DNA of 64,000 nt, taken from positions 64,001 to 128,000 of IMG/VR virus record IMGVR_UViG_3300042555_002918. One strand, 5' to 3'. Below are positions 1 to 64,000 of the stretch, in pieces. Position 1 is the first letter of the stretch, and the number at the start of each line of letters is the position of its first letter. Made by a program: the position numbers and the translations under genes. Source of the stretch: a virus. The notes below the pieces were generated by a model, which saw nothing but the letters and a program-made list of their open reading frames with translations, did not search any database and was not told where the DNA came from.

Positions 1-42
1 GAATCTTTCCCTTTGCTTTGGACCTGTCCAGTTTGCAAAGCC

Positions 43-77
43 AGTATGGCAGGTTATTTATAAGCCTGCGCATTACT
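43..77 (-). promoter_or_regulatory. Degenerate GGTAATG-class promoter with a nested late promoter, pointing off the window edge
   Basis: - strand AGTAATGCGCAGG-N16-CATACT; TATAAATA (55-62) lies inside the spacer. Confidence 0.55.
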
Positions 78-126
78 TTTCTATCGAGAACCACTGCGGG
101 CAAGAGAAGCCCCGGAAGTAAGAATT

Positions 127-161
127 AAAAGGGAGTGCGCCCTTATGAGACGCACCCCCTT
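127..161 (-). terminator. Intrinsic terminator
   Basis: - strand GGGGGTGCG...CGCACTCCC hairpin followed by TTTT. Confidence 0.6.
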
Positions 162-228
162 CGTGTCAAAGTACAGCTTGTGGCAGTACCAATCCTTAAG
201 ATGTGAAGTTTTGTTTACTTGGTATAAG

Positions 229-432
229 TCACCCTAATTTTTTCTTGTCGTTACTTTCAGATGGAGCCATAACTGAAACTACCGTTCCTGAAATTTGGTT
301 TATTCGCAAGGCTCGTAAATGGTAATGGTGGCGAGTGTCGGAGCTGTGCAGTGGAAGCTCTACGCTGTCAACGCATGATGGGTAAGTGTAACCCGATTCT
401 AAATGCCTATCGCGAACGAAAGAATTGGTCAT
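229..432 (-). CDS. Small hypothetical protein (67 aa)
   Basis: Preceded by CATAAATA (466-473) and GGAG, followed by a terminator; no recognisable domain. Confidence 0.4.
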   Translation of the reverse strand: MTNSFVRDRHLESGYTYPSCVDSVELPLHSSDTRHHYHLRALRINQISGTVVSVMAPSESNDKKKLG

Positions 433-513
433 GTCGTGGTTCTCCAGACTTAACCGTACATTGGTTATTTATGAAATGTCGAAGAGGTTATCTCGGGAAT
501 ATTTCTTCCTCCC

Positions 514-521
514 TATAAATA
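514..521 (+). promoter_or_regulatory. T4-type late promoter
   Basis: Perfect TATAAATA upstream of the PQ-loop gene. Confidence 0.75.
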
Positions 522-561
522 ACCTTTGCCTGTATACGCTTTTTAATAGGGAGAGGTCCGA

Positions 562-864
562 ATGTTGTTATTGGAAGCCCTTGGATTTGTAGCCTCAACG
601 TGCCTTATCTTTAGCTCGGTACCACAGGCGATTCACACCCTTCGAACAAAAAACGTTACGGGGCTATCATTAGGCACCCTTCTCCTATGGTTTTTTGGTG
701 TGATTATGATGGGCATTTACGTGGCGATTAAATCCCCACACATTCCACTCCTTATCAATTACAGCTTTAATACCGTTATTGTCGGTATCAATCTCATTCT
801 CTACGCCAAGTACAGCCGAAAACCGGTCAAGGTCAGAGTTAGGACACGCTCAAAGCGCGGCTAG
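562..864 (+). CDS. PQ-loop/SemiSWEET-family membrane protein
   Basis: Three hydrophobic helices, SVPQ motif, K-x-V-x-G-L-S; RBS GGAGAGG. Confidence 0.8.
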   Translation: MLLLEALGFVASTCLIFSSVPQAIHTLRTKNVTGLSLGTLLLWFFGVIMMGIYVAIKSPHIPLLINYSFNTVIVGINLILYAKYSRKPVKVRVRTRSKRG

Positions 865-3422
865 GTCTTAATGATAAAGTTTATGGTTTGAAATGCTGGG
901 TTTGCATCTCCCGTAACACTCGCTCCGCCTTGGTCTGTCAAGTTTGGCGACGGAGGCCCGGAGCTAAACGAAGCATCTCCATTTGACCCAGTAAGGACAT
1001 CACCCAAAGCTCCAGCAAAGTTAGTGACAGGATGGGTGTGTGTTCCTGGGCTTGCTGAGTTGTTGGTGAACGCAGGAATCGTGACGGTGTGGGTGTGAGC
1101 GCTCTCCCCCGTAATGCTTCCGGTGATCGTATGACTGTGAGGACCGTCGGAAGTAAATGTTACGCCTGTTGCATGGGTATGGTCGAGATTGGTCAGTGCA
1201 TTACTAGAGGTTAAATATGTATATCCATTTGTCACAAGGTTGTGGGTATGGATACCATCGTAGTTACCGCCGTATGTGTATCCGACTGGCTCATTAGTGG
1301 TTCCACCGCCTTCTGGCTGGGTCGCAAACCGGTTTGGGTCGGTGCTATCATTGTCATGGTTATGGGTGCTGCCGGAAGAGCCTCTGCGCTCGATCATATG
1401 CCGATGTGCACCTTCGCCTCCAAATGTAGTACCATAATGAAAATGACTGAGGTCTACACTCGGTCCCGAGGAACCAAATGTGCCGGAATGAGCGTGTCGC
1501 CCATCATTTGCGCCAGAGGTATACAAATTGAACGAGTGGGTATGGCTTGAACCCGCACCGGACGTGATAGCACCGTGAGTATGGTCAATTGCAGTGGTGT
1601 GCCCGCCAGAGGACGTAATGTTCAATGTGCTATTGTTTGCCAGTACAGAGTGGTAGTGGGACGGAATAGCATGAACGTGATTGGCAAGACCGTGGGTATG
1701 ATTAGGAGTAGAATGAGTGTGGTCTAATGAACCTCCTCGACCAGCGGTTCCTCCCCACCCTGAGCCAGTGCCTGAGGCCGCTTTTCCTAATGGGAATCGT
1801 CCTCTAAAGTCGGGAACAGAGAAGGTTAATCCACTTCCACCAAAGGCGTATCCAATAGCTGAGAAAAGACCGGGATATTCTGATGTTGAATAGGCTCTAC
1901 CGTCACAAAGAAGGTATCCAGTCGGGGCCTCTGTATTGTTTGCCCACATCTTAATACTTCCAGCCGGGGTGTTCTGTGACACCAGAGCTGCCAAAGCCGT
2001 TACTTGGGCCTGGAGAGCAGAAACATCGATACCATCAACACTCCCAGAAACCGTGATATTTCCAGAAACAGTAACGTCACCAGTAACTTGTGCATTTCCA
2101 CCTACCTTTAAGTTTGATGCCACCTCAGCGGTGTTAGTTGATAACTTTCCTGAAAGGTACCCATCCGAAAACGGATTCGATGTACTTCCAAGACTTACTC
2201 GGGAACTCGCACTTGTATCGACAATAGCGTCGGTCGTGATTTGAACTACCTTCGTGTCATTAACGTTCAGTGAAAGGGATGTGCCGGAAGATTTGATGGT
2301 AGTATTATTGGATGAATCCACCTTCACGACGGACACTGATGAGTTGGGATTGCTTCCACTCTTCCAGTTAAGCCATTGATTGTTCTCAAGCAGGATTTTG
2401 GAACCGTCCACTGCCCCATCTCTAATTTTAGCTCCCGTAACGGCACTATCTTCGATGATAGACTCAGTAACGGCACCATTTTGAAGTTCGCTTGTACCAA
2501 TTGACTTTGGGGCAACACTTCCCAGTTGAGACGGAGATAAGGTCTGGCGGCGAGAGACAGTACTAAACCCGAGGTGACGAACGTAGATATTGGCATCTAC
2601 ATCGGGAGCATCATTGAAGGAGATTGTCTTACCGTCTGCTAAAAGCTCAAAATCACCCAAGAATTGAAGGTCATAATCGGTTCCGTACTTAAGAGTACCG
2701 TCAACCGATACCTCAAGTGCTCGGGCATTGACGGCAGTTTGGCTCAATTCAAAGTCTTTATCTGTTCCTGTCCCGACAAATACATCAATGCGGAAGTTCC
2801 TAAGGTTTTCTGAGAGCTGGTCAGGACCAACTGACTTTTCGCTTGGGACAAAGTTATAGGTTGCCTCGCCGCGATGCATTACGTAGATAACGTCCTCTTC
2901 TTGAGGAACTCTCGTAAACGTAATGACTTTGTTTGTTTGGTCGCCTACGCCACCGATGGTGTAATCGACGATTGGCTCGATAACCTCCCAAGGGCCTACA
3001 TATTTCCTAGTAAGGGTTATTGGCTCGCCCTCGGCCTCATCAACCAACTGATTATCCACGACAAAAGTGATACTTTCGCCGTCATATTGCACCGACTGAA
3101 CGACATGGTTACCGTTATTCTGGCTCTCAGTAGAGCCTTCTACCTTAAGAACGTCACCCGCGCTTACTGTAGAAAGAGCAGCCGCAATTGCAGGGACATC
3201 ACATGTGATGGCGTTGTTGTCCGCATCAAATGAAATAGAAACGCAGGATGTAATGAGAGATTCGAATTTGAACTCTCGACGGATAACCTGCACATTATTC
3301 TCATAACCACCAGGGACTTCCTGCGAAAGCTCGAAACTTGCACTAATCCCGTCCGGGGCGATGTCGTCACGGGTATTAGGATTGTATATGAGAAAGGGCA
3401 ACGCCCCGCGAATATAACTCAT
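861..3422 (-). CDS. Tail fibre with collar domain and HxH metal-binding tip
   Basis: Collar motif PAGSIKMWA...PTGYLLCDG...VPDFRGRFPLG; about 15 HxH motifs; C-terminal NPAFQTINFIIKT. Confidence 0.85.
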   Translation of the reverse strand: MSYIRGALPFLIYNPNTRDDIAPDGISASFELSQEVPGGYENNVQVIRREFKFESLITSCVSISFDADNNAITCDVPAIAAALSTVSAGDVLKVEGSTESQNNGNHVVQSVQYDGESITFVVDNQLVDEAEGEPITLTRKYVGPWEVIEPIVDYTIGGVGDQTNKVITFTRVPQEEDVIYVMHRGEATYNFVPSEKSVGPDQLSENLRNFRIDVFVGTGTDKDFELSQTAVNARALEVSVDGTLKYGTDYDLQFLGDFELLADGKTISFNDAPDVDANIYVRHLGFSTVSRRQTLSPSQLGSVAPKSIGTSELQNGAVTESIIEDSAVTGAKIRDGAVDGSKILLENNQWLNWKSGSNPNSSVSVVKVDSSNNTTIKSSGTSLSLNVNDTKVVQITTDAIVDTSASSRVSLGSTSNPFSDGYLSGKLSTNTAEVASNLKVGGNAQVTGDVTVSGNITVSGSVDGIDVSALQAQVTALAALVSQNTPAGSIKMWANNTEAPTGYLLCDGRAYSTSEYPGLFSAIGYAFGGSGLTFSVPDFRGRFPLGKAASGTGSGWGGTAGRGGSLDHTHSTPNHTHGLANHVHAIPSHYHSVLANNSTLNITSSGGHTTAIDHTHGAITSGAGSSHTHSFNLYTSGANDGRHAHSGTFGSSGPSVDLSHFHYGTTFGGEGAHRHMIERRGSSGSTHNHDNDSTDPNRFATQPEGGGTTNEPVGYTYGGNYDGIHTHNLVTNGYTYLTSSNALTNLDHTHATGVTFTSDGPHSHTITGSITGESAHTHTVTIPAFTNNSASPGTHTHPVTNFAGALGDVLTGSNGDASFSSGPPSPNLTDQGGASVTGDANPAFQTINFIIKT

Positions 3423-3425
3423 AGG

Positions 3426-4121
3426 TTAGATCTGGTTTACGTCTTCTATTAAACTACCGACTAAATCTACCACCTCACCTGGGGTGATACATTTAACTTC
3501 AATTCTGTCGCCTGGCCCTACTACGATTTTAGCGTTATCGATAAGTCGGATAGCATCTGCAAATGGGACCTGAGCACCTTCAAGGATGGACACATATGCC
3601 CCCTCACTCGCGCTAAACAAACGGACCGATATCTGAACTCCACTCTCCGATTTGTTAGCGGCGTTTATCTGGAGGAAGAAGCTCGTCTTGTCGGCTGGAG
3701 CTGTGTAGAGAGTCGTCCAATCGTTCCCAACATCCGGAATTATAGCGTTCTTATAGGTACCAAGAGCTGCTACTCCTGTGTCATCATTGATGTCTTCAAT
3801 CAGAGAAGCGATAAAGTCGATCGTTTCACCTGTAGTGCCACACAAAACTTCAATGCGATCTCCGTTTTCAAGAACAATCTTTGATTGGTCAATAAGTCGA
3901 ATGGCATCTCCACGGGGAATTGGGGCTCCCTTGATAAGGTAAGAGTAGGTATTTTGAGATGCGTCGTAGATACGAGCGGTACCGACTACATCAGTAGTCC
4001 CTATAACAGAGCCGTTCAGCTGAAGTAAAAGGCTGGCTTGGCCGATTGGGGCAGCGCAAAGAGTCTGGAACGTCTGTCCGACAGTAGCCTTTACCGCATT
4101 TTTGAAAAGCGAATTACCCAT
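3426..4121 (-). CDS. Putative virion structural protein with two tandem beta-sandwich-like repeats
   Basis: Internal duplication (DAIRLIDQSKIVLENGDRIEV / DAIRLIDNAKIVVGPGDRIEV); tail operon context. Confidence 0.65.
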   Translation of the reverse strand: MGNSLFKNAVKATVGQTFQTLCAAPIGQASLLLQLNGSVIGTTDVVGTARIYDASQNTYSYLIKGAPIPRGDAIRLIDQSKIVLENGDRIEVLCGTTGETIDFIASLIEDINDDTGVAALGTYKNAIIPDVGNDWTTLYTAPADKTSFFLQINAANKSESGVQISVRLFSASEGAYVSILEGAQVPFADAIRLIDNAKIVVGPGDRIEVKCITPGEVVDLVGSLIEDVNQI

Positions 4122-4126
4122 GTGGC

Positions 4127-4330
4127 TTAGCTCATAGCAAGTGCATACGTTAAAGCGGCTCGTTTTACCTTGCCCACGGTGACTCGAAGCTCGTTGATAG
4201 CGTCAACCAGGTTGTCTTGAGTGGTTGTCTGAAGAGTTGCAAGGTCTCCTTCCAGCTGAGCAATCTGATTGATCGTGTCGACCTGTGTAGCGATTGTAAA
4301 AGAGTTAATGTCAACTTGTGGGATACTCAT
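4127..4330 (-). CDS. Small tail-associated protein
   Basis: GDLATLQTTTQDNLVDAINE motif typical of phage fibre-associated proteins; coupled to neighbours. Confidence 0.55.
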   Translation of the reverse strand: MSIPQVDINSFTIATQVDTINQIAQLEGDLATLQTTTQDNLVDAINELRVTVGKVKRAALTYALAMS

Positions 4331-4554
4331 TACTTGCTCCGTAGGATCGACAAAAGTTCACTAATACCGGCCTGAACATCTGCCATTTGCTGTTCTAGTC
4401 TATTTATTCGAGCTTCCTGAGTTACTTCACGGAGCTTCTTATCTCGCTCAACTTTATATCGAGCATAGGCAACATCATCGGCAAAAATGCCGCCCGACGC
4501 GGGGTCTCTATAGAGGCCATTTTCACCCTCAACTTTGATTCCCTTGCTATTCAT
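4330..4554 (-). CDS. Conserved T4-like hypothetical protein (coiled coil)
   Basis: KVEGENGLYRDPASG N-terminus; directly downstream of the VrlC-like gene. Confidence 0.6.
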   Translation of the reverse strand: MNSKGIKVEGENGLYRDPASGGIFADDVAYARYKVERDKKLREVTQEARINRLEQQMADVQAGISELLSILRSK

Positions 4555-7500
4555 CGAGTGCTATTACCTTCAAATTAGATATGCGTGGTGGTTTAGCTGA
4601 GTTGCCTCCCTTACCAACAAGCTTCACTACTACTCCAGTAAACGGAGGTAGGTTATTTACAGTGGCTGAATACTCAGACACCTGGTCATCAAGCGCGTTG
4701 GGGGCCGGATATGCCGCAACAAGGTCTCCACCTTGCTCTAAGTTAAACTCAGCTTTGGTCCAGTTCACGTCGTCGACCGACACCTGCGAATCAGTTCTGG
4801 CGACCTTGTAGTACACCTCGATCTCATTAGAGACGTGGCGATTAGCGTCAAAGCTTATCTTAAGCGCAGTGGATTGGCGGGCTAGCGTCAGCTGCTTGGT
4901 CACATACTTAAACGCTGCAGAGCCACCCTGCGGAGCAATCTCGTCAACAAAATTGTCCTTTTGGGTGATAGTAACGGCATTTGCATCAAGTGAACTTGAC
5001 CCACTAAATGTGGTATCAAGAACCACACTGATAAGTGGAGTCTGTCCAGGCTTGTACGATACCTCAAGAACCCGCACGTCAGTGCAGTTTCGAGACGATA
5101 CGGCTGCCCCGGAAATGCTGACCAGCTTACCGACGTCCAGCTTGGACAAATGCTGAGCGATAGATGCATTGTTTGTATAGAAGCGCCCCTTATTGATCCC
5201 TTCGCTATCAGAGTAGAAGAAAATGAGGTTTTGAGTACTACTTACGGCTGGACTCTCGGTCGTGGGAACTACCTGAAGAAGGTCCAGAGATGTATTCATG
5301 CTCAACTGACCAGTTCCTGCTGGGCTGTTGATACGATTTGAAATAGCAATTGCAGACAACCTGTCCGCATCAAGAACAGGTGAAAGGTTACTATTGTTTG
5401 ACCTTAAAACCGCCTTAACTCTAAAGCTCTTTCTGTCCCCAAGCCCGTTTGATGTCACCTTTGAAGGACCGACCACCGAATCAGTCGAGTTATGCTCGTT
5501 AATTTTCGATGAAATGGTCATCGGGTTAGTAAAATCAATCGTAGTATTGGCCGGAACATCCCTAAAGGAATTAACCACAAACGGAGCGGCCTTTGGGTTT
5601 GGATCTGGGAATGATACGTTGCCGCCATTCGTCGAGCTGTAGGTCCAGTACAGATCAGTATCCGGGAACTCCAATTGATTAAGATTAAGGAACATGGAAT
5701 CCATTGAAACTTGGTCAGATGCTTCAGCCGTAGTACCTCCAGTTCTTCCTGATTTAGTGGCAGTCCCGGAGCCCGAAACATCAATTACATAGCTATCAAG
5801 CTCAATTGACTCTATCGGCCATCCTTCGCTTCGCGTAAGGAGGTTTAAATCAATCCCATTCCCAGTAGTAATGTTACGCAGTACTACCCTTGGTGCAGGA
5901 GAGGCAAAAGCCGGGTGTCCGTGGTTTTTGTGAAGGACTTTAATTTTGGTAGAGCCTTCTTTTGTGACTATTGGATCCGATACCAGAGACACAAAAGGTA
6001 ATTCGGCATTTACGTATTCAATAGTACCAGTTGTGTTGGTTGTGAAGGATGCCTTGTGGAGAGCAAACTTCATATCAATCAACTGGTCAGCGTTCCACGT
6101 AGTGCCGTTAGAGCTCTTGAAGAACACTCCATTCAAGAAGTTATCCTTGAGGATAGGCTTATTGGTACCAATGATGGTGTTGATATCTTTCCCGAAGACC
6201 GGTTGATCTTCCTTGGGGGTAACTGTGATAGGCCCGGCTTGCGATATCCAAACGTGATACTTAATTGAGTCGGCAAGAAGCACAATTGCGTAATCGTTGT
6301 TTTCTTGGAGGAAAATTGGAGACTCAAAAACGAACCGAGTCGGAATCATGTCATTAGGGACGTCTTGAATATCAATAGCACTTCCGTTAGGAATTGCTCG
6401 ACCGCTCTTATTTCCAACTCTCTGAATCTGGACAGGGTTGGATGTAGAGCCGTTCCATGGACCAACGGTATATCCAGCCACAGTTCCATTTCCGGTTACG
6501 GTCATTTTGCCGTTTTTAAGATCAACGGTATTTGTAATGACGTCATTTGCAGGCTTCACTACCTCGCCAAATGGGAGAATGAGGTTAGTAGGATAACCAT
6601 CATTTGAAAGAGGTCGAACCTGAAGCTTGACGGGCACTTTGGTGTCTTTGGAGAAAAAGTACACATCCACGGCAAGAAGGAAACATCCACCCTTTTCAGT
6701 AACGGCAAACGATTGGGCGATTGGGTCTTCTCGCACGACCTTGGTCTTTGTTTGCTCGGTCACGGAGACTTTGACGTCTACATCTGTTACCTCAGTCCTT
6801 TGAACCTCAAATTGTCGAATTGCCAGTTCCGTCTCTTGCACCTGGTCGATCCAGCCAACTGCATAATATTTTGCCTCTCCCTCTGAAGCCGGTTGAGGAT
6901 TTTTTTCATTACTTGCGCTCGTGGTAAGCTTAAATATTCGCTCGCCGGTAAGAAACTTCTTAGCCGGAAGCTCAAAAATAAGGTCGACCGCTCCTGTATC
7001 GTCAGCGCGAATGGGCTGTCCGAGCCCCGCTCCTTTCGGATTACAGTACTGTCCCACTGGCTCGTCATTAAAGAAGGCATAGAGGACGCTCCCCGGCATG
7101 AATCCAAGGGCCTCCACCTTTATAGTGCGAGCACGCATGTAATCAGCTGCGATAGTCTGAACTACCCTCTTACCAAGAGATTGAGTCTTAATACCCTTAT
7201 CGACTACGCTCTCCGAAATTCCCTTTCTGATGGATGTCGTAGTTGTTGTAGTAGTGAACTTTGTCGTTTTAGTTCTGTACCTCGGCCAGTTTTTTGAGTG
7301 AAACGCATCCGGAGTATTGGGTCCGTATTTGACTACATCCGGAAGACGTTTTTTATCAACGTCTTTGTGCGCCCATCCATTTTCCCACTCTCCCCACATC
7401 ACATTATTTGGATTAACACCTGCTTGAGCAGCTTGAAAAGCCGAGTCGTCAGATACGGTGAGTACCGGAAGTGTCTCAGTATCTCGCCATGAATCCGTGG

Positions 7501-10500
7501 AGGGGTCGAGCTTAATTCGGCCTCGAAATGTAAACTTCGCATACGGATTGATGTTTTCTATCTGAGAAGCTAACTCCTGCTCGACAAACTTCTGCGGCGT
7601 GTAAGGAAGAGTGTATAACTTACCGGTGCGAGTATAATTGTCTGCGCTACGTTTCTGACCTCGGGTTACCTCGTTTGTCTCAAGGAGGTTTTTCTCAATA
7701 AGTTCTACATGCTTTTGGCAGACTGAAGGCCTCAGCTCTTCCTTAGTTGCATCGATGGAGCTTCTAAACTCAGCGTTACCCACGTCAGAGACATCAAAGC
7801 TCTTAAAGTTGTCTACCAGGAAACCGTTTTTAAATCGGTCAAGTCCTTGAGCGTCCTGTATTGTAAGCTCCTTTGCTTCCTTTTCAAGGAGGGAAAGCAG
7901 GGTGTAGTACTCAAGATTGGATACTCGGCTCTCAATTTTGCCGATATCCTTCATTGTATAACGACGATTCTCGATCTTACGCCTGAAACACTCATCGGGC
8001 GTTGCTGTGTAAGCTTGAATGTCTAAGTGATAAAGGGACATTGAATCCCCGGGTTCCTCGGGCGAAAGAGGAATGACATCTGGGGTGCCCTTTTGAACCC
8101 GGAAATTTCCAAAGCGATCGAGGTAAAGATTATCAACTCGATTTAAGTAGTGATGGAAGTCAAGTCGAATATTTGACCTTGGTACCTCTATAGTATTCGC
8201 AAAGGTGCCGTCGGAATTAAGACGCGGCCTAAAGTCTACACAGTCTCTAAGCTCATACATTCTGCCGGATGAATCCGTGTAGCTAGGGATCTCCGAGTAA
8301 TTCATCTGAATATCGCTACCCTTAAACGGGTACGAATCAACGGAGAAATATGCCCCTTGAGCACCATGCGTGAAGTAATCAAACTCTACCCTGACTCGAC
8401 CAATTGGTCGTTCTGCTCCTGGCTTGAGGTAGACAGAGCCAATACCGTAGAAGTAATCGGTTTGTCCGTTGTCGAGCAAATACCGTTCAGTAACGTCCTT
8501 GTGTCCTGCGGGAAGAACCTGAAGTGAAGACGGTTCGGTTCCAAAATCAGGAGACATTACTATTCTTGTGACTTTAAAAATATCGGCGACCCCGAGGCTA
8601 ACCTCTCCTAGATCGCTTCGCTGTGCGTCGGAAACGGCCACGGGACCGGAATATTCGCCTAAAATGAAGGTTCCTCTAATGGCCGTCTTGGATTTCTCTT
8701 TTGATGCGTACCCTTGAGTCTTTCTAACGCTTGCAATGATGTAGAATGTATTCCCGGCACTAAGTGGGTTAGCGTAAATTTTAACCTGAGAAGCCGAAAC
8801 CACGTCAACGCCCGCAGTTGAAAACGTGTCGTTGTACGAGTTACCTGATGTCAGACGAATCCAGTCAGTAGTGTTTACGTCTATGACGATGTAATCATTT
8901 GGAGAAAATGCCTCAAACTCTTCGTCCGCTAGAGTGGTTTGGATGGTAACACACCCTGCACCATCGGCTACCGCAGTGAAATGCCGACGCACCGTGAATA
9001 CGGTGTCAATTACGGAATCCGCAATCGAATTATCAGAGTTAGCACTTCTGAGTGTGTATGAGAATGATTCAGGTAACGGAAACAAAAGCCCCTTGGCGTC
9101 CTGCAGGCCATAGAATGGGGCATATGCAAACTCAACCGAGAGGTTACCAGTAAATGTGGGTGTTGTGGTAAGAGTTACAGAAGTATCAGAGCCTACAGCC
9201 TCAACTTGATATATCTGTGAATTAAGGTTTCCAACTCGTATGCAATCATAGGGGGAAAGCTTTTGTGAGGCCTTGTTTACAAATGACGTACCAAAGCCTG
9301 AAATGTCATCCCCAGTCGCCTTTTCTACCGAACCTTCCAGAGTTGTGAACTCCAGCACCATGTCGGCGGAGAATGACAATCCCGTCGTGGACACGATACT
9401 TTTCATTTGGGAAAGGTCAAACCCCGCATCTGCCTTAACGTCAAAGAGATAAAGCTTGTAAACCGCCGATGAATCTCCATGAGTACCTGAGAAGTACTCA
9501 ACGGCAAGGATGCGAGCGGTGCCTATTCGGGCATTAGGGCTGGTATCTGATACTGAGGTCTTCCGAGCGCGGTGAATCTCAACCAACTCGTACTCTTCTA
9601 TTTGGGGAGCTCCGTACATGTTGGTTACAAATACGTATGTCCCGAGATTGGTATTTACCGTTCTGTTATTCTGGAAACGAAGAGTTCTTGCCTTATCAAT
9701 GTCGACGTAGGAAGGTGCGAGCTTTTCAATCTCGTAGCCTTTGACATATGCTTTTCCTGGGTCAATCTGAAGGGTCAGCTTTCCGTCAGTTAACCGAAGG
9801 AACTCAGAGTTTGAAGATGCAGGAAGCCACTTACTTTCAAGCTCAGGGTCAACACATGCAGCCCTAACGCCAAAGAGTTTCTCTGCCGCTGTTTCTGCCT
9901 CCTCTTGAGTATCGAATTGAAATTCTGCCCTAGTGTGAACTCCCCCGTTATCGGAGGTCTTTAGGTACGGGCGAACGACAAGTGGAAAATCCTTTACGGT
10001 ATAATCACCAGACTCGTCGTACGTACGGCGAGCCAGTGTATCTTCGATGACCGAATACTCGGTCTTTGATACCTTTTCCTGAACAATGCCATCAGAAACG
10101 CGAACTAATTCAATGAATTGGCCGTCATTTTGTTCGTTGTAATCCCGTTGTTCAAGATTGGCGGAAATGTGGAGTCTGTCTGCTCCTGGGGCACCAAAAC
10201 TATCAGTTTCAGTTGCATTATCCCCTAACCCTTCATCGCCGACACTCGTAACGATAGCACGAACAACGGAGAGCCCAATTTTCGCAGTAGGAGTATTTGT
10301 CCACGCGCTTTGTACACTAGGAGTTATAGGCTCAATGAACGTCGATTGTTCATCAACGAGAATAAAATCCCCGTTAAAGAAGTAAACGGACTTCTTAATG
10401 AAGACGCCTGATATTCTTCCGACTGCAGTAACATCACTTGATACCACTGCAGAGACCGGAACGTTCTCTACTGTTTGTACCGCTTGACCAGGAAGAAACT

Positions 10501-10927
10501 CAGTCGAGGAACCTGTTTCATCATCGGCTTGTACATAATCAACGAATAGCCGGACCTCTCCAAGCTCATCTGCAATCTTGTAACCAATTACTCTCGCCTT
10601 GACGCCAAGAGGAGCGCTTGTGGAGACTATTTCTCTATTGAGCCATAAGTTCTTAATTGCATCTTCGCTGGCTGGGCTAGTTGACCTGCTTAGCTTTATA
10701 GATCCAACGTTATTTCGGTAGGTTACGGCGTTATTCGTTCCGGGAAGGACTTGTGCTCCATTTTCGAACAAATGGGCACCAACTCGCTCGATCTGCTTCT
10801 GGATCTGCTCCTGAAGATCGTTCCATTCGCGAGCCTGAATAGGGCGCCCGGGTCTAGCAAGGATTCGGTAATATTTCTGTGCCTCGTCAAATGTGGAGAA
10901 ATATGGAGGCTTCTTAATGTCTACCAT
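4547..10927 (-). CDS. Large virion structural protein, VrlC/DUF4815-like
   Basis: PYFSTFDE..YYRILARPGRPIQARE, APGADRL, LARRTYDESGDY, RYTMKDIGKIESR, DRFKNGFLVDNF, DPIAQSF. Confidence 0.85.
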   Translation of the reverse strand: MVDIKKPPYFSTFDEAQKYYRILARPGRPIQAREWNDLQEQIQKQIERVGAHLFENGAQVLPGTNNAVTYRNNVGSIKLSRSTSPASEDAIKNLWLNREIVSTSAPLGVKARVIGYKIADELGEVRLFVDYVQADDETGSSTEFLPGQAVQTVENVPVSAVVSSDVTAVGRISGVFIKKSVYFFNGDFILVDEQSTFIEPITPSVQSAWTNTPTAKIGLSVVRAIVTSVGDEGLGDNATETDSFGAPGADRLHISANLEQRDYNEQNDGQFIELVRVSDGIVQEKVSKTEYSVIEDTLARRTYDESGDYTVKDFPLVVRPYLKTSDNGGVHTRAEFQFDTQEEAETAAEKLFGVRAACVDPELESKWLPASSNSEFLRLTDGKLTLQIDPGKAYVKGYEIEKLAPSYVDIDKARTLRFQNNRTVNTNLGTYVFVTNMYGAPQIEEYELVEIHRARKTSVSDTSPNARIGTARILAVEYFSGTHGDSSAVYKLYLFDVKADAGFDLSQMKSIVSTTGLSFSADMVLEFTTLEGSVEKATGDDISGFGTSFVNKASQKLSPYDCIRVGNLNSQIYQVEAVGSDTSVTLTTTPTFTGNLSVEFAYAPFYGLQDAKGLLFPLPESFSYTLRSANSDNSIADSVIDTVFTVRRHFTAVADGAGCVTIQTTLADEEFEAFSPNDYIVIDVNTTDWIRLTSGNSYNDTFSTAGVDVVSASQVKIYANPLSAGNTFYIIASVRKTQGYASKEKSKTAIRGTFILGEYSGPVAVSDAQRSDLGEVSLGVADIFKVTRIVMSPDFGTEPSSLQVLPAGHKDVTERYLLDNGQTDYFYGIGSVYLKPGAERPIGRVRVEFDYFTHGAQGAYFSVDSYPFKGSDIQMNYSEIPSYTDSSGRMYELRDCVDFRPRLNSDGTFANTIEVPRSNIRLDFHHYLNRVDNLYLDRFGNFRVQKGTPDVIPLSPEEPGDSMSLYHLDIQAYTATPDECFRRKIENRRYTMKDIGKIESRVSNLEYYTLLSLLEKEAKELTIQDAQGLDRFKNGFLVDNFKSFDVSDVGNAEFRSSIDATKEELRPSVCQKHVELIEKNLLETNEVTRGQKRSADNYTRTGKLYTLPYTPQKFVEQELASQIENINPYAKFTFRGRIKLDPSTDSWRDTETLPVLTVSDDSAFQAAQAGVNPNNVMWGEWENGWAHKDVDKKRLPDVVKYGPNTPDAFHSKNWPRYRTKTTKFTTTTTTTSIRKGISESVVDKGIKTQSLGKRVVQTIAADYMRARTIKVEALGFMPGSVLYAFFNDEPVGQYCNPKGAGLGQPIRADDTGAVDLIFELPAKKFLTGERIFKLTTSASNEKNPQPASEGEAKYYAVGWIDQVQETELAIRQFEVQRTEVTDVDVKVSVTEQTKTKVVREDPIAQSFAVTEKGGCFLLAVDVYFFSKDTKVPVKLQVRPLSNDGYPTNLILPFGEVVKPANDVITNTVDLKNGKMTVTGNGTVAGYTVGPWNGSTSNPVQIQRVGNKSGRAIPNGSAIDIQDVPNDMIPTRFVFESPIFLQENNDYAIVLLADSIKYHVWISQAGPITVTPKEDQPVFGKDINTIIGTNKPILKDNFLNGVFFKSSNGTTWNADQLIDMKFALHKASFTTNTTGTIEYVNAELPFVSLVSDPIVTKEGSTKIKVLHKNHGHPAFASPAPRVVLRNITTGNGIDLNLLTRSEGWPIESIELDSYVIDVSGSGTATKSGRTGGTTAEASDQVSMDSMFLNLNQLEFPDTDLYWTYSSTNGGNVSFPDPNPKAAPFVVNSFRDVPANTTIDFTNPMTISSKINEHNSTDSVVGPSKVTSNGLGDRKSFRVKAVLRSNNSNLSPVLDADRLSAIAISNRINSPAGTGQLSMNTSLDLLQVVPTTESPAVSSTQNLIFFYSDSEGINKGRFYTNNASIAQHLSKLDVGKLVSISGAAVSSRNCTDVRVLEVSYKPGQTPLISVVLDTTFSGSSSLDANAVTITQKDNFVDEIAPQGGSAAFKYVTKQLTLARQSTALKISFDANRHVSNEIEVYYKVARTDSQVSVDDVNWTKAEFNLEQGGDLVAAYPAPNALDDQVSEYSATVNNLPPFTGVVVKLVGKGGNSAKPPRISNLKVIALDE

Positions 10928-10932
10928 AGAAC

Positions 10933-12642
10933 CTAAAACTTAATAACCGCACGAAGGATTTCAGTCTGATTAGGAGCGCGAAGGACCGCTCTTCTATTGT
11001 CTATATAGAGAATGTCACCAGACAGCGGATCAATCTCTGAGGAGATCAAGCCACCGACGGTCACCACTGCTGATGCATTGCTCGAATCTCCTCTAATAGA
11101 CATCCCACCCTGAAATGGGACATACCCGGTAGAGGCATCCTGATAGTAATGTATGGTTGCATCAGTGGAGCCTGGGCCTTCAACGATAGCGATGATCCGA
11201 GCCGTGGTCGTGACAGTTCCTATTGTCCCGGTAATGGCCTCATCTGGTTGAAATGCACCTCCAGCTCCGGCTGACACGTTGGAAAGCATTAGTCCTTTGC
11301 TAGCTCTCAAGGTTTGGCTATTAGCTAGTTGCCCAGCAGATGAATTTACATCTCGGATAAGTCCAATTTGGCGGTAATCATTGGAAAGTGGAAAGTCTCC
11401 CGAACCATCATCAAACGGCAGGCGAGCCACAATCATCACATAACAAGCGTTCAATTCCCGCTCGATGTCAGCTCCATGACCCTTGATTGGGGAAACCTGA
11501 GGAGCGACTATAGCTGGAGTGCCTGTCGTACCACCCGAAATTTCAGCAGTGGCATGGGTGTAACCAACGCCCGCATCAACAGGAACGACTTTGGAAATTT
11601 TCTTGGTCAAGGAATCGACATACGCTTTTGCGGTGGCGCCGGTGCCATTCCCTGTTACGATTACCCGAGGTAATATTTCAAAGGTAGTGCCTGCTGCAAC
11701 GTCCCAAGTACCGTTTATGGTAATTGTGCGACTTGATGCAGTGTAAGCCTGTACTAGAAATGGGCCAGATGGGAAGCCGACGCCTCCTGTAATCCAGACG
11801 TGGCATCCGACGTAGGCCCCATCAATTATTGCAAGTCCTTCAACTAGTGGGAGAACTGCTGAACTTGTACCTGCGTCATCAAAAGCGCCCGAAAGTACGT
11901 TTACATATCCATTTCCAAGGGATGGAAGTAGATAGGAATCGATTGACCCCGGCGTAGCCGTCGCCTGAACATCTGACTGGTTTGAAAGGTCATTTTCAGT
12001 AAGGGTTTTAACTGGTAGCCACTGGTTTGTTAAAAAATTCTGAGTCTGCGAGTTCGTTACCGTCGCCAGATACTTCCAGACGTACCCATCAACAGTTGAA
12101 ATGGTATACGGAGGGTTCAATGGCAAGGTTGGCTTAACGATGCTCTTTGCTCCGTTATTGTTCGAGAGGCACTTAAAGATGTGGTACTCATCTGTAATAA
12201 CGTAGTGACTTCCGGCGGAATAGCTTCCATCAACGTTAGCTACTTGAATCTCCTCCTGGGTTGGGTGGTTAAAAAGAACCGGGTCGGCCACATTGTACGG
12301 GGCATACACGGTGTTTCCCGACTCGTCCCAGTTGTAGCGACGAACAACCAGAGTAGCATCAACATCACGAATCTTTTTTAGAGCAATCATGTGCTCTCGT
12401 GCTTCAAGGTCCTCTCGCACTGAGTTTTGAGGAGTGGGAGGCGATGTTTCAGAAACCACAGGGTCTCCTACGAGATTCGTAGGCCACTCCTTAGTGCGTC
12501 CAATGAAGATGTAGTGATTCCGATCCACCTTATGCGAACCGTCCTCTGCCGTTTGTGGCGGTGTAATAGGATGGTTTACCAGATTTTCAATGAAATCTTG
12601 GGCGTTTCGGAGCCTTAGATTTGGGGTAAGTTTAGCCGTCAT
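10933..12642 (-). CDS. gp8: Baseplate wedge subunit
   Basis: YIFIGRTKEW, RRYNW, FKCLSNNNG, DGYVWKYL, GDILYIDNR. Confidence 0.85.
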   Translation of the reverse strand: MTAKLTPNLRLRNAQDFIENLVNHPITPPQTAEDGSHKVDRNHYIFIGRTKEWPTNLVGDPVVSETSPPTPQNSVREDLEAREHMIALKKIRDVDATLVVRRYNWDESGNTVYAPYNVADPVLFNHPTQEEIQVANVDGSYSAGSHYVITDEYHIFKCLSNNNGAKSIVKPTLPLNPPYTISTVDGYVWKYLATVTNSQTQNFLTNQWLPVKTLTENDLSNQSDVQATATPGSIDSYLLPSLGNGYVNVLSGAFDDAGTSSAVLPLVEGLAIIDGAYVGCHVWITGGVGFPSGPFLVQAYTASSRTITINGTWDVAAGTTFEILPRVIVTGNGTGATAKAYVDSLTKKISKVVPVDAGVGYTHATAEISGGTTGTPAIVAPQVSPIKGHGADIERELNACYVMIVARLPFDDGSGDFPLSNDYRQIGLIRDVNSSAGQLANSQTLRASKGLMLSNVSAGAGGAFQPDEAITGTIGTVTTTARIIAIVEGPGSTDATIHYYQDASTGYVPFQGGMSIRGDSSNASAVVTVGGLISSEIDPLSGDILYIDNRRAVLRAPNQTEILRAVIKF

Positions 12643-12677
12643 TATTCTCTAGCACCGGATGAAGCGATTCAGACTGA

Positions 12678-12685
12678 TATTTATA
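12678..12685 (-). promoter_or_regulatory. T4-type late promoter for the gp8 operon
   Basis: TATAAATA on - strand. Confidence 0.75.
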
Positions 12686-12738
12686 GGGCATCTCACGGCT
12701 GTATTTGTGAAATTCTCCCTATGAACTTCATGGTAGCC

Positions 12739-12814
12739 ATCCTAACGAATTGCAAAGTTCGTTGAGCATTACCTTTTGGGGTAATGGGAGAGAGTGTGCG
12801 GAAAGTGTCACCAT
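12739..12814. promoter_or_regulatory. Back-to-back pair of GGTAATG-class promoters
   Basis: - strand GGTAATGCTCAAC-N16-TAGGAT (12773-12739); + strand GGTAATGGGAGAG-N16-CACCAT (12780-12814). Confidence 0.6.
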
Positions 12815-12820
12815 GGGACC

Positions 12821-13378
12821 ATGGCAATATGGTTCATCTCAGATACGCATTTTGGGCATAAAAACATCATCCGATATTGCAATCGTCCCTTTAAAGACAT
12901 TGAGGAGCAGACCGAGGAAATTGTTAAAAATTGGAACGCGGTGGTTTCAGCCAGGGACCACGTGTTTCACCTAGGGGATGTGGGATACGGATCTCCTCAA
13001 TATTTATATCGAGTGCTAGAGCGGCTTAATGGAAAGATTTATCTGATTAAGGGGAATCACGATTCTGCCGTTATTAGGAACCCGGCATCTCAGCGATTTG
13101 AGTGGATCAGGGATACTCATCTCTTTAAGGCTCAAGTGACAGGAAAGACTTACAGGTTATTCCTATCGCACTACCCACACCGAAGTTGGCCTGAATCAAA
13201 CCGGGGATCATTTCATCTTTTTGGGCATACCCACGGCAACATGGCTCCCTACGGACTATCATTTGACGTAGGAGTAGACAGTAACAACTATAAGCCACTA
13301 AGCCTTGAACAAGTGGCCGAACGGATGTCACACATGGCTATTGAGTTAGACTATGCTCAGAGGAAGCCCAACTCCTAA
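12821..13378 (+). CDS. Calcineurin-like metallophosphoesterase
   Basis: SDTHFGH, HLGD, KGNHD, SHYP, FGHTH, DVGVD; likely start MAIWF at 12821. Confidence 0.9.
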   Translation: MAIWFISDTHFGHKNIIRYCNRPFKDIEEQTEEIVKNWNAVVSARDHVFHLGDVGYGSPQYLYRVLERLNGKIYLIKGNHDSAVIRNPASQRFEWIRDTHLFKAQVTGKTYRLFLSHYPHRSWPESNRGSFHLFGHTHGNMAPYGLSFDVGVDSNNYKPLSLEQVAERMSHMAIELDYAQRKPNS

Positions 13379-13383
13379 CTAAA

Positions 13384-15084
13384 CTACCCAACCTCTTGGG
13401 TGATGTCGGTCTCTGGTATGAAGTCAATCTGCTCTTTACCGGCAAATGCAATCTGGCTAAGCGGCACAGTTGCAAACGCTTTGAGTGGGGTATTAGCGTA
13501 CATATTGTAGTACCCCTCCTGAACCATACCAGCGTTTCGGTCTCCGTAGGCCGAGGTAGGCCGATAGTCAATCTTCCACGCTTCCCAGTCGTTCCACGTT
13601 GGTCCAAGAGATAGCGAAGTCGAATCAAAAGATGAATCTTCCTCAAAAATCTCAACAATTGTTTCCGCCTCTGGGAGCATGGTCCCACTAAGAGTAAGCC
13701 CCTCTCCGGTTTGTTCATGTACTACATCGAGCTCGTTGTAAATCTCCACTGCCGTAGCAACTGAACGGTCGAGCGATTCCGGGATATCACAAGACGCATC
13801 AAGAACGGACTCCGTCGATACCTCGGAGAAAAAGATAAACCCTGCGGGATGAACGAGCTTCTGAACTATGGTTTCATACTTATCCCGACTCTCTTGGGAT
13901 TTAACAACATAGCTATATTGCTGATAGTAATACCCATCCTGAATCCGCTTTCCGCTCGAAAACATTCCATCAGAGTTTAAAAAGTATCCAGGATACTTCG
14001 CTGTGACATCAAATTCGACAACTGCAGAGGCTCCCTCTGTCACTCCCTCGTAGTCCACGAACGTGACCGTTGTGCTTTCTGGGCGATAGCCTGCGCCAAA
14101 TTGGTATATCTGTATTGCCTCTACCTCACCAAAGGTTCCAACCGACGATATACGGGCCTTGCAGTTAAAGCCATCACCAACGATGTGAACCTCCTGCCCA
14201 ACTTCGTATCCCTTACCCTTCTTGAGGATTTTAACCTTTGATACTAAAGGAATAGCCCGCAGCTTACATGTCTCGGATTCATCCTTGATTGTCTCATCAG
14301 GCTGAAACTTTCCGACAATCGATGAGCGATTGAGAAATAACTCGTAGGTAGAAATGCTGCCATCCTGGACGAACAGGATCTTCTCGACAAAAGCGCTTGA
14401 TTTGCTTGAAGCTCCAATTATGCGGTTACCTATTAGCTTTGTCGGGTCCCCCTCCATCCGAACACACTTGATTGTTTTGTCCTGTACCCATTTGGCATCC
14501 GAAAACCGCAGAATGTCGACTCTGGGGTAATAGAACTCAACATCCTGTCCAAAGAACACACGGAACAAAAACTTGAAAGACTTCTCTGACCCCTTCGCCA
14601 GATAGAAATTCCTAATATTCTTAATCAACGACGCTGGGGAAAGTGCCGTGTTTCGGGGAAACGATGGTGCATACTCTCGAAAAAAGTACTCAAGAAGTTC
14701 AGTCGTAGTTGTGTCAACGTCCTGAACGGTCAGAAGCCTTCTTAGGAAATGTAAAGGGCCTTCGGCTTTTTCGGTAAACCGGTAGTACTCCCTCATAAAG
14801 TTTAGGAACTCCCGATGTTCATCCTGAATGAACGATGGGACCTGAAATTCAATTTGAGGGTGTACTTCCCGTACCGCGCTGGTCGTATAGAATGACGGGA
14901 CACCAAACTTTTGTTGTTTGTTGGTTATTGAACGTCCGCCCAAATTGATGTGACCAACAGCAGGCGTGCTGACGAAAGCCTGGTTTACAATACTTGGAGC
15001 ACCTACATAGAGTGTACCTTGCCGTACAGTCGGATTTCCGACTTTTGCTGCATTTGCCAGACTGGGGGTAAAGATATTCGACAT
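13384..15084 (-). CDS. Baseplate wedge subunit, gp7-like
   Basis: LIKNIRNFYLAKGSEKSFKFLFR, IQDGYYYQQYSYV, LVHPAG; lies between gp6 and gp8. Confidence 0.75.
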   Translation of the reverse strand: MSNIFTPSLANAAKVGNPTVRQGTLYVGAPSIVNQAFVSTPAVGHINLGGRSITNKQQKFGVPSFYTTSAVREVHPQIEFQVPSFIQDEHREFLNFMREYYRFTEKAEGPLHFLRRLLTVQDVDTTTTELLEYFFREYAPSFPRNTALSPASLIKNIRNFYLAKGSEKSFKFLFRVFFGQDVEFYYPRVDILRFSDAKWVQDKTIKCVRMEGDPTKLIGNRIIGASSKSSAFVEKILFVQDGSISTYELFLNRSSIVGKFQPDETIKDESETCKLRAIPLVSKVKILKKGKGYEVGQEVHIVGDGFNCKARISSVGTFGEVEAIQIYQFGAGYRPESTTVTFVDYEGVTEGASAVVEFDVTAKYPGYFLNSDGMFSSGKRIQDGYYYQQYSYVVKSQESRDKYETIVQKLVHPAGFIFFSEVSTESVLDASCDIPESLDRSVATAVEIYNELDVVHEQTGEGLTLSGTMLPEAETIVEIFEEDSSFDSTSLSLGPTWNDWEAWKIDYRPTSAYGDRNAGMVQEGYYNMYANTPLKAFATVPLSQIAFAGKEQIDFIPETDITQEVG

Positions 15085-15158
15085 GAGGAGGTCTCTTAAT
15101 TACCCGTTATTTATTAGTGCCAAAACCGGGTAACGTCTCGATAGCAAAAGAGACCGCA

Positions 15159-16199
15159 CTATCCTTCCCATGCCTGAGGGTCGATCTTTTGTCGGTTGGC
15201 CTTATACTCCGCCGCCAAATGTTCCATTCGGTCCTTTATTTGGTCAGGGCTACTCAGCTTTTGAATCTCTTTGATGTGGTCGATCAACCAGCTTATAGAA
15301 ACCTCAGACTCAGGAAAGGTGACAACTGTCGATAAAGAAGCGACTCGGCGCGACTTTTGGTAAACCCCGTTAATTCCCCAACCTGCTGTTCGCATAAACA
15401 CGTTTCGATAAAGGGTCAGCTTCATACCATCGGCATGAGGCAGAGGAATAAAAAGCCAATCATCTCTAAACTCAGCATGAAGCTCCTTTTGGAATGAGAG
15501 GATGGCGTCCTTCTTTGCAAACTTTGACGGCTTACCGTCTTTCTTTTTCCCAAGCTTTTTAGCCGGGAACAATGCCTCGGGATTAGTGAGTACGCTGAAA
15601 TCATGCTCAAACCTATAATTCTGCTGTGCAAGCTTAATCTTCCGCCGGTTATGGAGAATGGAAGTTGCGACATACATGTTTATGCCGAAGGCTCCATGGG
15701 AAAGTCCGTGGTTGTGTCTTTCTACTGCGCTCACGTTGATGCGCAAGTCAAGGACAGTGCTGCGCGTATGATTCGCAAACTCAGCACTTAAAGAGGCATA
15801 GGTGTCCTCAACGTTTTCCTTTATTTGAACTGAAAACTCTTGGCCGAAGATAGCTTTGAAGTGATTGGTAAATGCGTGGATGTTCAGCACCTGCTTAACC
15901 TTTCCAAGAGCGGACACAAGGAAAATTCGGTCCTGCTCTCGGCTCCTGTGATACTGAGCCATTCTATCCTCAGGGCTTACGTGAGTTCCGCCCAAAATGT
16001 TGCTCAACTTGTCGTAGGCAACATTGATCTTCTTCATGATGGAGACGTCACCGCCCTTGTCTGGGTGATGAAGGATAGCCATCTTTTTATATGCGGCTTT
16101 GAGCTCGTCTGCCGTATAGCTCCCAGTAAGGCCCAGAAGATGCTGAGCATCTTGTACAGTCATTTGGCTTTCGTTAAGGTACTCTTGAAAAGTCTTCAT
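15159..16199 (-). CDS. J-domain (DnaJ-type) protein with capsid-targeting-like N-terminus
   Basis: MKTFQEYLNE, then LKAAYKKMAILHHPDKGG...INVAYDKL with intact HPD. Confidence 0.8.
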   Translation of the reverse strand: MKTFQEYLNESQMTVQDAQHLLGLTGSYTADELKAAYKKMAILHHPDKGGDVSIMKKINVAYDKLSNILGGTHVSPEDRMAQYHRSREQDRIFLVSALGKVKQVLNIHAFTNHFKAIFGQEFSVQIKENVEDTYASLSAEFANHTRSTVLDLRINVSAVERHNHGLSHGAFGINMYVATSILHNRRKIKLAQQNYRFEHDFSVLTNPEALFPAKKLGKKKDGKPSKFAKKDAILSFQKELHAEFRDDWLFIPLPHADGMKLTLYRNVFMRTAGWGINGVYQKSRRVASLSTVVTFPESEVSISWLIDHIKEIQKLSSPDQIKDRMEHLAAEYKANRQKIDPQAWEG

Positions 16200-16287
16200 G
16201 CTAACGCCCCTTCAACTACAAGGGTCCTATCGTCCGGCTTCAAACAAAGCTTAACATTTTTAGCTGAAATTTTTCAAGATTGCTTAA

Positions 16288-18090
16288 CTAAGCAGTTTCA
16301 TTGAGCATATCGATAGCGTCTACGTAGACTCGAATGTCACCTGGCTCTAGCAGCAAAATCGATTCTCTCGGGGTATAAATGTCCTGATACAGCGGCTTTG
16401 CGACGATCTCGATGAAGTCTTGGCCTAGGATGCCCTGGACGTCCAGCGCATCTATGACGACCGTACCGGTGTCGTAATCAACAGACCCGATGCCCGGCTG
16501 AATGACGACCTTTTTGCTGTCAACGATACGGTACAAGTAGAGGGAACCCTGACCGTTATCTCCGATATACGTGGTCACTCCGCGATATACGTAGCCGGTT
16601 GAGGTTATAGCGCTTTCGCTGTTTGCGCTATCTCCCCTGTCGAGCTTGTTGTGGAATTTAAGCTCAAACCGGCTTGGGCTGTTGAACGCTGGGTAGATCC
16701 GTTTTTTGAGCTCTATTCGCGTGAGGTTTCCAGTTATCGATCGATCAACTGAATCAATAGTAGCCACTAGCTTTGAGAACGAGAAATCAGCATCAAAGCC
16801 GTTAAGCACTTTGATTTTGTAGCTCACTATCTCATCATAGACGGCCTTCTTGATGTCAGTAGCCTTGAGAGTTGTCGTCTTTCCCTTAAACTTAACTAAA
16901 GATGTGGTTACCATGTAGAGATAGTCTGGATCTACTACCTTTACCTCGACGGCAATTACATTCCTTTCCCGAAGAAGCCTATTTGTAATTGATGCCTTTT
17001 GGTCTGCAGACAGTCGACTTCCTGTCTTTGGCTTAATAGCGGCGTAAACCTTGCCGAAGTCTGGGGGGATGGTCTCCTCTCCCCCCCATACCCTCACAAA
17101 TTCAACGTTTGGGTTGTCTTTGCGAATGATTGCCTCGTAATCGTTCTTAGTTACTGCGCGGTCTTGTGCTTCATAGAGAAGAGGAGCGAGGAACTTAATT
17201 GAGTCATTTGACTCCCTTTCGCTTCCTCCGGTTGCCGGATCAAGGGTAGTAATCTTGACTCCATTGTAACCGGTTGCCTTTTCTGCCCTAGAGAATGTTT
17301 TGATTCCGTTAGCCTCTAAGCCACTTGTGACAACGTATTCAACAATGACAATATTACCGGTCTGTGGTTGCACCCCAAGAATTTCCTCTCCAAAATACAC
17401 CTCATAGAGACCGTTTTGATTTTCTTGAATAAAGTATACAAGAGAATCTTGATTGAGGACGTTTATGTTGGTTGCGGGCGAGAAGACTTTGATAGCAGAT
17501 GATGCCGCCGAATCCTTTACCTTTACCGAAAGAGTCGTAATGTCGACGTTCTTGTTTGGGATTTCAAATCGTTGCTTTGTGGGTGAATTTCTATCCACCA
17601 CAAACTGCACTTTGAGTCGCTTACCTTCAATTAGGACAACGTCCTCAACGTAGCTTCCACTGGCATCCGCCTCGATTATATATGAACGGTCTGGGCTAAA
17701 AACGTAAGACTTCCCGTCGAGGTACGATGTAAACTCGTCAGTTTGATTTAAACGTACAAACGGTGGATTTGGGTCAAGCGGACCTTTAGTTGTGTCGATT
17801 TCAAGTCGGATTTTTGCTCGTGCGCATTTGGCAGAAGACGGGATGTATCCGACCGTCTTTGCTCTTGAGGTAACACTAGACCTGAGTTGTGCCGAGTCCA
17901 GGAACATCTCAGCGCCTACCATATTTAAGTAGAACGCATTGTATGAAGTATTGTATGCCAGAAGAGAGAGAATCTGTTGGATTCCGCTAGCTTCGAAATC
18001 AAAGTCTTGAAACTCCTTAAGAGTTTTCAAGTGCTGCTTAAGCGACTCTTTAATCTGGAGGTAATCGAGGTTTTTGAAATTGGTCGCCAT
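16288..18090 (-). CDS. gp6: Baseplate wedge subunit
   Basis: DFDFEASG, LAYNTSYNAFY, FLDSAQLRSSV, QDRAVTKNDY, VWGGEE. Confidence 0.92.
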   Translation of the reverse strand: MATNFKNLDYLQIKESLKQHLKTLKEFQDFDFEASGIQQILSLLAYNTSYNAFYLNMVGAEMFLDSAQLRSSVTSRAKTVGYIPSSAKCARAKIRLEIDTTKGPLDPNPPFVRLNQTDEFTSYLDGKSYVFSPDRSYIIEADASGSYVEDVVLIEGKRLKVQFVVDRNSPTKQRFEIPNKNVDITTLSVKVKDSAASSAIKVFSPATNINVLNQDSLVYFIQENQNGLYEVYFGEEILGVQPQTGNIVIVEYVVTSGLEANGIKTFSRAEKATGYNGVKITTLDPATGGSERESNDSIKFLAPLLYEAQDRAVTKNDYEAIIRKDNPNVEFVRVWGGEETIPPDFGKVYAAIKPKTGSRLSADQKASITNRLLRERNVIAVEVKVVDPDYLYMVTTSLVKFKGKTTTLKATDIKKAVYDEIVSYKIKVLNGFDADFSFSKLVATIDSVDRSITGNLTRIELKKRIYPAFNSPSRFELKFHNKLDRGDSANSESAITSTGYVYRGVTTYIGDNGQGSLYLYRIVDSKKVVIQPGIGSVDYDTGTVVIDALDVQGILGQDFIEIVAKPLYQDIYTPRESILLLEPGDIRVYVDAIDMLNETA

Positions 18091-18099
18091 GACGGTTAT

Positions 18100-18492
18100 T
18101 TATCGGACTCTTTCCATAAATGTTGTAACGGTCTCAAGCACCGAGAGCGAATCGACAACGAACGATAGGTACACCTCATATCCGTTGCGATCCGGGCTAC
18201 CTGTAACCTTTAGGTCAACGACGGTAACTCTCGGTTCATATCGAGAGATGGCACCTCTTATTTGCATCGTGATGGACTGCTCTGTAAGAGGGTTGATGTC
18301 TTCGAAAAGTAGCTGCCGAAGGTTTGCCCCAATATCAGGCTCGAACGGTCGATCGTACTTACCCATGTAGAGGAGGTTTCTCAGGGAGCGCTTGACTGCC
18401 TCTACGTCACGAAGGACAGAAATATCCCCGGTCACTGGATGCGGAACGAATGTTAGGTCAATATCTGTGTACTTCTTGGTTGTGGTTGGCAT
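18100..18492 (-). CDS. gp25: Baseplate wedge subunit
   Basis: YTDIDLTF..HPVTGD, AVKRSLRNLL, RPFEPDIG, YEPRV. Confidence 0.92.
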   Translation of the reverse strand: MPTTTKKYTDIDLTFVPHPVTGDISVLRDVEAVKRSLRNLLYMGKYDRPFEPDIGANLRQLLFEDINPLTEQSITMQIRGAISRYEPRVTVVDLKVTGSPDRNGYEVYLSFVVDSLSVLETVTTFMERVR

Positions 18493-18532
18493 GTTGTCTA
18501 TTTATGCCTTAGCCACACGAGGGGCTTTGATA

Positions 18533-18853
18533 TCACCGCTCTTCCTTTGGTGAGGCCTCATCTTTACCCTCATAGTACTGGCGGTACTCTTCTAGGGTCT
18601 GCCGTTGCATAGCCATATAATGAAGAATGTCGGTCATGTTCAATGATAGATTCTTGTACCCCGCTTCCGTAAGAGCAAAGAAGACTATAACTTTTCCACT
18701 TTCGTCTTCCACTGGGACTACCACCCATTTCACTGGTTTTAGTGTCAGAGGCTGTGGATCTGGTAGAGCTAAGGGCTCTCTTGGCTGAACCGTAGTAACG
18801 CAACCAGACAGTCCCACAAGGATTGCTAAAAAGATTTTTTTAACCGGCATCAT
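18533..18853 (-). CDS. Putative o-spanin (Rz1-like lipoprotein)
   Basis: Lipobox LSGC, Pro-rich segment, directly after the i-spanin candidate. Confidence 0.7.
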   Translation of the reverse strand: MMPVKKIFLAILVGLSGCVTTVQPREPLALPDPQPLTLKPVKWVVVPVEDESGKVIVFFALTEAGYKNLSLNMTDILHYMAMQRQTLEEYRQYYEGKDEASPKEER

Positions 18854-18854
18854 A

Positions 18855-19271
18855 TTAACAACCTCCCCCCCGAGTTACCGACTCGAAGCACTTAAACACC
18901 TTCTCCGTTCCATTATTAACTGCTTTTTCAACCATCCTAGGATGTCGGCGAGCAATCTTGGACAAGTCATGTTTGATGAGCTTTTCAGCAAGCTCTCGGC
19001 GCTGCTTTTCAAGCTCCTGGGATTTCTTTGAGAGGTCGTCTCTAGCCGAAGAGATATCTTCAACGTCTCTCTTTAACTGAGCAACGTGCGCTTGAGCCTC
19101 AGCCAAATCGCGCTTTGTAGCAGCTAGTTCATTTCGAAGATTGAAAAAGCCGATAACAAAGTAGAGTACAGTGATGGTTGCTAACGCAATAACAATGGCT
19201 TTGATATTGGTTACTATAAAAACGTATGCGTTGGTCGAGTACCCAATAAGCTTAAGTAACGTTTCAATCAT
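18855..19271 (-). CDS. Putative i-spanin (Rz-like)
   Basis: N-terminal TM helix, long coiled coil, C-terminal cysteines; start MIETL. Confidence 0.7.
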   Translation of the reverse strand: MIETLLKLIGYSTNAYVFIVTNIKAIVIALATITVLYFVIGFFNLRNELAATKRDLAEAQAHVAQLKRDVEDISSARDDLSKKSQELEKQRRELAEKLIKHDLSKIARRHPRMVEKAVNNGTEKVFKCFESVTRGGGC

Positions 19272-19284
19272 GATCCTTTCCTTA

Positions 19285-19680
19285 CTAACGGAGGTAGGAA
19301 CGAACTGTCCAATATCCCGAGTCAATCTTGCGGGCTCCTTCCGGGAGCCTGGACGTAACGAAGATTGATGCCGGAACTACGATCCTCTCATTTTCCTCAG
19401 TAATTGTGACACGCACGGTCTGTACGCTCACATTACCATTTGGAAAGGCGAACTCTTTCAATTCATCGATTAGTTGGTAACTGTAGGTAGTCCAAATTTG
19501 CCCCCGCACAACGTCAGTGCCACGTGAGATAAATCCAGCATCTCCCCCAACGTCATAAAGGCTGCCGGTCGTCGAGCACTGAGCCTCACCAGCAAGAATC
19601 TCAAATCCATGATAAGGGCCGTCCCCTGGCAAGAGCGTTACTTTGAGATTGTTGAAAACAAAAAGGACTCGGTTTGACAT
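19285..19680 (-). CDS. Gamma-glutamylcyclotransferase/AIG2-like protein (divergent)
   Basis: LFVFNNLK, GSLYDVG, VRGQIW, IDSGYW pattern. Confidence 0.5.
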   Translation of the reverse strand: MSNRVLFVFNNLKVTLLPGDGPYHGFEILAGEAQCSTTGSLYDVGGDAGFISRGTDVVRGQIWTTYSYQLIDELKEFAFPNGNVSVQTVRVTITEENERIVVPASIFVTSRLPEGARKIDSGYWTVRSYLR

Positions 19681-19727
19681 CTTACAAGCCTATTAACTGC
19701 TTGTATTTATCCGACCGAGACCGGGCA

Positions 19728-20030
19728 CTATTCCCGAGTTAATGGGGAATCAACATCACCATTTTCAACAATTTTCACCTGCTCATAGGGACCAACATGA
19801 TGTCGGTACATTTCAAGTTTAGCGCACTCAAGGATGCCGGTTATTTCATTGAAGTCCGTGTAGTTTGGAAGCCTGTCCCCGTAAACCTCCAATATCAGCC
19901 GCGAAATGATGTAATTGATCTGTCCGGCTGGGGACTTTCGCTCCTCTGAAATGAATCGCTTTACTTCCCCTGCCAAGGCACCAACTTTAGCGTCGTATCG
20001 TTCTCTGTCGTTTTGTGGAATGTACGGCAT
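19728..20030 (-). CDS. Conserved phage hypothetical protein
   Basis: MPYI..., GQINYII, GILECAKLEMYR, PYEQVKIVENGDV. Confidence 0.7.
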   Translation of the reverse strand: MPYIPQNDRERYDAKVGALAGEVKRFISEERKSPAGQINYIISRLILEVYGDRLPNYTDFNEITGILECAKLEMYRHHVGPYEQVKIVENGDVDSPLTRE

Positions 20031-20052
20031 AAACACCTCTAATAATGGGTAC

Positions 20053-20087
20053 AGAATACCCAGTATTAGAGAGCGCCGGACATTACC
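20053..20087 (-). promoter_or_regulatory. GGTAATG-class promoter
   Basis: GGTAATGTCCGGC-N16-TATTCT. Confidence 0.75.
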
Positions 20088-20096
20088 CTGTAGAGA

Positions 20097-20771
20097 TTAA
20101 CGTTCTGTCTCGTAGCGATTCAGGCCGCGAGCAAAGGCGTGAAAAAGGTCGGCCAGGTCCTTATGTTCCTTGACCTTGGCACTCTGAGCCTTAACTCTGG
20201 GATGGTCTTCACCATGAACTTTAAACATCTCACGAAGCTTATCCTCGCCGTTAAGGGCCATCTGAACATGCTTTTCATGGGCTTTGAGGGCTGAGACCTT
20301 CAGGTGTTCAACTTCAAAATCATCGCCTACCTTATGAGCTGCCTTAAAGCCCTGAGCATATGCCGGGTGGTCCTGGGCAGACCCTTCCCCAAACCAAATG
20401 CCAACTACCGGGCGAGGTGCTGAGACCCCTTGAGACTCAGTAAGGTGCTGTTTGTTATATGCTTTTCGCCGAGCAGCTTTCAGCGGAAGGCGCCCTGCTT
20501 TGGAAAGTCCCGAAAGGATTCCGTCGTGGACACCCTGAAGCTTAGATATTTGCGTTTGGTGCCGCTTAGCTTGTGCGCTGTTTCCGCGTTTCAATGCTGC
20601 GGAAAGGCTTGCGGTATGTTGGGTAATCATCTCCCTTGCTGCGGATAAGCTATTATCAACAGCGTGATGAGAGGACGCCCCCTTCTTCAAATGGACAGAT
20701 GTCTCAGTTTCCCAAGTACGAAAGTTTGCTGTATATGGGTCGTTTACCGACTCGCTTACGGAGGTAGCCAT
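20097..20771 (-). CDS. His/Ala/Lys-rich hypothetical protein, possible internal head protein
   Basis: Composition; LTE gp21-type cleavage motif. Confidence 0.5.
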   Translation of the reverse strand: MATSVSESVNDPYTANFRTWETETSVHLKKGASSHHAVDNSLSAAREMITQHTASLSAALKRGNSAQAKRHQTQISKLQGVHDGILSGLSKAGRLPLKAARRKAYNKQHLTESQGVSAPRPVVGIWFGEGSAQDHPAYAQGFKAAHKVGDDFEVEHLKVSALKAHEKHVQMALNGEDKLREMFKVHGEDHPRVKAQSAKVKEHKDLADLFHAFARGLNRYETER

Positions 20772-20791
20772 AGGTGACTGCCATCCTTGAA

Positions 20792-21211
20792 TTAGTTCAT
20801 GAGTTTGGGGTTATAGCGTCGGACTCCGAACTTCTCATCGTCGGTAAGACCAGCAGAGTGGACGTCTTCTACCCCAGCGGCTTGGAAAAAGCGTTGACGG
20901 TCAAAACGAGGATTAGACTTGCTGAAAACGTCAGCATGGTGCTGTGCCATCTCAGCTCGTTTCTTAGTGTCAGATATTGCCTTAATTGAATCAGCGGCAA
21001 GTTGAAAGTGTTTACGGGTAAGGCGACCCTCGGCCAGAAGCTCTTCGTTCTGCTCCTTCACAAGAACACCAGTTTTAATCAGAAGTTCCACGTATTCTCG
21101 AATCTGCTTCTCGTATTGAGCATCGAGAATATCTTTAGCTTCTTTAACGAAATCCATCAGGTCTTCGTTCTTGATGTTCTGGACAAACTTTCGAGTCATA
21201 TATGCCGTCAA
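20792..21211 (-). CDS. Possible prohead-core (gp67-like) fusion protein
   Basis: Helical N-terminus, LAE motif, then TRKHF...NPRFDRQRF domain; AATAAATA upstream. Confidence 0.45.
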   Translation of the reverse strand: MTAYMTRKFVQNIKNEDLMDFVKEAKDILDAQYEKQIREYVELLIKTGVLVKEQNEELLAEGRLTRKHFQLAADSIKAISDTKKRAEMAQHHADVFSKSNPRFDRQRFFQAAGVEDVHSAGLTDDEKFGVRRYNPKLMN

Positions 21212-21241
21212 ATATTATTAACTTCCGTTAGCCGAATCTAT

Positions 21242-21478
21242 TTATTCGCTCTTCACGCCCTCTCTCTCAAGAATTGCCAAAGCTTCATCCAAATCCATAA
21301 AAGAGGAGATATCAAATTGATCCCGTTCACCTCGTACTAGCACCTCTCCCTTACACCGAAGCTCAAGGCGGCCCTGGCGGAAATGGATCTCAATTTGTTT
21401 TTTGTTTGAAAGACGTCCAACCCAGGACGATGGACAACTAAAGGAGGTCTGAGTGAGGCTTGCCTTTACAATCTTCAT
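21242..21478 (-). CDS. Hypothetical protein
   Basis: ORF downstream of a GGTAATG-class promoter. Confidence 0.55.
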   Translation of the reverse strand: MKIVKASLTQTSFSCPSSWVGRLSNKKQIEIHFRQGRLELRCKGEVLVRGERDQFDISSFMDLDEALAILEREGVKSE

Positions 21479-21537
21479 ATCACCGCTTCGCTTGATTTTC
21501 CTTGTACAACTATTTAGGACTCAACATCGGCAAACCA

Positions 21538-21572
21538 ACGCTATCAGAACTATCAGTAAGGCGAGCATTACC
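21538..21572 (-). promoter_or_regulatory. GGTAATG-class promoter
   Basis: GGTAATGCTCGCC-N16-TAGCGT. Confidence 0.7.
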
Positions 21573-23549
21573 TTATATTGCTTCGTGACGAGCTCCTGAC
21601 TCAATAATGAGGTACTGTGTTGTTCCAATCTGTAAAATCAGTGGGGTTGGATACTTGGAACCGGGCTTCTTAAACCTCCAGTGGTCTCGCCCTCCATTGC
21701 CGTTACCGGAGTATCGACCAGCTTCGATGAATCGTCCCTTCTTGTGCACGGGCCGCTTTACCTTCCAGGTCGTAATTGACCCGCCCTTGCTCTTATATAC
21801 AAGGGTTGCGTCCTCTAGCTGTCCCGTTGGGAGAGCCTCATACAGCTTTGCCTTCTGCCCTAGGGCGTGAGAAAGAACTACCAGCTTACCGTCGGAGTCT
21901 GCCGTAGGTTTATACAGGTCTTGGGCTCGTTTAGTTCCTTCGACCACGGAATCCCCGTTGAAGATATACCCTTCCTTTGGTGTGAAACTTGTAACTAAGT
22001 CGCTTTTGTTATCGGCGTCATTTTCCTCAAAGTCTACGGAGGGAGCTGGTATAACAGGAATCGGAACCACTACGCCTATACCGGCGGCAATTTCTGTAAG
22101 TTCAGAATAATGGGCGCGGATGAAGTTTCCGGTTGTGAATGGGCTATCAAAAAACGTGAGAGGACCTTCAGTTAATACGACCCTTCCCGCTTTGAGCACG
22201 TTACCGCCTCTAGCCTCAATCTTTGTATCGTTACCCTCAATTTGAACATCACCTTTGGCTTTTACCTTAATCTCTCCCTCAACAGCTACATTAAGGTCCC
22301 CTTTGATAAGGATGCGCACATCGCCATCGACTACGGTATATGCGTTCTTTGCAATTTTCGTGTTGGCATTGCCTCCGACTTTGACGTTTAAATCGCTTCC
22401 TGAGTCCTGATTCATCGCTCCGCCAGACTCCAGAGTAACCTCCTGTATGCCGAGGGCTCGTAAAGTCTCCTTAGCGGTAATGTTGACGCTCTTCTCTGAA
22501 ACGTAACTTGAGTTACCCAGTGCCAAGTCAAACCGGTCATTTACCGCTTTGTCGACCTGCTTTCCATCGGGGTGAATCTCTTTAAATGTTCCGCTTCGAT
22601 GGAAGAAATGAAGTCTCTCTGCCAGTGGGGTATCATCGTATTCGATTACGTGCCCTGACTCTGACTCGTAAACGTGGTTAAATGGATACTGGGCAGCATA
22701 AGGTGTTTCTGGTTCTCCCATCGACTCGCCGTCAGATGCTTTATCGGTCCCTACACCCATGGCGGCATGTGTTGCAGTCGGCGCAGTCAGAGACGCCCCC
22801 TTCTTTCTTGCTACAAGGGTTTGATCCGTATTTTCATTCCTCGCTAATCGGCTTGCTACTGATTCTCTGAGTTGATGCTCAAGGGGATATCTTGAAATTG
22901 GGACCTGGGGGGTGTCCGCTGGACCTGCGCCGTCAAAGAAATCTCCCTCATCATCGCCTGAGCCAGTAGTTCCGTCTTGGTCAGGGTCTATAAGAAGTGA
23001 TGCGTCAGATGAATCGTATTTTCCGTCTCCATTGACATCATATGGGAAAGGATTTACCCCGAACTCTTTAGCAAGTTGTCCGGTCGATGTTGACTGAATT
23101 GGCAACTTGTCGGGATTTTCATATTTACCAGTGGCAGACTCCCCCGACTCTGATGATTCAGGTGTTGGAGGAGGAATCATCTCTGGGGGACGGGCGACTT
23201 TACCGGCAATCAGGTTTTCGTCTGGGGTTGGATCGTTATACCCCTCATTTGGATTTGCTGGCTTCTCGGGAATCCCGGGAATCTTACCCAGGATTATAGG
23301 ATACTGCTTTGCTTCGCCGTCTCTAAAATACCCAGCAACAAAATCTCCCTCTTTGTATCCAACAACGTTCTTTCCATCATCGGCCGGGAGTAACGGCATC
23401 GCCCACGGTAAGCTATCAGTGGGCATCTTTTGCTTGTCGGCATCGTGAAATCCGATTGCTCGAACCCTTACTCTTCCGATGAAAAGTGGGTCGTTTCTGT
23501 CCTCTACGACACCCTCAAAGAGAATCAGTTCTTTTCCGCCGAAAAACAT
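21573..23549 (-). CDS. gp5: Baseplate hub/central spike, without lysozyme domain
   Basis: OB-fold GVVEDRNDPLFIGRVRVR..LPWA; YPFNHVYESESGHVIEYDDTP..ERLH..HRSGT; beta-helix repeats. Confidence 0.88.
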   Translation of the reverse strand: MFFGGKELILFEGVVEDRNDPLFIGRVRVRAIGFHDADKQKMPTDSLPWAMPLLPADDGKNVVGYKEGDFVAGYFRDGEAKQYPIILGKIPGIPEKPANPNEGYNDPTPDENLIAGKVARPPEMIPPPTPESSESGESATGKYENPDKLPIQSTSTGQLAKEFGVNPFPYDVNGDGKYDSSDASLLIDPDQDGTTGSGDDEGDFFDGAGPADTPQVPISRYPLEHQLRESVASRLARNENTDQTLVARKKGASLTAPTATHAAMGVGTDKASDGESMGEPETPYAAQYPFNHVYESESGHVIEYDDTPLAERLHFFHRSGTFKEIHPDGKQVDKAVNDRFDLALGNSSYVSEKSVNITAKETLRALGIQEVTLESGGAMNQDSGSDLNVKVGGNANTKIAKNAYTVVDGDVRILIKGDLNVAVEGEIKVKAKGDVQIEGNDTKIEARGGNVLKAGRVVLTEGPLTFFDSPFTTGNFIRAHYSELTEIAAGIGVVVPIPVIPAPSVDFEENDADNKSDLVTSFTPKEGYIFNGDSVVEGTKRAQDLYKPTADSDGKLVVLSHALGQKAKLYEALPTGQLEDATLVYKSKGGSITTWKVKRPVHKKGRFIEAGRYSGNGNGGRDHWRFKKPGSKYPTPLILQIGTTQYLIIESGARHEAI

Positions 23550-23564
23550 AGTGGTTATTTATGC

Positions 23565-24419
23565 TCAAAAATTCGTTATTAGATATTCAGATACCGAACC
23601 GCGCCCCTTTCCCTTGCATGAGATATTCCGAGGAGCCTTCACCTCAATGAAAGTGTATCCCGAGAAAATGTCCTCAGTTTCCTTACACTTGGAATTGGAC
23701 AAAATTACCTTCATCCCAAGGTCAGTCAGCTTGTCCACCTTTCGGCGCAGTTTACGTTGTTCAGAAAGTCCAAACTGTTTCCAATATCCAGTAAAGCTTG
23801 CAGTCTTTGATATTGGTATATAAGGAGGGTCTATGTACGCCAGAACGGAGGCCCCTTCCTTTGCTGTAGGGATGGCCACCTTGTCCAAAAACCTACTCCA
23901 GTCTGCACAGTGCAAAGATGCATTGGCGCTTAAAATCGAAGAGACATCTTCAAGGTGCTCATATGGCAAAGTCGGCAGTGACTTATACTTACCAGCCGGA
24001 ACATTAAATTCACCCTGAGAGTTGTAACGAATCAGTCCGTTGAATCCTCTCTTATTGAGAAAATAAAACATAGCTGCTTGTTCGTGAGGGGGAGAGCGGC
24101 GCTCGTTAAACGCCTGTCTTACTTCCAGATACAGCTTAGTCGGGTCGGAATCTTTAAGCGTGTCGACGAGTTTCTGGAAGTTTTCTGATACCGCCCGAGG
24201 GTTGATGGATATTTGCCTCCAGAAATTTACAAGATCCGGATTAGCGTCGTTTAATGCCATGTATGGATATCGTCGTCCAATGTTTAATGCGACGGATGCT
24301 CCCCCGACAAATGGCTCCACATACAGATCTACACTCCCCCGGGGCAACGCGGTGTCGATTGCGTCAAGTAACGCATATTTACCGCCCGGATATTTGAGGA
24401 GAGATCTAGTCCAACCCAT
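23565..24419 (-). CDS. dam: DNA adenine methyltransferase (D12/Dam family)
   Basis: LKYPGGK, YVEPFVGG, FNGLIRYN..FNVP, DPPY. Confidence 0.92.
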   Translation of the reverse strand: MGWTRSLLKYPGGKYALLDAIDTALPRGSVDLYVEPFVGGASVALNIGRRYPYMALNDANPDLVNFWRQISINPRAVSENFQKLVDTLKDSDPTKLYLEVRQAFNERRSPPHEQAAMFYFLNKRGFNGLIRYNSQGEFNVPAGKYKSLPTLPYEHLEDVSSILSANASLHCADWSRFLDKVAIPTAKEGASVLAYIDPPYIPISKTASFTGYWKQFGLSEQRKLRRKVDKLTDLGMKVILSNSKCKETEDIFSGYTFIEVKAPRNISCKGKGRGSVSEYLITNF

Positions 24420-25057
24420 TATTCCCCTTCATCCACGGCAGCCGGACTACCTTCGGAATGAACAGTCTGCGCTCCTTGTTCCTCTCCGAGTTCAAGGAGG
24501 ATTTGGGAAAACAGCTCCCTGTCCTTTGGTGAAACCCTAAAGTCATGATCAAGAGTTGCACTCATATTCATAAGAATATAGCCAAGGGCGTCATGAATGT
24601 AGTCGATACAAAGCCTCTTGGCCTCATCTGAGAGGTCTTGTCTTGCTTGAATGTTTTCTCCTCCTGAAGAGGCAAACACTCCAATCACACTTGTAAGCAC
24701 TGACATGCCAATCATGTAGCCGAATGACTTACCGATCTTTATGAGCCTGTGTCCCTTCTCCAGGCTTGAAAACGTCGTCCCTCGACGTGCCAACACTTTT
24801 TGGACCATCGGCGTAGCCATTGCGGAAAACCTCATGCTTTTGTCGCTTGGGTCGTGGATAAACACCTGCAACGTTTTGTCGAGCTTAGCGGCGAGCTCTG
24901 CTACGGGACTCTTTCGCACTTCCCTAACAGCCCTTGCCGAAAGCCTTAAAATGAGAGTACCAGCCTCAGAAACCCCTTCAGTCAGAGCTTGCTCAAAAGT
25001 CCTTTCCTGAATTTTAGCTATGGTGCCTTGAGTAGTTGTCATCGTCGGTTCTTCCAC
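24419..25057 (-). CDS. Hypothetical protein
   Basis: ORF coupled between primase and dam. Confidence 0.55.
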   Translation of the reverse strand: MEEPTMTTTQGTIAKIQERTFEQALTEGVSEAGTLILRLSARAVREVRKSPVAELAAKLDKTLQVFIHDPSDKSMRFSAMATPMVQKVLARRGTTFSSLEKGHRLIKIGKSFGYMIGMSVLTSVIGVFASSGGENIQARQDLSDEAKRLCIDYIHDALGYILMNMSATLDHDFRVSPKDRELFSQILLELGEEQGAQTVHSEGSPAAVDEGE

Positions 25058-26037
25058 TTAATCATTTTTAGTCTAGCCGCTTGTCCCTTATGGGAATTTG
25101 AAAGGATAAACGCCGATATTTCCCTCACGGTTGCGCCGTTCTTGACCATCTCGTTAATGTCCTTACCTTTGAAGGGACAGTCTGCCCAAATACAAACCGA
25201 CCGATCCTCACTTAGAGCCTTCTCCATGTTCTTAACGATCTGAGGATTTTCCGGCTCGTTGTCGAATATCAGTATTGAGTTTACGTCGGGAAACGATCTG
25301 CAGAACATTCCCAGCTCGGCATGACAGACCGCTACTGCATTAGGGAGGAACAGTGCATCAATTGGCCCTTCGGTCACCAAGACCGGCAGGTTGGGATTCA
25401 TTCGTTCAAGACCAAAGAAGCACTTTTGATCGTCGCTTTTGGCCGTTGCATACCGAATGGGAGAGCCGTTCATACTCCTACCGGAAATAGCGACGAGCTC
25501 CCTTTTGGTGTTGTAAATCGGGATAACTAATCTCTCATCTTCAGGAAATCGCCCGCCCTTACCGGGAAACACCTCTTCTACAAGCTCTCGGTAATTAGCT
25601 GTGTAAAAGAGAAGCTTGTGTCGAGAGGAAGGAATTTGCCGGGAGGAGACGTACATTCTGGCTACGTGGTCCTCTGGAAGAGAGAGAATGTTTACCATCC
25701 TATCGTAGCTATCTTTCTTGACCGACACTAGCTTAGGGATGAATGTGAACTTATAGCTTGGCTCCTCTTGTACCGATTCCTTTCTCCACTCTGACCAGGT
25801 GCCTTCGTCCAGATGCCGGAGCAGGCTGCCGAAGCTTTTTGCCTCTCCGCAGTTCTGACATTTAAAGAAGGTCTTCCCCTGATACACGTAGACGTATCCG
25901 CGAGCTTTCCATCTGACTTTCTTTGAATCGCCACACAGTGGACATGAGAAATTGGCCTTGAATTGCTCAAGCTCTTTGAAATTTCGCAGACGATGCGAAA
26001 CCAAATTCAGGAATTTGAAATCCGTGTGTACACCCAC
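25039..26037 (-). CDS. gp61: DNA primase (likely GTG start at 26037)
   Basis: CPLCGDS Zn ribbon, CQNC, TEGPIDALF, FDNEP, KDINEM. Confidence 0.92.
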   Translation of the reverse strand: MGVHTDFKFLNLVSHRLRNFKELEQFKANFSCPLCGDSKKVRWKARGYVYVYQGKTFFKCQNCGEAKSFGSLLRHLDEGTWSEWRKESVQEEPSYKFTFIPKLVSVKKDSYDRMVNILSLPEDHVARMYVSSRQIPSSRHKLLFYTANYRELVEEVFPGKGGRFPEDERLVIPIYNTKRELVAISGRSMNGSPIRYATAKSDDQKCFFGLERMNPNLPVLVTEGPIDALFLPNAVAVCHAELGMFCRSFPDVNSILIFDNEPENPQIVKNMEKALSEDRSVCIWADCPFKGKDINEMVKNGATVREISAFILSNSHKGQAARLKMIKWKNRR

Positions 26038-26043
26038 GAGCAT

Positions 26044-26132
26044 ATAGTACATGCCGTGATCTATAGCCGGGCATTACCCAACCCTGCTTTGTCAAAAGGT
26101 AATGTTCTCCGCCTTTGCCGATTAGCTAACCT
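26044..26132. promoter_or_regulatory. Back-to-back GGTAATG-class promoters (primase / ardC)
   Basis: - strand GGTAATGCCCGGC-N16-TACTAT (26078-26044); + strand GGTAATGTTCTCC-N16-TAACCT (26098-26132). Confidence 0.7.
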
Positions 26133-26221
26133 CTTGAAATTATATCACCCAAACAAATTGTTTGAAGGCGGACCACTGACCATGATACAATTGACACATT
26201 GGTTGTTTTTAGCGGGGTTGT

Positions 26222-27097
26222 ATGGCTGTAAAAACTGACATCTACGAAATCATTACTGAGCGTATTATTTCCCGCATTGAGAGTGAGGGTACGTTACCTT
26301 GGCAACAACCGTGGGGGAACTATCAAGGTGTCTCGGGCCAGCCTCAGAACTTTGTGACTAAAAAGCCATACCGGGGATGTAACGTCTGGATTCTTGCCGC
26401 TGCAAACTATCGCTCGCCCTATTGGTTAACTTTCAAACAGGCTCAATCTTTGGGAGGGACCGTCAAGAAAGGCGAAAAGGGCGTCCCAGTGATCTATTGG
26501 CAGTGGATAGAGAAAAAGGACAAAGAGGGAGAGAGAATCCCCCTCCTTCGATATTTTACAGTATTTAACGTAGAACAGTGCGAGGGATTCGAGGTTCCAC
26601 AGCTTGAGGAAGCTCCTGTTAACACCGACCAGGGCTTTGAGTCTGCAGAGAGAGTCATTGAGAACATGAAGAATCGACCGAAAATAAGATTTAACGGTCA
26701 TTCTGCCTACTACTCTCCTTCGGAAGACCTTGTCGTAATACCGAGTAAGTCCGACTTCACTTCGACAGCTGAGTTCTACAATACGACTTTCCATGAGCTT
26801 ATCCATTCGACCGGCCACTCTAGCCGATGTGCCAGGATGAAGACTCTTCAAGACTGGAATAGGTATGGCTCAGACCCATACGCTAAAGAAGAGCTCGTCG
26901 CGGAGATGGGGGCGAGCTTCCTCTGTGGAGTCGCTGGGATTGAGTCAAAGGTCGAGGATAACAGCGTAGCCTACCTTCAGGGGTGGATTAGCCGTCTTAA
27001 AGGGGACAAGAAGCTCCTTATACAGGCGGCAGCACAGGCCCAGAGAGCAGCGGACTACGTGCTTGGGACAACCGATAACAACGAACAGGAGGGATAA
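26222..27097 (+). CDS. ardC: ArdC-family antirestriction/ssDNA-binding protein
   Basis: PWQQPW, YRGCN, WLTFKQA..LGGTVKKGEKG, VFNVEQ, HELIHSTGH, EELVAEMGA. Confidence 0.92.
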   Translation: MAVKTDIYEIITERIISRIESEGTLPWQQPWGNYQGVSGQPQNFVTKKPYRGCNVWILAAANYRSPYWLTFKQAQSLGGTVKKGEKGVPVIYWQWIEKKDKEGERIPLLRYFTVFNVEQCEGFEVPQLEEAPVNTDQGFESAERVIENMKNRPKIRFNGHSAYYSPSEDLVVIPSKSDFTSTAEFYNTTFHELIHSTGHSSRCARMKTLQDWNRYGSDPYAKEELVAEMGASFLCGVAGIESKVEDNSVAYLQGWISRLKGDKKLLIQAAAQAQRAADYVLGTTDNNEQEG

Positions 27098-27402
27098 TGT
27101 GGTTTTGTTTTAATGATGGATTCATCAGTGCAGTGCAGCATCGAGACGAGCCGGATATGCTTGTAGTAAGAGCGAGACGCAGGGATATCCTGGGTAACCT
27201 CTTTCCCGAGCACAAGGTAATTGTCGGTGGGTCTACCGACTACAATTACCGGGTCTTCATTGGAAAAAAGGACTTTAGCGCAGTTGTGGCAAAGCGTATC
27301 CAGGCCATCGACTACTCCAATTTCAAGAACAGCGTAGAAGACGACGACCTACACGCTCTGTATGCTGACTTCTGGCAGCTACACTACGCATATCAAAGGT
27401 GA
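27097..27402 (+). CDS. Conserved hypothetical protein
   Basis: MWFCFNDGFISAV..LVVRAR..DYNYR..IDYSNFK; coupled to ardC. Confidence 0.7.
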   Translation: MWFCFNDGFISAVQHRDEPDMLVVRARRRDILGNLFPEHKVIVGGSTDYNYRVFIGKKDFSAVVAKRIQAIDYSNFKNSVEDDDLHALYADFWQLHYAYQR

Positions 27403-27417
27403 CCTAACCCGCTCGAC

Positions 27418-28332
27418 CTATCGGTCCTTAAGGTCCATTAGAATCTGCTTAGGGTCCTCAGGCTCATTTGGCACAACGTGTGCGTGCCAAACGTGGATGG
27501 GCTCCATGTTTGAAAAATGGGAGCCTGGCGGAAGGATTGTCGGCGTTGGATGTACTTTCAGTGTCGTGTGCCTTGGAAGTAAGTACTCATGTTCGTTGCC
27601 GACCGCAGAGTGTTCTCCGACGTACAATCCTCTCTGTCCCTTTTTAAGATGAATATGAAGCACGTGGTTGGCGCGGGCATCACCCTCTTCCGAAAGAGGC
27701 TTGGAAAACACCACAGCCGTCTTTTTGTTGATAGACGTGGATGTATAGGCTGGGAGGTGAATTTTGTTCTCTGAATTTAGAGCGGCTTTCCGCCCAGGGT
27801 GAAACCCCACTCCTGAATAGACGTGGAGGTCGTGTTTAAGTCTGTGGTGTTTTACGGCCTCATCCAAGTGCGGGATGCTGTGCTCCGCTATATTATCCCC
27901 AGGGTGAGTCTTTGTGATATGGTGCTGTAGAAGAGCCCTATTAAGACGACTGCTTTCCTCGGTATACTTCTTAACTGCTTTTCGGTGCCCATCTGAAAAA
28001 TCATGATGCGGTTGTAGTCCAGCCAAGGTTTCATGGACATTGGAGTAGGTTTCTCCTATGTGCGAATTGTCGTTTTGGCTCCTCCATTCGGCGTACTTGA
28101 CTGCGCGGGCGGCCTGAGCACTCTCATCTACCTTTTTAAGAGGCTTTTTATTGGCTGAAGAGTGGCCGCCGTGGCTATCGACAACGGTGGGGGTGCCTTT
28201 ATAGGTGGGGGGCCTATCCTGAGCGTGACTTCCGTGCGTATCGACCACAACGGCAGTTCCCCTATAGCGGGTAACCGACTTTTGTCCGCCTAATCCGGCA
28301 ATAGACTTCAGATATTGAAGAAACGTTTTCAT
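27418..28332 (-). CDS. ADP-ribosyltransferase (Alt/VIP2-like) with capsid-targeting-like N-terminus
   Basis: MKTFLQYLKS; YTEESSRLN, VYSG, YTSTS, NEHEYLLPR; late promoter at 28358-28365. Confidence 0.8.
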   Translation of the reverse strand: MKTFLQYLKSIAGLGGQKSVTRYRGTAVVVDTHGSHAQDRPPTYKGTPTVVDSHGGHSSANKKPLKKVDESAQAARAVKYAEWRSQNDNSHIGETYSNVHETLAGLQPHHDFSDGHRKAVKKYTEESSRLNRALLQHHITKTHPGDNIAEHSIPHLDEAVKHHRLKHDLHVYSGVGFHPGRKAALNSENKIHLPAYTSTSINKKTAVVFSKPLSEEGDARANHVLHIHLKKGQRGLYVGEHSAVGNEHEYLLPRHTTLKVHPTPTILPPGSHFSNMEPIHVWHAHVVPNEPEDPKQILMDLKDR

Positions 28333-28369
28333 AGCGGGGTACCACAAACTCCCCCACTATTTAGGTGCG

Positions 28370-29338
28370 TTACTTAACCCCAACCGATGTCTTTTTCTTA
28401 GAAGCACCCGTGTCTTTTCGCTTTGGGACTTTGGCCTTGCTGGTTGAATCATTTAACTCGCTCGGTATGACATGGGCGTGCCAGATGTAGGTCTTGTAGT
28501 CATTACCGGCGTGCCCTCCTTCAGGAACGACTGAGGGTTTAGGGTGAACCTTGAGTGTTGTATGTCGAGGAAGGATGTACTCGTACTCATTTTGGTCATA
28601 ATTAGAGTGTTTTCCGACGTAGAGGCCCTTCTGTCCCTTTTTTAGATGGATGTGCAGAACGTGATTAACTGGTTCATGATTGTATTTGTCGGTCGTTCCT
28701 TCGATAGCGTGGGAAAAGACAGTAGCAGTCTTTTTGCAAATCGAAGTAGATGTATATGCGGGTAGGTGAAGATTGCCCTTATGACACATTTCACACTTTT
28801 CTCCTGGATGAAAGCCTACCCCAGAGTAGACATGAAGATCGTGCTTCAGTTTGTTGTGACCAATAGCCTGGTCTAATTTATGGATGTTGTGTTCATCCAC
28901 TTTTGGAGGGTCGTCATATCCGGCCTCGTAATGTTTGAGAAGGGTGCGATTAACATGACGACTATAGGTCGTGTACATTTCAACAGCGTCAGAATGATCG
29001 CGAATATTGCTTATTGGATATTTCTTATCCAAGTGAGTTTCAATTTCGTCATGATTATTTCCAAGGTGGTGATTGTCGTTATTTGACTCCCATTGGGCGA
29101 AATGTTTCCATTTCCTAGCCTTTTTAAATGACCACGCCTCATCGAGTTTCTGTTTTTTTGCCAGAGTCGATGAAAGTGACTGAGATGCCGAGACATCTGT
29201 CGCCTGCGCTATGCTCTTTTTTCTGAGAGCCTTATGTTTTGAATGGGACCCGTGGGTATCAACAACAACCGGGGTGCCCGTAAAGCGGGGCACACCTCTC
29301 AGGATTTTCTGAGAGATGAATTGAAGAAATGTTTTCAT
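28370..29338 (-). CDS. ADP-ribosyltransferase paralog with capsid-targeting-like N-terminus
   Basis: MKTFLQFISQ; VYSG, YTSTS, NEYEYILPR; late promoter at 29366-29373. Confidence 0.8.
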   Translation of the reverse strand: MKTFLQFISQKILRGVPRFTGTPVVVDTHGSHSKHKALRKKSIAQATDVSASQSLSSTLAKKQKLDEAWSFKKARKWKHFAQWESNNDNHHLGNNHDEIETHLDKKYPISNIRDHSDAVEMYTTYSRHVNRTLLKHYEAGYDDPPKVDEHNIHKLDQAIGHNKLKHDLHVYSGVGFHPGEKCEMCHKGNLHLPAYTSTSICKKTATVFSHAIEGTTDKYNHEPVNHVLHIHLKKGQKGLYVGKHSNYDQNEYEYILPRHTTLKVHPKPSVVPEGGHAGNDYKTYIWHAHVIPSELNDSTSKAKVPKRKDTGASKKKTSVGVK

Positions 29339-29368
29339 AATTAACTAGTAGGTTGATCCACTAGTTAT

Positions 29369-30109
29369 TTATGCATTTTTCAACCCATGATACCGGACAA
29401 GAAGCATTTTTTTTCTTGTGTTGAAATTCTGGTGCAATTTTTCCCAGTCCTTAAGTCCTGACTGACTAAATTCCGTCTTGACCTTTTCGTCATCAAGTTT
29501 CTTAACGGCATCAAGACCATCCCGCTCGGCGTGAGGATGCTGCGAAAACACGTGGTTGAATACTTGAGACGCTTGTTGGTTTTTATGGCGTAGTGAGTCA
29601 TGCTCATCAATGTCCGGACCAAATTCCTTGTGGTCACCCTGGGCTCGAAAGTGAAATGCGCCGCCAGTATCAATGGAATGTAGGTCTCCGGTTTTTGCGT
29701 TCTTTAGGATGTTATCATGCTCTGTTCCGACGATGTCCCAGTTCTTAGTTAGAACTGCAGCGTGGAACATTTTTCCGATCTGACTAGCTTGCGTTGGTGT
29801 CAGATGATGAAAATCTTCAGGTTTGATTTTGGCGAGGTTATCGTCGTACCTAGTAACGACGGCATGTTTTCCTCGAATGACGCGATACTCGGGCTTTACC
29901 GTATGGATGCCCATATGATGATAAATCCTTCCAGCAAGGGCCTCAACCTTGGCCTGGTCGGCATTTTTGTAAAATTTGACGTAATGACGATTACCGGAAC
30001 TGTCGGTGTGAATCCCGCCCTCATTTGAGCCGAGTTGAGTACCTGACACTGGGGTCAGTTCTTGAGAGGTAAACTGCTTAAATGTTTTGATGTTACTCTC
30101 GCTCATCAC
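29369..30109 (-). CDS. Atypical (HipA/PI3K-like fold) kinase-like protein with capsid-targeting-like N-terminus
   Basis: IKTFKQFTSQE; GSNEGG, YVKF, VEALA, NWDIVG..DNI, IDTGG. Confidence 0.65.
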   Translation of the reverse strand: MMSESNIKTFKQFTSQELTPVSGTQLGSNEGGIHTDSSGNRHYVKFYKNADQAKVEALAGRIYHHMGIHTVKPEYRVIRGKHAVVTRYDDNLAKIKPEDFHHLTPTQASQIGKMFHAAVLTKNWDIVGTEHDNILKNAKTGDLHSIDTGGAFHFRAQGDHKEFGPDIDEHDSLRHKNQQASQVFNHVFSQHPHAERDGLDAVKKLDDEKVKTEFSQSGLKDWEKLHQNFNTRKKMLLVRYHGLKNA

Positions 30110-30110
30110 C

Positions 30111-30713
30111 TTACTTCCCTTTCATTTTATCATGATTAAGGGCTGGCCTGTCATCAAATTCTGTCATACCTCGAATTTCATACGCGACGAGAAATCCGGC
30201 GCTAGTAAATGCGTGCCAGAGGTGGGACATGCCTGACTCCTCATCGATAGTGGAGCGACCGGTCATCTTTCCGAGCCACCACTTCCATGAGTGGCGTATC
30301 ATCGCTCCAAACACTCGGCTCCATGCCATGCCGCGTTCCCAGTTGCGCTCAGGATATGCCTTATCTCCTCTCACGCTTGTGCTGACTGCCCATGTCTGCA
30401 CCTGAACCATGGCCTCAAATGCATCAAATGGGGCCAGATCCCATCGGGGCTTTCCTGTATCGAGCTTATATCCACCGAGCCCCGTCTTTGCTTCCTCTTG
30501 GGTAGTTGGCTTTACGATAGTTTCGGTTTCAAGCTCTTCTTCTTCATTTAGCCTACTCGCCAGCTGCTGTTCCATGACGCTCATCTCGTGTGGATTGAGA
30601 ACGACTCTCTTTTCAGAAAGCGAAGTACCCCAGAACGGCTTTACGTTAGTGTCATCTGTTTGAACTGTAGCCCTTACTTCATCCTTCAGCTTGTTGATGT
30701 CTAACTCTCTCAT
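30111..30713 (-). CDS. dATP/dGTP diphosphohydrolase-domain (DUF5664-like) protein
   Basis: KLDTGKPRWDL, YPERNWERG, DEESGMSHLWHA. Confidence 0.8.
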   Translation of the reverse strand: MRELDINKLKDEVRATVQTDDTNVKPFWGTSLSEKRVVLNPHEMSVMEQQLASRLNEEEELETETIVKPTTQEEAKTGLGGYKLDTGKPRWDLAPFDAFEAMVQVQTWAVSTSVRGDKAYPERNWERGMAWSRVFGAMIRHSWKWWLGKMTGRSTIDEESGMSHLWHAFTSAGFLVAYEIRGMTEFDDRPALNHDKMKGK

Positions 30714-31135
30714 GGTTTCCCCCTAGTTTGTGTTTTTAAAATTTGTGGAAAGCATTGCTTGAGTGTCGCCTTCGAGAGGCCAATCTTTATTTGCTTTTTT
30801 GCGGCCTGAATCAGAGTTGCCGCCTCCCTGGGTTCAAGCCTTTCAAGCATCGATTTGAATCTTAGGTTCTTCCTAACCTCAGGTACGTTGGAATCTTTGG
30901 TGAATGTGTGCCACAGCTTTGAAGAGTGGCTGAGTGTCTCAAGCTCATCGTGCTCCTTTCTCTTTAAATAGGGAGCGTCAAGATCGACATCTAAGAACAG
31001 GTCGGGGTCAAAGTTTAGCCTTAAAATCCCAGCAAGCCCCGCACTCATATTAGTGTGTAGAATATCAACCTTTTCCCCTCGGCTCTTCGCCTCTTGGGTT
31101 AGACTAATCACTTCAAAGATATACTTACGCTTCAT
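30710..31135 (-). CDS. Conserved T4-like hypothetical protein
   Basis: IFEVI...ILRLNFDP...MLERLEPREA; follows rnh as in other T4-likes. Confidence 0.65.
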   Translation of the reverse strand: MKRKYIFEVISLTQEAKSRGEKVDILHTNMSAGLAGILRLNFDPDLFLDVDLDAPYLKRKEHDELETLSHSSKLWHTFTKDSNVPEVRKNLRFKSMLERLEPREAATLIQAAKKQIKIGLSKATLKQCFPQILKTQTRGKP

Positions 31136-31257
31136 CGTTTCGTTATATTTTGGTCTTGGGAATAGGAGCCTCAAGGAGATCCTTGCTGCAACAATCAACG
31201 CCACCGGGAGTGAGTAATACATTGATTGCATAGTGTTCTGGTGTCTTGTTGCTCACC

Positions 31258-31497
31258 CTACGCAAGCATAATAACGGATGCGGTATCGTGGCGTGGATTA
31301 CCTTTCCGGTGTCGCTCTGGTTTACTCGGCGGACACTTAGAACATCCTGCGTATGGACATGAAAGAGTTTTCTGATACCCCAAATACAGGCATCCATCCT
31401 CAACGTGACCGATAAGCCGACCAAGTGGAGGAGCTTGGTGAGTGGGACGACACGAAGAAAGAATTGAAACTGCTAGGACCAAAATCAGTTTTCTCAT
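31258..31497 (-). CDS. Small lipoprotein
   Basis: Signal peptide with lipobox LSSC; Cys-rich. Confidence 0.55.
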   Translation of the reverse strand: MRKLILVLAVSILSSCRPTHQAPPLGRLIGHVEDGCLYLGYQKTLSCPYAGCSKCPPSKPERHRKGNPRHDTASVIMLA

Positions 31498-31500
31498 AGC

Positions 31501-32337
31501 CTAAAAATTGTTTGGGTTTACGCCTGCTTGAACGAGGTAGTGGGTTCTTTTTCCGCGAGCAAAAAGGGCGCTCGGAGCGGGTTTTGAGAACTCCTCCAAT
31601 ATTGCATCCCTAATTGTTTCTGGGATGTACTCAAAGCTTATAAGTCTTTGATTACGTTCAAAGTGTGCCTTATAGGTCTCTGGTATACCGCCATCTCCCA
31701 CGAAAAAGTTGTCTATATATATAGAGAACGCCTTTGCAGACACGACGGTCTGGCGCTCATTTAATACGAATACGGCATCCTTGGAGTGTAGATTTGGGAT
31801 GCCATCGTTCCTGTCTCCGCGAATGATCTTCTCTCGCAAGTCATCTTCCGGGGACTCAGTTCGGTACACTGAATCCCTTCGCTTTGAATACTGACTGATA
31901 TATGGGAGCCTATGCAGCTGATGGAAATCTTTATCCTCTGATATGATGATGCTCGGCTCTTGGTTTGTAGTTGCTAGAACAGCTACTACATCATCCCCTT
32001 CTGCTCCTGGGACGCAAACAACTCTAAATACTGCGTGTTCGGTTAGCTCATCTCGAATCAGCCGATTAAGTCGGTCAATCTCTTTCCATTTAACTGCCTC
32101 TTCGGCTCTGGTAATTTTTCGTCTGGCTTTGTAGTGGGGGTATATCTCGTACCTCCATGAGCGTCGTCCGTCGCAGCAAACAATCAATTCTCCATATTGA
32201 TGCTTGAATCGGTTCTGAACAATGAAGAGAGTATGAAGAACGTGCTTTCTGAAATCGCTTTCCGTAACTTCCGAGACCTCTCGCTCCTGGGCAAAGAAGC
32301 ATGAAATCAGCAAATGAGAGAAGTCAACGTATATCAC
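31501..32337 (-). CDS. rnh: T4-type RNase H / 5'-3' flap exonuclease
   Basis: YVDFS, CDGRRSWR..YPHYKARR, AEGDD, SEDKDFHQL, GDRNDGIPN. Confidence 0.9.
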   Translation of the reverse strand: MIYVDFSHLLISCFFAQEREVSEVTESDFRKHVLHTLFIVQNRFKHQYGELIVCCDGRRSWRYEIYPHYKARRKITRAEEAVKWKEIDRLNRLIRDELTEHAVFRVVCVPGAEGDDVVAVLATTNQEPSIIISEDKDFHQLHRLPYISQYSKRRDSVYRTESPEDDLREKIIRGDRNDGIPNLHSKDAVFVLNERQTVVSAKAFSIYIDNFFVGDGGIPETYKAHFERNQRLISFEYIPETIRDAILEEFSKPAPSALFARGKRTHYLVQAGVNPNNF

Positions 32338-32352
32338 GACATCACCTTTCAG

Positions 32353-32898
32353 TTATCGCGTCTGACTGAATCCCAGCTTCGCGATATAGTAAGCATCCAC
32401 TAAGTCAGCCAGTGGAGACTTCCCCAACGGACATGGAAGTATTTTGTCTAGCCATAATCCTTCATTAGCAAAGGCGCGGCACATTCCCTCTTTTGTTGCG
32501 TTTCCTTTTCCGGTCGCAAATTTCTTAATGGTGGTGACAGGTAGGAGGTGAATATTCACATTCTCCCTCCAAATCTTATGTTTTAAGACTCCGCACCCCT
32601 CGGCCAGCACGTGGGTCGAAGATGAATGAGACGTGTAAGAGTAATTCTCAATGAAAATGTCTGAACACTTGAAGTGCAGGATGTGTTGAAGAAGCCAGCC
32701 CGAAATCCAGTCGACCCTTTGCTCCTGGGTGAGATATGGGGGGCAGCGCTCGGACGTAAGCCGATTATCCTGCCTGACCCACTTCCCTACGCCGTACAGG
32801 TAAAAGAAGTGACAGTTTGCAGGTGTCCACTCCTCCCCTATGTGAACGCACATAGCGGGACAGGATAGAGAGAAATCAATTCCAGCTATGCACCTCAT
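32353..32898 (-). CDS. RuvC-like Holliday junction resolvase
   Basis: AGIDFSLSCP, IENYSY, IKKFATGKGNATK, DLVDAYYI. Confidence 0.85.
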   Translation of the reverse strand: MRCIAGIDFSLSCPAMCVHIGEEWTPANCHFFYLYGVGKWVRQDNRLTSERCPPYLTQEQRVDWISGWLLQHILHFKCSDIFIENYSYTSHSSSTHVLAEGCGVLKHKIWRENVNIHLLPVTTIKKFATGKGNATKEGMCRAFANEGLWLDKILPCPLGKSPLADLVDAYYIAKLGFSQTR

Positions 32899-32911
32899 GG
32901 GAGGTATTTAG

Positions 32912-34186
32912 CTAGTCGTTTCTCTCATTAGGATTTTCAATTTTATAACAAAGAAGGCCGGTACTGGTTTGTGCCCGTACGACGACATGAAACGGATATG
33001 TTATTGGACTGACTAACGACCGAAACATCCATCTATTAGAGCCATCGTGCTCGTAGCTACCCGATCGATGATATGTATCAATCGTACTGCCACCTGCCAT
33101 GATAGATACTGTTCTTGGCTCTGTTCCCTTGGGGAAAAGAATAACTCCTCCCCGGTCACGGAACTCGGATTGCTTTAAAAGAAACCCAGATTTGGGGCCA
33201 TCATTAGGTGACTTAATCACTGAACATGACTTTAAGCTCTCGTTGTCCTTCTGAGTCCATGTGTTTTTAGTGTGTTGCCGAATTGACTTCATTGCCTTTT
33301 CGGCCTGCTTTGCAACGAGGTGAAATACCTTGGAGGCTGCCTTGCAATTTCGCACTCTTGGATCAACGAAACCAGTGCCATAGTTGCAGTTATCCTCAAG
33401 AACCCACAGGAAAACTACCTCGCACCGATTGGCATATGTCGAGATGTACTGCATAAGAGGTCTTCCACTCTCGACTGAGTTCTCGCCTAAAGGACTCATT
33501 CGTTGTGGGAAAGTAATATCTGTACCATCTAAATTAGCAACGCACGCCTTAGGGAGTGGAGGGTTTGAACCGTGTCCCTCTACCAAGTCAGCACCTTTAA
33601 TCACCTTTGTGCTTCGTGACGAGGCGGAAAGAGGATTCCATACGGTTCTGCACCCAGGGAACTGCTCTTTAGTCCACTCCATCAGTACCTCACCGGCCTT
33701 AGAGGACACATTAGACTCCAGTCCTGGGTTTATTAAACACTGAACTCTTGGGGGTAAGGCCTCAATTTTCCGCTTAGCTAATTGAACGTACTGAATGAAT
33801 TTTGCCTTAAGCTGAGGGTCCCTGCTCCTCAATAGCTTGTCGTATTGGGCCGGATTCTTGATGCCGTACAGAAATTCATATTTACCAAGGCGCTTATTCC
33901 GATGTCCTGGCTCGTTGATGAGGTTTAATTCAATAGTCTGCAAGCGCGGATCTGCCGCAAGTCTGTCCCAGCACCGGAAGTCATTTCCGAATGTGTTATA
34001 GAGAGCCGCAATATGAAGGACAGGTAACCTTCGAACAGAACTCAGAAATTCATTACAATTAAAGGTGGGGGATGTTAACGAAAACACTCCTCTGCCCACG
34101 TTACTGACGTATGGTTGTGCGGTTGAGGTTCGCGGCATGAAGACAGAAAGCGCTACTACTACCGCTAATAAAGTCTTTTTCCACAT
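32912..34186 (-). CDS. Secreted protein of unknown function
   Basis: Sec signal peptide (MWKKTLLAVVVALSVF..STA); CTAAATA late-type promoter upstream. Confidence 0.65.
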   Translation of the reverse strand: MWKKTLLAVVVALSVFMPRTSTAQPYVSNVGRGVFSLTSPTFNCNEFLSSVRRLPVLHIAALYNTFGNDFRCWDRLAADPRLQTIELNLINEPGHRNKRLGKYEFLYGIKNPAQYDKLLRSRDPQLKAKFIQYVQLAKRKIEALPPRVQCLINPGLESNVSSKAGEVLMEWTKEQFPGCRTVWNPLSASSRSTKVIKGADLVEGHGSNPPLPKACVANLDGTDITFPQRMSPLGENSVESGRPLMQYISTYANRCEVVFLWVLEDNCNYGTGFVDPRVRNCKAASKVFHLVAKQAEKAMKSIRQHTKNTWTQKDNESLKSCSVIKSPNDGPKSGFLLKQSEFRDRGGVILFPKGTEPRTVSIMAGGSTIDTYHRSGSYEHDGSNRWMFRSLVSPITYPFHVVVRAQTSTGLLCYKIENPNERND

Positions 34187-34255
34187 AGTTACGCTCCAAA
34201 TACAGCTCTGTGTGAGAAGTATTTAGTGAGCGCGGATTTGAGCCCGTGGAGCTAA

Positions 34256-34564
34256 CTATTCGTTTGATTGTTTAGATAAACAGTCCGGACAGGTTGTTCT
34301 TTCCTTTTCAGTCCGTGCGTCCTGATCCCCGCAGGTGTCGCAAGTGTACACATACAGAGTCAGAACTTCTTGTCTGGCGAGATCTTCAAACATTTTTGAT
34401 AAATCAGACTTCAACTCATCCAACGTCTCTCCAAATGGATAAGCGCTGTTTTGAGACCAACCACGAGGAGTCCCATCTTCGTCATAAAAAAATGACCGAA
34501 TGTCCCAGACCTCGCTTCCGTCTTCATGGATAATCCGACACGGTCGATAGTTCCACTTAGTCAT
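34256..34564 (-). CDS. Conserved phage hypothetical protein with C-terminal CxxC pair
   Basis: MTKWNYR...YDEDG...GETLDEL; coupled to gmk. Confidence 0.6.
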   Translation of the reverse strand: MTKWNYRPCRIIHEDGSEVWDIRSFFYDEDGTPRGWSQNSAYPFGETLDELKSDLSKMFEDLARQEVLTLYVYTCDTCGDQDARTEKERTTCPDCLSKQSNE

Positions 34565-35171
34565 AGATATCGTCCTCAAACCGAAGGCATTTTCCGGCCC
34601 TAACGCCCTCTTGAACGGTGATGTTCTGGAGTGCAAGCCGAGATGTGCTTAGGTCATCATTAACTATGAGATAGTCAAACTTTTGATGCTCATCCGAATA
34701 CACGCTTAACTCCTTCGAGGCTCTCCCAAGTCTTCTTGCCACCTCGTCAGGTGATGTACCCCTGGACTCTATGCGGCGACGAAGCTCATCTCTTGTAGAG
34801 CAGGTCAAAAAGACATTAACCGTATTTACAGGGAATGTGTCCTTCAGTCGGATTGCACCATAGACATCAAGAATAATTACCGCAGACTCGTCCTTTGAGA
34901 TTACCTCCTCCAATGACCCCTTCAGGGTACCGTAAAGATTACCGTGCACCTCTTCATGCTCGAAAAACATATTGTCTGCGATTCCTCTCCTGAAATGTTC
35001 CTCACGCCAAAAGTGATAATCGACACCATCCAATTCTCCCTTCCGAGGTGTCCTTGTCGTGACAGTCGTAATGCGTGATACGCTTCCGTTCGATGTGCGT
35101 CGAAATATATCAGCGAGAGTCGTTTTTCCGGAGCCTGAAGGGCCGCTGAAGCAATAAATCATTCCGCCCAT
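34557..35171 (-). CDS. gmk: Guanylate kinase
   Basis: SGPSGSGKT, TTRTPRKGELDGVDYHF, YGT, FDYLIVNDD. Confidence 0.93.
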   Translation of the reverse strand: MGGMIYCFSGPSGSGKTTLADIFRRTSNGSVSRITTVTTRTPRKGELDGVDYHFWREEHFRRGIADNMFFEHEEVHGNLYGTLKGSLEEVISKDESAVIILDVYGAIRLKDTFPVNTVNVFLTCSTRDELRRRIESRGTSPDEVARRLGRASKELSVYSDEHQKFDYLIVNDDLSTSRLALQNITVQEGVRAGKCLRFEDDIYD

Positions 35172-35181
35172 TTGGTCCGCC

Positions 35182-35490
35182 TTAGGAAATGATACCGCCT
35201 CCTGAGTTGGGGGTAATTAGGCCGCTTGTCTTCTCCCTAAACGCGGCATCGATTTGAGCGTTGGGTGCCATGGAATAGTGAATTGCATTTTTTGGTAGTG
35301 TCACATTCTTCGGGTCTTCAGCGAATGGGAACGCAACAAAGAAAGCTAGTCCAGGTTTGGTCGGGTCACCTGTCGGAACCACCTGGAACGCCAGAGCATC
35401 AAAGAATGTCACCGTGCCATCCGTGTTCTCAGATAACTTCGCAATCAAATATTCCCCTGAGTTAATGCGAACCACTTTAGTATCTGCCAT
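35182..35490 (-). CDS. Conserved T4-like small beta-barrel (Sm-like) protein
   Basis: KVVRINSGEYLIAK ... SGLITP pattern. Confidence 0.55.
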   Translation of the reverse strand: MADTKVVRINSGEYLIAKLSENTDGTVTFFDALAFQVVPTGDPTKPGLAFFVAFPFAEDPKNVTLPKNAIHYSMAPNAQIDAAFREKTSGLITPNSGGGIIS

Positions 35491-35498
35491 ATGGACTC

Positions 35499-35795
35499 CT
35501 ATTTCATAAACACATAAGCCCATAGGGCCGCTGAAAGCATGTAGAGTAAGTTTATCCGACTGATAAGCTTGCCCAGCATTACCAATTCCCGACTTGCCCT
35601 TTTCACATACAGTAAAGTTACAATCGCTAGCCCTTTAACGGCGACAAGGGCCGTCCCTGGCCCAATTGCGTACATCAAAGACTTAATTAGCGGATTACCC
35701 TCAACCTCCATTCCAATTCCAAGACAACGCACTCCTGCATACGTAAATAATCCATCAATGACCTGGAGGATGATGTGTATGTGAAAAGGGCACAT
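35499..35795 (-). CDS. DUF5658-like membrane protein
   Basis: LQVIDGLFTY.G...EGNPLI; hydrophobic. Confidence 0.65.
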   Translation of the reverse strand: MCPFHIHIILQVIDGLFTYAGVRCLGIGMEVEGNPLIKSLMYAIGPGTALVAVKGLAIVTLLYVKRASRELVMLGKLISRINLLYMLSAALWAYVFMK

Positions 35796-35806
35796 TTTGA
35801 CCCCTC

Positions 35807-36505
35807 CTACTTGTGCCGAAGTACAAGTACGGTGTGTCCTGAGGTCAGATCGAATTGCTCAATCTGAAACTCTAGGGGCGAATCTTTAAGGGACTCTGTC
35901 CAAAGATGCGCATCATCTTGGGTCATTTTTACAACGTAGTGCCCCTTCTTTTCGCTAAGTTGAAACCGAGATGGAGCCTCTTCCCAAAGCCAAGCCTCCG
36001 CTTCAGTTACACCCTTTCTGCCTTTTGTCTTCTCTCGTCCCTCACAGATTCGAACTCCATCTCTCATCAGTTCGGCGATGCTGCGAACGTCAAATAGCAC
36101 TCGGTTGCGAAAGGTGTCCGGGTCAAAGCCAAGCACTCGACATGACCACTTGAACGAGAGAGCTTCCTCGGAACTGCTCAGAATAGCAGCCAGAGCGGAG
36201 CGTCTGCGAGTCCGGCATTGCTTACGGTAAGCACCACTCTGACCGCCGTCTTTAGAGTTGATGTAGAGATCTCTAACCATTCGCAACAAGTGGTACACAA
36301 TCAGATTGCGCTCAGCGCAGTCCGACAGCACCGAATCTTGCTGCTCATCAATCTCGTAGTACGCACCGGCCCCGTGCTTGCCACGTGGCGTAATATATTG
36401 GGGCGAACCCTCTGCACGAACATCAACCGAATTAACAACAACCTTTGCGTTAGAACCGAACATAGATCTCTCCCGTTGGGTCACAAGGACCCATTCAAAA
36501 GCCAA
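35807..36505 (-). CDS. Hypothetical protein
   Basis: AERNLI...RDL...SFKWSCRVLGFDP motif. Confidence 0.55.
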   Translation of the reverse strand: MAFEWVLVTQRERSMFGSNAKVVVNSVDVRAEGSPQYITPRGKHGAGAYYEIDEQQDSVLSDCAERNLIVYHLLRMVRDLYINSKDGGQSGAYRKQCRTRRRSALAAILSSSEEALSFKWSCRVLGFDPDTFRNRVLFDVRSIAELMRDGVRICEGREKTKGRKGVTEAEAWLWEEAPSRFQLSEKKGHYVVKMTQDDAHLWTESLKDSPLEFQIEQFDLTSGHTVLVLRHK

Positions 36506-36533
36506 AATTTGAGGTTTCAGGGGTGGCTAGCTG

Positions 36534-37031
36534 CTACGCGGGAGCAGCTTTACGGGGCACCTTGTCAGGTGGCTTTTTGGTCTTTTTAGGTTTCGGTTCA
36601 TCTTGGGCTTGAAGGTTTTCGCCCTGGTCATCTGCCGTACTGGTCTCCCCCATGCCAAGGGACGACATGATCTCGTTGAAGGCCTGCTTAGCCGATTCAT
36701 CAGACGAGAATTTTATTACCTCAGGCAAAAACCCTGTGGTGGAAACAACTACCGATGCATTTTCGAGGTAGAGGGCAGTGATAAGGTCGAAGCGAAAAGT
36801 CACCGCACCAAACGTGATGAATGGAACGTCCTTCTGGCTTGAGCGGACCAAGTTGCAGATATCACGGTAGAGCGCTGAAGCCTTTTCAGGATTCTCTTCG
36901 GAAAACGAGAAGGCTTGCGGGCGGTCTTTTACCGATAACTTCACCTGGCTTGTTGCCAGATCAAGAGAGATTCGGTTTAACTTGGCTACCGATACTGCGA
37001 CGTCGTTAATTCTTATAATTTGTAGCGTCAT
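36534..37031 (-). CDS. Hypothetical protein with two internal repeats
   Basis: Start MTLQII with RBS GAGGAG; repeated F-S/E-x-x-E-x-A pattern. Confidence 0.6.
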   Translation of the reverse strand: MTLQIIRINDVAVSVAKLNRISLDLATSQVKLSVKDRPQAFSFSEENPEKASALYRDICNLVRSSQKDVPFITFGAVTFRFDLITALYLENASVVVSTTGFLPEVIKFSSDESAKQAFNEIMSSLGMGETSTADDQGENLQAQDEPKPKKTKKPPDKVPRKAAPA

Positions 37032-37035
37032 ATCG

Positions 37036-37302
37036 TTACGCTCCTCTCTTAATTCGGTCGACGATGTAGCGCCGGAACGCCCTCGCTTCGGAGATTCGAA
37101 ATGAAAGGGAGTAACGTTGGTACTCGGCTGGGGCGTATCCAAGTACCCTTTGAATATGCTCTGCTTTTCGTATCAGCGCCCCAAGTTGTCCCCCAACAAA
37201 GAAGAGATCATCAAGGGGAAGCTCAATTGCCGCTTCGTATACCGTGCGTGCCGAAATAGCCTGGTAGAGCTCCAAAAGAATGTCCTGGATATCATCAGTC
37301 AA
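37036..37302 (-). CDS. Hypothetical protein (TTG start downstream of promoter)
   Basis: RBS GAGAGG 7 nt before TTG; promoter at 37329-37363. Confidence 0.5.
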   Translation of the reverse strand: MTDDIQDILLELYQAISARTVYEAAIELPLDDLFFVGGQLGALIRKAEHIQRVLGYAPAEYQRYSLSFRISEARAFRRYIVDRIKRGA

Positions 37303-37328
37303 AGTGGTACCTCTCAATTCTGACAACG

Positions 37329-37363
37329 AGGGTACGTAACGGCGACTGATGCCGAGCATTACC
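37329..37363 (-). promoter_or_regulatory. GGTAATG-class promoter
   Basis: GGTAATGCTCGGC-N16-TACCCT. Confidence 0.8.
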
Positions 37364-37926
37364 TTTTCAGCGACAAGTTCACTTTTTGTGATGCTCGGAC
37401 CTGGATTGGCTAAGTTACGCGACTTCTGTTTCATACTGCTCCACGTCGAATATCGGTCTTGCACAGAGGCATTGAGGCACATATGCTCAAGTCCTTCGGC
37501 CCGACCTTGCTTCAGGTCTGGATAGATTCGGCAGCCTTCAAACAGCGCGTAATACGAAAAGCTCTGGTCGACCGCCCCAAAAGGGAAGAAGTCAATAGAA
37601 ATTCGATGAGATACGTCGAGTAACTTTTTTTTCAATTAAATAGCGCCCGTTTGTTATCTATGCGAAATCACATCAGCTCCTAGTGAGCTTTTGACGTGTT
37701 TTGCCTGTAACTGAGAGGTACTCGTAGAGACAGGTTCCGCATTTGTTTTTGGCGGTACCCGGGCTTGATTCGACGTTCTTCGTTTTTTGAATAACTTGTT
37801 GCCGATCTAAGCGTGTTGTGTGCCGCTTACAACTCTGATGCCAGTCATCATGTTGCGAATGGCACATGTTCAGCCGAGAATCCTGCCAGTAGACCCGAGC
37901 GTGAATCCGCAGATATTGACAGAGCT

Positions 37927-38109
37927 TTAGGTTCTAATGCCGAGGGAGATTTTGAATTTGGTACTCGCAGTGCTGATTGAAATCTTGCTGGCGCAGATTG
38001 AGTTCTTGTCGGGAAACAAAGACACTTCAATGTCTCGGATATGGATGACCAGCCGGTATCCTACTCCCGCCGTCCCGTATCGTGTCCTGCGAACTCTTAC
38101 TAATCTCAT
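37927..38109 (-). CDS. Small basic hypothetical protein
   Basis: First ATG ORF downstream of the promoter at 38131-38165. Confidence 0.35.
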   Translation of the reverse strand: MRLVRVRRTRYGTAGVGYRLVIHIRDIEVSLFPDKNSICASKISISTASTKFKISLGIRT

Positions 38110-38130
38110 ACAGCAAAACCCTTATGTACT

Positions 38131-38165
38131 GTGATAGCAGAACGAGACAGGTGCCGAGCATTACC
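38131..38165 (-). promoter_or_regulatory. GGTAATG-class promoter
   Basis: GGTAATGCTCGGC-N16-TATCAC. Confidence 0.7.
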
Positions 38166-38194
38166 GATTCTGAGTTTGGTGCGGCAAAGCTCGA

Positions 38195-38202
38195 TATAAA
38201 TA
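38195..38202 (+). promoter_or_regulatory. T4-type late promoter
   Basis: TATAAATA. Confidence 0.7.
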
Positions 38203-38283
38203 GCTATGCGGGGCAAAACCCAGCTTTGGGTGACACGCTAAATAGTGGTCGAGACGCGTTTTATACTTTGGAAGATTTCAACA

Positions 38284-38691
38284 ATGGCAAATGGCATGTA
38301 CTCAAAGGGCCTTGAGGCTTTTTTGACCGGTAACGTGAACTGGGAGGCTGATACGATTAAGGCGGTTCTCTTGGACCTTGATCGATACTCCCCGAATCTC
38401 CTCTCCCATCAGGTGCTCGCCGATATCCCATCAGCGGCCAGGGTATCTATTTCCCCTGCCCTTACCGCTAAAACGGCTACCAATGGGGTGGCGGACGCGG
38501 GGGATGTAACCTTCCCATCTGTGTCTGGCCCTCAGTCTGAGGGCATTGCTCTCTTTAAAGACACTGGGAATGAGGCTACATCGACCCTTATCTGCTTTAT
38601 CGATACAGCAGGTGGGCTCCCGGTCTATCCCGGAGGAAGTGACATTTCGGTGGTGTGGGATAACGGACTGAACAAGATCTTTAGGCTCTAA
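38284..38691 (+). CDS. Putative virion/minor tail protein
   Basis: MANGMY..FL.G..W..DTIKAVL..ADAGDVTF..GLPVYP.G.DI.V.W..KIFRL; own late promoter and terminator. Confidence 0.6.
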   Translation: MANGMYSKGLEAFLTGNVNWEADTIKAVLLDLDRYSPNLLSHQVLADIPSAARVSISPALTAKTATNGVADAGDVTFPSVSGPQSEGIALFKDTGNEATSTLICFIDTAGGLPVYPGGSDISVVWDNGLNKIFRL

Positions 38692-38713
38692 CCCAGGGGT
38701 CACATCTGTTCAA

Positions 38714-38738
38714 GGGGAGCCGTGAGCTCCCCTTTTTT
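38714..38738 (+). terminator. Intrinsic terminator
   Basis: GGGGAGC-CGTGA-GCTCCCC-TTTTTT. Confidence 0.85.
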
Positions 38739-38804
38739 ATGCTGAAGACCAACAAAGGGGTTTGGGAATCGGCACTTAGAAAGTTTTTCACACATTTTAA
38801 AAAA

Positions 38805-38839
38805 GGTAATGCTCGGCGCTTAATGCTCTCCCGTAGGCT
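38805..38839 (+). promoter_or_regulatory. GGTAATG-class promoter
   Basis: GGTAATGCTCGGC-N16-TAGGCT. Confidence 0.8.
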
Positions 38840-38878
38840 GGTCAAACTGAAATTAACCGTTTTTTACGGAGTTTGAAC

Positions 38879-39085
38879 ATGGCAACGAAGAAAGCAGCAA
38901 AGGCGACCAAGGCAAAGACAACGACGGCAGGGAAATCTACGGCTGAGATCCTCACCCAGACAAACAGCCGAGTGGCTTGCTTAAGCGCAGCAAAGAAGAA
39001 GGCAGCTAAGAAGAAGGCAGCAAATCGGGTGGTATCGCTTTTGACCCGAGCAAAGGCAGCGCTTCTTCGCCTTGTGGGTCGTTAA
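38879..39085 (+). CDS. Small Lys/Ala-rich basic (histone H1-like) protein
   Basis: KKAAKATKAK, AAKKKAAKKKAA; RBS GGAG. Confidence 0.6.
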   Translation: MATKKAAKATKAKTTTAGKSTAEILTQTNSRVACLSAAKKKAAKKKAANRVVSLLTRAKAALLRLVGR

Positions 39086-39114
39086 TTGTACAGAGTAGCT
39101 TGAGGAGGAGGTTT

Positions 39115-39456
39115 ATGAGTTTGTTTCATCAGAAATCAGAAGTTCTTAGGCGTCTTTCTCAGGCTATTACTCAGCTTGAGGAGGCGGTCTACGCGGCGAA
39201 GGACACTATCGAGAGTAAGCCCGAGTATCCGATTGAGGCTATTGAGCGCCTGGACCACTATCTGAACATTGTGGCCCAGCAGCGGTACTCGCTCCTTACC
39301 ATTTCAGACCTCATCGACCAGGGGGACATGGAGTCCCTTACCCAGGAGGTCAGCAAGGTCAATGGGCTCTCGGCTATGATCCGCGAGGACGCCAAGGAGC
39401 TCCTTGGGGTCTTGGCTAACCCTGACCTTAAGGTAGTCCGGCCCGAGTACAACTAG
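39115..39456 (+). CDS. Helical hypothetical protein
   Basis: Strong RBS GAGGAGGAGG before MSLFHQ. Confidence 0.7.
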   Translation: MSLFHQKSEVLRRLSQAITQLEEAVYAAKDTIESKPEYPIEAIERLDHYLNIVAQQRYSLLTISDLIDQGDMESLTQEVSKVNGLSAMIREDAKELLGVLANPDLKVVRPEYN

Positions 39457-39482
39457 CCAGTCCGCCTTCAAACGCAGGGCAC

Positions 39483-39533
39483 AAAAAAGCCCCGGTGTCG
39501 CATGGTGAGTGCGGCATCGGGGCTTCTTCTTTT
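39483..39533. terminator. Bidirectional intrinsic terminator bounding the att region
   Basis: A6-GCCCCGGTGTCGCA...TGCGGCATCGGGGC-TTCTTCTTTT. Confidence 0.75.
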
Positions 39534-39681
39534 GGGGGTCGTGAGTGGTTTGGTGGGTAGCGGATCATCTGTCCGCTTTATCTGTTTGCCTTTGCTTTTG
39601 ACTTCTTGTTACTGTTTAAGAGAGCGGACATTTTGGGCTCACTTCGTTCGATGCTTTTGAGTAAAACGCACTCGAACTTCG

Positions 39682-40003
39682 TGGTCATAAAATGGTCCAA
39701 AACATCGAAAAACACGTAGCGAAAAGTGGCTACAAAGAGCAAAAACGAACGCACAAACCGTTAGGAGTTTTGCTTTGAAAAGTGTGGTGTTTTAGGGGAA
39801 TAAATAACCATTTCAGTGAGATAGAAATGGAGCGGGTGAAGAGATTCGAACTCTCGACCTCTTCCTTGGCAAGGAAGACAGTCGAGAGTTAGATTCGAGG
39901 TGAGACTACCTTAACCTGCTGATTTACCTACCCTTATCACCTTCTCATTTTTCAAACATAGGTCAAAAAAGGTCCGTGGTCCAAAATGGTCCAAATTTTG
40001 ACC
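39682..40003. mobile_element. attP: Phage attachment site attP (tRNA-Gly core with integrase arm-type repeats)
   Basis: TGGTC(C/A)-A-rich repeats at 39682, 39693, 39960, 39977 and 39987, inverted copy at 39996-40003; IHF consensus at 39912-39924; adjacent to integrase. Confidence 0.8.
39828..39877 (-). pseudogene. 3' half of tRNA-Gly(GCC), the attP identity segment
   Basis: - strand CTTCC-TTGCCAA-GGAAG-AGGTC-GAGAG-TTCGAAT-CTCTT-CACCCGC-TCCA; D-arm and 5' acceptor strand absent. Confidence 0.9.
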
Positions 40004-40019
40004 CGCAAAAATGCCCTAG

Positions 40020-40054
40020 GGGAATGTTTGAGCGTTCGTCATAGCTCTTAAGTT
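40020..40054 (+). promoter_or_regulatory. Variant GGTAATG-class promoter for integrase
   Basis: GGGAATGTTTGAG-N16-TAAGTT. Confidence 0.5.
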
Positions 40055-40061
40055 AGGAGGC

Positions 40062-41180
40062 ATGATGAAGCAAAAAAACATCGTCGAGCGCACCACTGCT
40101 AATGGCGAAAAGCGGTATCGAGTGAGGGTAAGGCTTAAGGGGGTCTACGTGAGCAAGACATTTCGCTCTAAGGCCCATGCCCAACAATGGCTCCAGAATC
40201 AGTCGAGGACCATCGGAGCATCGGCTGAACTTGGAATCCTGGATGACTCAGACTACAGCACAAAGACCGTCAAGGATGCTGTGGAGTCCTTCCGGACATT
40301 CAAGCTCCCTACCCTGACATCGGGGGAGAATAACCGGAGTCTGCTGGATGAGATTGTCAGGACCCTAGGAACCAAGAAGCTTAACGACGTGGACCACGAC
40401 GACGTGTTCCTGGCGGTAAGGGAATATCGTAGTGGGGGGAAAAGGGGTCGGTCTGAATCGTCGGCCAATAAGTTTATCAACCTCATCTCGTCGGTGTTCA
40501 CCGAGGCAAGGCGAAAGAAGTGGACCAAGAACAAGCCCACCGAGTTTGTTAAGCGATACGATGAAGAGAGGTTTCAGCGAACCAGGTCTCTCAGCAAGGA
40601 GGAGGAGGAAAGGCTTATTAAGGAGGCAGAGAAGAACATTTACCCAAACTCCGTAGTTTCAATCTGGTTGGCCCTCCTCACCGGATACCGGAAGGACTGG
40701 ATCCGCCATATGAAGTGGGACTACATCAACTTTGACAGGAGAATGATCCAGCTACCCTTGGGGAAGATTAACCCTCATGGAAAGACTGGTAAGAATACAG
40801 CTAAGGGTTTACCCATCGTTGAGAAGCTCTATCAAGAGTTGAAAAAGCATAGAGCCCTCTTGCGTGCAGCTGGCGTCAATAGTCCCTACCTGTTTCCTCA
40901 GGAGAGTAACGCTAATAAGGCTTGGGACATCATAGCTGCGTATAAGAGCGCAGTAAAAAGAGCTGGTATTGAGAACTTAACGTTCCACGACCTTCGACAT
41001 AGCGCGGCGACTAACCTGGTAATGAAGGGGATTCATCAGCGGATTATCGGAGAGATGCTTGGGCACAAGGACGCTAGGAGTACTCAGCGATATACCCATG
41101 TGCCAACTGAGCATATGAGAAATGAACTTGAGAAAGCCTTTTCCTATTCAAATGATGGAGGTGAAGATGAGACCGTGTAA
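40062..41180 (+). CDS. int: Tyrosine integrase
   Basis: Catalytic R (TGYRK), HDLRH, LGHKD, RYTH; N-terminal arm-binding-like YRVRVR..SKTF. Confidence 0.93.
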   Translation: MMKQKNIVERTTANGEKRYRVRVRLKGVYVSKTFRSKAHAQQWLQNQSRTIGASAELGILDDSDYSTKTVKDAVESFRTFKLPTLTSGENNRSLLDEIVRTLGTKKLNDVDHDDVFLAVREYRSGGKRGRSESSANKFINLISSVFTEARRKKWTKNKPTEFVKRYDEERFQRTRSLSKEEEERLIKEAEKNIYPNSVVSIWLALLTGYRKDWIRHMKWDYINFDRRMIQLPLGKINPHGKTGKNTAKGLPIVEKLYQELKKHRALLRAAGVNSPYLFPQESNANKAWDIIAAYKSAVKRAGIENLTFHDLRHSAATNLVMKGIHQRIIGEMLGHKDARSTQRYTHVPTEHMRNELEKAFSYSNDGGEDETV

Positions 41181-41391
41181 GTACCCAGACTACGTAAAAG
41201 CCCAAGACCTAGCAGATGAATTTGGAATAGAGCCATTGCTAGCCAAGGCAATGATTTACTTCCGGCAGATCAACGGCCTATGCGATGCGGGAGCTATTAT
41301 GATTTTGCATGGCTCAAGGGTCATGATCCACAAGGAGAAGTTCCAGAACTGGATGGAACGAAAAAAGCTTCCAAAGAGCGTCATCTGGTAA
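41167..41391 (+). CDS. Excisionase/RDF-like winged-helix protein 1
   Basis: YVKAQDLADEF..NGL..GA..GSRVMIHKEKFQNWM; overlaps end of int. Confidence 0.6.
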   Translation: MRPCKYPDYVKAQDLADEFGIEPLLAKAMIYFRQINGLCDAGAIMILHGSRVMIHKEKFQNWMERKKLPKSVIW

Positions 41392-41421
41392 TGTTGGAGC
41401 GATGATCGTAGTTGATAAATT
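41387..41421 (+). promoter_or_regulatory. Variant GGTAATG-class promoter for xis-like gene 2
   Basis: GGTAATGTTGGAG-N16-TAAATT. Confidence 0.6.
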
Positions 41422-41453
41422 GAAACTCGACAGGATGAAACACCTGGAGGGTT

Positions 41454-41675
41454 ATGACAAACGACACCGCTACAATATCCAATCTTCTAACACCAAAGCA
41501 GCTTGTGGAGCGTCATCGGTGGCTGACAATGGGTACTCTCAGGAAATACCTTTTTCACCGAATGTACAACGGTCTGGCTGAACAGAAAGTTGTCATTGCT
41601 CTATCTCAAAAGAAGCTTTTGATAGACGAAGCGCGGTTCATAAATTGGGTCAGATCTCATGGTCCCACCTGCTAA
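41454..41675 (+). CDS. Excisionase/RDF-like winged-helix protein 2
   Basis: LLTPKQL..LTMGTLR..NGL..KKLLIDEARFINWV; RBS GGAGG. Confidence 0.7.
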   Translation: MTNDTATISNLLTPKQLVERHRWLTMGTLRKYLFHRMYNGLAEQKVVIALSQKKLLIDEARFINWVRSHGPTC

Positions 41676-41686
41676 GACATTTAACT

Positions 41687-41710
41687 AGGCCCTCCTCGCG
41701 AGGGCCTTTT
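41687..41710 (+). terminator. Intrinsic terminator
   Basis: AGGCCCTC-CTCGC-GAGGGCCT-TTT. Confidence 0.75.
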
Positions 41711-41739
41711 CATTTCTCCCGTTCTGACATTCTCCAAAA

Positions 41740-41774
41740 GGTAATGCTCGGCGATTAGTCCACTTCCCTACCCT
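41740..41774 (+). promoter_or_regulatory. GGTAATG-class promoter
   Basis: GGTAATGCTCGGC-N16-TACCCT. Confidence 0.8.
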
Positions 41775-41780
41775 GGGAAA

Positions 41781-42374
41781 ATGGAACAGCGCACATTACA
41801 AATTCCTCAGGAGTTCATTTTAGAAGGTGAAGAGTGGAAGCCAATGCCAAAATATCCCGACCTCTTCGGCATTTCCAACCTAGGGAGGTCATGGAGCATT
41901 ACGAAGCAAAAAATCATCAAGCCCTGGAAAGATAAAGACGGGTATCTCCAATATCGCAATTACGTAGCAGGCCTGGACTGTATGATTTCCTTTAGACCTC
42001 ACCGCGAAGTGGCTGCTGCCTTTATACCCAACCCACACAATTACCCTCAGGTTCACCATATTGACGACGACAAGCTTAACAACTCAGCTTCTAACTTGAA
42101 GTATGGCACAGCCAAAATGAACCAACTGGATGCTGAGAGAAATAAGGTAGAGGGCTACGCTCATCGCAGGGCAGTCGTTGGGATTCATATCGAGACCGGA
42201 GAAAAGAAAAGATACCCAAGCGTACGTGACGTTGAGAAGGACGGCTTTAACTTCAGTAACGTCCGCCAGTGCTGTAAGGGCAAACGGCACAAAGCTCATG
42301 GGTACAGGTGGAAATACGCCGACGAGGCGAATGTTTCAAACATGTTCTTGGTAGATAAAATCCCTGCCGAATAG
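41781..42374 (+). CDS. NUMOD4-HNH-NUMOD1 homing endonuclease
   Basis: EEWKPM..ISNLGR, HREVAAAFIPNP..VHHID.DK.NN..NL, CCKGKR..AHGYRW. Confidence 0.88.
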   Translation: MEQRTLQIPQEFILEGEEWKPMPKYPDLFGISNLGRSWSITKQKIIKPWKDKDGYLQYRNYVAGLDCMISFRPHREVAAAFIPNPHNYPQVHHIDDDKLNNSASNLKYGTAKMNQLDAERNKVEGYAHRRAVVGIHIETGEKKRYPSVRDVEKDGFNFSNVRQCCKGKRHKAHGYRWKYADEANVSNMFLVDKIPAE

Positions 42375-42434
42375 CTCTCTACCCGAGCTGCCGAATCGCT
42401 AAATAGCTATCGAGACGTAAACGGCAGGGTAGCT

Positions 42435-42707
42435 ATGAGCGAAAAGCAGTGTTCGATGTGCAAAGAGACAAAGCCCATAGAGGCTTTCGGGCGCAATAAG
42501 AAGGGCGACAAGGTCATCGTGCGCTCTGCTTGTAAAGCCTGCACAAATGCCAAGAAGAAGGCTCAGCGGGACGCCAATCCGGCTAAGGTAAAAGAGATCC
42601 TTCGCCGCTCCTACCAAAAGCACCGCGAAAAGCGTTTGGCCTATGCTAAAAGGAAAAGAGAAGAGTCTCTAACAAAGGTAAAGACTGAGACTGATACTGA
42701 GAAGTAG
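42435..42707 (+). CDS. Stand-alone Zn-finger plus basic helix protein
   Basis: CSMC...CKAC and basic tail; no nuclease domain. Confidence 0.65.
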   Translation: MSEKQCSMCKETKPIEAFGRNKKGDKVIVRSACKACTNAKKKAQRDANPAKVKEILRRSYQKHREKRLAYAKRKREESLTKVKTETDTEK

Positions 42708-42709
42708 CC

Positions 42710-42973
42710 CTACTTCCCCTTGGTCGCTTTGTCTAACATCCGGGCTAGGTCATATTGGTCGAGTCCTAGCTTTTCAAACCACTCGGTAATGAGAGAGACC
42801 TTTAACTGATAAATGCCGCTGGTATACTGACGGTAGTACTGCCGAAGGATTCCTAGCTCCTTGGCGATTGCATAGTCAGTCATCCCCGTACGATCATTAA
42901 GCAGGTCGAAAAAGAGCACCTGATTGAATGAACCTTTGGGCTTAGTTTGACGTTTGCTCTTTTTCTTAATCAT
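42710..42973 (-). CDS. XRE-like helix-turn-helix protein (candidate repressor)
   Basis: MTDYAIAKELGILRQYYRQYTSG..LKVSLI..LGL. Confidence 0.6.
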   Translation of the reverse strand: MIKKKSKRQTKPKGSFNQVLFFDLLNDRTGMTDYAIAKELGILRQYYRQYTSGIYQLKVSLITEWFEKLGLDQYDLARMLDKATKGK

Positions 42974-43054
42974 ATCGTTAGGGTTAAAAATGTGTCAGAC
43001 TTCAACTATGGCACCCCGTTCTACTGAGACAAACGGCAGTATTAAATAAGTCAC

Positions 43055-43363
43055 ATGAGCGACCTTGAAGCCGAAAAACTCATCGAAACTGCCTGGAACA
43101 ATGGCTACACCGGACCTTTAGGCCCTCGTCCTCTATGTTATCAACTCATTGTCGAGGGTAACAATGTAATTTTCTCCCTGGAGACTGATGCAGATCAGGA
43201 ATTGCGCCATCTGTGTCTAAATTGTTTACTGATGGACAAACACTTCGTCAGGGCGCTCCTAAAGGGCGCAGAACCACGAGAGGTTCTGTGCGCGATGGTT
43301 TGCATGTCTGAACGGGAAAAGGTCAAGTTTCTCACCGAAACTATTTTGGCCCAAAGCGTTTAG
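43055..43363 (+). CDS. Hypothetical protein
   Basis: EKLIETAWNNGY..LLMDKHFVRAL; TAAATA 6 nt upstream. Confidence 0.55.
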   Translation: MSDLEAEKLIETAWNNGYTGPLGPRPLCYQLIVEGNNVIFSLETDADQELRHLCLNCLLMDKHFVRALLKGAEPREVLCAMVCMSEREKVKFLTETILAQSV

Positions 43364-43439
43364 TGAAGCCTGTTTGAAGTCGAACTACCTCTTAACGGGG
43401 TAGTGTATGCTGCTATTAGAAACGAATCTCTCAGGCAAT

Positions 43440-43763
43440 ATGTCCGGCACCAAGCACTGCGCCAAATGTGACCGCAACCGGTCCACTAACCTCTTCTATA
43501 AGAGGGCTCAATCTAAGGATGGTCTTTCCTCTTACTGTATCGATTGTTGGAAGGCACTCAATGAGAAGAGGAAAGAAGAGATGTACGCTCAGCAGGCTGA
43601 GTATAGAGATGAGCATCGAGACGAGCGAAGAAAGACCTACAGAAAGTACTGGAAAGAGAACGCAGAAGAGATTAAGGCCAGGCGCCGCGCTCGCTATGCA
43701 GAGCTAAAAAAAGAGGCCGCAAAAGCGGCCCAAAACAAAAAGAAAACCTCGAAAAAACCTTAA
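43440..43763 (+). CDS. Stand-alone Zn-finger plus basic helix protein (second copy)
   Basis: CAKC...KDGLSSYCIDC and basic tail; no nuclease domain. Confidence 0.65.
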   Translation: MSGTKHCAKCDRNRSTNLFYKRAQSKDGLSSYCIDCWKALNEKRKEEMYAQQAEYRDEHRDERRKTYRKYWKENAEEIKARRRARYAELKKEAAKAAQNKKKTSKKP

Positions 43764-43764
43764 A

Positions 43765-44412
43765 TCATTTCTGACCAATCGATTTGATGAACTTCTGGTA
43801 AGCGTCAAAGCTAACCCGCTGTATTTGAGCGGCGGGCGCGGCTTCAATAGCTTTTTTGGTTTCTTCGACCACACGTGAGACCCAAGTTCCCTCAGCAGAA
43901 AGCACCCACTCCTTGTTCTCCATGACCGCTTGAACGAAAGCATCAGGCGCAGATGGGTTCATCACAACATCACCCGCCGTCACGAGAACGAAAGGAGTGC
44001 CGACTTCCTCATGTCCTTCAGTTGTTAAAGAGACGGATCCTACGGCCCGGGTAGAAACACCGAACTGAACTCCGCCTTTTAGTAATCCTCGCAAAACATT
44101 TCCCATCGGGGTGTCGAGCACGAGTGCTCTACCCACGTAGTTGTTTCCTTCGCGAGCCAAGGTAACAATTCGATGTGAGATGCGATCAATGTTGAGGTTT
44201 GGATTTGTTGGGTGGTCAGCTTCGCCTACCGCCTTACCCGTGTTCACTTGATTTTGGATATAATCCTCGATGATCGGAGCGATCTTTTGTGATGGGTAGA
44301 ACCGGTTGTTCCGGTTAATGGTATCGAGCTGAATGAAGACTCCCTCAAAGTAGAGTTTGTTATCCTCTTCTTGTCTCTTCAATTCAAAATTGGCTTCTTG
44401 TAGTAGCTTCAT
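43765..44412 (-). CDS. gp21: Prohead core protease
   Basis: MKLLQE, EGVFIQ..NRNNRFYP, GEADHP, TPMG, GVSTRAVGS, NPSAPDAFV. Confidence 0.93.
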   Translation of the reverse strand: MKLLQEANFELKRQEEDNKLYFEGVFIQLDTINRNNRFYPSQKIAPIIEDYIQNQVNTGKAVGEADHPTNPNLNIDRISHRIVTLAREGNNYVGRALVLDTPMGNVLRGLLKGGVQFGVSTRAVGSVSLTTEGHEEVGTPFVLVTAGDVVMNPSAPDAFVQAVMENKEWVLSAEGTWVSRVVEETKKAIEAAPAAQIQRVSFDAYQKFIKSIGQK

Positions 44413-44441
44413 AGCGATATAGAGGTCAGTCTGTTTCCCTC

Positions 44442-44479
44442 TATTTATAGCCCTGGGATTTGGGGTGGTCCGATAAATA
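44442..44479. promoter_or_regulatory. Divergent late promoters (gp21 / kinase-like gene)
   Basis: TATAAATA on - strand (44442-44449) and GATAAATA on + strand (44472-44479). Confidence 0.7.
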
Positions 44480-44484
44480 GCTTG

Positions 44485-45294
44485 ATGGCAAAGCGTCAAT
44501 ACCCCATCGAGATACGGGACGTAGCTCCTGGGCCTGGAGCCGTCAGAATGACCGGAAAAACGGTTATTGGAGGCTTAGACGGTCTGCATACAGGTGGCGC
44601 ATGGCTCTACCAGAACAAGGTCTGGAAGCCCTTAGACGGCAGGCCTTATCAAAATGCTCAGTTTCATATCGAGACGGATGAGGAAGCCTGCCTTAAAGCT
44701 CTTCAAGGAAAACCCCTATTCCCAAAGAACTGGGAAATTGCAGAAGCCAACGGGCGACGATTTACCGTAAGAGACAAGGTGCAGACCTTTCCTGGAGGAG
44801 GATTAACCCTCAACGCTTCTCAAGTGCAGGAAATCGAAAAGGGCATTAGGGAGATGAACAGATCTGGATGGGCAGTAAATGACAACCTTGTCATCGGACG
44901 CGATGGCTCAGGGCGGCTCTTCATCGTTGACCTTTCAAACGCGTCGCACTCGACCCAGACGGGAATCCATAAACCGGACGACGGGTTCTTCTTAGATGAG
45001 CTAATGAAACAGGCTGGCTTTGGTGAGATAGTCAAATTAAAGAAGCTCGCTCAAGAGATGCGAGGTTTAATGATTTTCAATAAAGCTTTTAGTAAGTACT
45101 CAAGCTACCGCTGGATCTACTCATCGAAACAGAAGAGTGAGATTACGGGAACTGTTGATGTCACGGCGATGGCAAGTGAACTTAACGCCGTTGATAGTGG
45201 GGTTGCTCGCCAATTTTCTTGGTATGCAAGCAAGTCCGAGCTTCAGCAATCTGTAGTTCGGTCAAAGGGACTAACGCTGAGAGTAGCGGGATAG
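44485..45294 (+). CDS. Protein kinase-like fold protein
   Basis: Gly-rich loop, VWK, EEACL, GWAVND, FIVDLS. Confidence 0.5.
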   Translation: MAKRQYPIEIRDVAPGPGAVRMTGKTVIGGLDGLHTGGAWLYQNKVWKPLDGRPYQNAQFHIETDEEACLKALQGKPLFPKNWEIAEANGRRFTVRDKVQTFPGGGLTLNASQVQEIEKGIREMNRSGWAVNDNLVIGRDGSGRLFIVDLSNASHSTQTGIHKPDDGFFLDELMKQAGFGEIVKLKKLAQEMRGLMIFNKAFSKYSSYRWIYSSKQKSEITGTVDVTAMASELNAVDSGVARQFSWYASKSELQQSVVRSKGLTLRVAG

Positions 45295-45298
45295 CGAC

Positions 45299-46975
45299 CT
45301 ACTCTCCGCTATCGACTGGAAATGTCTCAGAGCCTGGAACAGGTTCCTGGGGATCAACTGGCTCACTTTGAGGAGCCCCACCGAGAGGTTGTCCTGTCAT
45401 TGGATCTATTTGCATCCCGGTAGCTGGGTCCACAATAGGAGGCGGTATAATCTCACCTCGGGCCATCTCCTCCTGAATCTCAGATTGCATCTTTAGCTGC
45501 TCATCATCGGTCATCTTAAAGATGTGCTGTTTGATCCACTTGTTTGACAAATATTTTCCAACAAACCCCTGAGCCTCGGCCGCGAGAGCCATTCGACTTG
45601 TATAGACCGTTGCCTCGGACATCTCTGAATAGTAGTTGTCAGATGCAAACTTGTACTTCCAGTTACTGAGAAGATATTCCATATCAGCTTCGTCCTGAAC
45701 TATACCTTTCAGTCGAAGTTGAGTGGCTAAAAGAGTGTCGAACAAGCTTGAGAACTGCTTTCTCAACCGATGAATCATCTTTGCAAACTGACGCTCATCG
45801 CGAGACACCATTCCCGTATTTCCAAACAACGCCACTGCATCTTGCTCCAGGCGGGATGGAGGAACATTCAATGCTCGAAGGAGCTGTTTGTTGAAGTAGT
45901 CAATTGTGCTCGTGTCGTCAAAGCCTGCCCCGCCGGGGATAGCATCAACTTGAACGGACTCTCCTGAGCTAGGTACCGGAATGAAGATGTCGTCGATGAT
46001 GGACATTACCTTGCGCTCATCGACCACGTCGCCGGTGATTGCATCGAAGGCTGTCTTTGTGCGGTATTGAGCCACAATTTGATCAAGATAGTGACTGACT
46101 TGCTTTTCCGGCATCTGCCCGGTTGGTATTCTCCACACTCTTCGCTCTGGCGCTCGGGCAACCTTATAGATGAGGGTGGCGTTCTCCATGCTCTTCAACT
46201 GAGACATGGGCCGAATAGCTTTATGTAGGTACGAGAGGATAACTGAGCTGGTAGAATCGAAGATGCCCGAGTGAACAAAGGCAATCGAATCCCTTGTGAG
46301 CTTTACTCCATTTATGATTGGATTCTTCCCAAATGGGACGACCGCCGTGCCGTTGTAATCAATTCCAAACGGAGCATAGACAAAGTACTCATTTACAATG
46401 TCCGTGTACTCAATCTGAGTGGCTGGGTCTATCCGTTTGTCGACCTCAATGAACTTCCTTATTTGACGAGGGTCAATGTAGCGAAGCTCCTTTATACCCA
46501 TGCGAGGGTCTTGATGGGGAAGGATCTGATAGAACAACCTTCCATCAGTGTAATAATTTCGGAAGAGCTGATAAGACTCATTGGTCCAGTTAAGGAGTTT
46601 GAGTACATTTTCAAACTCATCCGTGAGGATTTTCTTAACTTCATCTGGAATCTGCTCGCAATCCGTAAGGTCAAGCTCAACAGCCGAGTGTTCGCCGTCT
46701 TGTACAATACACTCATTGGTAATCTCATTGATTGCCCAGTCCACTAAAGGATGTAACGACAGATCGCGATATCGGGTAATGAGTTGGTACTCTGTCAGCT
46801 GTCCGTCAATCTTGGTCTGAGAGTTCCCGAGGTACCCGAATTGGTTGGGTGCGCCAATTACCACACTCCCATCGTTTGGATTTGGGGGCACAGGAGACGA
46901 CAGCTTTGCCTCCGAATCGCGCCGGAACGCAAAGCCGAACAGCCGAGAGATTAAGAAAGATCGTGTTTGTGCCAT
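45299..46975 (-). CDS. gp20: Portal protein
   Basis: LFGF, YRDLSLHP, DGRLFY, ELRYIDPR, SYLHKAIRP, RAPERRV. Confidence 0.95.
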   Translation of the reverse strand: MAQTRSFLISRLFGFAFRRDSEAKLSSPVPPNPNDGSVVIGAPNQFGYLGNSQTKIDGQLTEYQLITRYRDLSLHPLVDWAINEITNECIVQDGEHSAVELDLTDCEQIPDEVKKILTDEFENVLKLLNWTNESYQLFRNYYTDGRLFYQILPHQDPRMGIKELRYIDPRQIRKFIEVDKRIDPATQIEYTDIVNEYFVYAPFGIDYNGTAVVPFGKNPIINGVKLTRDSIAFVHSGIFDSTSSVILSYLHKAIRPMSQLKSMENATLIYKVARAPERRVWRIPTGQMPEKQVSHYLDQIVAQYRTKTAFDAITGDVVDERKVMSIIDDIFIPVPSSGESVQVDAIPGGAGFDDTSTIDYFNKQLLRALNVPPSRLEQDAVALFGNTGMVSRDERQFAKMIHRLRKQFSSLFDTLLATQLRLKGIVQDEADMEYLLSNWKYKFASDNYYSEMSEATVYTSRMALAAEAQGFVGKYLSNKWIKQHIFKMTDDEQLKMQSEIQEEMARGEIIPPPIVDPATGMQIDPMTGQPLGGAPQSEPVDPQEPVPGSETFPVDSGE

Positions 46976-47003
46976 GGTATGAGCTTTGTCTAAATCTGCC
47001 CTG

Positions 47004-47011
47004 TATTTATA
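47004..47011 (-). promoter_or_regulatory. T4-type late promoter for gp20
   Basis: TATAAATA. Confidence 0.75.
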
Positions 47012-47147
47012 TCTCCGAAACCGATGTTATCTGGGGAAAGCCCTCCCCCAACATTCACCAACCAGCATAAAACGTCTCAAAAACACCTCAAGCTAGAGTT
47101 GAAGGCTGACGATAGTATCGTAATGGGCAGAAATTAGAGGTGGCTGT

Positions 47148-47399
47148 ATGAGTAAAATTCTTAGTGGGGTCGAGCTGGGTAATGCAATTCGGGAGACTAA
47201 CGCTCAAAAAGGCTATCCCATCCATCCCTTATGTGACCTTTCCGGGTCATATGTATCATTCAGGGTTCTCAAACCGGTCGGCTCTTTCCGCCAGAAGGGC
47301 CCTTACCTCGAAAATCCCCATAAGCTCCTTAAGGAGCTTAGGACCCTTCCCGACAGGCCAACGAAAGGGCTCCTGGGGCTCTTAGTGCGATTCTTTTAA
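47148..47399 (+). CDS. Hypothetical protein
   Basis: RBS GAGGTG; fills gap. Confidence 0.45.
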   Translation: MSKILSGVELGNAIRETNAQKGYPIHPLCDLSGSYVSFRVLKPVGSFRQKGPYLENPHKLLKELRTLPDRPTKGLLGLLVRFF

Positions 47400-48205
47400 A
47401 TGCACATCAAGGCGCTACTTTCAAAAACAGCGGCTTCCTTGTTCATTACGAGCGCCTGTGTGGAGACCTTTGGACGACTTGCCCGGTATTTACGAACAAG
47501 GTCGAGGTGAGCCTTTATTTGGGCAAGGCTGTAGTGGCTATACTCATCAGAATACTGATTAACGCAAGCACACGGATGCATAATGCCCTCGTCTACGTGC
47601 TCGGCTCCCAGGACGTGCCCAATCTCATGAATAAGGACTCTGGTCATAAACTTCTCACCTCCCATCACCTTTGCTAGTAAAGCCGACGGGCGAGCTCCTA
47701 AGACTCCAATGCCAGAGGCAAGGCCAATCATGCCTTCTTGCTCAAAGTTAAAGGTGTCGATGTTGTCGGGATGGTCTTCAAGCAGAACCACTGTAAGGTC
47801 ATTCTGAGCTGCGCCCAAATTAGAGGCGATTTCAAACCACTGCATCCAGCGCTCTTCAATTGTCCCTACCGGCTGTTTATCGGTAACGTACACCTTTGCG
47901 ATTCGAAATTTCACATCTAGTCGCTTTTCCAAGTAGCTAATAGCCAGTTTAAGGGGACGGATTCCCCTGTCGCACTGTACGTGCCCACCGCAGACCACAG
48001 AAACTGTAAAGATGACTTTTTCGGCTGGTGATGACGAGTCCTTAACCTCAGCGGGCGTCTGATTGAGTGGCGTCATTCGGAAATTGGACGCTTGCGGCAG
48101 CTGAGTGACAGCACCTACAACCAGCAACAGGACAGACAGGATAATCCCAACAACTCTAAGTTTAGTCAGGAGCGAATACTTCTCGGCTTTCCTTTTGGAC
48201 TTCAT
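47396..48205 (-). CDS. Membrane-anchored metzincin metalloprotease (M12/M10-like)
   Basis: N-terminal TM helix; HEIGHVLGAEH and Met-turn GIMHP. Confidence 0.8.
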   Translation of the reverse strand: MKSKRKAEKYSLLTKLRVVGIILSVLLLVVGAVTQLPQASNFRMTPLNQTPAEVKDSSSPAEKVIFTVSVVCGGHVQCDRGIRPLKLAISYLEKRLDVKFRIAKVYVTDKQPVGTIEERWMQWFEIASNLGAAQNDLTVVLLEDHPDNIDTFNFEQEGMIGLASGIGVLGARPSALLAKVMGGEKFMTRVLIHEIGHVLGAEHVDEGIMHPCACVNQYSDEYSHYSLAQIKAHLDLVRKYRASRPKVSTQALVMNKEAAVFESSALMCI

Positions 48206-48254
48206 CTACATATTTAGCTGCGTCGATTCGGAGAAGGAGTCAGAACATGGCAAT

Positions 48255-48282
48255 AAAAAAGGGGAGCCGAAGCTCCCCTTTT
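48255..48282. terminator. Terminator after gp23 (bidirectional)
   Basis: A6-GGGGAGC-CGAA-GCTCCCC-T4. Confidence 0.88.
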
Positions 48283-48306
48283 CCGTTTGTTATCGATAAT
48301 TCTCGA

Positions 48307-49623
48307 TTAGAGAAGATTCTTGATCTTGAACTTTCTATACCAAACGTTGCTGTTTGCAGTGAACGCGCCAGTGCTGTTTCCTGCAAGGTTTCCGAAAGGC
48401 GACTCAACGCAACCATACCTAGTCTTGAAAGCAAGACTTGGCTGGTAACTCTTCGGATCAGTAGCTTGGAACATCTGAAGCGGAGTATATGGAGCGTAGA
48501 AGAATCCAGCATCCATTGGGCTTGGCCCCTTGTACCCTACTACAGCGAAGTTCACGTTTGCTGGAATATATGGATCAGCGTAAACCTTCCATCGTCCCAT
48601 CAATGTACCAACATAGGTACGTCCGCTCTCCTCAACACCGATGTCAACCTTAAGAGCGTCTGTGCAATCAAGGAGCTTAGCCATCGAAAGAGCGGCAGCA
48701 GTGTTGCTGTCGCAGATAACGATGTTACCAATTCCACGACGAGTCTCGCGAGCAATTGCGTTAGACTCACGAGCAAGTTGGATGATAAGTCCAACGTACT
48801 TCTCAGCATGGAATCGTCCGTCAGCATCTTGATTAAGGTCGAACTCACCTGGAGTTGCGAGGCCCTCATCCTGACATCCTACCTTAGCGATGTGGTAGAT
48901 GGTACGGATGACTTCACGGTTAATCTCACTGAGAAGCTCAGTTGCAACGATCTCAGCAAGCTCTTTCTGAGCATCAAGGCCGTGTACAGCCATGAGGTCT
49001 TGCATAAGCTCATGTGTGTACGATGCACGCAACGCACGAGTCTTAGCCTCAACTGGGATACGGTCGATGCTAAGAGACATCTCAGGCATATCTGGGGACG
49101 ATCCGCCAGTTCCAAGAGCCTCACCAGCAGCGGTCGTAAGACCGGTTCCGCGAGAGAAACCTACATCGAATGGATCAACTGTCGTCGAGTGGGTTCCGGC
49201 TCCTGTGAAGTCGGTGTCTGCCTCATTGTGAAGAGCCTCAGTTCCACCCTGGCTCGTGTACTTCGCCTTAAGAGCAAAGATGAACGAGTTTGGCGCCGAC
49301 ATTGGCTGAACGCCTGCTACGTCAAATGCCATCATGTACGGCAAAGAACGTCGAAGCATGGTCATAAGAGGAACAGTGAATCCCTTAAGATTTGGATTCT
49401 CTGGGAAAGCCCCTGCACTGTTAGCAGCAGCATCCTCGGTAATGAACTTGCTGTTAAAGTCGCGATAAACAGCGTTGGTCTTGATATCCTGTAATTGGTT
49501 CTCCAGGAGGCAAGCGATTACTCTCTCTTTATACTCGTTGAGTTTAGGGAAAGCCTGGTGGCGCAATACGCCCTTCCAGCTCTCTACGAGTACCCTAGAA
49601 GTGTCATTCTTAATCATTTTCAA
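48307..49623 (-). CDS. gp23: Major capsid protein
   Basis: LLENQ, GVQPM, RALRASYT.EL.QDL.AVHGLDA, EINREVI, DAGFFYAPY, FKTRYG. Confidence 0.97.
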   Translation of the reverse strand: MKMIKNDTSRVLVESWKGVLRHQAFPKLNEYKERVIACLLENQLQDIKTNAVYRDFNSKFITEDAAANSAGAFPENPNLKGFTVPLMTMLRRSLPYMMAFDVAGVQPMSAPNSFIFALKAKYTSQGGTEALHNEADTDFTGAGTHSTTVDPFDVGFSRGTGLTTAAGEALGTGGSSPDMPEMSLSIDRIPVEAKTRALRASYTHELMQDLMAVHGLDAQKELAEIVATELLSEINREVIRTIYHIAKVGCQDEGLATPGEFDLNQDADGRFHAEKYVGLIIQLARESNAIARETRRGIGNIVICDSNTAAALSMAKLLDCTDALKVDIGVEESGRTYVGTLMGRWKVYADPYIPANVNFAVVGYKGPSPMDAGFFYAPYTPLQMFQATDPKSYQPSLAFKTRYGCVESPFGNLAGNSTGAFTANSNVWYRKFKIKNLL

Positions 49624-49652
49624 AACTCCTATCCTTTGGTGGAAGTTAAAAT

Positions 49653-50957
49653 CTATTTATTATTCTCGGAGGCCGCCGGGATTAAATTCGCAATTAAATC
49701 TGCTTCAGAACGAACTGTAACAGCGGCGTTGCGAATACCTCCCTGAAGAGCCAGGTTTTCATTGGTAGCTCGAATACCCTCAGTTTTCTTCGCTTTTGGC
49801 ATGAAGGACGCCCTCATAACCTGAACGTTTTCTCTGAACGTATCCAAATCCTCGGCCTTAATCTTGGCGACCACGGCCTTGAAATTCTCAATTTCGGTCA
49901 GTGGGAGCCCCTTTGCGGCTTCTTCGATTACGAGAGCGCGGTCACGAAGAGAAACCTCTCTAACCAACGCTGCGTTCTCGGAAACCATCTTGTTTGACTG
50001 GTCCTCCAACTTTGCGATCTTTTGCTCGTACATCTTTACGAGAGATGCAGTCGCATCTACTGTCTCGATATCGAACGTTTCAACAAGAGTTCGAACACTC
50101 TCGAAAATCTTTTGCGCCACCTTTACCTGGGTAGCAGTGAAAAGCTTTGGCTCATTCTCTTTACGCCATGTCTCCACGACGTACTCAAGATAATGGCTTA
50201 CTTGCTCGTTGAGTTTTGCCTCACGTGCTGATGTGATAGCTTGGAACTTATCGCTGAGTTTTTCCTCTGCAAGCTTAACCGCAGTGGCAACACGGGCTTT
50301 TACTGCGCTCTCAACCGACTCATCAAAGAGTCTCTTAACAACGCACTTTTGCTCATCGGAAAGATCCTCTGAACCAGGAAGCTCCGGCTCTGCCTCAACA
50401 TTCTCATCTTCACCGTCAGCTTTGAGGGCGGCATTTGCTTTTGCAACGATATCCGAAATCTCTTCTTCAGTAAGAGATGCGGTGTCCACATCGTTATAGC
50501 CCGCTTCCTTTTCATCCTCTTCGGCGTCGACCTCGGCTTTATCCTCCTCATCGGAGTCTTCAGCTTCGGGCTCTTCCTCGGATTCGCCCATCAGGCGGAT
50601 GATTTCAGCAATCTCTGGATCGAGGTCGTCCGCCACTTCGTCACCGGAAACCTCAGCATCTGCGGGAAGATCTCCCCTCCCGGATCCTGCTGTCGGAGCA
50701 GATGTGGGGGCTGCTGGATCTGCGATTGGAGCGCCAGAAGCGGCCATAAGGTCAGCCTCTGGAAGGAGTGTTTTGCCCATCGGCTCATCAAGTTCCTCAA
50801 CCTCATCGTCAAGAACAGATTTAACTTCCTCCGGATCGACGGCTCGGTTAGCCTCGGCACCTGGCTGCTTAGCTGGTTCACTGCTTGCGACTGCCGCCGA
50901 TGGGTCAATGTCGGATTCACGAAGCAAATCTAACAGCTCGCTTACCTTTGTACTCAT
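49653..50957 (-). CDS. gp22: Prohead core scaffold protein
   Basis: Acidic N-terminal half, LFDESVE, YLEYVVETW..EN; directly upstream of gp23. Confidence 0.85.
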   Translation of the reverse strand: MSTKVSELLDLLRESDIDPSAAVASSEPAKQPGAEANRAVDPEEVKSVLDDEVEELDEPMGKTLLPEADLMAASGAPIADPAAPTSAPTAGSGRGDLPADAEVSGDEVADDLDPEIAEIIRLMGESEEEPEAEDSDEEDKAEVDAEEDEKEAGYNDVDTASLTEEEISDIVAKANAALKADGEDENVEAEPELPGSEDLSDEQKCVVKRLFDESVESAVKARVATAVKLAEEKLSDKFQAITSAREAKLNEQVSHYLEYVVETWRKENEPKLFTATQVKVAQKIFESVRTLVETFDIETVDATASLVKMYEQKIAKLEDQSNKMVSENAALVREVSLRDRALVIEEAAKGLPLTEIENFKAVVAKIKAEDLDTFRENVQVMRASFMPKAKKTEGIRATNENLALQGGIRNAAVTVRSEADLIANLIPAASENNK

Positions 50958-50968
50958 CTTAAAAACTC

Positions 50969-51319
50969 CTATAGTTCTTTTACTCTGACAAAAAACTCTT
51001 GCTCAAATCTTTGACCGTCTTCGGTCACAGCAGTACACGTTACTTGGTAGTCGTATTCAGCCTGCCCACCCGCAACGATTATTCGTGCGTGGGTGAGATA
51101 AGGAGCAACAATCTGAACGCTGGACTCTCGAAGAATTTCCGTTCCGTCAGTCCTATTATTAGGATTAGAAAGCGGCCATTTTCTCGCAGAGAATGTAGCT
51201 GAGGTCAGCTTGCCAAAATACGGAACAACCTTGTCTGAAAAGTCACATGCGATGCGCACTTCTTCGGATGGCTGCTTTGTAATTGAGCGTTGAAACTCAG
51301 GAACAATCCAGTTCTTCAT
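50969..51319 (-). CDS. Putative virion adaptor-like protein
   Basis: KQPSE...DFS...GGQAE.DY.VTC; TATAAATA at 51326-51333. Confidence 0.5.
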   Translation of the reverse strand: MKNWIVPEFQRSITKQPSEEVRIACDFSDKVVPYFGKLTSATFSARKWPLSNPNNRTDGTEILRESSVQIVAPYLTHARIIVAGGQAEYDYQVTCTAVTEDGQRFEQEFFVRVKEL

Positions 51320-51482
51320 TAGGTCTATTTATAGCGCTCGGTGGGGAGATGAATTGGGGCCACGAAAAAACGGGCAAACTTGCAGGCTGACTGTCACAAG
51401 AAATGTTTCAAACATTTCATCGGAACTGGCCTTAAGGGTATTTATGTCACCACGCCCACCCTGCGGCTAATAACTTTCCCCC

Positions 51483-51794
51483 CTAGGTCAATTGCGAATG
51501 TTGGCGCTTTCCAAATATGATTGTCGTACAGTCCCCGGCAACTGGGTTCACACTTGTAATCTGGGTAACAAAGATAGCAGGCTCAAAAGCTCTTTCTTTG
51601 ATTTTCTCGACTGAGTCTTCGTCGTTAATTGAGCATTTCAGGACCAATCCGCTGTTTATCTCAATAGTGAAGTTCTCCATGCTGGGATTAAGAATTTGAG
51701 TAATCATCCCGTACAGGGGATAGATTTTACCGATTTCCACCTCGCTAGCTTCCACGGTCAGTCCAAATTTGTTGAAGAAATCGTCGTCACTCAT
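51483..51794 (-). CDS. Hypothetical protein, probably host-derived
   Basis: DDDFFNKFG..VEIGKIYPLYGMIT..KERAFEP; own promoter. Confidence 0.65.
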   Translation of the reverse strand: MSDDDFFNKFGLTVEASEVEIGKIYPLYGMITQILNPSMENFTIEINSGLVLKCSINDEDSVEKIKERAFEPAIFVTQITSVNPVAGDCTTIIFGKRQHSQLT

Positions 51795-51832
51795 AAGGAA
51801 ACCTCACCTGACTGTTCGTCATCGTAAGGAGC

Positions 51833-51867
51833 AGCATAACGAGGTCATTTGTGTGCCGAGCATTACC
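51833..51867 (-). promoter_or_regulatory. GGTAATG-class promoter
   Basis: GGTAATGCTCGGC-N16-TATGCT. Confidence 0.8.
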
Positions 51868-51930
51868 CGGGGGAGGCATGAGCAATAAATAGATGGGAAT
51901 TACCCACCCTTCTGCGAGAAACTCGGAGAT

Positions 51931-52293
51931 ATGAAATCATTTGAACGCTTTATTGAGGAAGATGCGCGAGAAGTAACCTTTGACTACTCAAAGGAGCCTC
52001 GCTCCGCTATCGGTGCAGTAGACGTCGACAGGCTCGTTAAAACGGCCTCAATACTGCTTGACGGACCGATTACCGGGAAGAAGTTTCGGTTAGCTATTGT
52101 ATACGTAAATCCCCGACGAGACACCGGCAGCGTATTTGATGTTTTCCCGGCATATGGCTCTCCGGCGTGTTCTAGTGTTGAGGAGCTCCGGGCTCTCAAT
52201 CCAGATGTCAGCGATACTCATGATGTAATTACTCAGACTATTAACGATTTTGAGAAGTCGCCTGCGTACCAAAATGTAACAAGGCAGGGCTAA
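51931..52293 (+). CDS. Putative internal head protein (capsid-targeting-like N-terminus)
   Basis: MKSFERFIEE; AATAAATA at 51884-51891; RBS GGAG. Confidence 0.65.
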   Translation: MKSFERFIEEDAREVTFDYSKEPRSAIGAVDVDRLVKTASILLDGPITGKKFRLAIVYVNPRRDTGSVFDVFPAYGSPACSSVEELRALNPDVSDTHDVITQTINDFEKSPAYQNVTRQG

Positions 52294-52319
52294 GAACTAG
52301 CTTCGAGCTAAACCCGACG

Positions 52320-52348
52320 AAGGCTTGGGCAACCAAGCCTTTATTTTT
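52320..52348 (+). terminator. Intrinsic terminator
   Basis: AAGGCTTGG-GCAA-CCAAGCCTT-TATTTTT. Confidence 0.75.
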
Positions 52349-52374
52349 ACCCCCTCTAAATATCCGCTAACCGT

Positions 52375-52551
52375 ATGAAGACTTTTCTTCAATGGCTAAA
52401 AGAGGAAGCTCCCGTCAACAATGTTGGCGATGGCAGAATTGCCGACCTTCCTCGACCGATGGGTATATTACGAAGGCAGGTAAAAGATGGCGACAAAGGG
52501 ACCAACCGAACTCGAAATAAGCGTTCTCGCAGGATACAAACATCCAGCTAA
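52375..52551 (+). CDS. 58-aa capsid-targeting-sequence protein (absent from the ORF track)
   Basis: MKTFLQWLKEEAPVNNVGDGRIADLPRPMG...; CTAAATA upstream. Confidence 0.7.
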   Translation: MKTFLQWLKEEAPVNNVGDGRIADLPRPMGILRRQVKDGDKGTNRTRNKRSRRIQTSS

Positions 52552-52846
52552 GTCACTCCAGTCCCTTAGAAAAGACATTCTTGTTATCTCTCAACTGACA
52601 AATGCCCTGAAAAGCTATAAAGCCAAGCAGGACCCGCAGCATCTTAAGCGGGCAGTCAACCTGATAATTATTCTCTCTAACGTCTTTGAGGCTTCAACGT
52701 TAGAGTATGCCTTGTACGCCATTATGCCTAATGAGTTTTGGCCTGAGGCTGCTACGTTGCTATTCGTGCTGAAACTTTCCAAAGAGCGAAAGCATGTGGA
52801 TGAAAATCTCCTGCGGCTTTTAGGAGACCTCCGAGCTGAGCGTTAA
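52487..52846 (+). CDS. Conserved T4-like hypothetical protein
   Basis: NLIIILSNVF..FW pattern. Confidence 0.6.
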   Translation: MATKGPTELEISVLAGYKHPAKSLQSLRKDILVISQLTNALKSYKAKQDPQHLKRAVNLIIILSNVFEASTLEYALYAIMPNEFWPEAATLLFVLKLSKERKHVDENLLRLLGDLRAER

Positions 52847-53121
52847 TCGTCGATGGGCATCCCATTCTTTTCAAGCCAAAGCTCAAGGTAGTGAATGTAC
52901 TCGGCCACAATCTGAAAGTCCTCAATGATGTCTTCTTCTACGCCCTCTTTTTGATCCCTTGTGTCGTATTTGACTTGGTCATTTAGGTGGAGGGAGTCTC
53001 TGAATAGCTTAATTAGACTCCTTCGGGCAGTCTCGTGAAGTTCCCTTGGAATTGTCGCAAACGGAGCATGGTCCGGCTCCTGCTTTTGCCATATTAAAGC
53101 TTTTGCTCTCCGTAACTTCAT
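52843..53121 (-). CDS. Hypothetical protein
   Basis: CATAAATA 7 nt upstream of ATG. Confidence 0.55.
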   Translation of the reverse strand: MKLRRAKALIWQKQEPDHAPFATIPRELHETARRSLIKLFRDSLHLNDQVKYDTRDQKEGVEEDIIEDFQIVAEYIHYLELWLEKNGMPIDD

Positions 53122-53216
53122 ATAACACTATTTATGAGATTACGGAGACGCAAAAGCCTCTCCCTATTAGAGATTTGCCCCTAGGCTCCGTTGCCTAATT
53201 AGCTTTATGTCGAGCG

Positions 53217-55124
53217 CTAAACCCCGACATCCACAATCTCGCAGGAGCCTCCAACACAGGCAAAGTCTCTATCCCCGCCAGTTGTAGTCTCTGCAGTCTC
53301 GTAGCTACGGAGCCCTGACCAATCAATCTCTGTTGGGACCTTGGCCAGGAAGTCTGCATACTGCTCCTGATTTATTGGCTGATATGGAGCTTGCTCATAC
53401 ACATGGTCATCAAACGGCAAGAAGCTTACTCCTGATATCTCGTCAAAGTTATTCCACACCCATGCCTGAACCTCCGGCCATTCGTACTCTTTCACCTGAA
53501 TAGTGACGCTTGGCTTATGTTCGCACCAATAAATTTGATACGTCTTCCAGATCTCTAATTGCTGAATGGCATTAAGACTATCGGAGACAATAGCATCCTT
53601 TGGGGATTCCATCGGAAATGAGAACACAAATACGCTATCTGGCCTCATCTTATCGTCCTCGACCGGAAATCCAGAATCTTTCATGAACTGAGCCAATGGA
53701 TCCTTCTTGTCGGCTCTGACCGTCCGAATGTAATAGTGTGAGAATCGAGTGTGGATGCCCGAAGACGCATTAACTAATTGAGAGACGGTACCCGACGGCT
53801 TTACGCATGTTACTGCCGTGGCCTGATTGATGCCTAGCTTACTCGACCACTCCTTATTAACTGCTACGGCATGGTCTTTAAGCTCTGCGAGGAGGCTAGG
53901 TAGCTTATCAGCATCCACTTGTCCGGACATCATAAGATTATCCATGATTCCGGTGAGGGACACACCAAGAAGGCGCTCCTCTTCGCAGTTCTGGGTCCAT
54001 ACCTTCCTGAGAAATTTGAAGTCGGTAAGGGTCGCTTGAAGGGTGCCAAGTATCGAGGCAATCCTAACCTTTCTGAGTAAAGACTGTTTAGTGTCATTTG
54101 CCCTTACTACAACCTCAGAGAGGTTACAAAATTGCCCGGGGCGCAATATGATCTCTGAGCAGGGGTTACATCCCCAGTCGTTCCGGGGCTCTCGTCTTCC
54201 ACTTCTGGCTACCTGCTTTGCAGATGCAATCCGATTAAAGATCCCACGCTCGCCCGACTTTGAGTCATAGAGCGCGAGCCACTCCCTCATGAATTGTCCA
54301 ACATCAGGCTTTTCGTTGTATACTGCTGAATTATTGGCAAGGGAGCGGTATCCATGTGTCATCCAGAATTGCCCGCTCTTAGCATGTCTCATCAGATCAT
54401 CCGATGGACTCGAAAGCGATATGAGTGCTGAGCGCCTAACTCCTCCAACAACCACAACATCCCCAATCTTACAGACGATGTCATGGACTTCGAGAGAGTT
54501 CAATTTCCGCCCTGCCGCTCCCTTAAATTTCGCGATTGCAAACTCACAAAGTGACTTGAGAGGCTCTGGTCCCGATGCCCTTCCACCGAATGTCTTGAGG
54601 CGAGCTCCGGCTGGTCGAATCTTGGAGTAGTCAATCTTTGGCTCCAGTCCTAAGTACAATAGTGAGATGAGCTCTTTAAACCCCTTTGCCCACCCAATCT
54701 TCGAATCTGCAAACACGATCGTAGTGTCCGTTGGAAAGATATGTTCAGGAACTACAGGAAGCTTAGATACTGCTCCATGCTCTACGGAAAACCCAACTCC
54801 AGTTCCGCACAGAAGGATGTAAAGGACCTCAGACAATGCGACAGGATCATCGATGGAAACGTACGCACAGTTATAGGCACAGACGTTACACCGCTTTGCT
54901 GCCGGTCCGGCCGTCATAAGCAACCGCATAGATGGCATAACCTCAAGGGTCTTTATGGCATTGGCAATCTCTACAGTTGTCTCATCGTCGCAATTCGGCC
55001 TAACTAGAAAATCAACGTAACGGTCAACCGTTTCTTCCCACGTTTCTCGTCTACCAAGGTCATCTCGAAAGCGAGCATATCTGGAGAGTGCAATGAATGT
55101 CTGATAATTTGTTGGGAGGGCCAT
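53217..55124 (-). CDS. nrdJ: Class II (B12-dependent) ribonucleotide reductase, monomeric type
   Basis: RRETWEETV, MPSMR, GTGVGFS, GGVRRSALI, NPCSEI, CNLSE, TCVKPSGT, C-terminal CxxxxC. Confidence 0.93.
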   Translation of the reverse strand: MALPTNYQTFIALSRYARFRDDLGRRETWEETVDRYVDFLVRPNCDDETTVEIANAIKTLEVMPSMRLLMTAGPAAKRCNVCAYNCAYVSIDDPVALSEVLYILLCGTGVGFSVEHGAVSKLPVVPEHIFPTDTTIVFADSKIGWAKGFKELISLLYLGLEPKIDYSKIRPAGARLKTFGGRASGPEPLKSLCEFAIAKFKGAAGRKLNSLEVHDIVCKIGDVVVVGGVRRSALISLSSPSDDLMRHAKSGQFWMTHGYRSLANNSAVYNEKPDVGQFMREWLALYDSKSGERGIFNRIASAKQVARSGRREPRNDWGCNPCSEIILRPGQFCNLSEVVVRANDTKQSLLRKVRIASILGTLQATLTDFKFLRKVWTQNCEEERLLGVSLTGIMDNLMMSGQVDADKLPSLLAELKDHAVAVNKEWSSKLGINQATAVTCVKPSGTVSQLVNASSGIHTRFSHYYIRTVRADKKDPLAQFMKDSGFPVEDDKMRPDSVFVFSFPMESPKDAIVSDSLNAIQQLEIWKTYQIYWCEHKPSVTIQVKEYEWPEVQAWVWNNFDEISGVSFLPFDDHVYEQAPYQPINQEQYADFLAKVPTEIDWSGLRSYETAETTTGGDRDFACVGGSCEIVDVGV

Positions 55125-55264
55125 ATAGGAAATAGATACTCTTCAAACGGATTGTATTTAGACTAGTTGCGGAGGATCGTTCCGCACTACGAGAATAAAA
55201 AAGCAAACACACAACTATTGATTGTGTGTCTGCCTTTCCTGGAACTATTAGAGCAGAGGAAGCG

Positions 55265-55480
55265 CTATGCTGCGCTTGCTTCTCCGGACGAAGTTGCTTC
55301 GTCCTCATCCTCGGCACTTGTGGGTGTACCACGAGTGTTAGACGGGGCCACTGAATCACCAGTACCGACCAGACGAGCCACTTCTCGCCCGTACTTTGTA
55401 ATAATTACGTCACCCGATTGGGCTTGTGAGAGATAAGACTCAAGATTGCGTCGAAGCTCAGTGAGTGTCACTGTATTCAT
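55265..55480 (-). CDS. Orphan Phd/YefM-family antitoxin
   Basis: MNTVTLTELRRNLESYL...VIITKYGREVARLV with acidic tail; no adjacent toxin. Confidence 0.8.
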   Translation of the reverse strand: MNTVTLTELRRNLESYLSQAQSGDVIITKYGREVARLVGTGDSVAPSNTRGTPTSAEDEDEATSSGEASAA

Positions 55481-55521
55481 AAGATCCTCTACAAAACGTT
55501 TATAACGGTTTCGATGCTGCA

Positions 55522-55556
55522 ATGTTCACATAGTAATGGGTGAGCCGAGCATTACC
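55522..55556 (-). promoter_or_regulatory. GGTAATG-class promoter (weak -10)
   Basis: GGTAATGCTCGGC-N16-GAACAT. Confidence 0.65.
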
Positions 55557-55576
55557 TTTTGTTATTTCGTAGACTG

Positions 55577-56092
55577 TTAGAGGGTAGATTTATTCTCGGT
55601 AAGTCCCTTAGAGCCTTGATAGTGGCTCTTGCGTCTCTCATCGCCGTATGGAATCTCAGCCGGGGCGTTCATGCCCTGAAATATAAACTGCGCCACCCTT
55701 CTACCTAATCGCAACTCGTACGGGTCCACTCCCATGTTAATCAGGCAGAATGTAATCCGACCCTCAAAGCCTGGATCGATAAACAGTCCCATCGGTGATA
55801 CAATCATTTGCCGAGCTAGAGAACTTTTGAGACGGACGGAAATTGCAACGTCCGATGGAGTCTTAATGGTTTCCGCCGTGACGACCAAGGCCCTTTCATT
55901 TGGCTGAAGAAATACTGACCCCAAGGAGGAGAGATCCCATTCCTGCCTCTTTCCCCGGTCAGTAGTCGGGTATATTACGACCTGCTCACCAAGGGAAATA
56001 TCGTAGCTTGCCGGGTTTACTGCGTCGGGATTAAATGGCTCAATTCCCCCCTCAGAGCCGAACTTGGTAATCCATGCATCATTTTTTAACAT
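55577..56092 (-). CDS. dcd: dCTP deaminase
   Basis: VNPASYDISL, KSSLAR, IDPGFEGRIT, HYQG. Confidence 0.88.
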   Translation of the reverse strand: MLKNDAWITKFGSEGGIEPFNPDAVNPASYDISLGEQVVIYPTTDRGKRQEWDLSSLGSVFLQPNERALVVTAETIKTPSDVAISVRLKSSLARQMIVSPMGLFIDPGFEGRITFCLINMGVDPYELRLGRRVAQFIFQGMNAPAEIPYGDERRKSHYQGSKGLTENKSTL

Positions 56093-56469
56093 GCTGACCT
56101 CAACAAGTAGACCACCGCACCCCTGTCTAAAAGATCGATAATGGAAGTATCTGGGAGAGCAAACGCGTCATCGGAAAGCTTCCACTTTGCCTGATTCAAG
56201 GTTGGAAATATGTATGCCCCAATCGTCTCTGAATCGTACAAGTGCAGTCGATTCTTTTCCCAAGCCAGGAGCCTGTCATCTCGTTTCAGTTGCAGGTTAT
56301 CTAATCCGGTCCGTGAAAGGAGAAAGAGGTTGGTACTATTAAGAATGTTATCACTCTCGCTCTCAACGCAGGCCAATACCTCCTTGCAAGTCTTCTCTAA
56401 GCCAATCCCTCGTGCTTGATAGTACCCATGGATGATGGTCGCGATTTTTTGCAATAAGTTGTCTGTCAT
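56086..56469 (-). CDS. Hypothetical protein
   Basis: Coupled between gp41 and dcd. Confidence 0.55.
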   Translation of the reverse strand: MTDNLLQKIATIIHGYYQARGIGLEKTCKEVLACVESESDNILNSTNLFLLSRTGLDNLQLKRDDRLLAWEKNRLHLYDSETIGAYIFPTLNQAKWKLSDDAFALPDTSIIDLLDRGAVVYLLRSAC

Positions 56470-56471
56470 GG

Positions 56472-57872
56472 CTAAAAATCAAAATCAGAAAATGTTTTAG
56501 GAGTCTTTTCCCCTCGCATACCCTGTCCAAATCGTGACTTATCAAAGGTTGATGCATCTTCATTGACCTTTCTAGGCGACTCCAAATCGTTTGCCTCGGA
56601 TTGAACCACGTCGTATACGCGCATTTTCTGTTTATCAATTCCGACTATGAACTTATTGTAGAAGTTAATGTCCCCATATCGACTCTTAAGCTGCTTCACA
56701 CGCACATGTTGAGCACGTTGGAGGTTTTCGTCTGCACTGAGCCCCAGGAAAATGTCTGCTGTAAATGGCAATCCCATGGACTCTGAGGTATTTTCAAGTC
56801 CTATATCATCACCCTTGTACCCTTCTCGATTCACCTGCGTACCGGTCCACACGCACGCGTTATACTCAACAGCTAATCCTCTACATTCTTCAGCAACAGC
56901 CTTTACGACCTCGTAACTTTTTCCCTGGCGCACCCGGGATGAGTTCATTAGGTTAAGATAGTCGATACAGATGATGTCAGGCTTGAAATTGTCCTTAAGA
57001 GCCAGGTCTTCAATAATCCGACGAAAGTGGTTGACGGAGACTGTAGCTGGAGGGAACTCGTGAATTTTCAGCCGTCCCTTTATCTTGTCTTGGAGAAAGC
57101 GAATCTTTGCAAAGTACATGCTCTCATCAAGATTAACGAAGTTCTGAATTGGAATATCCAAAAGGTTTGAGTCAATTCTCTGTCGAATCTTGTGTTCGGA
57201 AAGCTCAAGAGTAAGGTAGAGCACATTATACCCATACTGAAGGTACTTCGCGGCAAAGTGACACATGAAAAGGCTCTTTCCGACACCAGTACCCGCAAGC
57301 ATCACATTAAGGGTTTTTCGCTCTACTCCCCCCGATGTGATCTTATTGAACATCTCCAAATCAAAGGGGAGCTTATCCACTTTTTCTTTGTACCAGCTGA
57401 ACTGCTTCTGCGCGTCTCTAAAAAAGTCGTGAGAGCTGGACGGCTCAAATGAAATAGCTAGCGAATCCTGTATCAGCCGTGGAATGTCATACATGGAGAC
57501 CTTGGCGTCCCCTTCAAGAACATCCAATGCCTTGGACACTGAAATTTCGAAATCTGAGGTACGACAGAACTCCTCGGTTTGATTGATAAGCCACTCACTC
57601 TCAATCTCCATCTCCCGGAGAGATGCCATGTACTCATTAAGCTCATCTATATTCTCCTGAGATGGAAGGTTCTTGGAAACGCTAATGACAAGCGCAGCCT
57701 CAGACGGTAGAGCTTTGTATTCGGAGAAGAATCTCAAAGCCTCTTTTACAAGCTCCTTTTCCAAAAGGCTCTTGAAGTACTCCGGCTTTAGGTACGGAAC
57801 AACCTTCACTACAAAGGCCTCATCCGTGATAAAGCCTTTTATTATTGCCTTTTGGATCGTCGGGTAAGTCAT
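56472..57872 (-). CDS. gp41: Replicative DNA helicase
   Basis: LAGTGVGKSLFMCH, TLELSE, IDYLN, TQVNREG, TSES.GLP.TAD, KQLKSRY. Confidence 0.95.
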   Translation of the reverse strand: MTYPTIQKAIIKGFITDEAFVVKVVPYLKPEYFKSLLEKELVKEALRFFSEYKALPSEAALVISVSKNLPSQENIDELNEYMASLREMEIESEWLINQTEEFCRTSDFEISVSKALDVLEGDAKVSMYDIPRLIQDSLAISFEPSSSHDFFRDAQKQFSWYKEKVDKLPFDLEMFNKITSGGVERKTLNVMLAGTGVGKSLFMCHFAAKYLQYGYNVLYLTLELSEHKIRQRIDSNLLDIPIQNFVNLDESMYFAKIRFLQDKIKGRLKIHEFPPATVSVNHFRRIIEDLALKDNFKPDIICIDYLNLMNSSRVRQGKSYEVVKAVAEECRGLAVEYNACVWTGTQVNREGYKGDDIGLENTSESMGLPFTADIFLGLSADENLQRAQHVRVKQLKSRYGDINFYNKFIVGIDKQKMRVYDVVQSEANDLESPRKVNEDASTFDKSRFGQGMRGEKTPKTFSDFDF

Positions 57873-57873
57873 T

Positions 57874-58164
57874 TTAGTACCAATGTACGATTATTCGAGG
57901 TTTCTTACTGTCGGTTCTAAAATCGGTCACCAAGAAGCCCCGAGACTGCAAGAACATGGCTAATGGACACGCCTCTTCCCTGGATATGGTTTGCCCAATA
58001 TCAATGATCGCAGAGGTTTCTCCTTTGCGAGCAGCTTCCATAATAAGACTATCCAGATTCAATTTGCCGAATAGTTTTGAGCCCAGTTCAATTACTACAG
58101 CTCGTACGCTATCGACTTCAATCTCGGGGGAATCCGTCCTATTCCTCTTCGCTTTCATGTCCAA
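57874..58164 (-). CDS. Hypothetical protein (gp40 position)
   Basis: Between uvsX and gp41. Confidence 0.5.
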   Translation of the reverse strand: MDMKAKRNRTDSPEIEVDSVRAVVIELGSKLFGKLNLDSLIMEAARKGETSAIIDIGQTISREEACPLAMFLQSRGFLVTDFRTDSKKPRIIVHWY

Positions 58165-59206
58165 TGATCTCCTCTAACGTTTCGTTATCGTTATCAGCAA
58201 AGCAAAACCTTTGCTTTGCGAACTCCTCGATCTTATTGAGCACGTCCTCCGTGTAGTACTTGTCGGGATGTGCCAATAGTTCTTTTTCGAAGATCTTCGA
58301 GCCATCTGGCATCACTAGCCGAGTGCCATCTTTTTTGATTACGCCTGACTCAACCGCAAGGTCTTGAAGCCCAAAATACCGGTCCAGTCCCCTGGTGTAT
58401 GATAGGTACGCCCGAAGCTCGCTGTACTGCTTCACGTTCCACCCCTTAGCCACTTTGATGTGAAGGATGTTTCCCTGCACTACCTTGTCCGAGTCTGCAT
58501 CCTTTCTCTTGGCGAGTAGAAGAATGATGTCAGCTGCGTATTTGAACCCTCCTCCGCCAGCTACCTCAGTGGTAGGAAACATTCCAGTTGTCTGGTACGT
58601 GTGATTAGTACAGAACATGGGAACTTTGGCTTTAGATAATGGCTGCCGTAATACTCGGAACGCCGACCGCCAGGCCTTTGCTCTTAGTCCCTGGTCACCT
58701 ACCTCCTTATCGGCAGCGGCATCGGCTGTCTCCTTAACCGAAGGCAGCTGAGTGAGGGAATCAGCAACCATCAAAAGAGGAAACCTATCCTTCTCCTCTC
58801 TCTCCCGATAATTTACCAGAATCTGATGATTGACGTTTCGAAACTGCTCAATTGACTCCGGATAGAGCATGAGCACACGAGATACATCTACCCCGCGCTT
58901 TTCGAGCATGTCTTTATCAATGCGCCCTTCGGTGTCATTGTAGATAACTCTTCCCTTGGGATTCTCAGCGAGGAAATTGCGCACGATTTGAATAATTAGA
59001 TAGCTTTTACCAACTGCCTCCAAAGCTGCGAATCCAACTACCTTGTTGGTTGGTGCTCCTCCAAACAAGGAGCCGGAAAGAGCAAGGTTCAAAGTGTAGC
59101 AACCGGTATCGATGAACGTGGTGTTGTCAGCAATCGTTCCATCCTCGGCAACCTTTACAATGTCATCTCCGACAAGCTTTGCGATATCTTTAAAAAAGTC
59201 AGCCAT
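58139..59206 (-). CDS. uvsX: RecA-like recombinase
   Basis: IDTGCYTLNLALSGS, AVGKS, DTEG, TNHTY, GGGGFKYAAD. Confidence 0.93.
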   Translation of the reverse strand: MADFFKDIAKLVGDDIVKVAEDGTIADNTTFIDTGCYTLNLALSGSLFGGAPTNKVVGFAALEAVGKSYLIIQIVRNFLAENPKGRVIYNDTEGRIDKDMLEKRGVDVSRVLMLYPESIEQFRNVNHQILVNYREREEKDRFPLLMVADSLTQLPSVKETADAAADKEVGDQGLRAKAWRSAFRVLRQPLSKAKVPMFCTNHTYQTTGMFPTTEVAGGGGFKYAADIILLLAKRKDADSDKVVQGNILHIKVAKGWNVKQYSELRAYLSYTRGLDRYFGLQDLAVESGVIKKDGTRLVMPDGSKIFEKELLAHPDKYYTEDVLNKIEEFAKQRFCFADNDNETLEEIIGHESEEE

Positions 59207-59218
59207 TTGTCGAACTCC

Positions 59219-59635
59219 TTAGTTTTTTCTTTCCTTCCAAAATCTCTGAAGGTGCATGAACACCCATTGGTCGAAGTGACTCATTTCTCCGCTCACTTGA
59301 AGCTCAATATAATTACTTCCAACCTCAACGATGGGCTTGCCTTCAATCATGAACTTTATTGGGCTCTTTCCTCTTTCAAACTGCGCACCATGAACAAACG
59401 ATGAGATTGATTCATAAATCATCTCGGCAAACTCTTTGCTGGTTTTCTCAGGAAACCGGTCCCTTTCAGTGTGTAAACCGGTGGCAGTCACTGTGGCTAT
59501 CTTACCGTGAGTGCCATGCTCAAAATTGATTGTATGATCAACAACCGACTTCATATCAGACGTGGAATCCAACGATTTATCTTGGCTGTTTACTGGTGGG
59601 ATGTAGCTGTGAAACATGCGTTCCTTAGTCGTCAA
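59219..59635 (-). CDS. Hypothetical protein
   Basis: Coupled to the gp43 stop. Confidence 0.5.
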   Translation of the reverse strand: MTTKERMFHSYIPPVNSQDKSLDSTSDMKSVVDHTINFEHGTHGKIATVTATGLHTERDRFPEKTSKEFAEMIYESISSFVHGAQFERGKSPIKFMIEGKPIVEVGSNYIELQVSGEMSHFDQWVFMHLQRFWKERKN

Positions 59636-62192
59636 AAATGCCCATAACGCTCTTGGGTGCCCCTACTTCGCTCCATCCGGTTGCACGAAGAAGGATATTT
59701 AGCGGTCCAACAAAAACCTTATTGAACTGCCCCTCATAGTCGATCCACTCTCTCAACTGTAGCTCCTTTGGAACTTTGTCCAACATTCCCATTACATGGC
59801 TGCGAAATGGATTTTGCTCCTTTAAATAAAAGAATCTCATACGGTCTCCGGACTTTATCGTGTCGTACTTTCGGTTGAGCTTCTTTTCGGATAGGAATCG
59901 GTTGTATGTAAATGCCGCCGCAACCTGGATGGGCGCTCCGCGCTCTAGGCCCTTTCTGCCCCCGACTTCGACGGTATCTTCAAAGGTGATGCAGTTTTTA
60001 CTGCTCAGGAGAGCCGTATACTTGTCTATGTCGCTTACGTTTATCGGGTAGCTGATGGTTTCTAGGGGAAGGGTTTCAAACTTTTTGCGATAGTCCGAAA
60101 CGAGCCCCTGCAGATCGCTACTTTTCCCCTTGAGAATCACTTCAGTTGCATTATTAAGCCACTCTTTAAAGACCTTGGATGTCGTACTCTTGATCATCTC
60201 AAGCCCCGTTGCCTTTCGCTTAGGCTTTGGATACCTAGTCCCCTCCTTGTCCCAAACCTCCATGAGGTACTTTTTCTTGGATACAAAGATTGTATCTTCC
60301 GCTATCACGTCCCGAACCATATCAAGCTGCTCAGTAAACGTGTTGTATCGATCTCTATGAATAGATAGCCCCTCACGGATCCAGACGTATATCTCTTGGC
60401 AAAATTCCTTGTCGATTCGCTCGACTATTTCAGCTGATGTTAATCCTTTGGGTAAGGAGTCTACGTACGACTTGGCTGATATGTAGAGGGAGTCGGTGTC
60501 CCCGTAGAGAATCGGATCCCCGGCACTTTGATACTTTTCCTGGATGCGCTTTGTTATTGTGTCCTTGACGGTAAGAAGAACAGCTCGACCTGACAGTGTG
60601 ACGCTTCGAGCTAACTCAGTATCATAGAATCGAAAATACTTACTGCCTAGCGAACCGTACGCCGCATTAAGCTGAATCTTTTTGGCACTTTGAAAGTTAT
60701 TATACTTCGTTGCCTCGGCGTCGTACTTTATTCGCTCTTCTGGGGTAGTTGCTTCAATTGCCTTCCTCTGCGCTTCTTTCATTTTGGCTTTATAAGCCAT
60801 GCGATCGTCGAACAGCCGTTTCATAATGTCCCCGAGGAACCCGGCTTTGTCCCTTCTAAAAAGCCATCCAGCCCCAGAGCACGTTGCGTCGAGTTCCTTT
60901 AACATGGACAGGTCTTGGGCACGCGAGACCATTCCCTCTTCGTCGAATTTTACCTTTCCCTCCAGAACGGTATCAATATGACGGGAAATGGTATCCGGAG
61001 ATATGTTGTGTTCCCGTATTAGGGATGGATACAGAGAGGCAAAGTCAAAGTTTACTACCCACTTGTGCTTACCAACTTGAGCCGGGAGAACGAAGGCTCC
61101 CTCATACTTGTCGTTTTTGTCATGCTCAATGAGTGGAGGGACCGCTACCTTTCGCTTCTTAAGCTCATTAAAGGCTATGGTATCCCACATTCTGACTTGC
61201 TGTTGGACGTCAGCAAAATTACACAAGGAATCATATGCGGTAGTAATGACCACATCCGCAAGTTTTAGCTTAGCGTCGAGTTTTTCAACGAGAGCAACGT
61301 CCTGGACGTTATACTCAATAAACTTGTCATAATCTTTTGTATAGAGGTCATGAAGAGTTCCGTCATAATCGACCTTAGTCTCTCCTAGCTCAAGCTCAGC
61401 AACAAACTTAAGAGCATCGCTTTCCGCCTTTGGCATGTAGCGACGGTATAGGTCGATGTAGTCTAACGAAACAATCCCTACGATGTCATAGGTAGCGATT
61501 TGTCTGCCTCTGAAGTTTGCCCGTGTATCCCGAATAATCCCCCAAGGAGACAATGCCTTGGCCGCTCCCTTGCCAACAACGCGATTGATTCGATTGATGA
61601 TGTAGGGAATATCGTACTGATCCGTATTCCAACCAAACAGAATGTCGAAGTCTATGTCATCCCACCATTTCATGAACGCAACAAGCATCTCTCGCTCGTC
61701 TCGGAACTGCTTATACCTCACATCTGGTCGAGTTGGCCTATAGGGCTTCAGGCCAAATACATAGAACTTGTCGCGATATTTGACAGTTATGCTGATGATT
61801 GGTGCATAGGGATCTGAAGGAGGCGAAAACCCATTGGAGCTGTCAACCTCGATATCTAAGGTTACCTTGCGGATAAGGTTCATATCGAAGTCGATTCCGT
61901 CCCCGAACTTGTCGGATAGGTAGGTAAAGTGCCACCGGGTATTTCCAAAAAGATACTGATGCTGCACTGCCTCATTAGAAGACATGAATTTTCGCGCCTC
62001 TTCTATTGAATCAAATGTGAGCTTCTTTACCGGCCGATTTCTGATGGTTCTGTAGGGCGTCTCTTCATTAGTAGGGACAAATAGACTGGGGCTATAGTCC
62101 GTAATTTGCTTCGATACGCGCTTATTATTTTCGTATCCCCTGTAGTAGATACCCTTTATGTTCCCGTAAACGTGCGTGTAGAAGCTGGCCAT
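59625..62192 (-). CDS. gp43: Family B DNA polymerase
   Basis: DIEV, DFASLYP, KIQLNAAYG, YGDTDS, KKKY. Confidence 0.97.
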   Translation of the reverse strand: MASFYTHVYGNIKGIYYRGYENNKRVSKQITDYSPSLFVPTNEETPYRTIRNRPVKKLTFDSIEEARKFMSSNEAVQHQYLFGNTRWHFTYLSDKFGDGIDFDMNLIRKVTLDIEVDSSNGFSPPSDPYAPIISITVKYRDKFYVFGLKPYRPTRPDVRYKQFRDEREMLVAFMKWWDDIDFDILFGWNTDQYDIPYIINRINRVVGKGAAKALSPWGIIRDTRANFRGRQIATYDIVGIVSLDYIDLYRRYMPKAESDALKFVAELELGETKVDYDGTLHDLYTKDYDKFIEYNVQDVALVEKLDAKLKLADVVITTAYDSLCNFADVQQQVRMWDTIAFNELKKRKVAVPPLIEHDKNDKYEGAFVLPAQVGKHKWVVNFDFASLYPSLIREHNISPDTISRHIDTVLEGKVKFDEEGMVSRAQDLSMLKELDATCSGAGWLFRRDKAGFLGDIMKRLFDDRMAYKAKMKEAQRKAIEATTPEERIKYDAEATKYNNFQSAKKIQLNAAYGSLGSKYFRFYDTELARSVTLSGRAVLLTVKDTITKRIQEKYQSAGDPILYGDTDSLYISAKSYVDSLPKGLTSAEIVERIDKEFCQEIYVWIREGLSIHRDRYNTFTEQLDMVRDVIAEDTIFVSKKKYLMEVWDKEGTRYPKPKRKATGLEMIKSTTSKVFKEWLNNATEVILKGKSSDLQGLVSDYRKKFETLPLETISYPINVSDIDKYTALLSSKNCITFEDTVEVGGRKGLERGAPIQVAAAFTYNRFLSEKKLNRKYDTIKSGDRMRFFYLKEQNPFRSHVMGMLDKVPKELQLREWIDYEGQFNKVFVGPLNILLRATGWSEVGAPKSVMGIFDD

Positions 62193-62218
62193 AGGTTTTC
62201 CTTGAAGTGAATGAACCT

Positions 62219-62253
62219 AGGGTAGAGAACTTGAGGGTTTGCCGAGCATTACC
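62219..62253 (-). promoter_or_regulatory. GGTAATG-class promoter for gp43
   Basis: GGTAATGCTCGGC-N16-TACCCT. Confidence 0.8.
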
Positions 62254-62266
62254 CTTGGGGATATTT

Positions 62267-62740
62267 CTATGATTTAGGAAGTTCTCTGATGCCTTGACGA
62301 AAAAGCTTTTCTTCGGCGGCTCTTCGCTTAGTCAATCCTGGCTGTTCTTTCCCATTGTCGAACCTCCAGCGGGAGAACTGCTCGGCGGCTGCATTGAAAT
62401 TCGACATGTTAATCAGTTTCAGGAGGGTCGATTTGGAGAAGTTTCCCGCCCCCAGATTGTAAACAAAGCTGACGAGGGCATCGAACATGGATTGAGAAAT
62501 CTTGACCTTTACGAGGCGCTTAATTGCCTGAACGCTGGACTCTACGTCATGGGCAAGCCATACGTTGGCCTCTTCCTCAGTGCAGATGTCACCCATTTGC
62601 ACTTTTTTACCGTTTGGATATGCCGTTGTTCCCCACCCAATAGTCGGAACTCCCCCGGTATCCAGATACGCTTTCAACCGACACTTGTTGCTGGCCTCAA
62701 AAAGGCGAATGATATCAAATGCTTTAGTTGATGGTTCCAT
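62267..62740 (-). CDS. GH24 lysozyme (endolysin)
   Basis: FEA..AYLDTGGVPTIGWG, FDALVSFVYNLG, GLTKRRAAE. Confidence 0.92.
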   Translation of the reverse strand: MEPSTKAFDIIRLFEASNKCRLKAYLDTGGVPTIGWGTTAYPNGKKVQMGDICTEEEANVWLAHDVESSVQAIKRLVKVKISQSMFDALVSFVYNLGAGNFSKSTLLKLINMSNFNAAAEQFSRWRFDNGKEQPGLTKRRAAEEKLFRQGIRELPKS

Positions 62741-63182
62741 TGACGGGCTTAATCCTAACAGTCTTCTTGAACCTGTATTTAGGGCGCAAGGACCATTGGC
62801 TAAGCTCAGGGTACGGCACTATGAAAACGGTCTTGGATGCTCGATTGCTGTAGGGAAGTATCGACAGGTCAACTTCAATAAGACCCTTTTCGGCAAGGAT
62901 GGAAATGATTTTGTTTCGGCGCTCTCTGTCGAGCTTAGTCATGCAATCCGGTCGGCCGTCTATCCAAAAGAGCTCTTTGAAATGGCAGATGTAGAACTCG
63001 TTACCATGGCGGAAGATATGGCATGTCTGAAACAGGTTTTTGGTGCCCGATGGATTTATCCCAACCCTACGAAGGAAGTTCTTAATAGTGGTAAAGCTCT
63101 CACGCTCTTTAAGCTTTACCCTTACTAGCTGATTTATCCTCTCTTCCTTTAGTGCCACCATAAGCCAACCTGAGTTCTTCAA
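62724..63182 (-). CDS. regA: Translational repressor (start uncertain)
   Basis: LRRVGI, LFQTCHIF..G.FYI.HFKELF.IDG, RRNKI. Confidence 0.9.
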   Translation of the reverse strand: MKNSGWLMVALKEERINQLVRVKLKERESFTTIKNFLRRVGINPSGTKNLFQTCHIFRHGNEFYICHFKELFWIDGRPDCMTKLDRERRNKIISILAEKGLIEVDLSILPYSNRASKTVFIVPYPELSQWSLRPKYRFKKTVRIKPVNGTIN

Positions 63183-63546
63183 GGTCCTCAGCAGTACACA
63201 GAGCTAGGTACTCCCTCGCAACTTCGATAGAGCACTGATAGTATTTAGCAATAAGGTCGATGTCCTCGAATGACTCACTCGCATTTTTAGAGGAAACCCA
63301 CCGCTCAAATGGTCTCCGATACTTCGAGACTTGATTGAAAAGGAACGCGTAATGTTGGTCGGGCGAGACCTGATACTCATTCAGCATCTGGCAAATAAAG
63401 ATATTATCTCGGTGGTGGGCGACCGCCCGGTTAACGATGTAGTTGATATACCCATCCGACATCTCCAAAGGCTTGTTGGAGCTAAGAATGGACTTCGAGT
63501 AATCGAAAGGTGACGGCCCCTTAGGTTTGTCCTCCCGCTCTATCAT
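63109..63546 (-). CDS. gp62: Clamp loader small subunit
   Basis: PFDYSKSI, YIVNRA, YYQCS..AREYL, YGG; lies between gp44 and regA. Confidence 0.88.
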   Translation of the reverse strand: MIEREDKPKGPSPFDYSKSILSSNKPLEMSDGYINYIVNRAVAHHRDNIFICQMLNEYQVSPDQHYAFLFNQVSKYRRPFERWVSSKNASESFEDIDLIAKYYQCSIEVAREYLALCTAEDLEELRLAYGGTKGREDKSASKGKA

Positions 63547-64000
63547 GCAAACTCACAGTTGCTCATGACTTCAGTAAGGGCCGAAAGAAGGCATATCCCC
63601 TTATCTACCACCCTTATTGCCTTATCTTGATGGTCATTGAGGATTATAACCAACGCCGGTTTACTCTTGTTATCCACCAGCGGCTCCAGGGCTTTGTACA
63701 ATTTGCCGTATACCTCTGGCTTGATGTTTGTCTGGGAGAACACCCAATTACGCAGAGAGGTCCAGCTCTTGCTTTTAAGAAAGCCTGCCACCTCATCGAA
63801 ATTGTTGTCTCTATAAACGGCAAGCACCCCCGGATTTATCTCCCCATAGGCTTTGGCATAACCCTGAAGCAAATTAAGGATATGCCTAATGTCCGGGAAG
63901 AACTCCTTTACGATACCAACCAGCACCTCTTTGTCGAATTTTACGCCTTCAGACTGGAGAACGGTCTGGAGCCTTACGAAGGTTGCCTTCATAAGGTCCT
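63543..64000 (-). CDS. gp44: Clamp loader large subunit (5' end outside window)
   Basis: FFPDIRHILNLLQ, LRNWV, C-terminal LTEVMSNCEF. Confidence 0.88.
   Translation of the reverse strand, partial: DLMKATFVRLQTVLQSEGVKFDKEVLVGIVKEFFPDIRHILNLLQGYAKAYGEINPGVLAVYRDNNFDEVAGFLKSKSWTSLRNWVFSQTNIKPEVYGKLYKALEPLVDNKSKPALVIILNDHQDKAIRVVDKGICLLSALTEVMSNCEFA

Follow-up and report, generated by a model that had tools for sequence, protein, structure and literature searches.

The stretch of DNA analysed here, 64 kb long and referred to below as the window, belongs to an uncultured T4-like phage from a lake, which carries an integrase gene and a tRNA-Gly attP-like site. The first-pass annotation had described a 13-bp box, GGTAATGCTCGGC, followed at exactly 16 nt by a TAnnnT hexamer, and all seven exact copies were found where and on the strands that it had placed them (37363-, 38165-, 38805+, 41740+, 51867-, 55556- and 62253-; none in 100 shuffles). 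The hexamers it had read (TACCCT three times, TAGGCT, TATGCT, TATTCT, TACTAT, TAACCT, TAGGAT and TAAATT) were correct as well, and the rule of N16 to TAnnnT holds for five of the seven exact boxes. An Rfam scan of the window gave 0 matches.

On the minus strand, a putative class I promoter with an exact box and the hexamer TACCCT (62219–62253) stands 27 nt ahead of the ORF for gp43 DNA polymerase (59625–62192), one with TATGCT (51833–51867) lies upstream of a 103-aa ORF (51483–51794), and one with TACCCT (37329–37363) upstream of a 202-aa ORF (36534–37142). On the plus strand, TAGGCT (38805–38839) precedes a 70-aa ORF (38873–39085) and TACCCT (41740–41774) the HNH endonuclease gene (41781–42374), whose mRNA is predicted to be leaderless because its ATG comes 6 nt past the hexamer. 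The two exact boxes that break the rule, both on the minus strand, carry the imperfect hexamers TATCAC (38131–38165, facing small ORFs at 37673–38109) and GAACAT (55522–55556, with small ORFs and a ribonucleotide reductase gene, 53217–55124, lying downstream).

Most of the variant boxes that had been proposed are also genuine members (12773-, 20087-, 21572-, 26078-, 26098+, 40020+ and 41387+). Those on the plus strand are GGTAATGTTGGAG with TAAATT (41387–41421), upstream of a 73-aa ORF (41454–41675); GGGAATGTTTGAG with TAAGTT (40020–40054), where the integrase ATG (40062) follows 7 nt past the hexamer; and GGTAATGTTCTCC with TAACCT (26098–26132), upstream of an ArdC-like anti-restriction gene (26222–27097) and with a class II motif downstream of it at 26160. 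Back to back with the last of these, GGTAATGCCCGGC with TACTAT (26044–26078, minus strand) lies where the primase gene (25039–26052) begins. The other minus-strand members are GGTAATGCTCGCC with TAGCGT (21538–21572), upstream of a 78-aa ORF (21242–21478), GGTAATGTCCGGC with TATTCT (20053–20087), upstream of a 102-aa ORF (19728–20036), and GGTAATGCTCAAC with TAGGAT (12739–12773), 97 nt ahead of a gene for a baseplate-wedge protein (10933–12642). To these we add a minus-strand promoter absent from the earlier list, GGTAATGCTGGGC-N16-TAAACT (35549–35583), 26 nt ahead of an ORF of 113 aa (35182–35523). Two proposed variants are weak: GGTAATGGGAGAG with CACCAT (12780–12814, plus strand), a divergent variant that has an in-frame ATG 6 nt past the hexamer (ORF 12794–13378), and AGTAATGCGCAGG with CATACT (43–77, minus strand), the weakest of all, whose membership is doubtful. 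The names given earlier to the gp43, primase, ArdC-like, HNH and integrase genes were confirmed, and the supposed ‘xis’ and ‘antitoxin’ genes had no family match.

The motif across the phage genome

The 145-kb phage genome holds 10 exact copies of GGTAATGCTCGGC (0 expected by chance) and 17 at no more than one mismatch. TAnnnT stands at exactly N22 after 27 of the 57 genomic copies of GGTAATG, against an expected 0.34 and a highest count of 2 in 50 Markov simulations, and no other spacing from GGTAATG to TAnnnT was enriched genome-wide; the spacing, whose randomness had been named as grounds for abandoning the proposal, is rigid. The conserved unit is GGTAATG with a preferred CTCGGC extension rather than a uniform 13-mer, and the CTCGGC part, which sits at the canonical −35 distance, is variable in some copies and relatives. 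The predicted promoter class has the form aaa-GGTAATG-(CTCGGC)-N16-TAnnnT. Genome-wide there are only two dominant classes of upstream word, the late ATAAATAG class and GGTAATG.

In the gp43 upstream region of two relatives (L037 and L039), GGTAATG, the spacing and TAnnnT are kept and the rest has diverged. Upstream of the gene for a phage ECF sigma factor, the full 13-mer and its hexamer TACAGT are invariant and the spacer has diverged (orthologues at 81% and 66% identity). An IMG/VR scan for the exact box plus TA returned 28 single matches, of which only one (L025) comes from a true relative, and the motif is absent from the distant sigma homologues in IMG/VR (L106–L113). A literature search for the motif as a 10-mer gave unrelated primers only. 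The exact box is restricted to the clade of this phage, and the co-occurrence of box and sigma covers three close relatives only, which are non-independent.

Genes and start sites behind the box

A co-oriented ORF start lies within 250 nt at 26 of the 27 core sites, the majority of which are intergenic, much as the first-pass annotation had it. At 6 of the 27, an ATG stands 5–8 nt past the hexamer and begins an ORF of 60 aa or more (background 1.3%, p = 1.4e-6), and in a relative (L099) two such ATGs are called gene starts. Because of these ATGs, the hexamer probably acts as a sigma70-family −10 element, whose form and position it has in the sequence, and some of the mRNAs are predicted to be leaderless. 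Transcription is predicted to start 6–8 nt past the hexamer, at several sites exactly at the A that begins the start codon, and the 13-bp box, if counted from such a start, spans about −41 to −29 and would replace the −35 hexamer.

The genes behind boxes include gp43, primase, ArdC, the HNH endonuclease, integrase, the gp45 clamp, UvsY, a DNA methyltransferase and the ECF sigma, and another box-driven unit is an operon of a helicase followed by gp55. The 30–35 or so copies would drive pre-late genes (replication, recombination, nucleotide metabolism, anti-restriction, integrase, gp55 and clamp), a regulon that is the apparent counterpart of the T4 middle regulon. That the box marks a class of promoters, dispersed over the genome, for a pre-replicative regulon, as had been proposed, is well supported by the rigid spacing, the gene-ward orientation, the ATGs at the predicted +1, the conservation and the T4-middle-like genes.

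Candidate readers of the box

The tRNA-Gly half of the attP matches 27 freshwater Bdellovibrionota-type MAGs exactly, and a bdellovibrionotal host is predicted, an assignment made from the tRNA-Gly match alone. The tRNA-Gly promoters of these candidate-host MAGs read TTGAC(A/T)-N17-TAnnnn. The phage box has no TTGACA-like −35 at 17 ± 1 bp of the kind found in host housekeeping promoters, the box motif occurs at background level only in five candidate host genomes, and TTGACA (at no more than one mismatch)-N17-TAnnnT is depleted in the phage genome (5 observed vs. 22.3 ± 4.4), with no canonical TTGACA-N17 class there. Since the ordinary sigma of the predicted host thus appears to make no use of the box, we infer a phage-encoded specificity factor as its reader. 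The first-pass annotation had left the choice between a phage activator or sigma and an unusual host sigma factor; the host's lack of the motif, its TTGACA-N17 promoters and their avoidance by the phage favour the former indirectly. The unusual host sigma is the least supported option. The reader is probably a factor made by the phage, with its own small sigma as our best guess.

The phage encodes an ECF sigma (Sigma70_r2 + r4_2; genome positions 31005–31601, 33 kb outside the window), and an exact box lies ahead of its gene at genome position 30916 and is kept in two relatives; the genome therefore offers both a cognate-type sigma and the same promoter before the sigma's own gene. A sigma gene behind a perfect, conserved box suggests positive autoregulation. 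We put the probability that this ECF sigma reads the box promoters at roughly 0.4. It would recognize all of them, that of its own gene included, and a cascade may run from the host sigma to the ECF sigma on box promoters and on to gp55 on the TATAAATA late promoters. A self-read sigma promoter requires separate priming, which weighs against this reading; the first sigma transcripts may perhaps be read-through products of a conserved TATAAT promoter ahead of the sigma operon.

Bacterial ECF promoters typically combine a GGAAC-type −35, a spacer of 16–17 nt and a short CGT- or GTC-like −10 with an autoregulated sigma gene. The box promoters resemble them in the rigid spacer, the high information content, the placement of the sigma gene behind its own putative promoter and the loose similarity of GGTAAT and GGGAAT here to GGAAC/GGAAT. 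They differ in lacking an AAC-type −35, a 16–17 nt spacer and a CGT/GTC-type −10: GGTAATG is separated from the −10 by 22 nt, more than an ECF spacer spans, the nearer CTCGGC is variable, and TAnnnT (A−11 and T−7 conserved) with a preferred G at −14 is of the housekeeping-sigma type, all of which argue against an ECF reader. The ORF that follows the phage sigma gene showed no anti-sigma domain, another difference from the bacterial systems, and the closest bacterial homologues, which share at most 40% identity with the sigma and have zf-HC2 anti-sigma genes next to them, gave no usable promoter clue in their upstream regions. Classical AAC...CGT ECF-type, sigma28 and GAAAC-N16-ATATAA patterns showed no enrichment in the phage genome; because the classical ECF motif is unenriched, any multi-copy regulon of the ECF sigma would have to use one of the two non-late motifs.

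The letters of the box can be aligned to the sigmaE consensus, GGAACTT-N16-TCTGA, with TYnG at positions 25–28 taken as the −10 and GGTAAT as the −35. We dropped this arrangement as the main reading, since TA...T shows much stronger conservation and the ATGs fit a start 6–8 nt past TAnnnT. NtcA-type (GTA-N8-TAC) and CRP-type readings were rejected by inspection, the second half-site being missing. Among known phage sigma factors, a precedent for such an unusual layout is gp36 of phiEco32, which contacts −37 and −34 through its C-terminal domain (PMC12276001). The system proposed here would share with it a phage sigma on host core RNAP, a phage-only promoter word, far-upstream contacts and a cascade from host sigma to phage sigma (PMC12276001). 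Our candidate is a standard two-domain ECF sigma, unlike the distant sigma homologue of phiEco32; the phiEco32 word, AATGTA at −11.5, is unrelated to ours, and the link between sigma and box is putative here.

It is also possible, and we hold this tentatively, that the host housekeeping sigma reads TAnnnT while an early phage activator on the box replaces the −35 contact, in the logic of MotA/AsiA and with proteins unrelated to those two or diverged beyond recognition. T4 middle promoters place a MotA box, (a/t)(a/t)(a/t)TGCTTtA, at 12 ± 1 bp from the −10 and carry it with TAnnnT before the same kinds of genes (PMC2988021). The promoters described here share with them dozens of copies of a phage-specific box in place of the −35, a TAnnnT −10 at a fixed distance and a pre-replicative gene set downstream with replication, recombination and late-transcription genes (gp43, gp45, uvsY and gp55), and TAATGCT in the box fits their WWWTGCT core. 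The sigma70-type −10, which is partly of the extended kind with G at −14 and T at −17, and the start predicted from it likewise suit an activator. The claim that the box is unlike the MotA box consequently held only in part: the WWWTGCT core is common to both, whereas the rest of the box (CGGC) differs, its 13 bp are far more strictly conserved than the 9–10 bp of T4, and it stops 16 bp short of the −10, with the 10-mer that holds TGCT stopping 17 bp short rather than 12 ± 1, about 5 bp further upstream. Host and T4 middle −10 elements lack the G/C-rich interior of the hexamers seen here, and several leaderless transcripts are predicted here. Both this spacing and the hexamer interior speak against an activator of this kind. 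Also against it, six-frame searches of the entire genome with the HMMs PF09158, PF09114 and PF09010 gave 0 matches at E-value cut-offs of 1 to 10, leaving the MotA N- and C-terminal domains and AsiA undetected, and among the 25 of 80 families listed from a Pfam scan of 149 ORFs, the only DNA-binding ones are those of the ECF sigma and of two Xre-type HTH proteins.

That unmodified host RNAP, with its housekeeping or a minor alternative sigma, reads these as early promoters is unlikely; the box would then be a very strong upstream element tuned by the phage, as T4 has in its early promoters. Some pre-late class is needed on arrival in a genome that has no canonical TTGACA-N17 class, the motif stands before the anti-restriction (ArdC) and integrase genes, and a subclass of boxes carries a −35-like TTTGAC or TTTGAG in the 3' half. 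The spacer of that subclass would nevertheless be 15 nt, the true early promoters could be the few sigma70-like promoters and the second motif class in the phage genome, and the background frequency of the motif in the candidate hosts and their canonical tRNA promoters run counter to a host reader, with the host identity itself a prediction. More improbable again is that the box serves chiefly as an operator through which a phage repressor keeps every lytic promoter silent in the lysogen, and that it overlaps the promoters rather than defines them, a role that might coexist with that of a promoter. The integrase and attP-like site would suit a repressor, as would an asymmetric, dispersed box with an orientation bias across the genome and an information content well above that of an ordinary −35 element. 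The operators of P1 C1 and the stoperators of mycobacteriophage L5 gp71 are likewise dispersed and asymmetric, and work independently of the exact spacing to a −10. By that comparison the box differs, as its distance from the −10 is invariant to the base pair at all 27 core sites, a precision needless for a pure operator; no repressor was identified, and an Xre-type HTH protein belongs to a DUF5753/DUF6879 pair rather than an immunity region.

Meaning for T4-related phages

The standard example of a phage that reprograms the host RNA polymerase is T4, and MotA/AsiA are missing from most natural T4-related phages. The phage described here offers a clean case, with a sharp promoter word, predicted starts, a defined regulon and one obvious candidate in its ECF sigma. 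It may be, though we suggest it with caution, that a temperate T4-related phage of Bdellovibrionota has put a reader with a new geometry in place of MotA/AsiA, either an ECF-type sigma that reads a housekeeping-style TAnnnT with a 13-bp element reaching to −41 or a MotA-independent form of sigma appropriation. Recognition of TAnnnT plus an element at −41 to −29 by an ECF sigma would extend the range of promoter geometries that group-4 sigmas are known to recognize, and would yield an orthogonal pair of promoter and sigma. As the genome also avoids canonical host promoters, the lytic promoters would, if this is true, all be invisible to host RNAP, and lysogeny would gain a simple master switch in this way; that a T4-like phage avoids host-type promoters, and the link to lysogeny, are of ecological interest.

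The GGTAATG box and its spacing

The phage, whose IMG/VR record is 145,388 bp long with terminal repeats at its ends (the window being bases 64001-128000), is a T4-related myovirus encoding a gp43 polymerase, a DnaB-type helicase, a portal, baseplate hub and wedge proteins and a ribonucleotide reductase, along with a primase, an ArdC-like protein, an HNH nuclease, a clamp, UvsY, a helicase and a gp55-like late sigma; the nearest cultured matches to its polymerase are cyanophages, at an identity of only about 36%. We found the 13-mer GGTAATGCTCGGC in seven exact copies in the window (0 in 100 shuffles), all where the first-pass annotation had placed them, and in 10 exact copies genome-wide (17 with at most one mismatch; 0 for a reversed control word). 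GGTAATG occurs 57 times in the genome vs. 16 expected, and a TAnnnT hexamer lies exactly 22 nt after it, which is 16 nt from the end of the 13-mer, at 27 of these copies vs. 0.34 expected (maximum 2 in 50 Markov simulations), with no enrichment at other distances across the whole genome. Random spacing, which the annotation had named as evidence against its proposed promoter class, is thus not what the genome holds: the spacing is rigid. The N16-TAnnnT arrangement claimed for the seven exact boxes stands for most of them, two having imperfect hexamers (TATCAC and GAACAT); of the variants listed, two (77(-) and 12780(+)) are weak; a further site, 35583(-), had been overlooked.

Position counts over the sites gave aaa-r-GGTAATG-C-T-C-G-g-C at the 5′ part, weak T, Y, n and G at -17, -16, -15 and -14, and T-12, A-11 and T-7 in a hexamer with a G/C-rich interior; the 3′ halves of the boxes form two groups, CTCGGC-like and TTTGAG/TTnnnn. 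Beyond the window, a back-to-back box pair at 16563(-)/16588(+) of the whole genome lies within a 98-aa ORF call and is kept, spacers included, in the relative L025; the ORF may have been called in error, or else the pair consists of divergent promoters inside a gene.

Evidence for promoter function

The sequence evidence suggests, with a probability that we put at roughly 0.9, that GGTAATG-N22-TAnnnT is a promoter class. A co-oriented ORF starts within 250 nt of 26 of the 27 core sites (copies of the full motif), the majority of which fall in intergenic DNA (9% of the genome). At 6/27 core sites, an ATG opening an ORF of at least 60 aa lies 5-8 nt past the hexamer, an arrangement that follows only 1.3% of all genomic TAnnnT hexamers (binomial p=1.4e-6). 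Starts of this kind belong to the HNH gene (window 41781, +), the integrase (window 40062, +, behind a GGGAATG box), the DNA methyltransferase and the 488-aa helicase upstream of gp55. Several genes with such a start, at window 41781, 40062 and 12821 and genome 29209, 49702, 56309 and 134412, have no Shine-Dalgarno sequence. Since the ATG occupies the position of a sigma70-type transcription start, leaderless mRNAs are predicted, and they appear to be common in the phage and its relatives; the predicted +1 matches the position at which the annotation had expected transcription to begin.

Boxes in the window face genes for the DNA polymerase, primase, an ArdC-like anti-restriction protein, HNH, integrase and many small ORFs, and those outside it face the clamp, UvsY, the helicase-gp55 operon, methyltransferase, an ATPase and an ECF sigma, a set that in T4 is transcribed from middle promoters dependent on MotA (PMC2988021). 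The downstream genes first named were correct for gp43, primase, ardC, HNH and int, and unconfirmed for 'xis' and 'antitoxin'.

Conservation is based on few, close relatives, found by a gp43 search (80% and 73% identity) and via the ECF sigma (81% and 66%, the second being the 66% lineage). Upstream of gp43, three lineages, the phage's own among them, all retain AA-GGTAATG with a TAnnnT at the 22-nt distance, with differing box 3′ halves and spacers. Upstream of the ECF sigma, the full 13-mer and TACAGT are invariant in all three lineages and the spacer has diverged. In a relative of 68.6 kb, five GGTAATG-N22-TAnnnT sites occur whose box 3′ halves vary (control word 0); an exact-box search found the box as a repeated element in no other IMG/VR contig.

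Gene-upstream DNA is dominated by only two word classes, the T4-like late word ATAAATAG and GGTAATG. Another word, tGTTTGAAGGCkGACnA, has about 19 intergenic copies genome-wide, oriented with downstream genes (in the window at 16245(-), 26160(+), 37543(-), 39473(-) and 43372(+)); it is kept in relatives, in the form GTTTGAAGTC throughout the 66% lineage, and is not enriched in candidate host genomes. A TAnnnT follows 16 nt later at some copies, the spacing being variable elsewhere; a few sigma70-like hexamer pairs overlap the word, and the copy at genome 37092(+) has a leaderless-type ATG common to three lineages. The word may mark either the phage's actual early promoters or a set of operator sites.

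Predicted host and candidate reading factors

The sequence adjoining the integrase (window 39829-39879, reverse strand) is the 3′ part of tRNA-Gly(GCC), and its 46-mer has identical matches in 27 species genomes. All are MAGs of freshwater origin labelled Bdellovibrionota or "Deltaproteobacteria", and several come from the lake series shared with the phage's relatives. This match predicts a Bdellovibrionota-type host for what would be a temperate T4-like phage.

HMM searches across the whole genome detected neither the N- nor the C-terminal domain of MotA, nor any AsiA; they recovered the gp55-like late sigma and a standard ECF sigma (Sigma70_r2 71.8 bits, r4_2 56.4 bits), the kind of gene that the annotation had proposed looking for in the rest of the genome. 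The ECF sigma (198 aa; genome 31005-31601, or 11005-11601 of the genome segment L092, outside the window) begins ~54 nt beyond the -10 hexamer that follows an exact copy of the box; its orthologues (66-82% identity) are confined to close relatives, and bacterial homologues reach at most 40% identity. In the 80-aa ORF overlapping downstream, no anti-sigma domain can be recognised. Among the 25 of 80 families listed by Pfam for 149 ORFs, the only DNA-binding ones are the ECF sigma and two Xre-type HTH proteins. Neither classical ECF promoter patterns nor the word GAAAC-N16-ATATAA are enriched in the phage genome. The DUF2786/DUF7168 gene, which leads into the ECF sigma gene in the same operon, is preceded by a conserved GGrAAGGCTC-N19-cTATAAT (genome 29480-29535, L092:9480-9535, +), possibly a host-read priming promoter; with this element and no convincing terminator seen ahead of the sigma gene, host RNAP could prime sigma synthesis. 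Three T4-like IMG/VR contigs (L110-L112, 77-169 kb), whose ECF-like sigmas are distant homologues at about 30% identity, show what look like recurring (G/A)AAC-N16-18-TATAA strings and contain many TATAAATA late words.

We tentatively propose, at somewhat below even odds, that the phage ECF sigma reads the box promoters. It is the sole recognisable specificity factor without a regulon, the best-conserved box is that of its own gene, and the spacing is rigid; autoregulation is a hallmark of ECF sigmas, which a box before the sigma's own gene fits. A phage sigma contacting -37 and -34 provides a precedent (PMC12276001). However, TAnnnT with a preference for G-14 is a housekeeping-type -10, and an invariant GGTAATG 22 nt from it also tells against an ECF sigma. 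That same -10 would suit a host sigma acting with a phage activator, as would the TAATGCT inside the box, which agrees with WWWTGCT, the core of MotA boxes; but this core lies ~5 bp further upstream than in MotA-type promoters and no activator was found in the phage genome, and we regard such a pairing as possible but doubtful. Recognition by host RNAP alone is unlikely; in five predicted host genomes (1.5-3.8 Mb), GGTAATG-N22-TAnnnT has 1-7 copies vs. 0-4 for the control word, and being near control level is not a host promoter form. That the box is mainly an operator seems very unlikely.

Relation to T4 middle promoters and host promoters

Like T4 middle promoters, these sites would combine a phage box replacing the -35 with a sigma70-like -10 and middle-type genes. 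They differ in the box word, the -41 to -29 geometry, the absence of a detectable MotA or AsiA and the predicted leaderless starts, and it is these features that would be new, whereas the overall architecture is known, as is the strategy of a phage bringing a sigma that has promoters of its own.

The tRNA-Gly genes of the predicted hosts have canonical TTGAC(A/T)-N17-TAnnnn promoters. In the phage genome, TTGACA (at most one mismatch)-N17-TAnnnT occurs 5 times vs. 22.3 ± 4.4 expected (minimum 15 across 60 simulations), and counts at the adjacent spacings are normal, so that the depletion is specific to N17. With the host form depleted and a motif of its own in use, the phage would avoid the promoter form of its predicted host, and the depletion suggests selection against host-sigma promoters.

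Follow-up and report, generated by a model that had tools for sequence, protein, structure and literature searches.

Introduction

T4-like phages are the textbook case of virulence. Ecological models, lifestyle predictors and the safety rules of phage therapy all take them to be lytic. For integrases that target tRNA genes, Williams reportedly distinguished in 2002 several sublocation classes, including one at the anticodon loop. The T7-like cyanophages P-SSP7, S-TIP37 and Syn5 likewise belong to a type that serves as a model of virulence, and they carry a tyrosine integrase beside an exact match to the 3′ part of a host tRNA gene; int and attP are required for integration in these phages, while no stable lysogens were formed (Shitrit et al., PMC8776855). 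The same pairing of an integrase with a host tRNA 3′ match is reported for HTVC019P-type pelagiphages (bioRxiv 10.1101/410191). Within the T4-type phages, PeSL promoter cassettes shuffle genes (Arbiol et al. 2010, PMC2839356), and no integrase or excisionase was identified in RB49 and phi1 (PMC2839356). Our literature search returned no report of a temperate T4-like phage or of a T4-like prophage, although an earlier report may still exist; broader searches returned the T7-like cyanophage and pelagiphage precedents only.

Here we analyse a stretch of 64,000 nt (hereafter the window; positions 64,001 to 128,000 of the IMG/VR virus record IMGVR_UViG_3300042555_002918), in which a first-pass annotation, made from the letters alone, had proposed that a T4-like myovirus carries a complete integration module and can lysogenise at a host tRNA-Gly gene. 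While the cyanophages and pelagiphages are podoviruses of 40–50 kb, the present locus belongs to a 145-kb T4-type myovirus, and the host phylum differs. It also differs from theirs in its two candidate excision genes, in the clear arm repeats that flank its core left and right, and in several alleles that appear exchanged or retargeted within one clade.

Results

A complete T4-like genome with a single tRNA-Gly core

The window derives from a circularly assembled, CheckV-complete T4-like myovirus genome of 145,388 bp. It is a single contig whose ends overlap by 127 bp, classed as direct terminal repeats and as 100% complete. The T4-type markers gp23 (PF07068), gp20, gp21, gp5/gp6, the sheath, the family-B polymerase gp43 and the gp41 helicase are present, and the genome otherwise holds a full T4-type replication and virion set. 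The best phage-collection records for the portal, at 37–39% identity, are portals of T4-like cyanophages. As the annotation had stated, T4 core genes flank the module, with gp5, gp6 and a baseplate wedge gene on the left and gp21, gp20, gp23, scaffold, RNR, gp41 and gp43 on the right; rnh is probably also on the left, judging from its homologue in the relative L028. The GC content is uniform at 0.47–0.50.

Between these genes lies a 3′ piece of tRNA-Gly(GCC) that ends in CCA (Table 1), as had been reported; it is placed 184 nt upstream of the int ATG. ARAGORN detected no whole tRNA gene in either the window or the genome. The core is present once in the 145-kb genome, and no piece of it of at least 14 nt has a second copy, so that the single copy claimed for the window holds for the whole genome. 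As the assembly is a single contig with a terminal overlap and contains the core once, it represents the free (attP) form. Among phage-borne tRNA-Gly genes, the core fragment shares 98% identity with that of Stenotrophomonas phage DLP_6 and 94% with that of phage DSS3_MAL1.

Table 1. Features of the integration locus, in window coordinates
Feature	Position	Strand	Description
Promoter-like element, copy 1	38787..38851	+	65 nt; phage-wide element with box GGTAATGCTCGGC
Left-edge terminator-like hairpin	39487..39535	+	strong; 17-bp stem and T run; ends the upstream + strand genes
P′ arm	39682..39701	+	two arm-type repeats, TGGTCATAA and TGGTCCAAA; 127–146 nt from the CCA end of the core
23-nt block adjoining the CCA end	39805..39827	-	conserved in L028; 22/23 match to the host MAG junction L008
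attP core	39828..39877	-	50-nt 3′ part of tRNA-Gly(GCC), spanning the 5′ strand of the anticodon stem through CCA; same sequence as the host gene
P arm	39960..39995	+	three arm-type repeats: AGGTCAAAA, TGGTCCAAA, TGGTCCAAA
GGGGAATGT box	40019..40027	+	about 35 nt before the int ATG; putative promoter/operator element (sequence inspection)
Tyrosine integrase (int)	40062..41180	+	372 aa; PF00589, phrog_1; all catalytic residues
Xis1	41167..41391	+	candidate recombination directionality factor of 74 aa, putative winged-helix protein; reading frame overlaps the int stop codon
Xis2	41454..41675	+	73-aa paralogue of Xis1
Right-edge terminator-like hairpin	41687..41715	+	hairpin and T run
Promoter-like element, copy 2	41722..41786	+	65 nt; 74% identity to copy 1; upstream of the HNH gene

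An intact integrase and two candidate excision genes

The description of int as an intact tyrosine integrase was confirmed by profile searches (PF00589, E=3e-27, 95.8 bits against a cut-off of 27.1; phrog_1, E=1.5e-53) and by the alignment of its catalytic Arg, Lys, H-x-x-R, His and Tyr with archaeal XerA 4a8e; these residues are kept in 5/5 alleles. No Pfam arm-binding domain reaches threshold in Int, PF24624 (Int_N) scoring 24.7 bits under a cut-off of 27, and conservation of residues 1–65 is proportional to the similarity of the arm sites between alleles. No relatives of Int were found in the viral contig collection, and the best integrases of the phage collection, which share at most 31% identity with it, come from temperate phages of 32–61 kb.

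Two Xis-like genes do follow int, and their products are paralogous (hhalign 94%). Pfam and PHROGs gave nothing significant for either protein (HTH_17 at E=0.21), and Foldseek gave no match at E≤0.001. In a fold comparison with VIA-align, the top rows (Z 3.2–4.6) were MerR-like winged helices including six excisionases, a weak match. Xis2 homologues were not found outside the clade of the phage, and L049, the most distant relative, keeps only Xis2 of the pair. Judged by position, size and the weak fold match, Xis1 and Xis2 are most likely excision or directionality factors. Between the window and L028, int, xis1 and xis2 have dN/dS ratios of 0.049, 0.057 and 0.053, respectively (pS 0.59–0.68), values that on codon comparison indicate strong purifying selection on all three genes.

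Arm repeats and promoter-like elements

Five sites similar to TGGTCCAAA (at 39682, 39693, 39960, 39977 and 39987) were located, and an exact 13-mer is repeated at 39689–39701 and 39983–39995. At the positions of the P′ arm, L028, L031 and L049 hold repeats that co-vary. The earlier observation that arm repeats flank the core left and right was confirmed. Four int alleles, those of the window, L028, L030 and L031, share the GGGGAATGT box, while the neighbouring bases diverge. Of the suggestion that int and xis2 carry variants of the phage's own promoter, a weaker form survives, as only 8–9 of 13 box positions are matched.

The two terminator-like hairpins bracket the cassette on both edges. Farther out, the pair of 65-nt elements encloses the cassette together with two small genes, and a homing HNH gene adjoins the cassette downstream of the second copy. 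These 65-nt repeats were considered as att sites and ruled out, being copies of a promoter-like element that occurs genome-wide.

Divergence of the cassette among relatives

The cassette is present at the same locus, between the rnh-side genes and gp21/gp20/gp23, in six independent relatives, and the arrangement recurs across at least six samples, in assemblies taken from ENA, JGI, Logan and IMG/VR. The source metagenomes are lake samples, the Lake Mendota series among them. The int alleles stand at 88, 68, 59, 58 and 32% identity, and the arm repeats differ with the allele (TGGTCCAAA, TTGTCCAA, TTCGTCCAAA, GCGTCCAAA and TGTGCCA). The cores of the alleles comprise three of tRNA-Gly(GCC), one of tRNA-Gly(CCC), one of tRNA-Val(GAC) (in L031) and one that is not a tRNA, with the geometry constant throughout; the tRNA cores of the relatives each run from the anticodon stem or loop to CCA.

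Cassette and backbone have diverged to different degrees. In L030 the backbone is 88–96% identical while int is 68% identical; in L028, by contrast, the backbone reaches 44–79% while int and the xis genes reach 84–88%. This uncoupled divergence indicates exchange of the cassette, for which the 65-nt promoter-like pair is a possible substrate. In the next capsid clade (55% identity) no integrase was found within 10 kb of gp23. Comparison with the relatives thus gives good support to two claims of the first-pass annotation: that the module is native to the phage lineage and that its geometry is that of attP rather than attL/attR.

The Logan contigs L030 and L054 both open with the first base of the anticodon loop, which lies exactly 30 nt inside the core. 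Such a start point would be the expected outcome of assembly at k=31 if the same sample contained a host tRNA identical from the loop onwards.

The core in host genomes and a junction in one of them

The 50-mer core matched the 3′ part of tRNA-Gly(GCC) at 100% over 50–53 nt in 27 of 185,579 species genomes. All 27 are freshwater Bdellovibrionota MAGs, from a phylum represented by 124 genomes, and each contains one copy of the core, not two. By this match Bdellovibrionota are the probable host group, and the proposal that a host tRNA-Gly gene, here single-copy, is the integration target is well supported. The 5′ half of the host tRNA-Gly begins GCGGGTGTAGCTCAGTTGGCTAGAGCG, and the trailer of the host gene has a conserved hairpin. 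For the tRNA-Val(GAC) core of L031, no match at ≤1 mismatch was found in the genomes of the host phylum.

In one host MAG contig, L008, an intact tRNA-Gly is followed by 22 of 23 nt of the phage P′ arm, forming an attL-type junction, and two arm-like repeats lie 128–148 nt from CCA. It is precisely at this point that the synteny shared with the other 26 hosts is lost, and the GC content falls from 0.55 to 0.49. The inserted DNA encodes an SDR, a BBE-type oxidase, an SHMT-like protein and a P450 and is free of T4-like genes; the small ORFs beside the junction gave no Pfam or PHROG match and no similarity to the phages described here. Because the insert is not T4-like, the junction demonstrates use of this att family in these hosts, but not integration by the phage itself.

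Searches for prophages and for a repressor

No integrated T4-like prophage was found in the host-phylum genomes or in the metagenome and viral contigs. The portal of this lineage gave one weak match only (31% identity, E=1.6e-20) in the 124 host-phylum genomes, and Int homologues in the phylum reach at most 34% identity, none of them adjoining the tRNA-Gly core. No contig with the capsid gene of the clade exceeds 145 kb, the length of the phage itself. Neither the attL pattern (host 5′ half, core and P′ arm) nor the P′ junction alone was detected in metagenome contigs, nor was the P′ junction pattern in viral contigs. Two expectations raised by the first-pass annotation were thus disappointed: the searchable metagenome contigs yielded no attL or attR, the sole attL-like junction being that of the host MAG contig L008 with its non-T4 DNA, and no T4-like prophage came up, either by its portal in the 124 genomes or by its capsid gene on a contig longer than the phage.

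A conserved repressor was likewise not found in the phage and its relatives, neither a Peptidase_S24 protein nor one of CI type. An 87-aa HTH_3 gene (42710–42973) is present in the window and in L030 only, and the other HTH protein is of the HTH_31-DUF5753 type, paired with DUF6879. The proposed lysogeny at host tRNA-Gly therefore retains its target and its attP geometry, while neither an integrated copy nor a conserved repressor came to light.

Discussion

We interpret the segment from 39.54 to 41.72 kb as a self-contained, functional site-specific integration cassette of a freshwater T4-like myovirus clade, with an attP of the lambda type, and we put the probability of this reading at about 0.7. 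Integration competence is well supported by the comparisons of sequence; stable lysogeny is not concluded, since the T7-like cyanophages integrate without it.

In the proposed mechanism, the N-terminal domain of Int would bind the arm repeats and its central and catalytic domains the core, and in a Bdellovibrionota host Int would bring attP together with the tRNA-Gly(GCC) gene, which is single-copy there. Strands would be exchanged where the anticodon loop begins or slightly 3′ of that point. Because the core spans the anticodon region to the tRNA 3′ end, the gene would be rebuilt by the 3′ part from the phage, at the junction with the sequence left of 39828, and the 23-nt block would become the trailer of the rebuilt tRNA. 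The int gene adjoins the core on the side destined for the displaced tRNA fragment, not for the rebuilt tRNA, and would come to lie at the far junction. Among related phages the cassette would be swapped and retargeted to other tRNAs. Such a system resembles the lambda-type tRNA-targeting integrases in its core from the anticodon region to the 3′ end, its arm repeats on both sides, its adjacent int with intact catalytic residues and the small winged-helix genes that follow. Unlike them, it has no close integrase relative (≤31%), and int would lie distal to the rebuilt tRNA, which is the less common layout.

A farther-reaching reading, in which the whole T4-type clade is temperate and maintains stable 145-kb prophages in single-copy tRNA genes of Bdellovibrionota from fresh water, with two dedicated directionality factors and swapping of cassettes, is possible but doubtful. 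We are equally tentative about a lifestyle variant of the main reading, in which the cassette works and the phage is lytic in practice, integration being rare and transient and leaving no maintained prophage. The T7-like cyanophages, which need int and attP to integrate yet formed no stable lysogens (PMC8776855), set the precedent for it, and the failure to find a conserved repressor, or an integrated copy in 124 host-phylum genomes or any long contig, points in the same direction, as does the otherwise full T4-type replication and virion set. However, the absence of prophages is weak evidence, as MAGs usually miss large prophages, and the two candidate excision factors, conserved under purifying selection, argue against a purely lytic life because they would be useful only if the integrated state persists. 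The repeated retargeting and allele exchange also suggest strong selection on the integration site.

It is unlikely that int and att are instead a selfish cassette from host genomic islands, riding in a plastic part of the phage genome, spread through homologous recombination at repeated promoter elements and never integrating the whole phage. The divergence of the cassette, uncoupled from that of the backbone, would fit such a history, and so would the homing HNH gene next door and the related P′ arm that borders a non-T4 element in L008. The bracketing 65-nt promoter-like repeats are also reminiscent of the PeSL cassettes of T4-type phages (PMC2839356), in that a plastic region holds a variable block with promoter repeats at either end, and substitution of this block distinguishes close relatives from one another; in contrast to PeSL, the shuffled cargo here is an integration module, and recombination at the repeats is presumed. 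Nevertheless, an attP on a circular or concatemeric genome integrates the entire molecule by construction, and no direct core repeats delimit a smaller unit. The retention of one locus across portals diverged to 79% identity, at a dN/dS of 0.05, is moreover hard to explain without a benefit to the phage.

Very improbable, and largely refuted, is the view that the tRNA piece is a decaying remnant, of a phage tRNA-Gly or of an old host capture, beside a disused integrase. T4-like phages do carry tRNA-Gly genes, and the likeness of the fragment to those of DLP_6 and DSS3_MAL1 speaks for it; yet the piece matches the host gene at 100% while its flanks differ between relatives, the relatives hold the 3′ parts of other tRNAs, from stem or loop to CCA, at the same spot, and int and both xis genes are under the strong purifying selection noted above. 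That the locus is a chimera of the assembly, or that a small element has entered the phage, is suggested by the unusual combination of features and nothing further, and can practically be discarded, since the arrangement recurs in independent assemblies of different samples, the core is single-copy and the GC content is even.

A functional integration cassette, if this main reading is correct, bears on how T4-like phages are viewed. That a cassette is conserved, selected and retargeted in a T4-like lineage suggests that the divide between lytic and temperate phages is independent of the type of virion and replication, and it provides a system for asking how a T4-style takeover could be silenced, or why such a phage would otherwise integrate. 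If the clade is indeed temperate, the T4 replication and takeover programme would be silenceable by an as yet unrecognised repressor. The analysis also names a probable host group, the Bdellovibrionota, for which, to our knowledge, few phages have been described. Finally, the alleles, which together cover three tRNA targets and five types of arm site on near-identical backbones, form a natural series for the evolution of integrase specificity.

The T4-Type Carrier Genome

The window comprises bases 64001–128000 of a single contig of 145,388 bp, whose first 127 bases recur exactly at its end, a sign of circular assembly. Its database entry lists it as a virus with direct terminal repeats (CheckV completeness 100%), and its base composition is even (GC 0.46–0.50). 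Both ends of the contig (G000:C1:1–3300 and 142700–145388, in its own coordinates) consist of a long diverged tandem-repeat array within one large gene (units 73–90% identical), and as the 127-bp overlap lies inside this array, the precise point of circular closure is known with less confidence than is normal.

The phage is a T4-type myovirus. As the first-pass annotation had stated, T4 core genes lie on both sides of the integration cassette. The analysis placed gp5 and gp6 on the left and gp21, gp20, gp23, gp41, and gp43 on the right, and a sheath gene is present in the genome beyond the window genes listed in the table. The best matches of the portal in the phage collection were T4-like cyanophage portals at only 37–39% identity; the phage thus represents a distant lineage.

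Outside the window, a second, short tyrosine recombinase (G000:C1:24109–24681; PF00589, E = 2.5e-22), whose 190 aa comprise just the catalytic domain with its Arg, HxxR, His, and Tyr, adjoins a probable large terminase at 21385–22998 and could be a resolvase or invertase. In a sister-clade contig (L051:14941–17367; capsid 55% identical), a DEAD/ResIII helicase contains an intein, with Hint and LAGLIDADG domains.

Features of the cassette and its surroundings (window coordinates)
Feature	Position	Remark
gp6	16288–18090	
gp5	21573–23549	
GGTAATGCTCGGC boxes (examples)	37351, 38153, 38805, 41740, 51855, 55544, 62241	upstream of genes
65-nt element copies	38787 and 41722	contain GGTAATGCTCGGC; one each side of cassette
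Basic protein	38873–39085	just left of attP
Terminator-like hairpins	39487–39535 and 41687–41715	bracket cassette
attP core	39828–39877	minus strand
int	40062–41180	
xis1 (candidate)	41167–41391	
xis2 (candidate)	41454–41675	
HNH homing endonuclease	41781–42374	right after cassette
HTH_3 gene	42710–42973	minus strand
gp21, prohead protease	43765–44499	
gp20, portal	45299–46975	
gp23	48307–49623	PF07068
Scaffold	49653–50957	
RNR	53217–55124	
gp41	56472–57872	
gp43	59625–62192	

Anatomy of the Cassette

The integrase is intact as claimed, its Arg, Lys, His-x-x-Arg, His, and Tyr aligning with the solved XerA structure. The 3′ piece of tRNA-Gly(GCC) noticed beside int was located 184 nt from the int start; it begins with the anticodon stem's 5′ strand and ends in CCA. 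ARAGORN detected no complete tRNA, either in the window or genome-wide. This core is single, with no second copy of any core piece of at least 14 nt in the 145 kb. The arm repeats proposed for both of its sides were recovered as an exact 13-mer on each. The TGGTCCAAA-like sites number five, all directly oriented; three of them lie toward int and the other two beyond CCA. The tRNA fragment (39828–39878) is 98% identical to the tRNA-Gly gene of Stenotrophomonas phage DLP_6 and 94% to that of phage DSS3_MAL1; other large phages thus also carry tRNA-Gly 3′ halves that are nearly identical. The small Lys/Ala-rich basic protein beside attP contains AKKKA-type repeats and might be an architectural DNA-binding protein; a similar protein is found at the matching place in the relative L049.

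The two Xis-like genes reported after int are present as small paralogous genes, for which we infer a putative Xis function. Their predicted models (pLDDT 73 and 80) gave no significant match in Foldseek; in VIA-align Z was at most 4.6, and the top matches were MerR-like winged helices, six excisionases among them.

The window holds 13 matches to the 13-nt box GGTAATGCTCGGC vs. 0.8 expected; the box is probably a phage-specific promoter class. Variants of the phage promoter had also been assigned to int and xis2, but their upstream sequences match the box at only 8–9 of its 13 positions. Four alleles do, however, retain a GGGGAATGT box some 35 nt ahead of the int ATG. In T4-type phages genes are shuffled by promoter cassettes (PMC2839356), which the 65-nt elements around the cassette resemble. 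The HNH gene (free-standing; NUMOD4, HNH_3, and I-HmuI-like) has its own promoter-like box copy; besides the window, L030 and L031 carry it, whereas L028, L029, and L049 lack it.

Alleles and Exchange of the Cassette

Integrase homologues were 99, 88, 68, 59, and 58% identical, followed by a sharp drop to 31%. All homologues of at least 58% with enough flank are on T4-like contigs at the same locus, between rnh-side genes and gp21/gp20/gp23; the 59% homologue is on a 2.3-kb contig without backbone genes. In all tRNA-core alleles the tRNA piece runs from the anticodon stem or loop to CCA. At the att region of L049/L050 no tRNA-like core was found.

Integrase alleles in relatives of the phage
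Identity	Loci	Core	Repeats
88%	L028, L029	tRNA-Gly, same as window	same as window
68%	L030	tRNA-Gly	TTGTCCAA
59%	L054	3′ part of tRNA-Gly(CCC)	TTCGTCCAAA
58%	L031, L032	3′ part of tRNA-Val(GAC)	GCGTCCAAA
32%	L049, L050 (IMG/VR; portal 79%); same spot		paired TGTGCCA on both sides, about 270 nt apart

When the window is compared with L028, synonymous sites prove almost saturated (pS 0.59–0.68; pN 0.06–0.09), and dN/dS is 0.049 (int), 0.057 (xis1), and 0.053 (xis2). While L030 is 88–96% identical to the window in neighbor genes (portal 95%) and 58–75% in int/xis1/xis2, L028 is 44–79% identical in neighbors and 84–88% in the cassette. Divergence of cassette and backbone being out of step indicates, at the level of sequence comparison, that the cassette has been exchanged between phages.

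Probable Host Group and a Related Junction

Of 185,579 species genomes, 27 contain exact matches to the 46-nt and 50-nt core strings. These 27 all fall in one phylum (124 genomes), have a single copy each, and are recorded as freshwater MAGs, mostly named Bdellovibrionota. Toward one end, identity of core and host breaks off at the anticodon stem; toward the other it ends, in all hosts but one, within three bases of CCA. In two Logan contigs the sequence starts precisely 30 nt inside the core, where the anticodon loop has its first base. Presumably, a k = 31 Logan assembly would break there if the sample held a second context, the host gene, with identity starting at the loop; the contig starts are thus expected if that gene was co-present.

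Unrelated sequence follows the tRNA in 26 of the 27 host loci, most with a similar hairpin-containing trailer. The sole exception is L008, which comes from a Bdellovibrionota MAG of Lake Mendota. Here the sequence after the tRNA agrees at 22 of 23 bases with the phage's CCA-adjoining sequence and, 128–148 nt downstream, has two TTTGGACGA repeats at a distance equal to that of the phage arm sites; similarity to the CCA-side arm of L031 is weak and colinear. Genes upstream of this tRNA are syntenic with other hosts, whereas the 5.3 kb downstream to the contig end are not, and GC is 0.49 downstream vs. 0.55 upstream. The foreign block of at least 5.3 kb (L008:1–5293, G001:C294) carries SDR, BBE/FAD-type oxidase, SHMT-like, and P450 genes and is not T4-like; the element's far end and integrase are missing from the assembly. 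L008 is thus the attL-type junction of an element whose att site is related to that of the phage. It demonstrates integration of this att family at the tRNA-Gly of these bacteria, but not integration of the T4-like phage itself.

Integration Competence and Lifestyle

On comparative evidence, the pattern fits a working attP/Int system and not a relic, chimera, or passenger: the core is exactly host-identical while the flanks drift, the arm repeats change together with the integrase, one tRNA 3′ part replaces another at the same position, and purifying selection is strong. We put the probability that the cassette is integration-competent at about 0.7.

The portal of this lineage was not detected in the 124 host-phylum genomes, nor was a close integrase in genomes of that phylum, and none of the 27 hosts had two core copies. 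No capsid-bearing contig was longer than the phage, and the junction pattern was absent from the searched metagenome and viral contigs. The 87-aa HTH_3 (Cro/CI-type) gene, the sole minus-strand gene in a plus-strand block, is a weak candidate for a regulator; it is 88% identical in L030, common to L030 only, and missing from L028 and L049. Another HTH protein, HTH_31-DUF5753 (276 aa), is paired with DUF6879 (223 aa) at G000:C1:34142–35654. This pair, better known from actinobacterial genomes, adjoins a formyltransferase-like gene and is possibly a toxin-antitoxin or defence-related module.

The first-pass proposal that the phage can lysogenise at tRNA-Gly therefore stands only in part: the attP/Int pattern speaks for integration competence, but no integrated phage and, in the genome, no S24-type repressor was found. 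Lifestyle is a question apart from integration competence. T7-like cyanophages that carry a module of this kind integrate without forming lysogens (PMC8776855). On the other hand, the presence of two conserved candidate excision genes speaks for a lasting integrated state; true lysogeny nevertheless seems rather unlikely.

Integrase cassettes targeting tRNA genes are ordinary, and with the T7-like cyanophages lytic-type podoviruses bearing such a module are already known, while the carrier here is a T4-type myovirus. The best 30 of 224 integrase matches in the 50,697-record phage collection were at most 31% identical and in small temperate phages, and a phrase for a temperate T4-like phage was not found in the searched papers. 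The novelty therefore lies in the carrier: a cassette of an ordinary kind in an unexpected phage.
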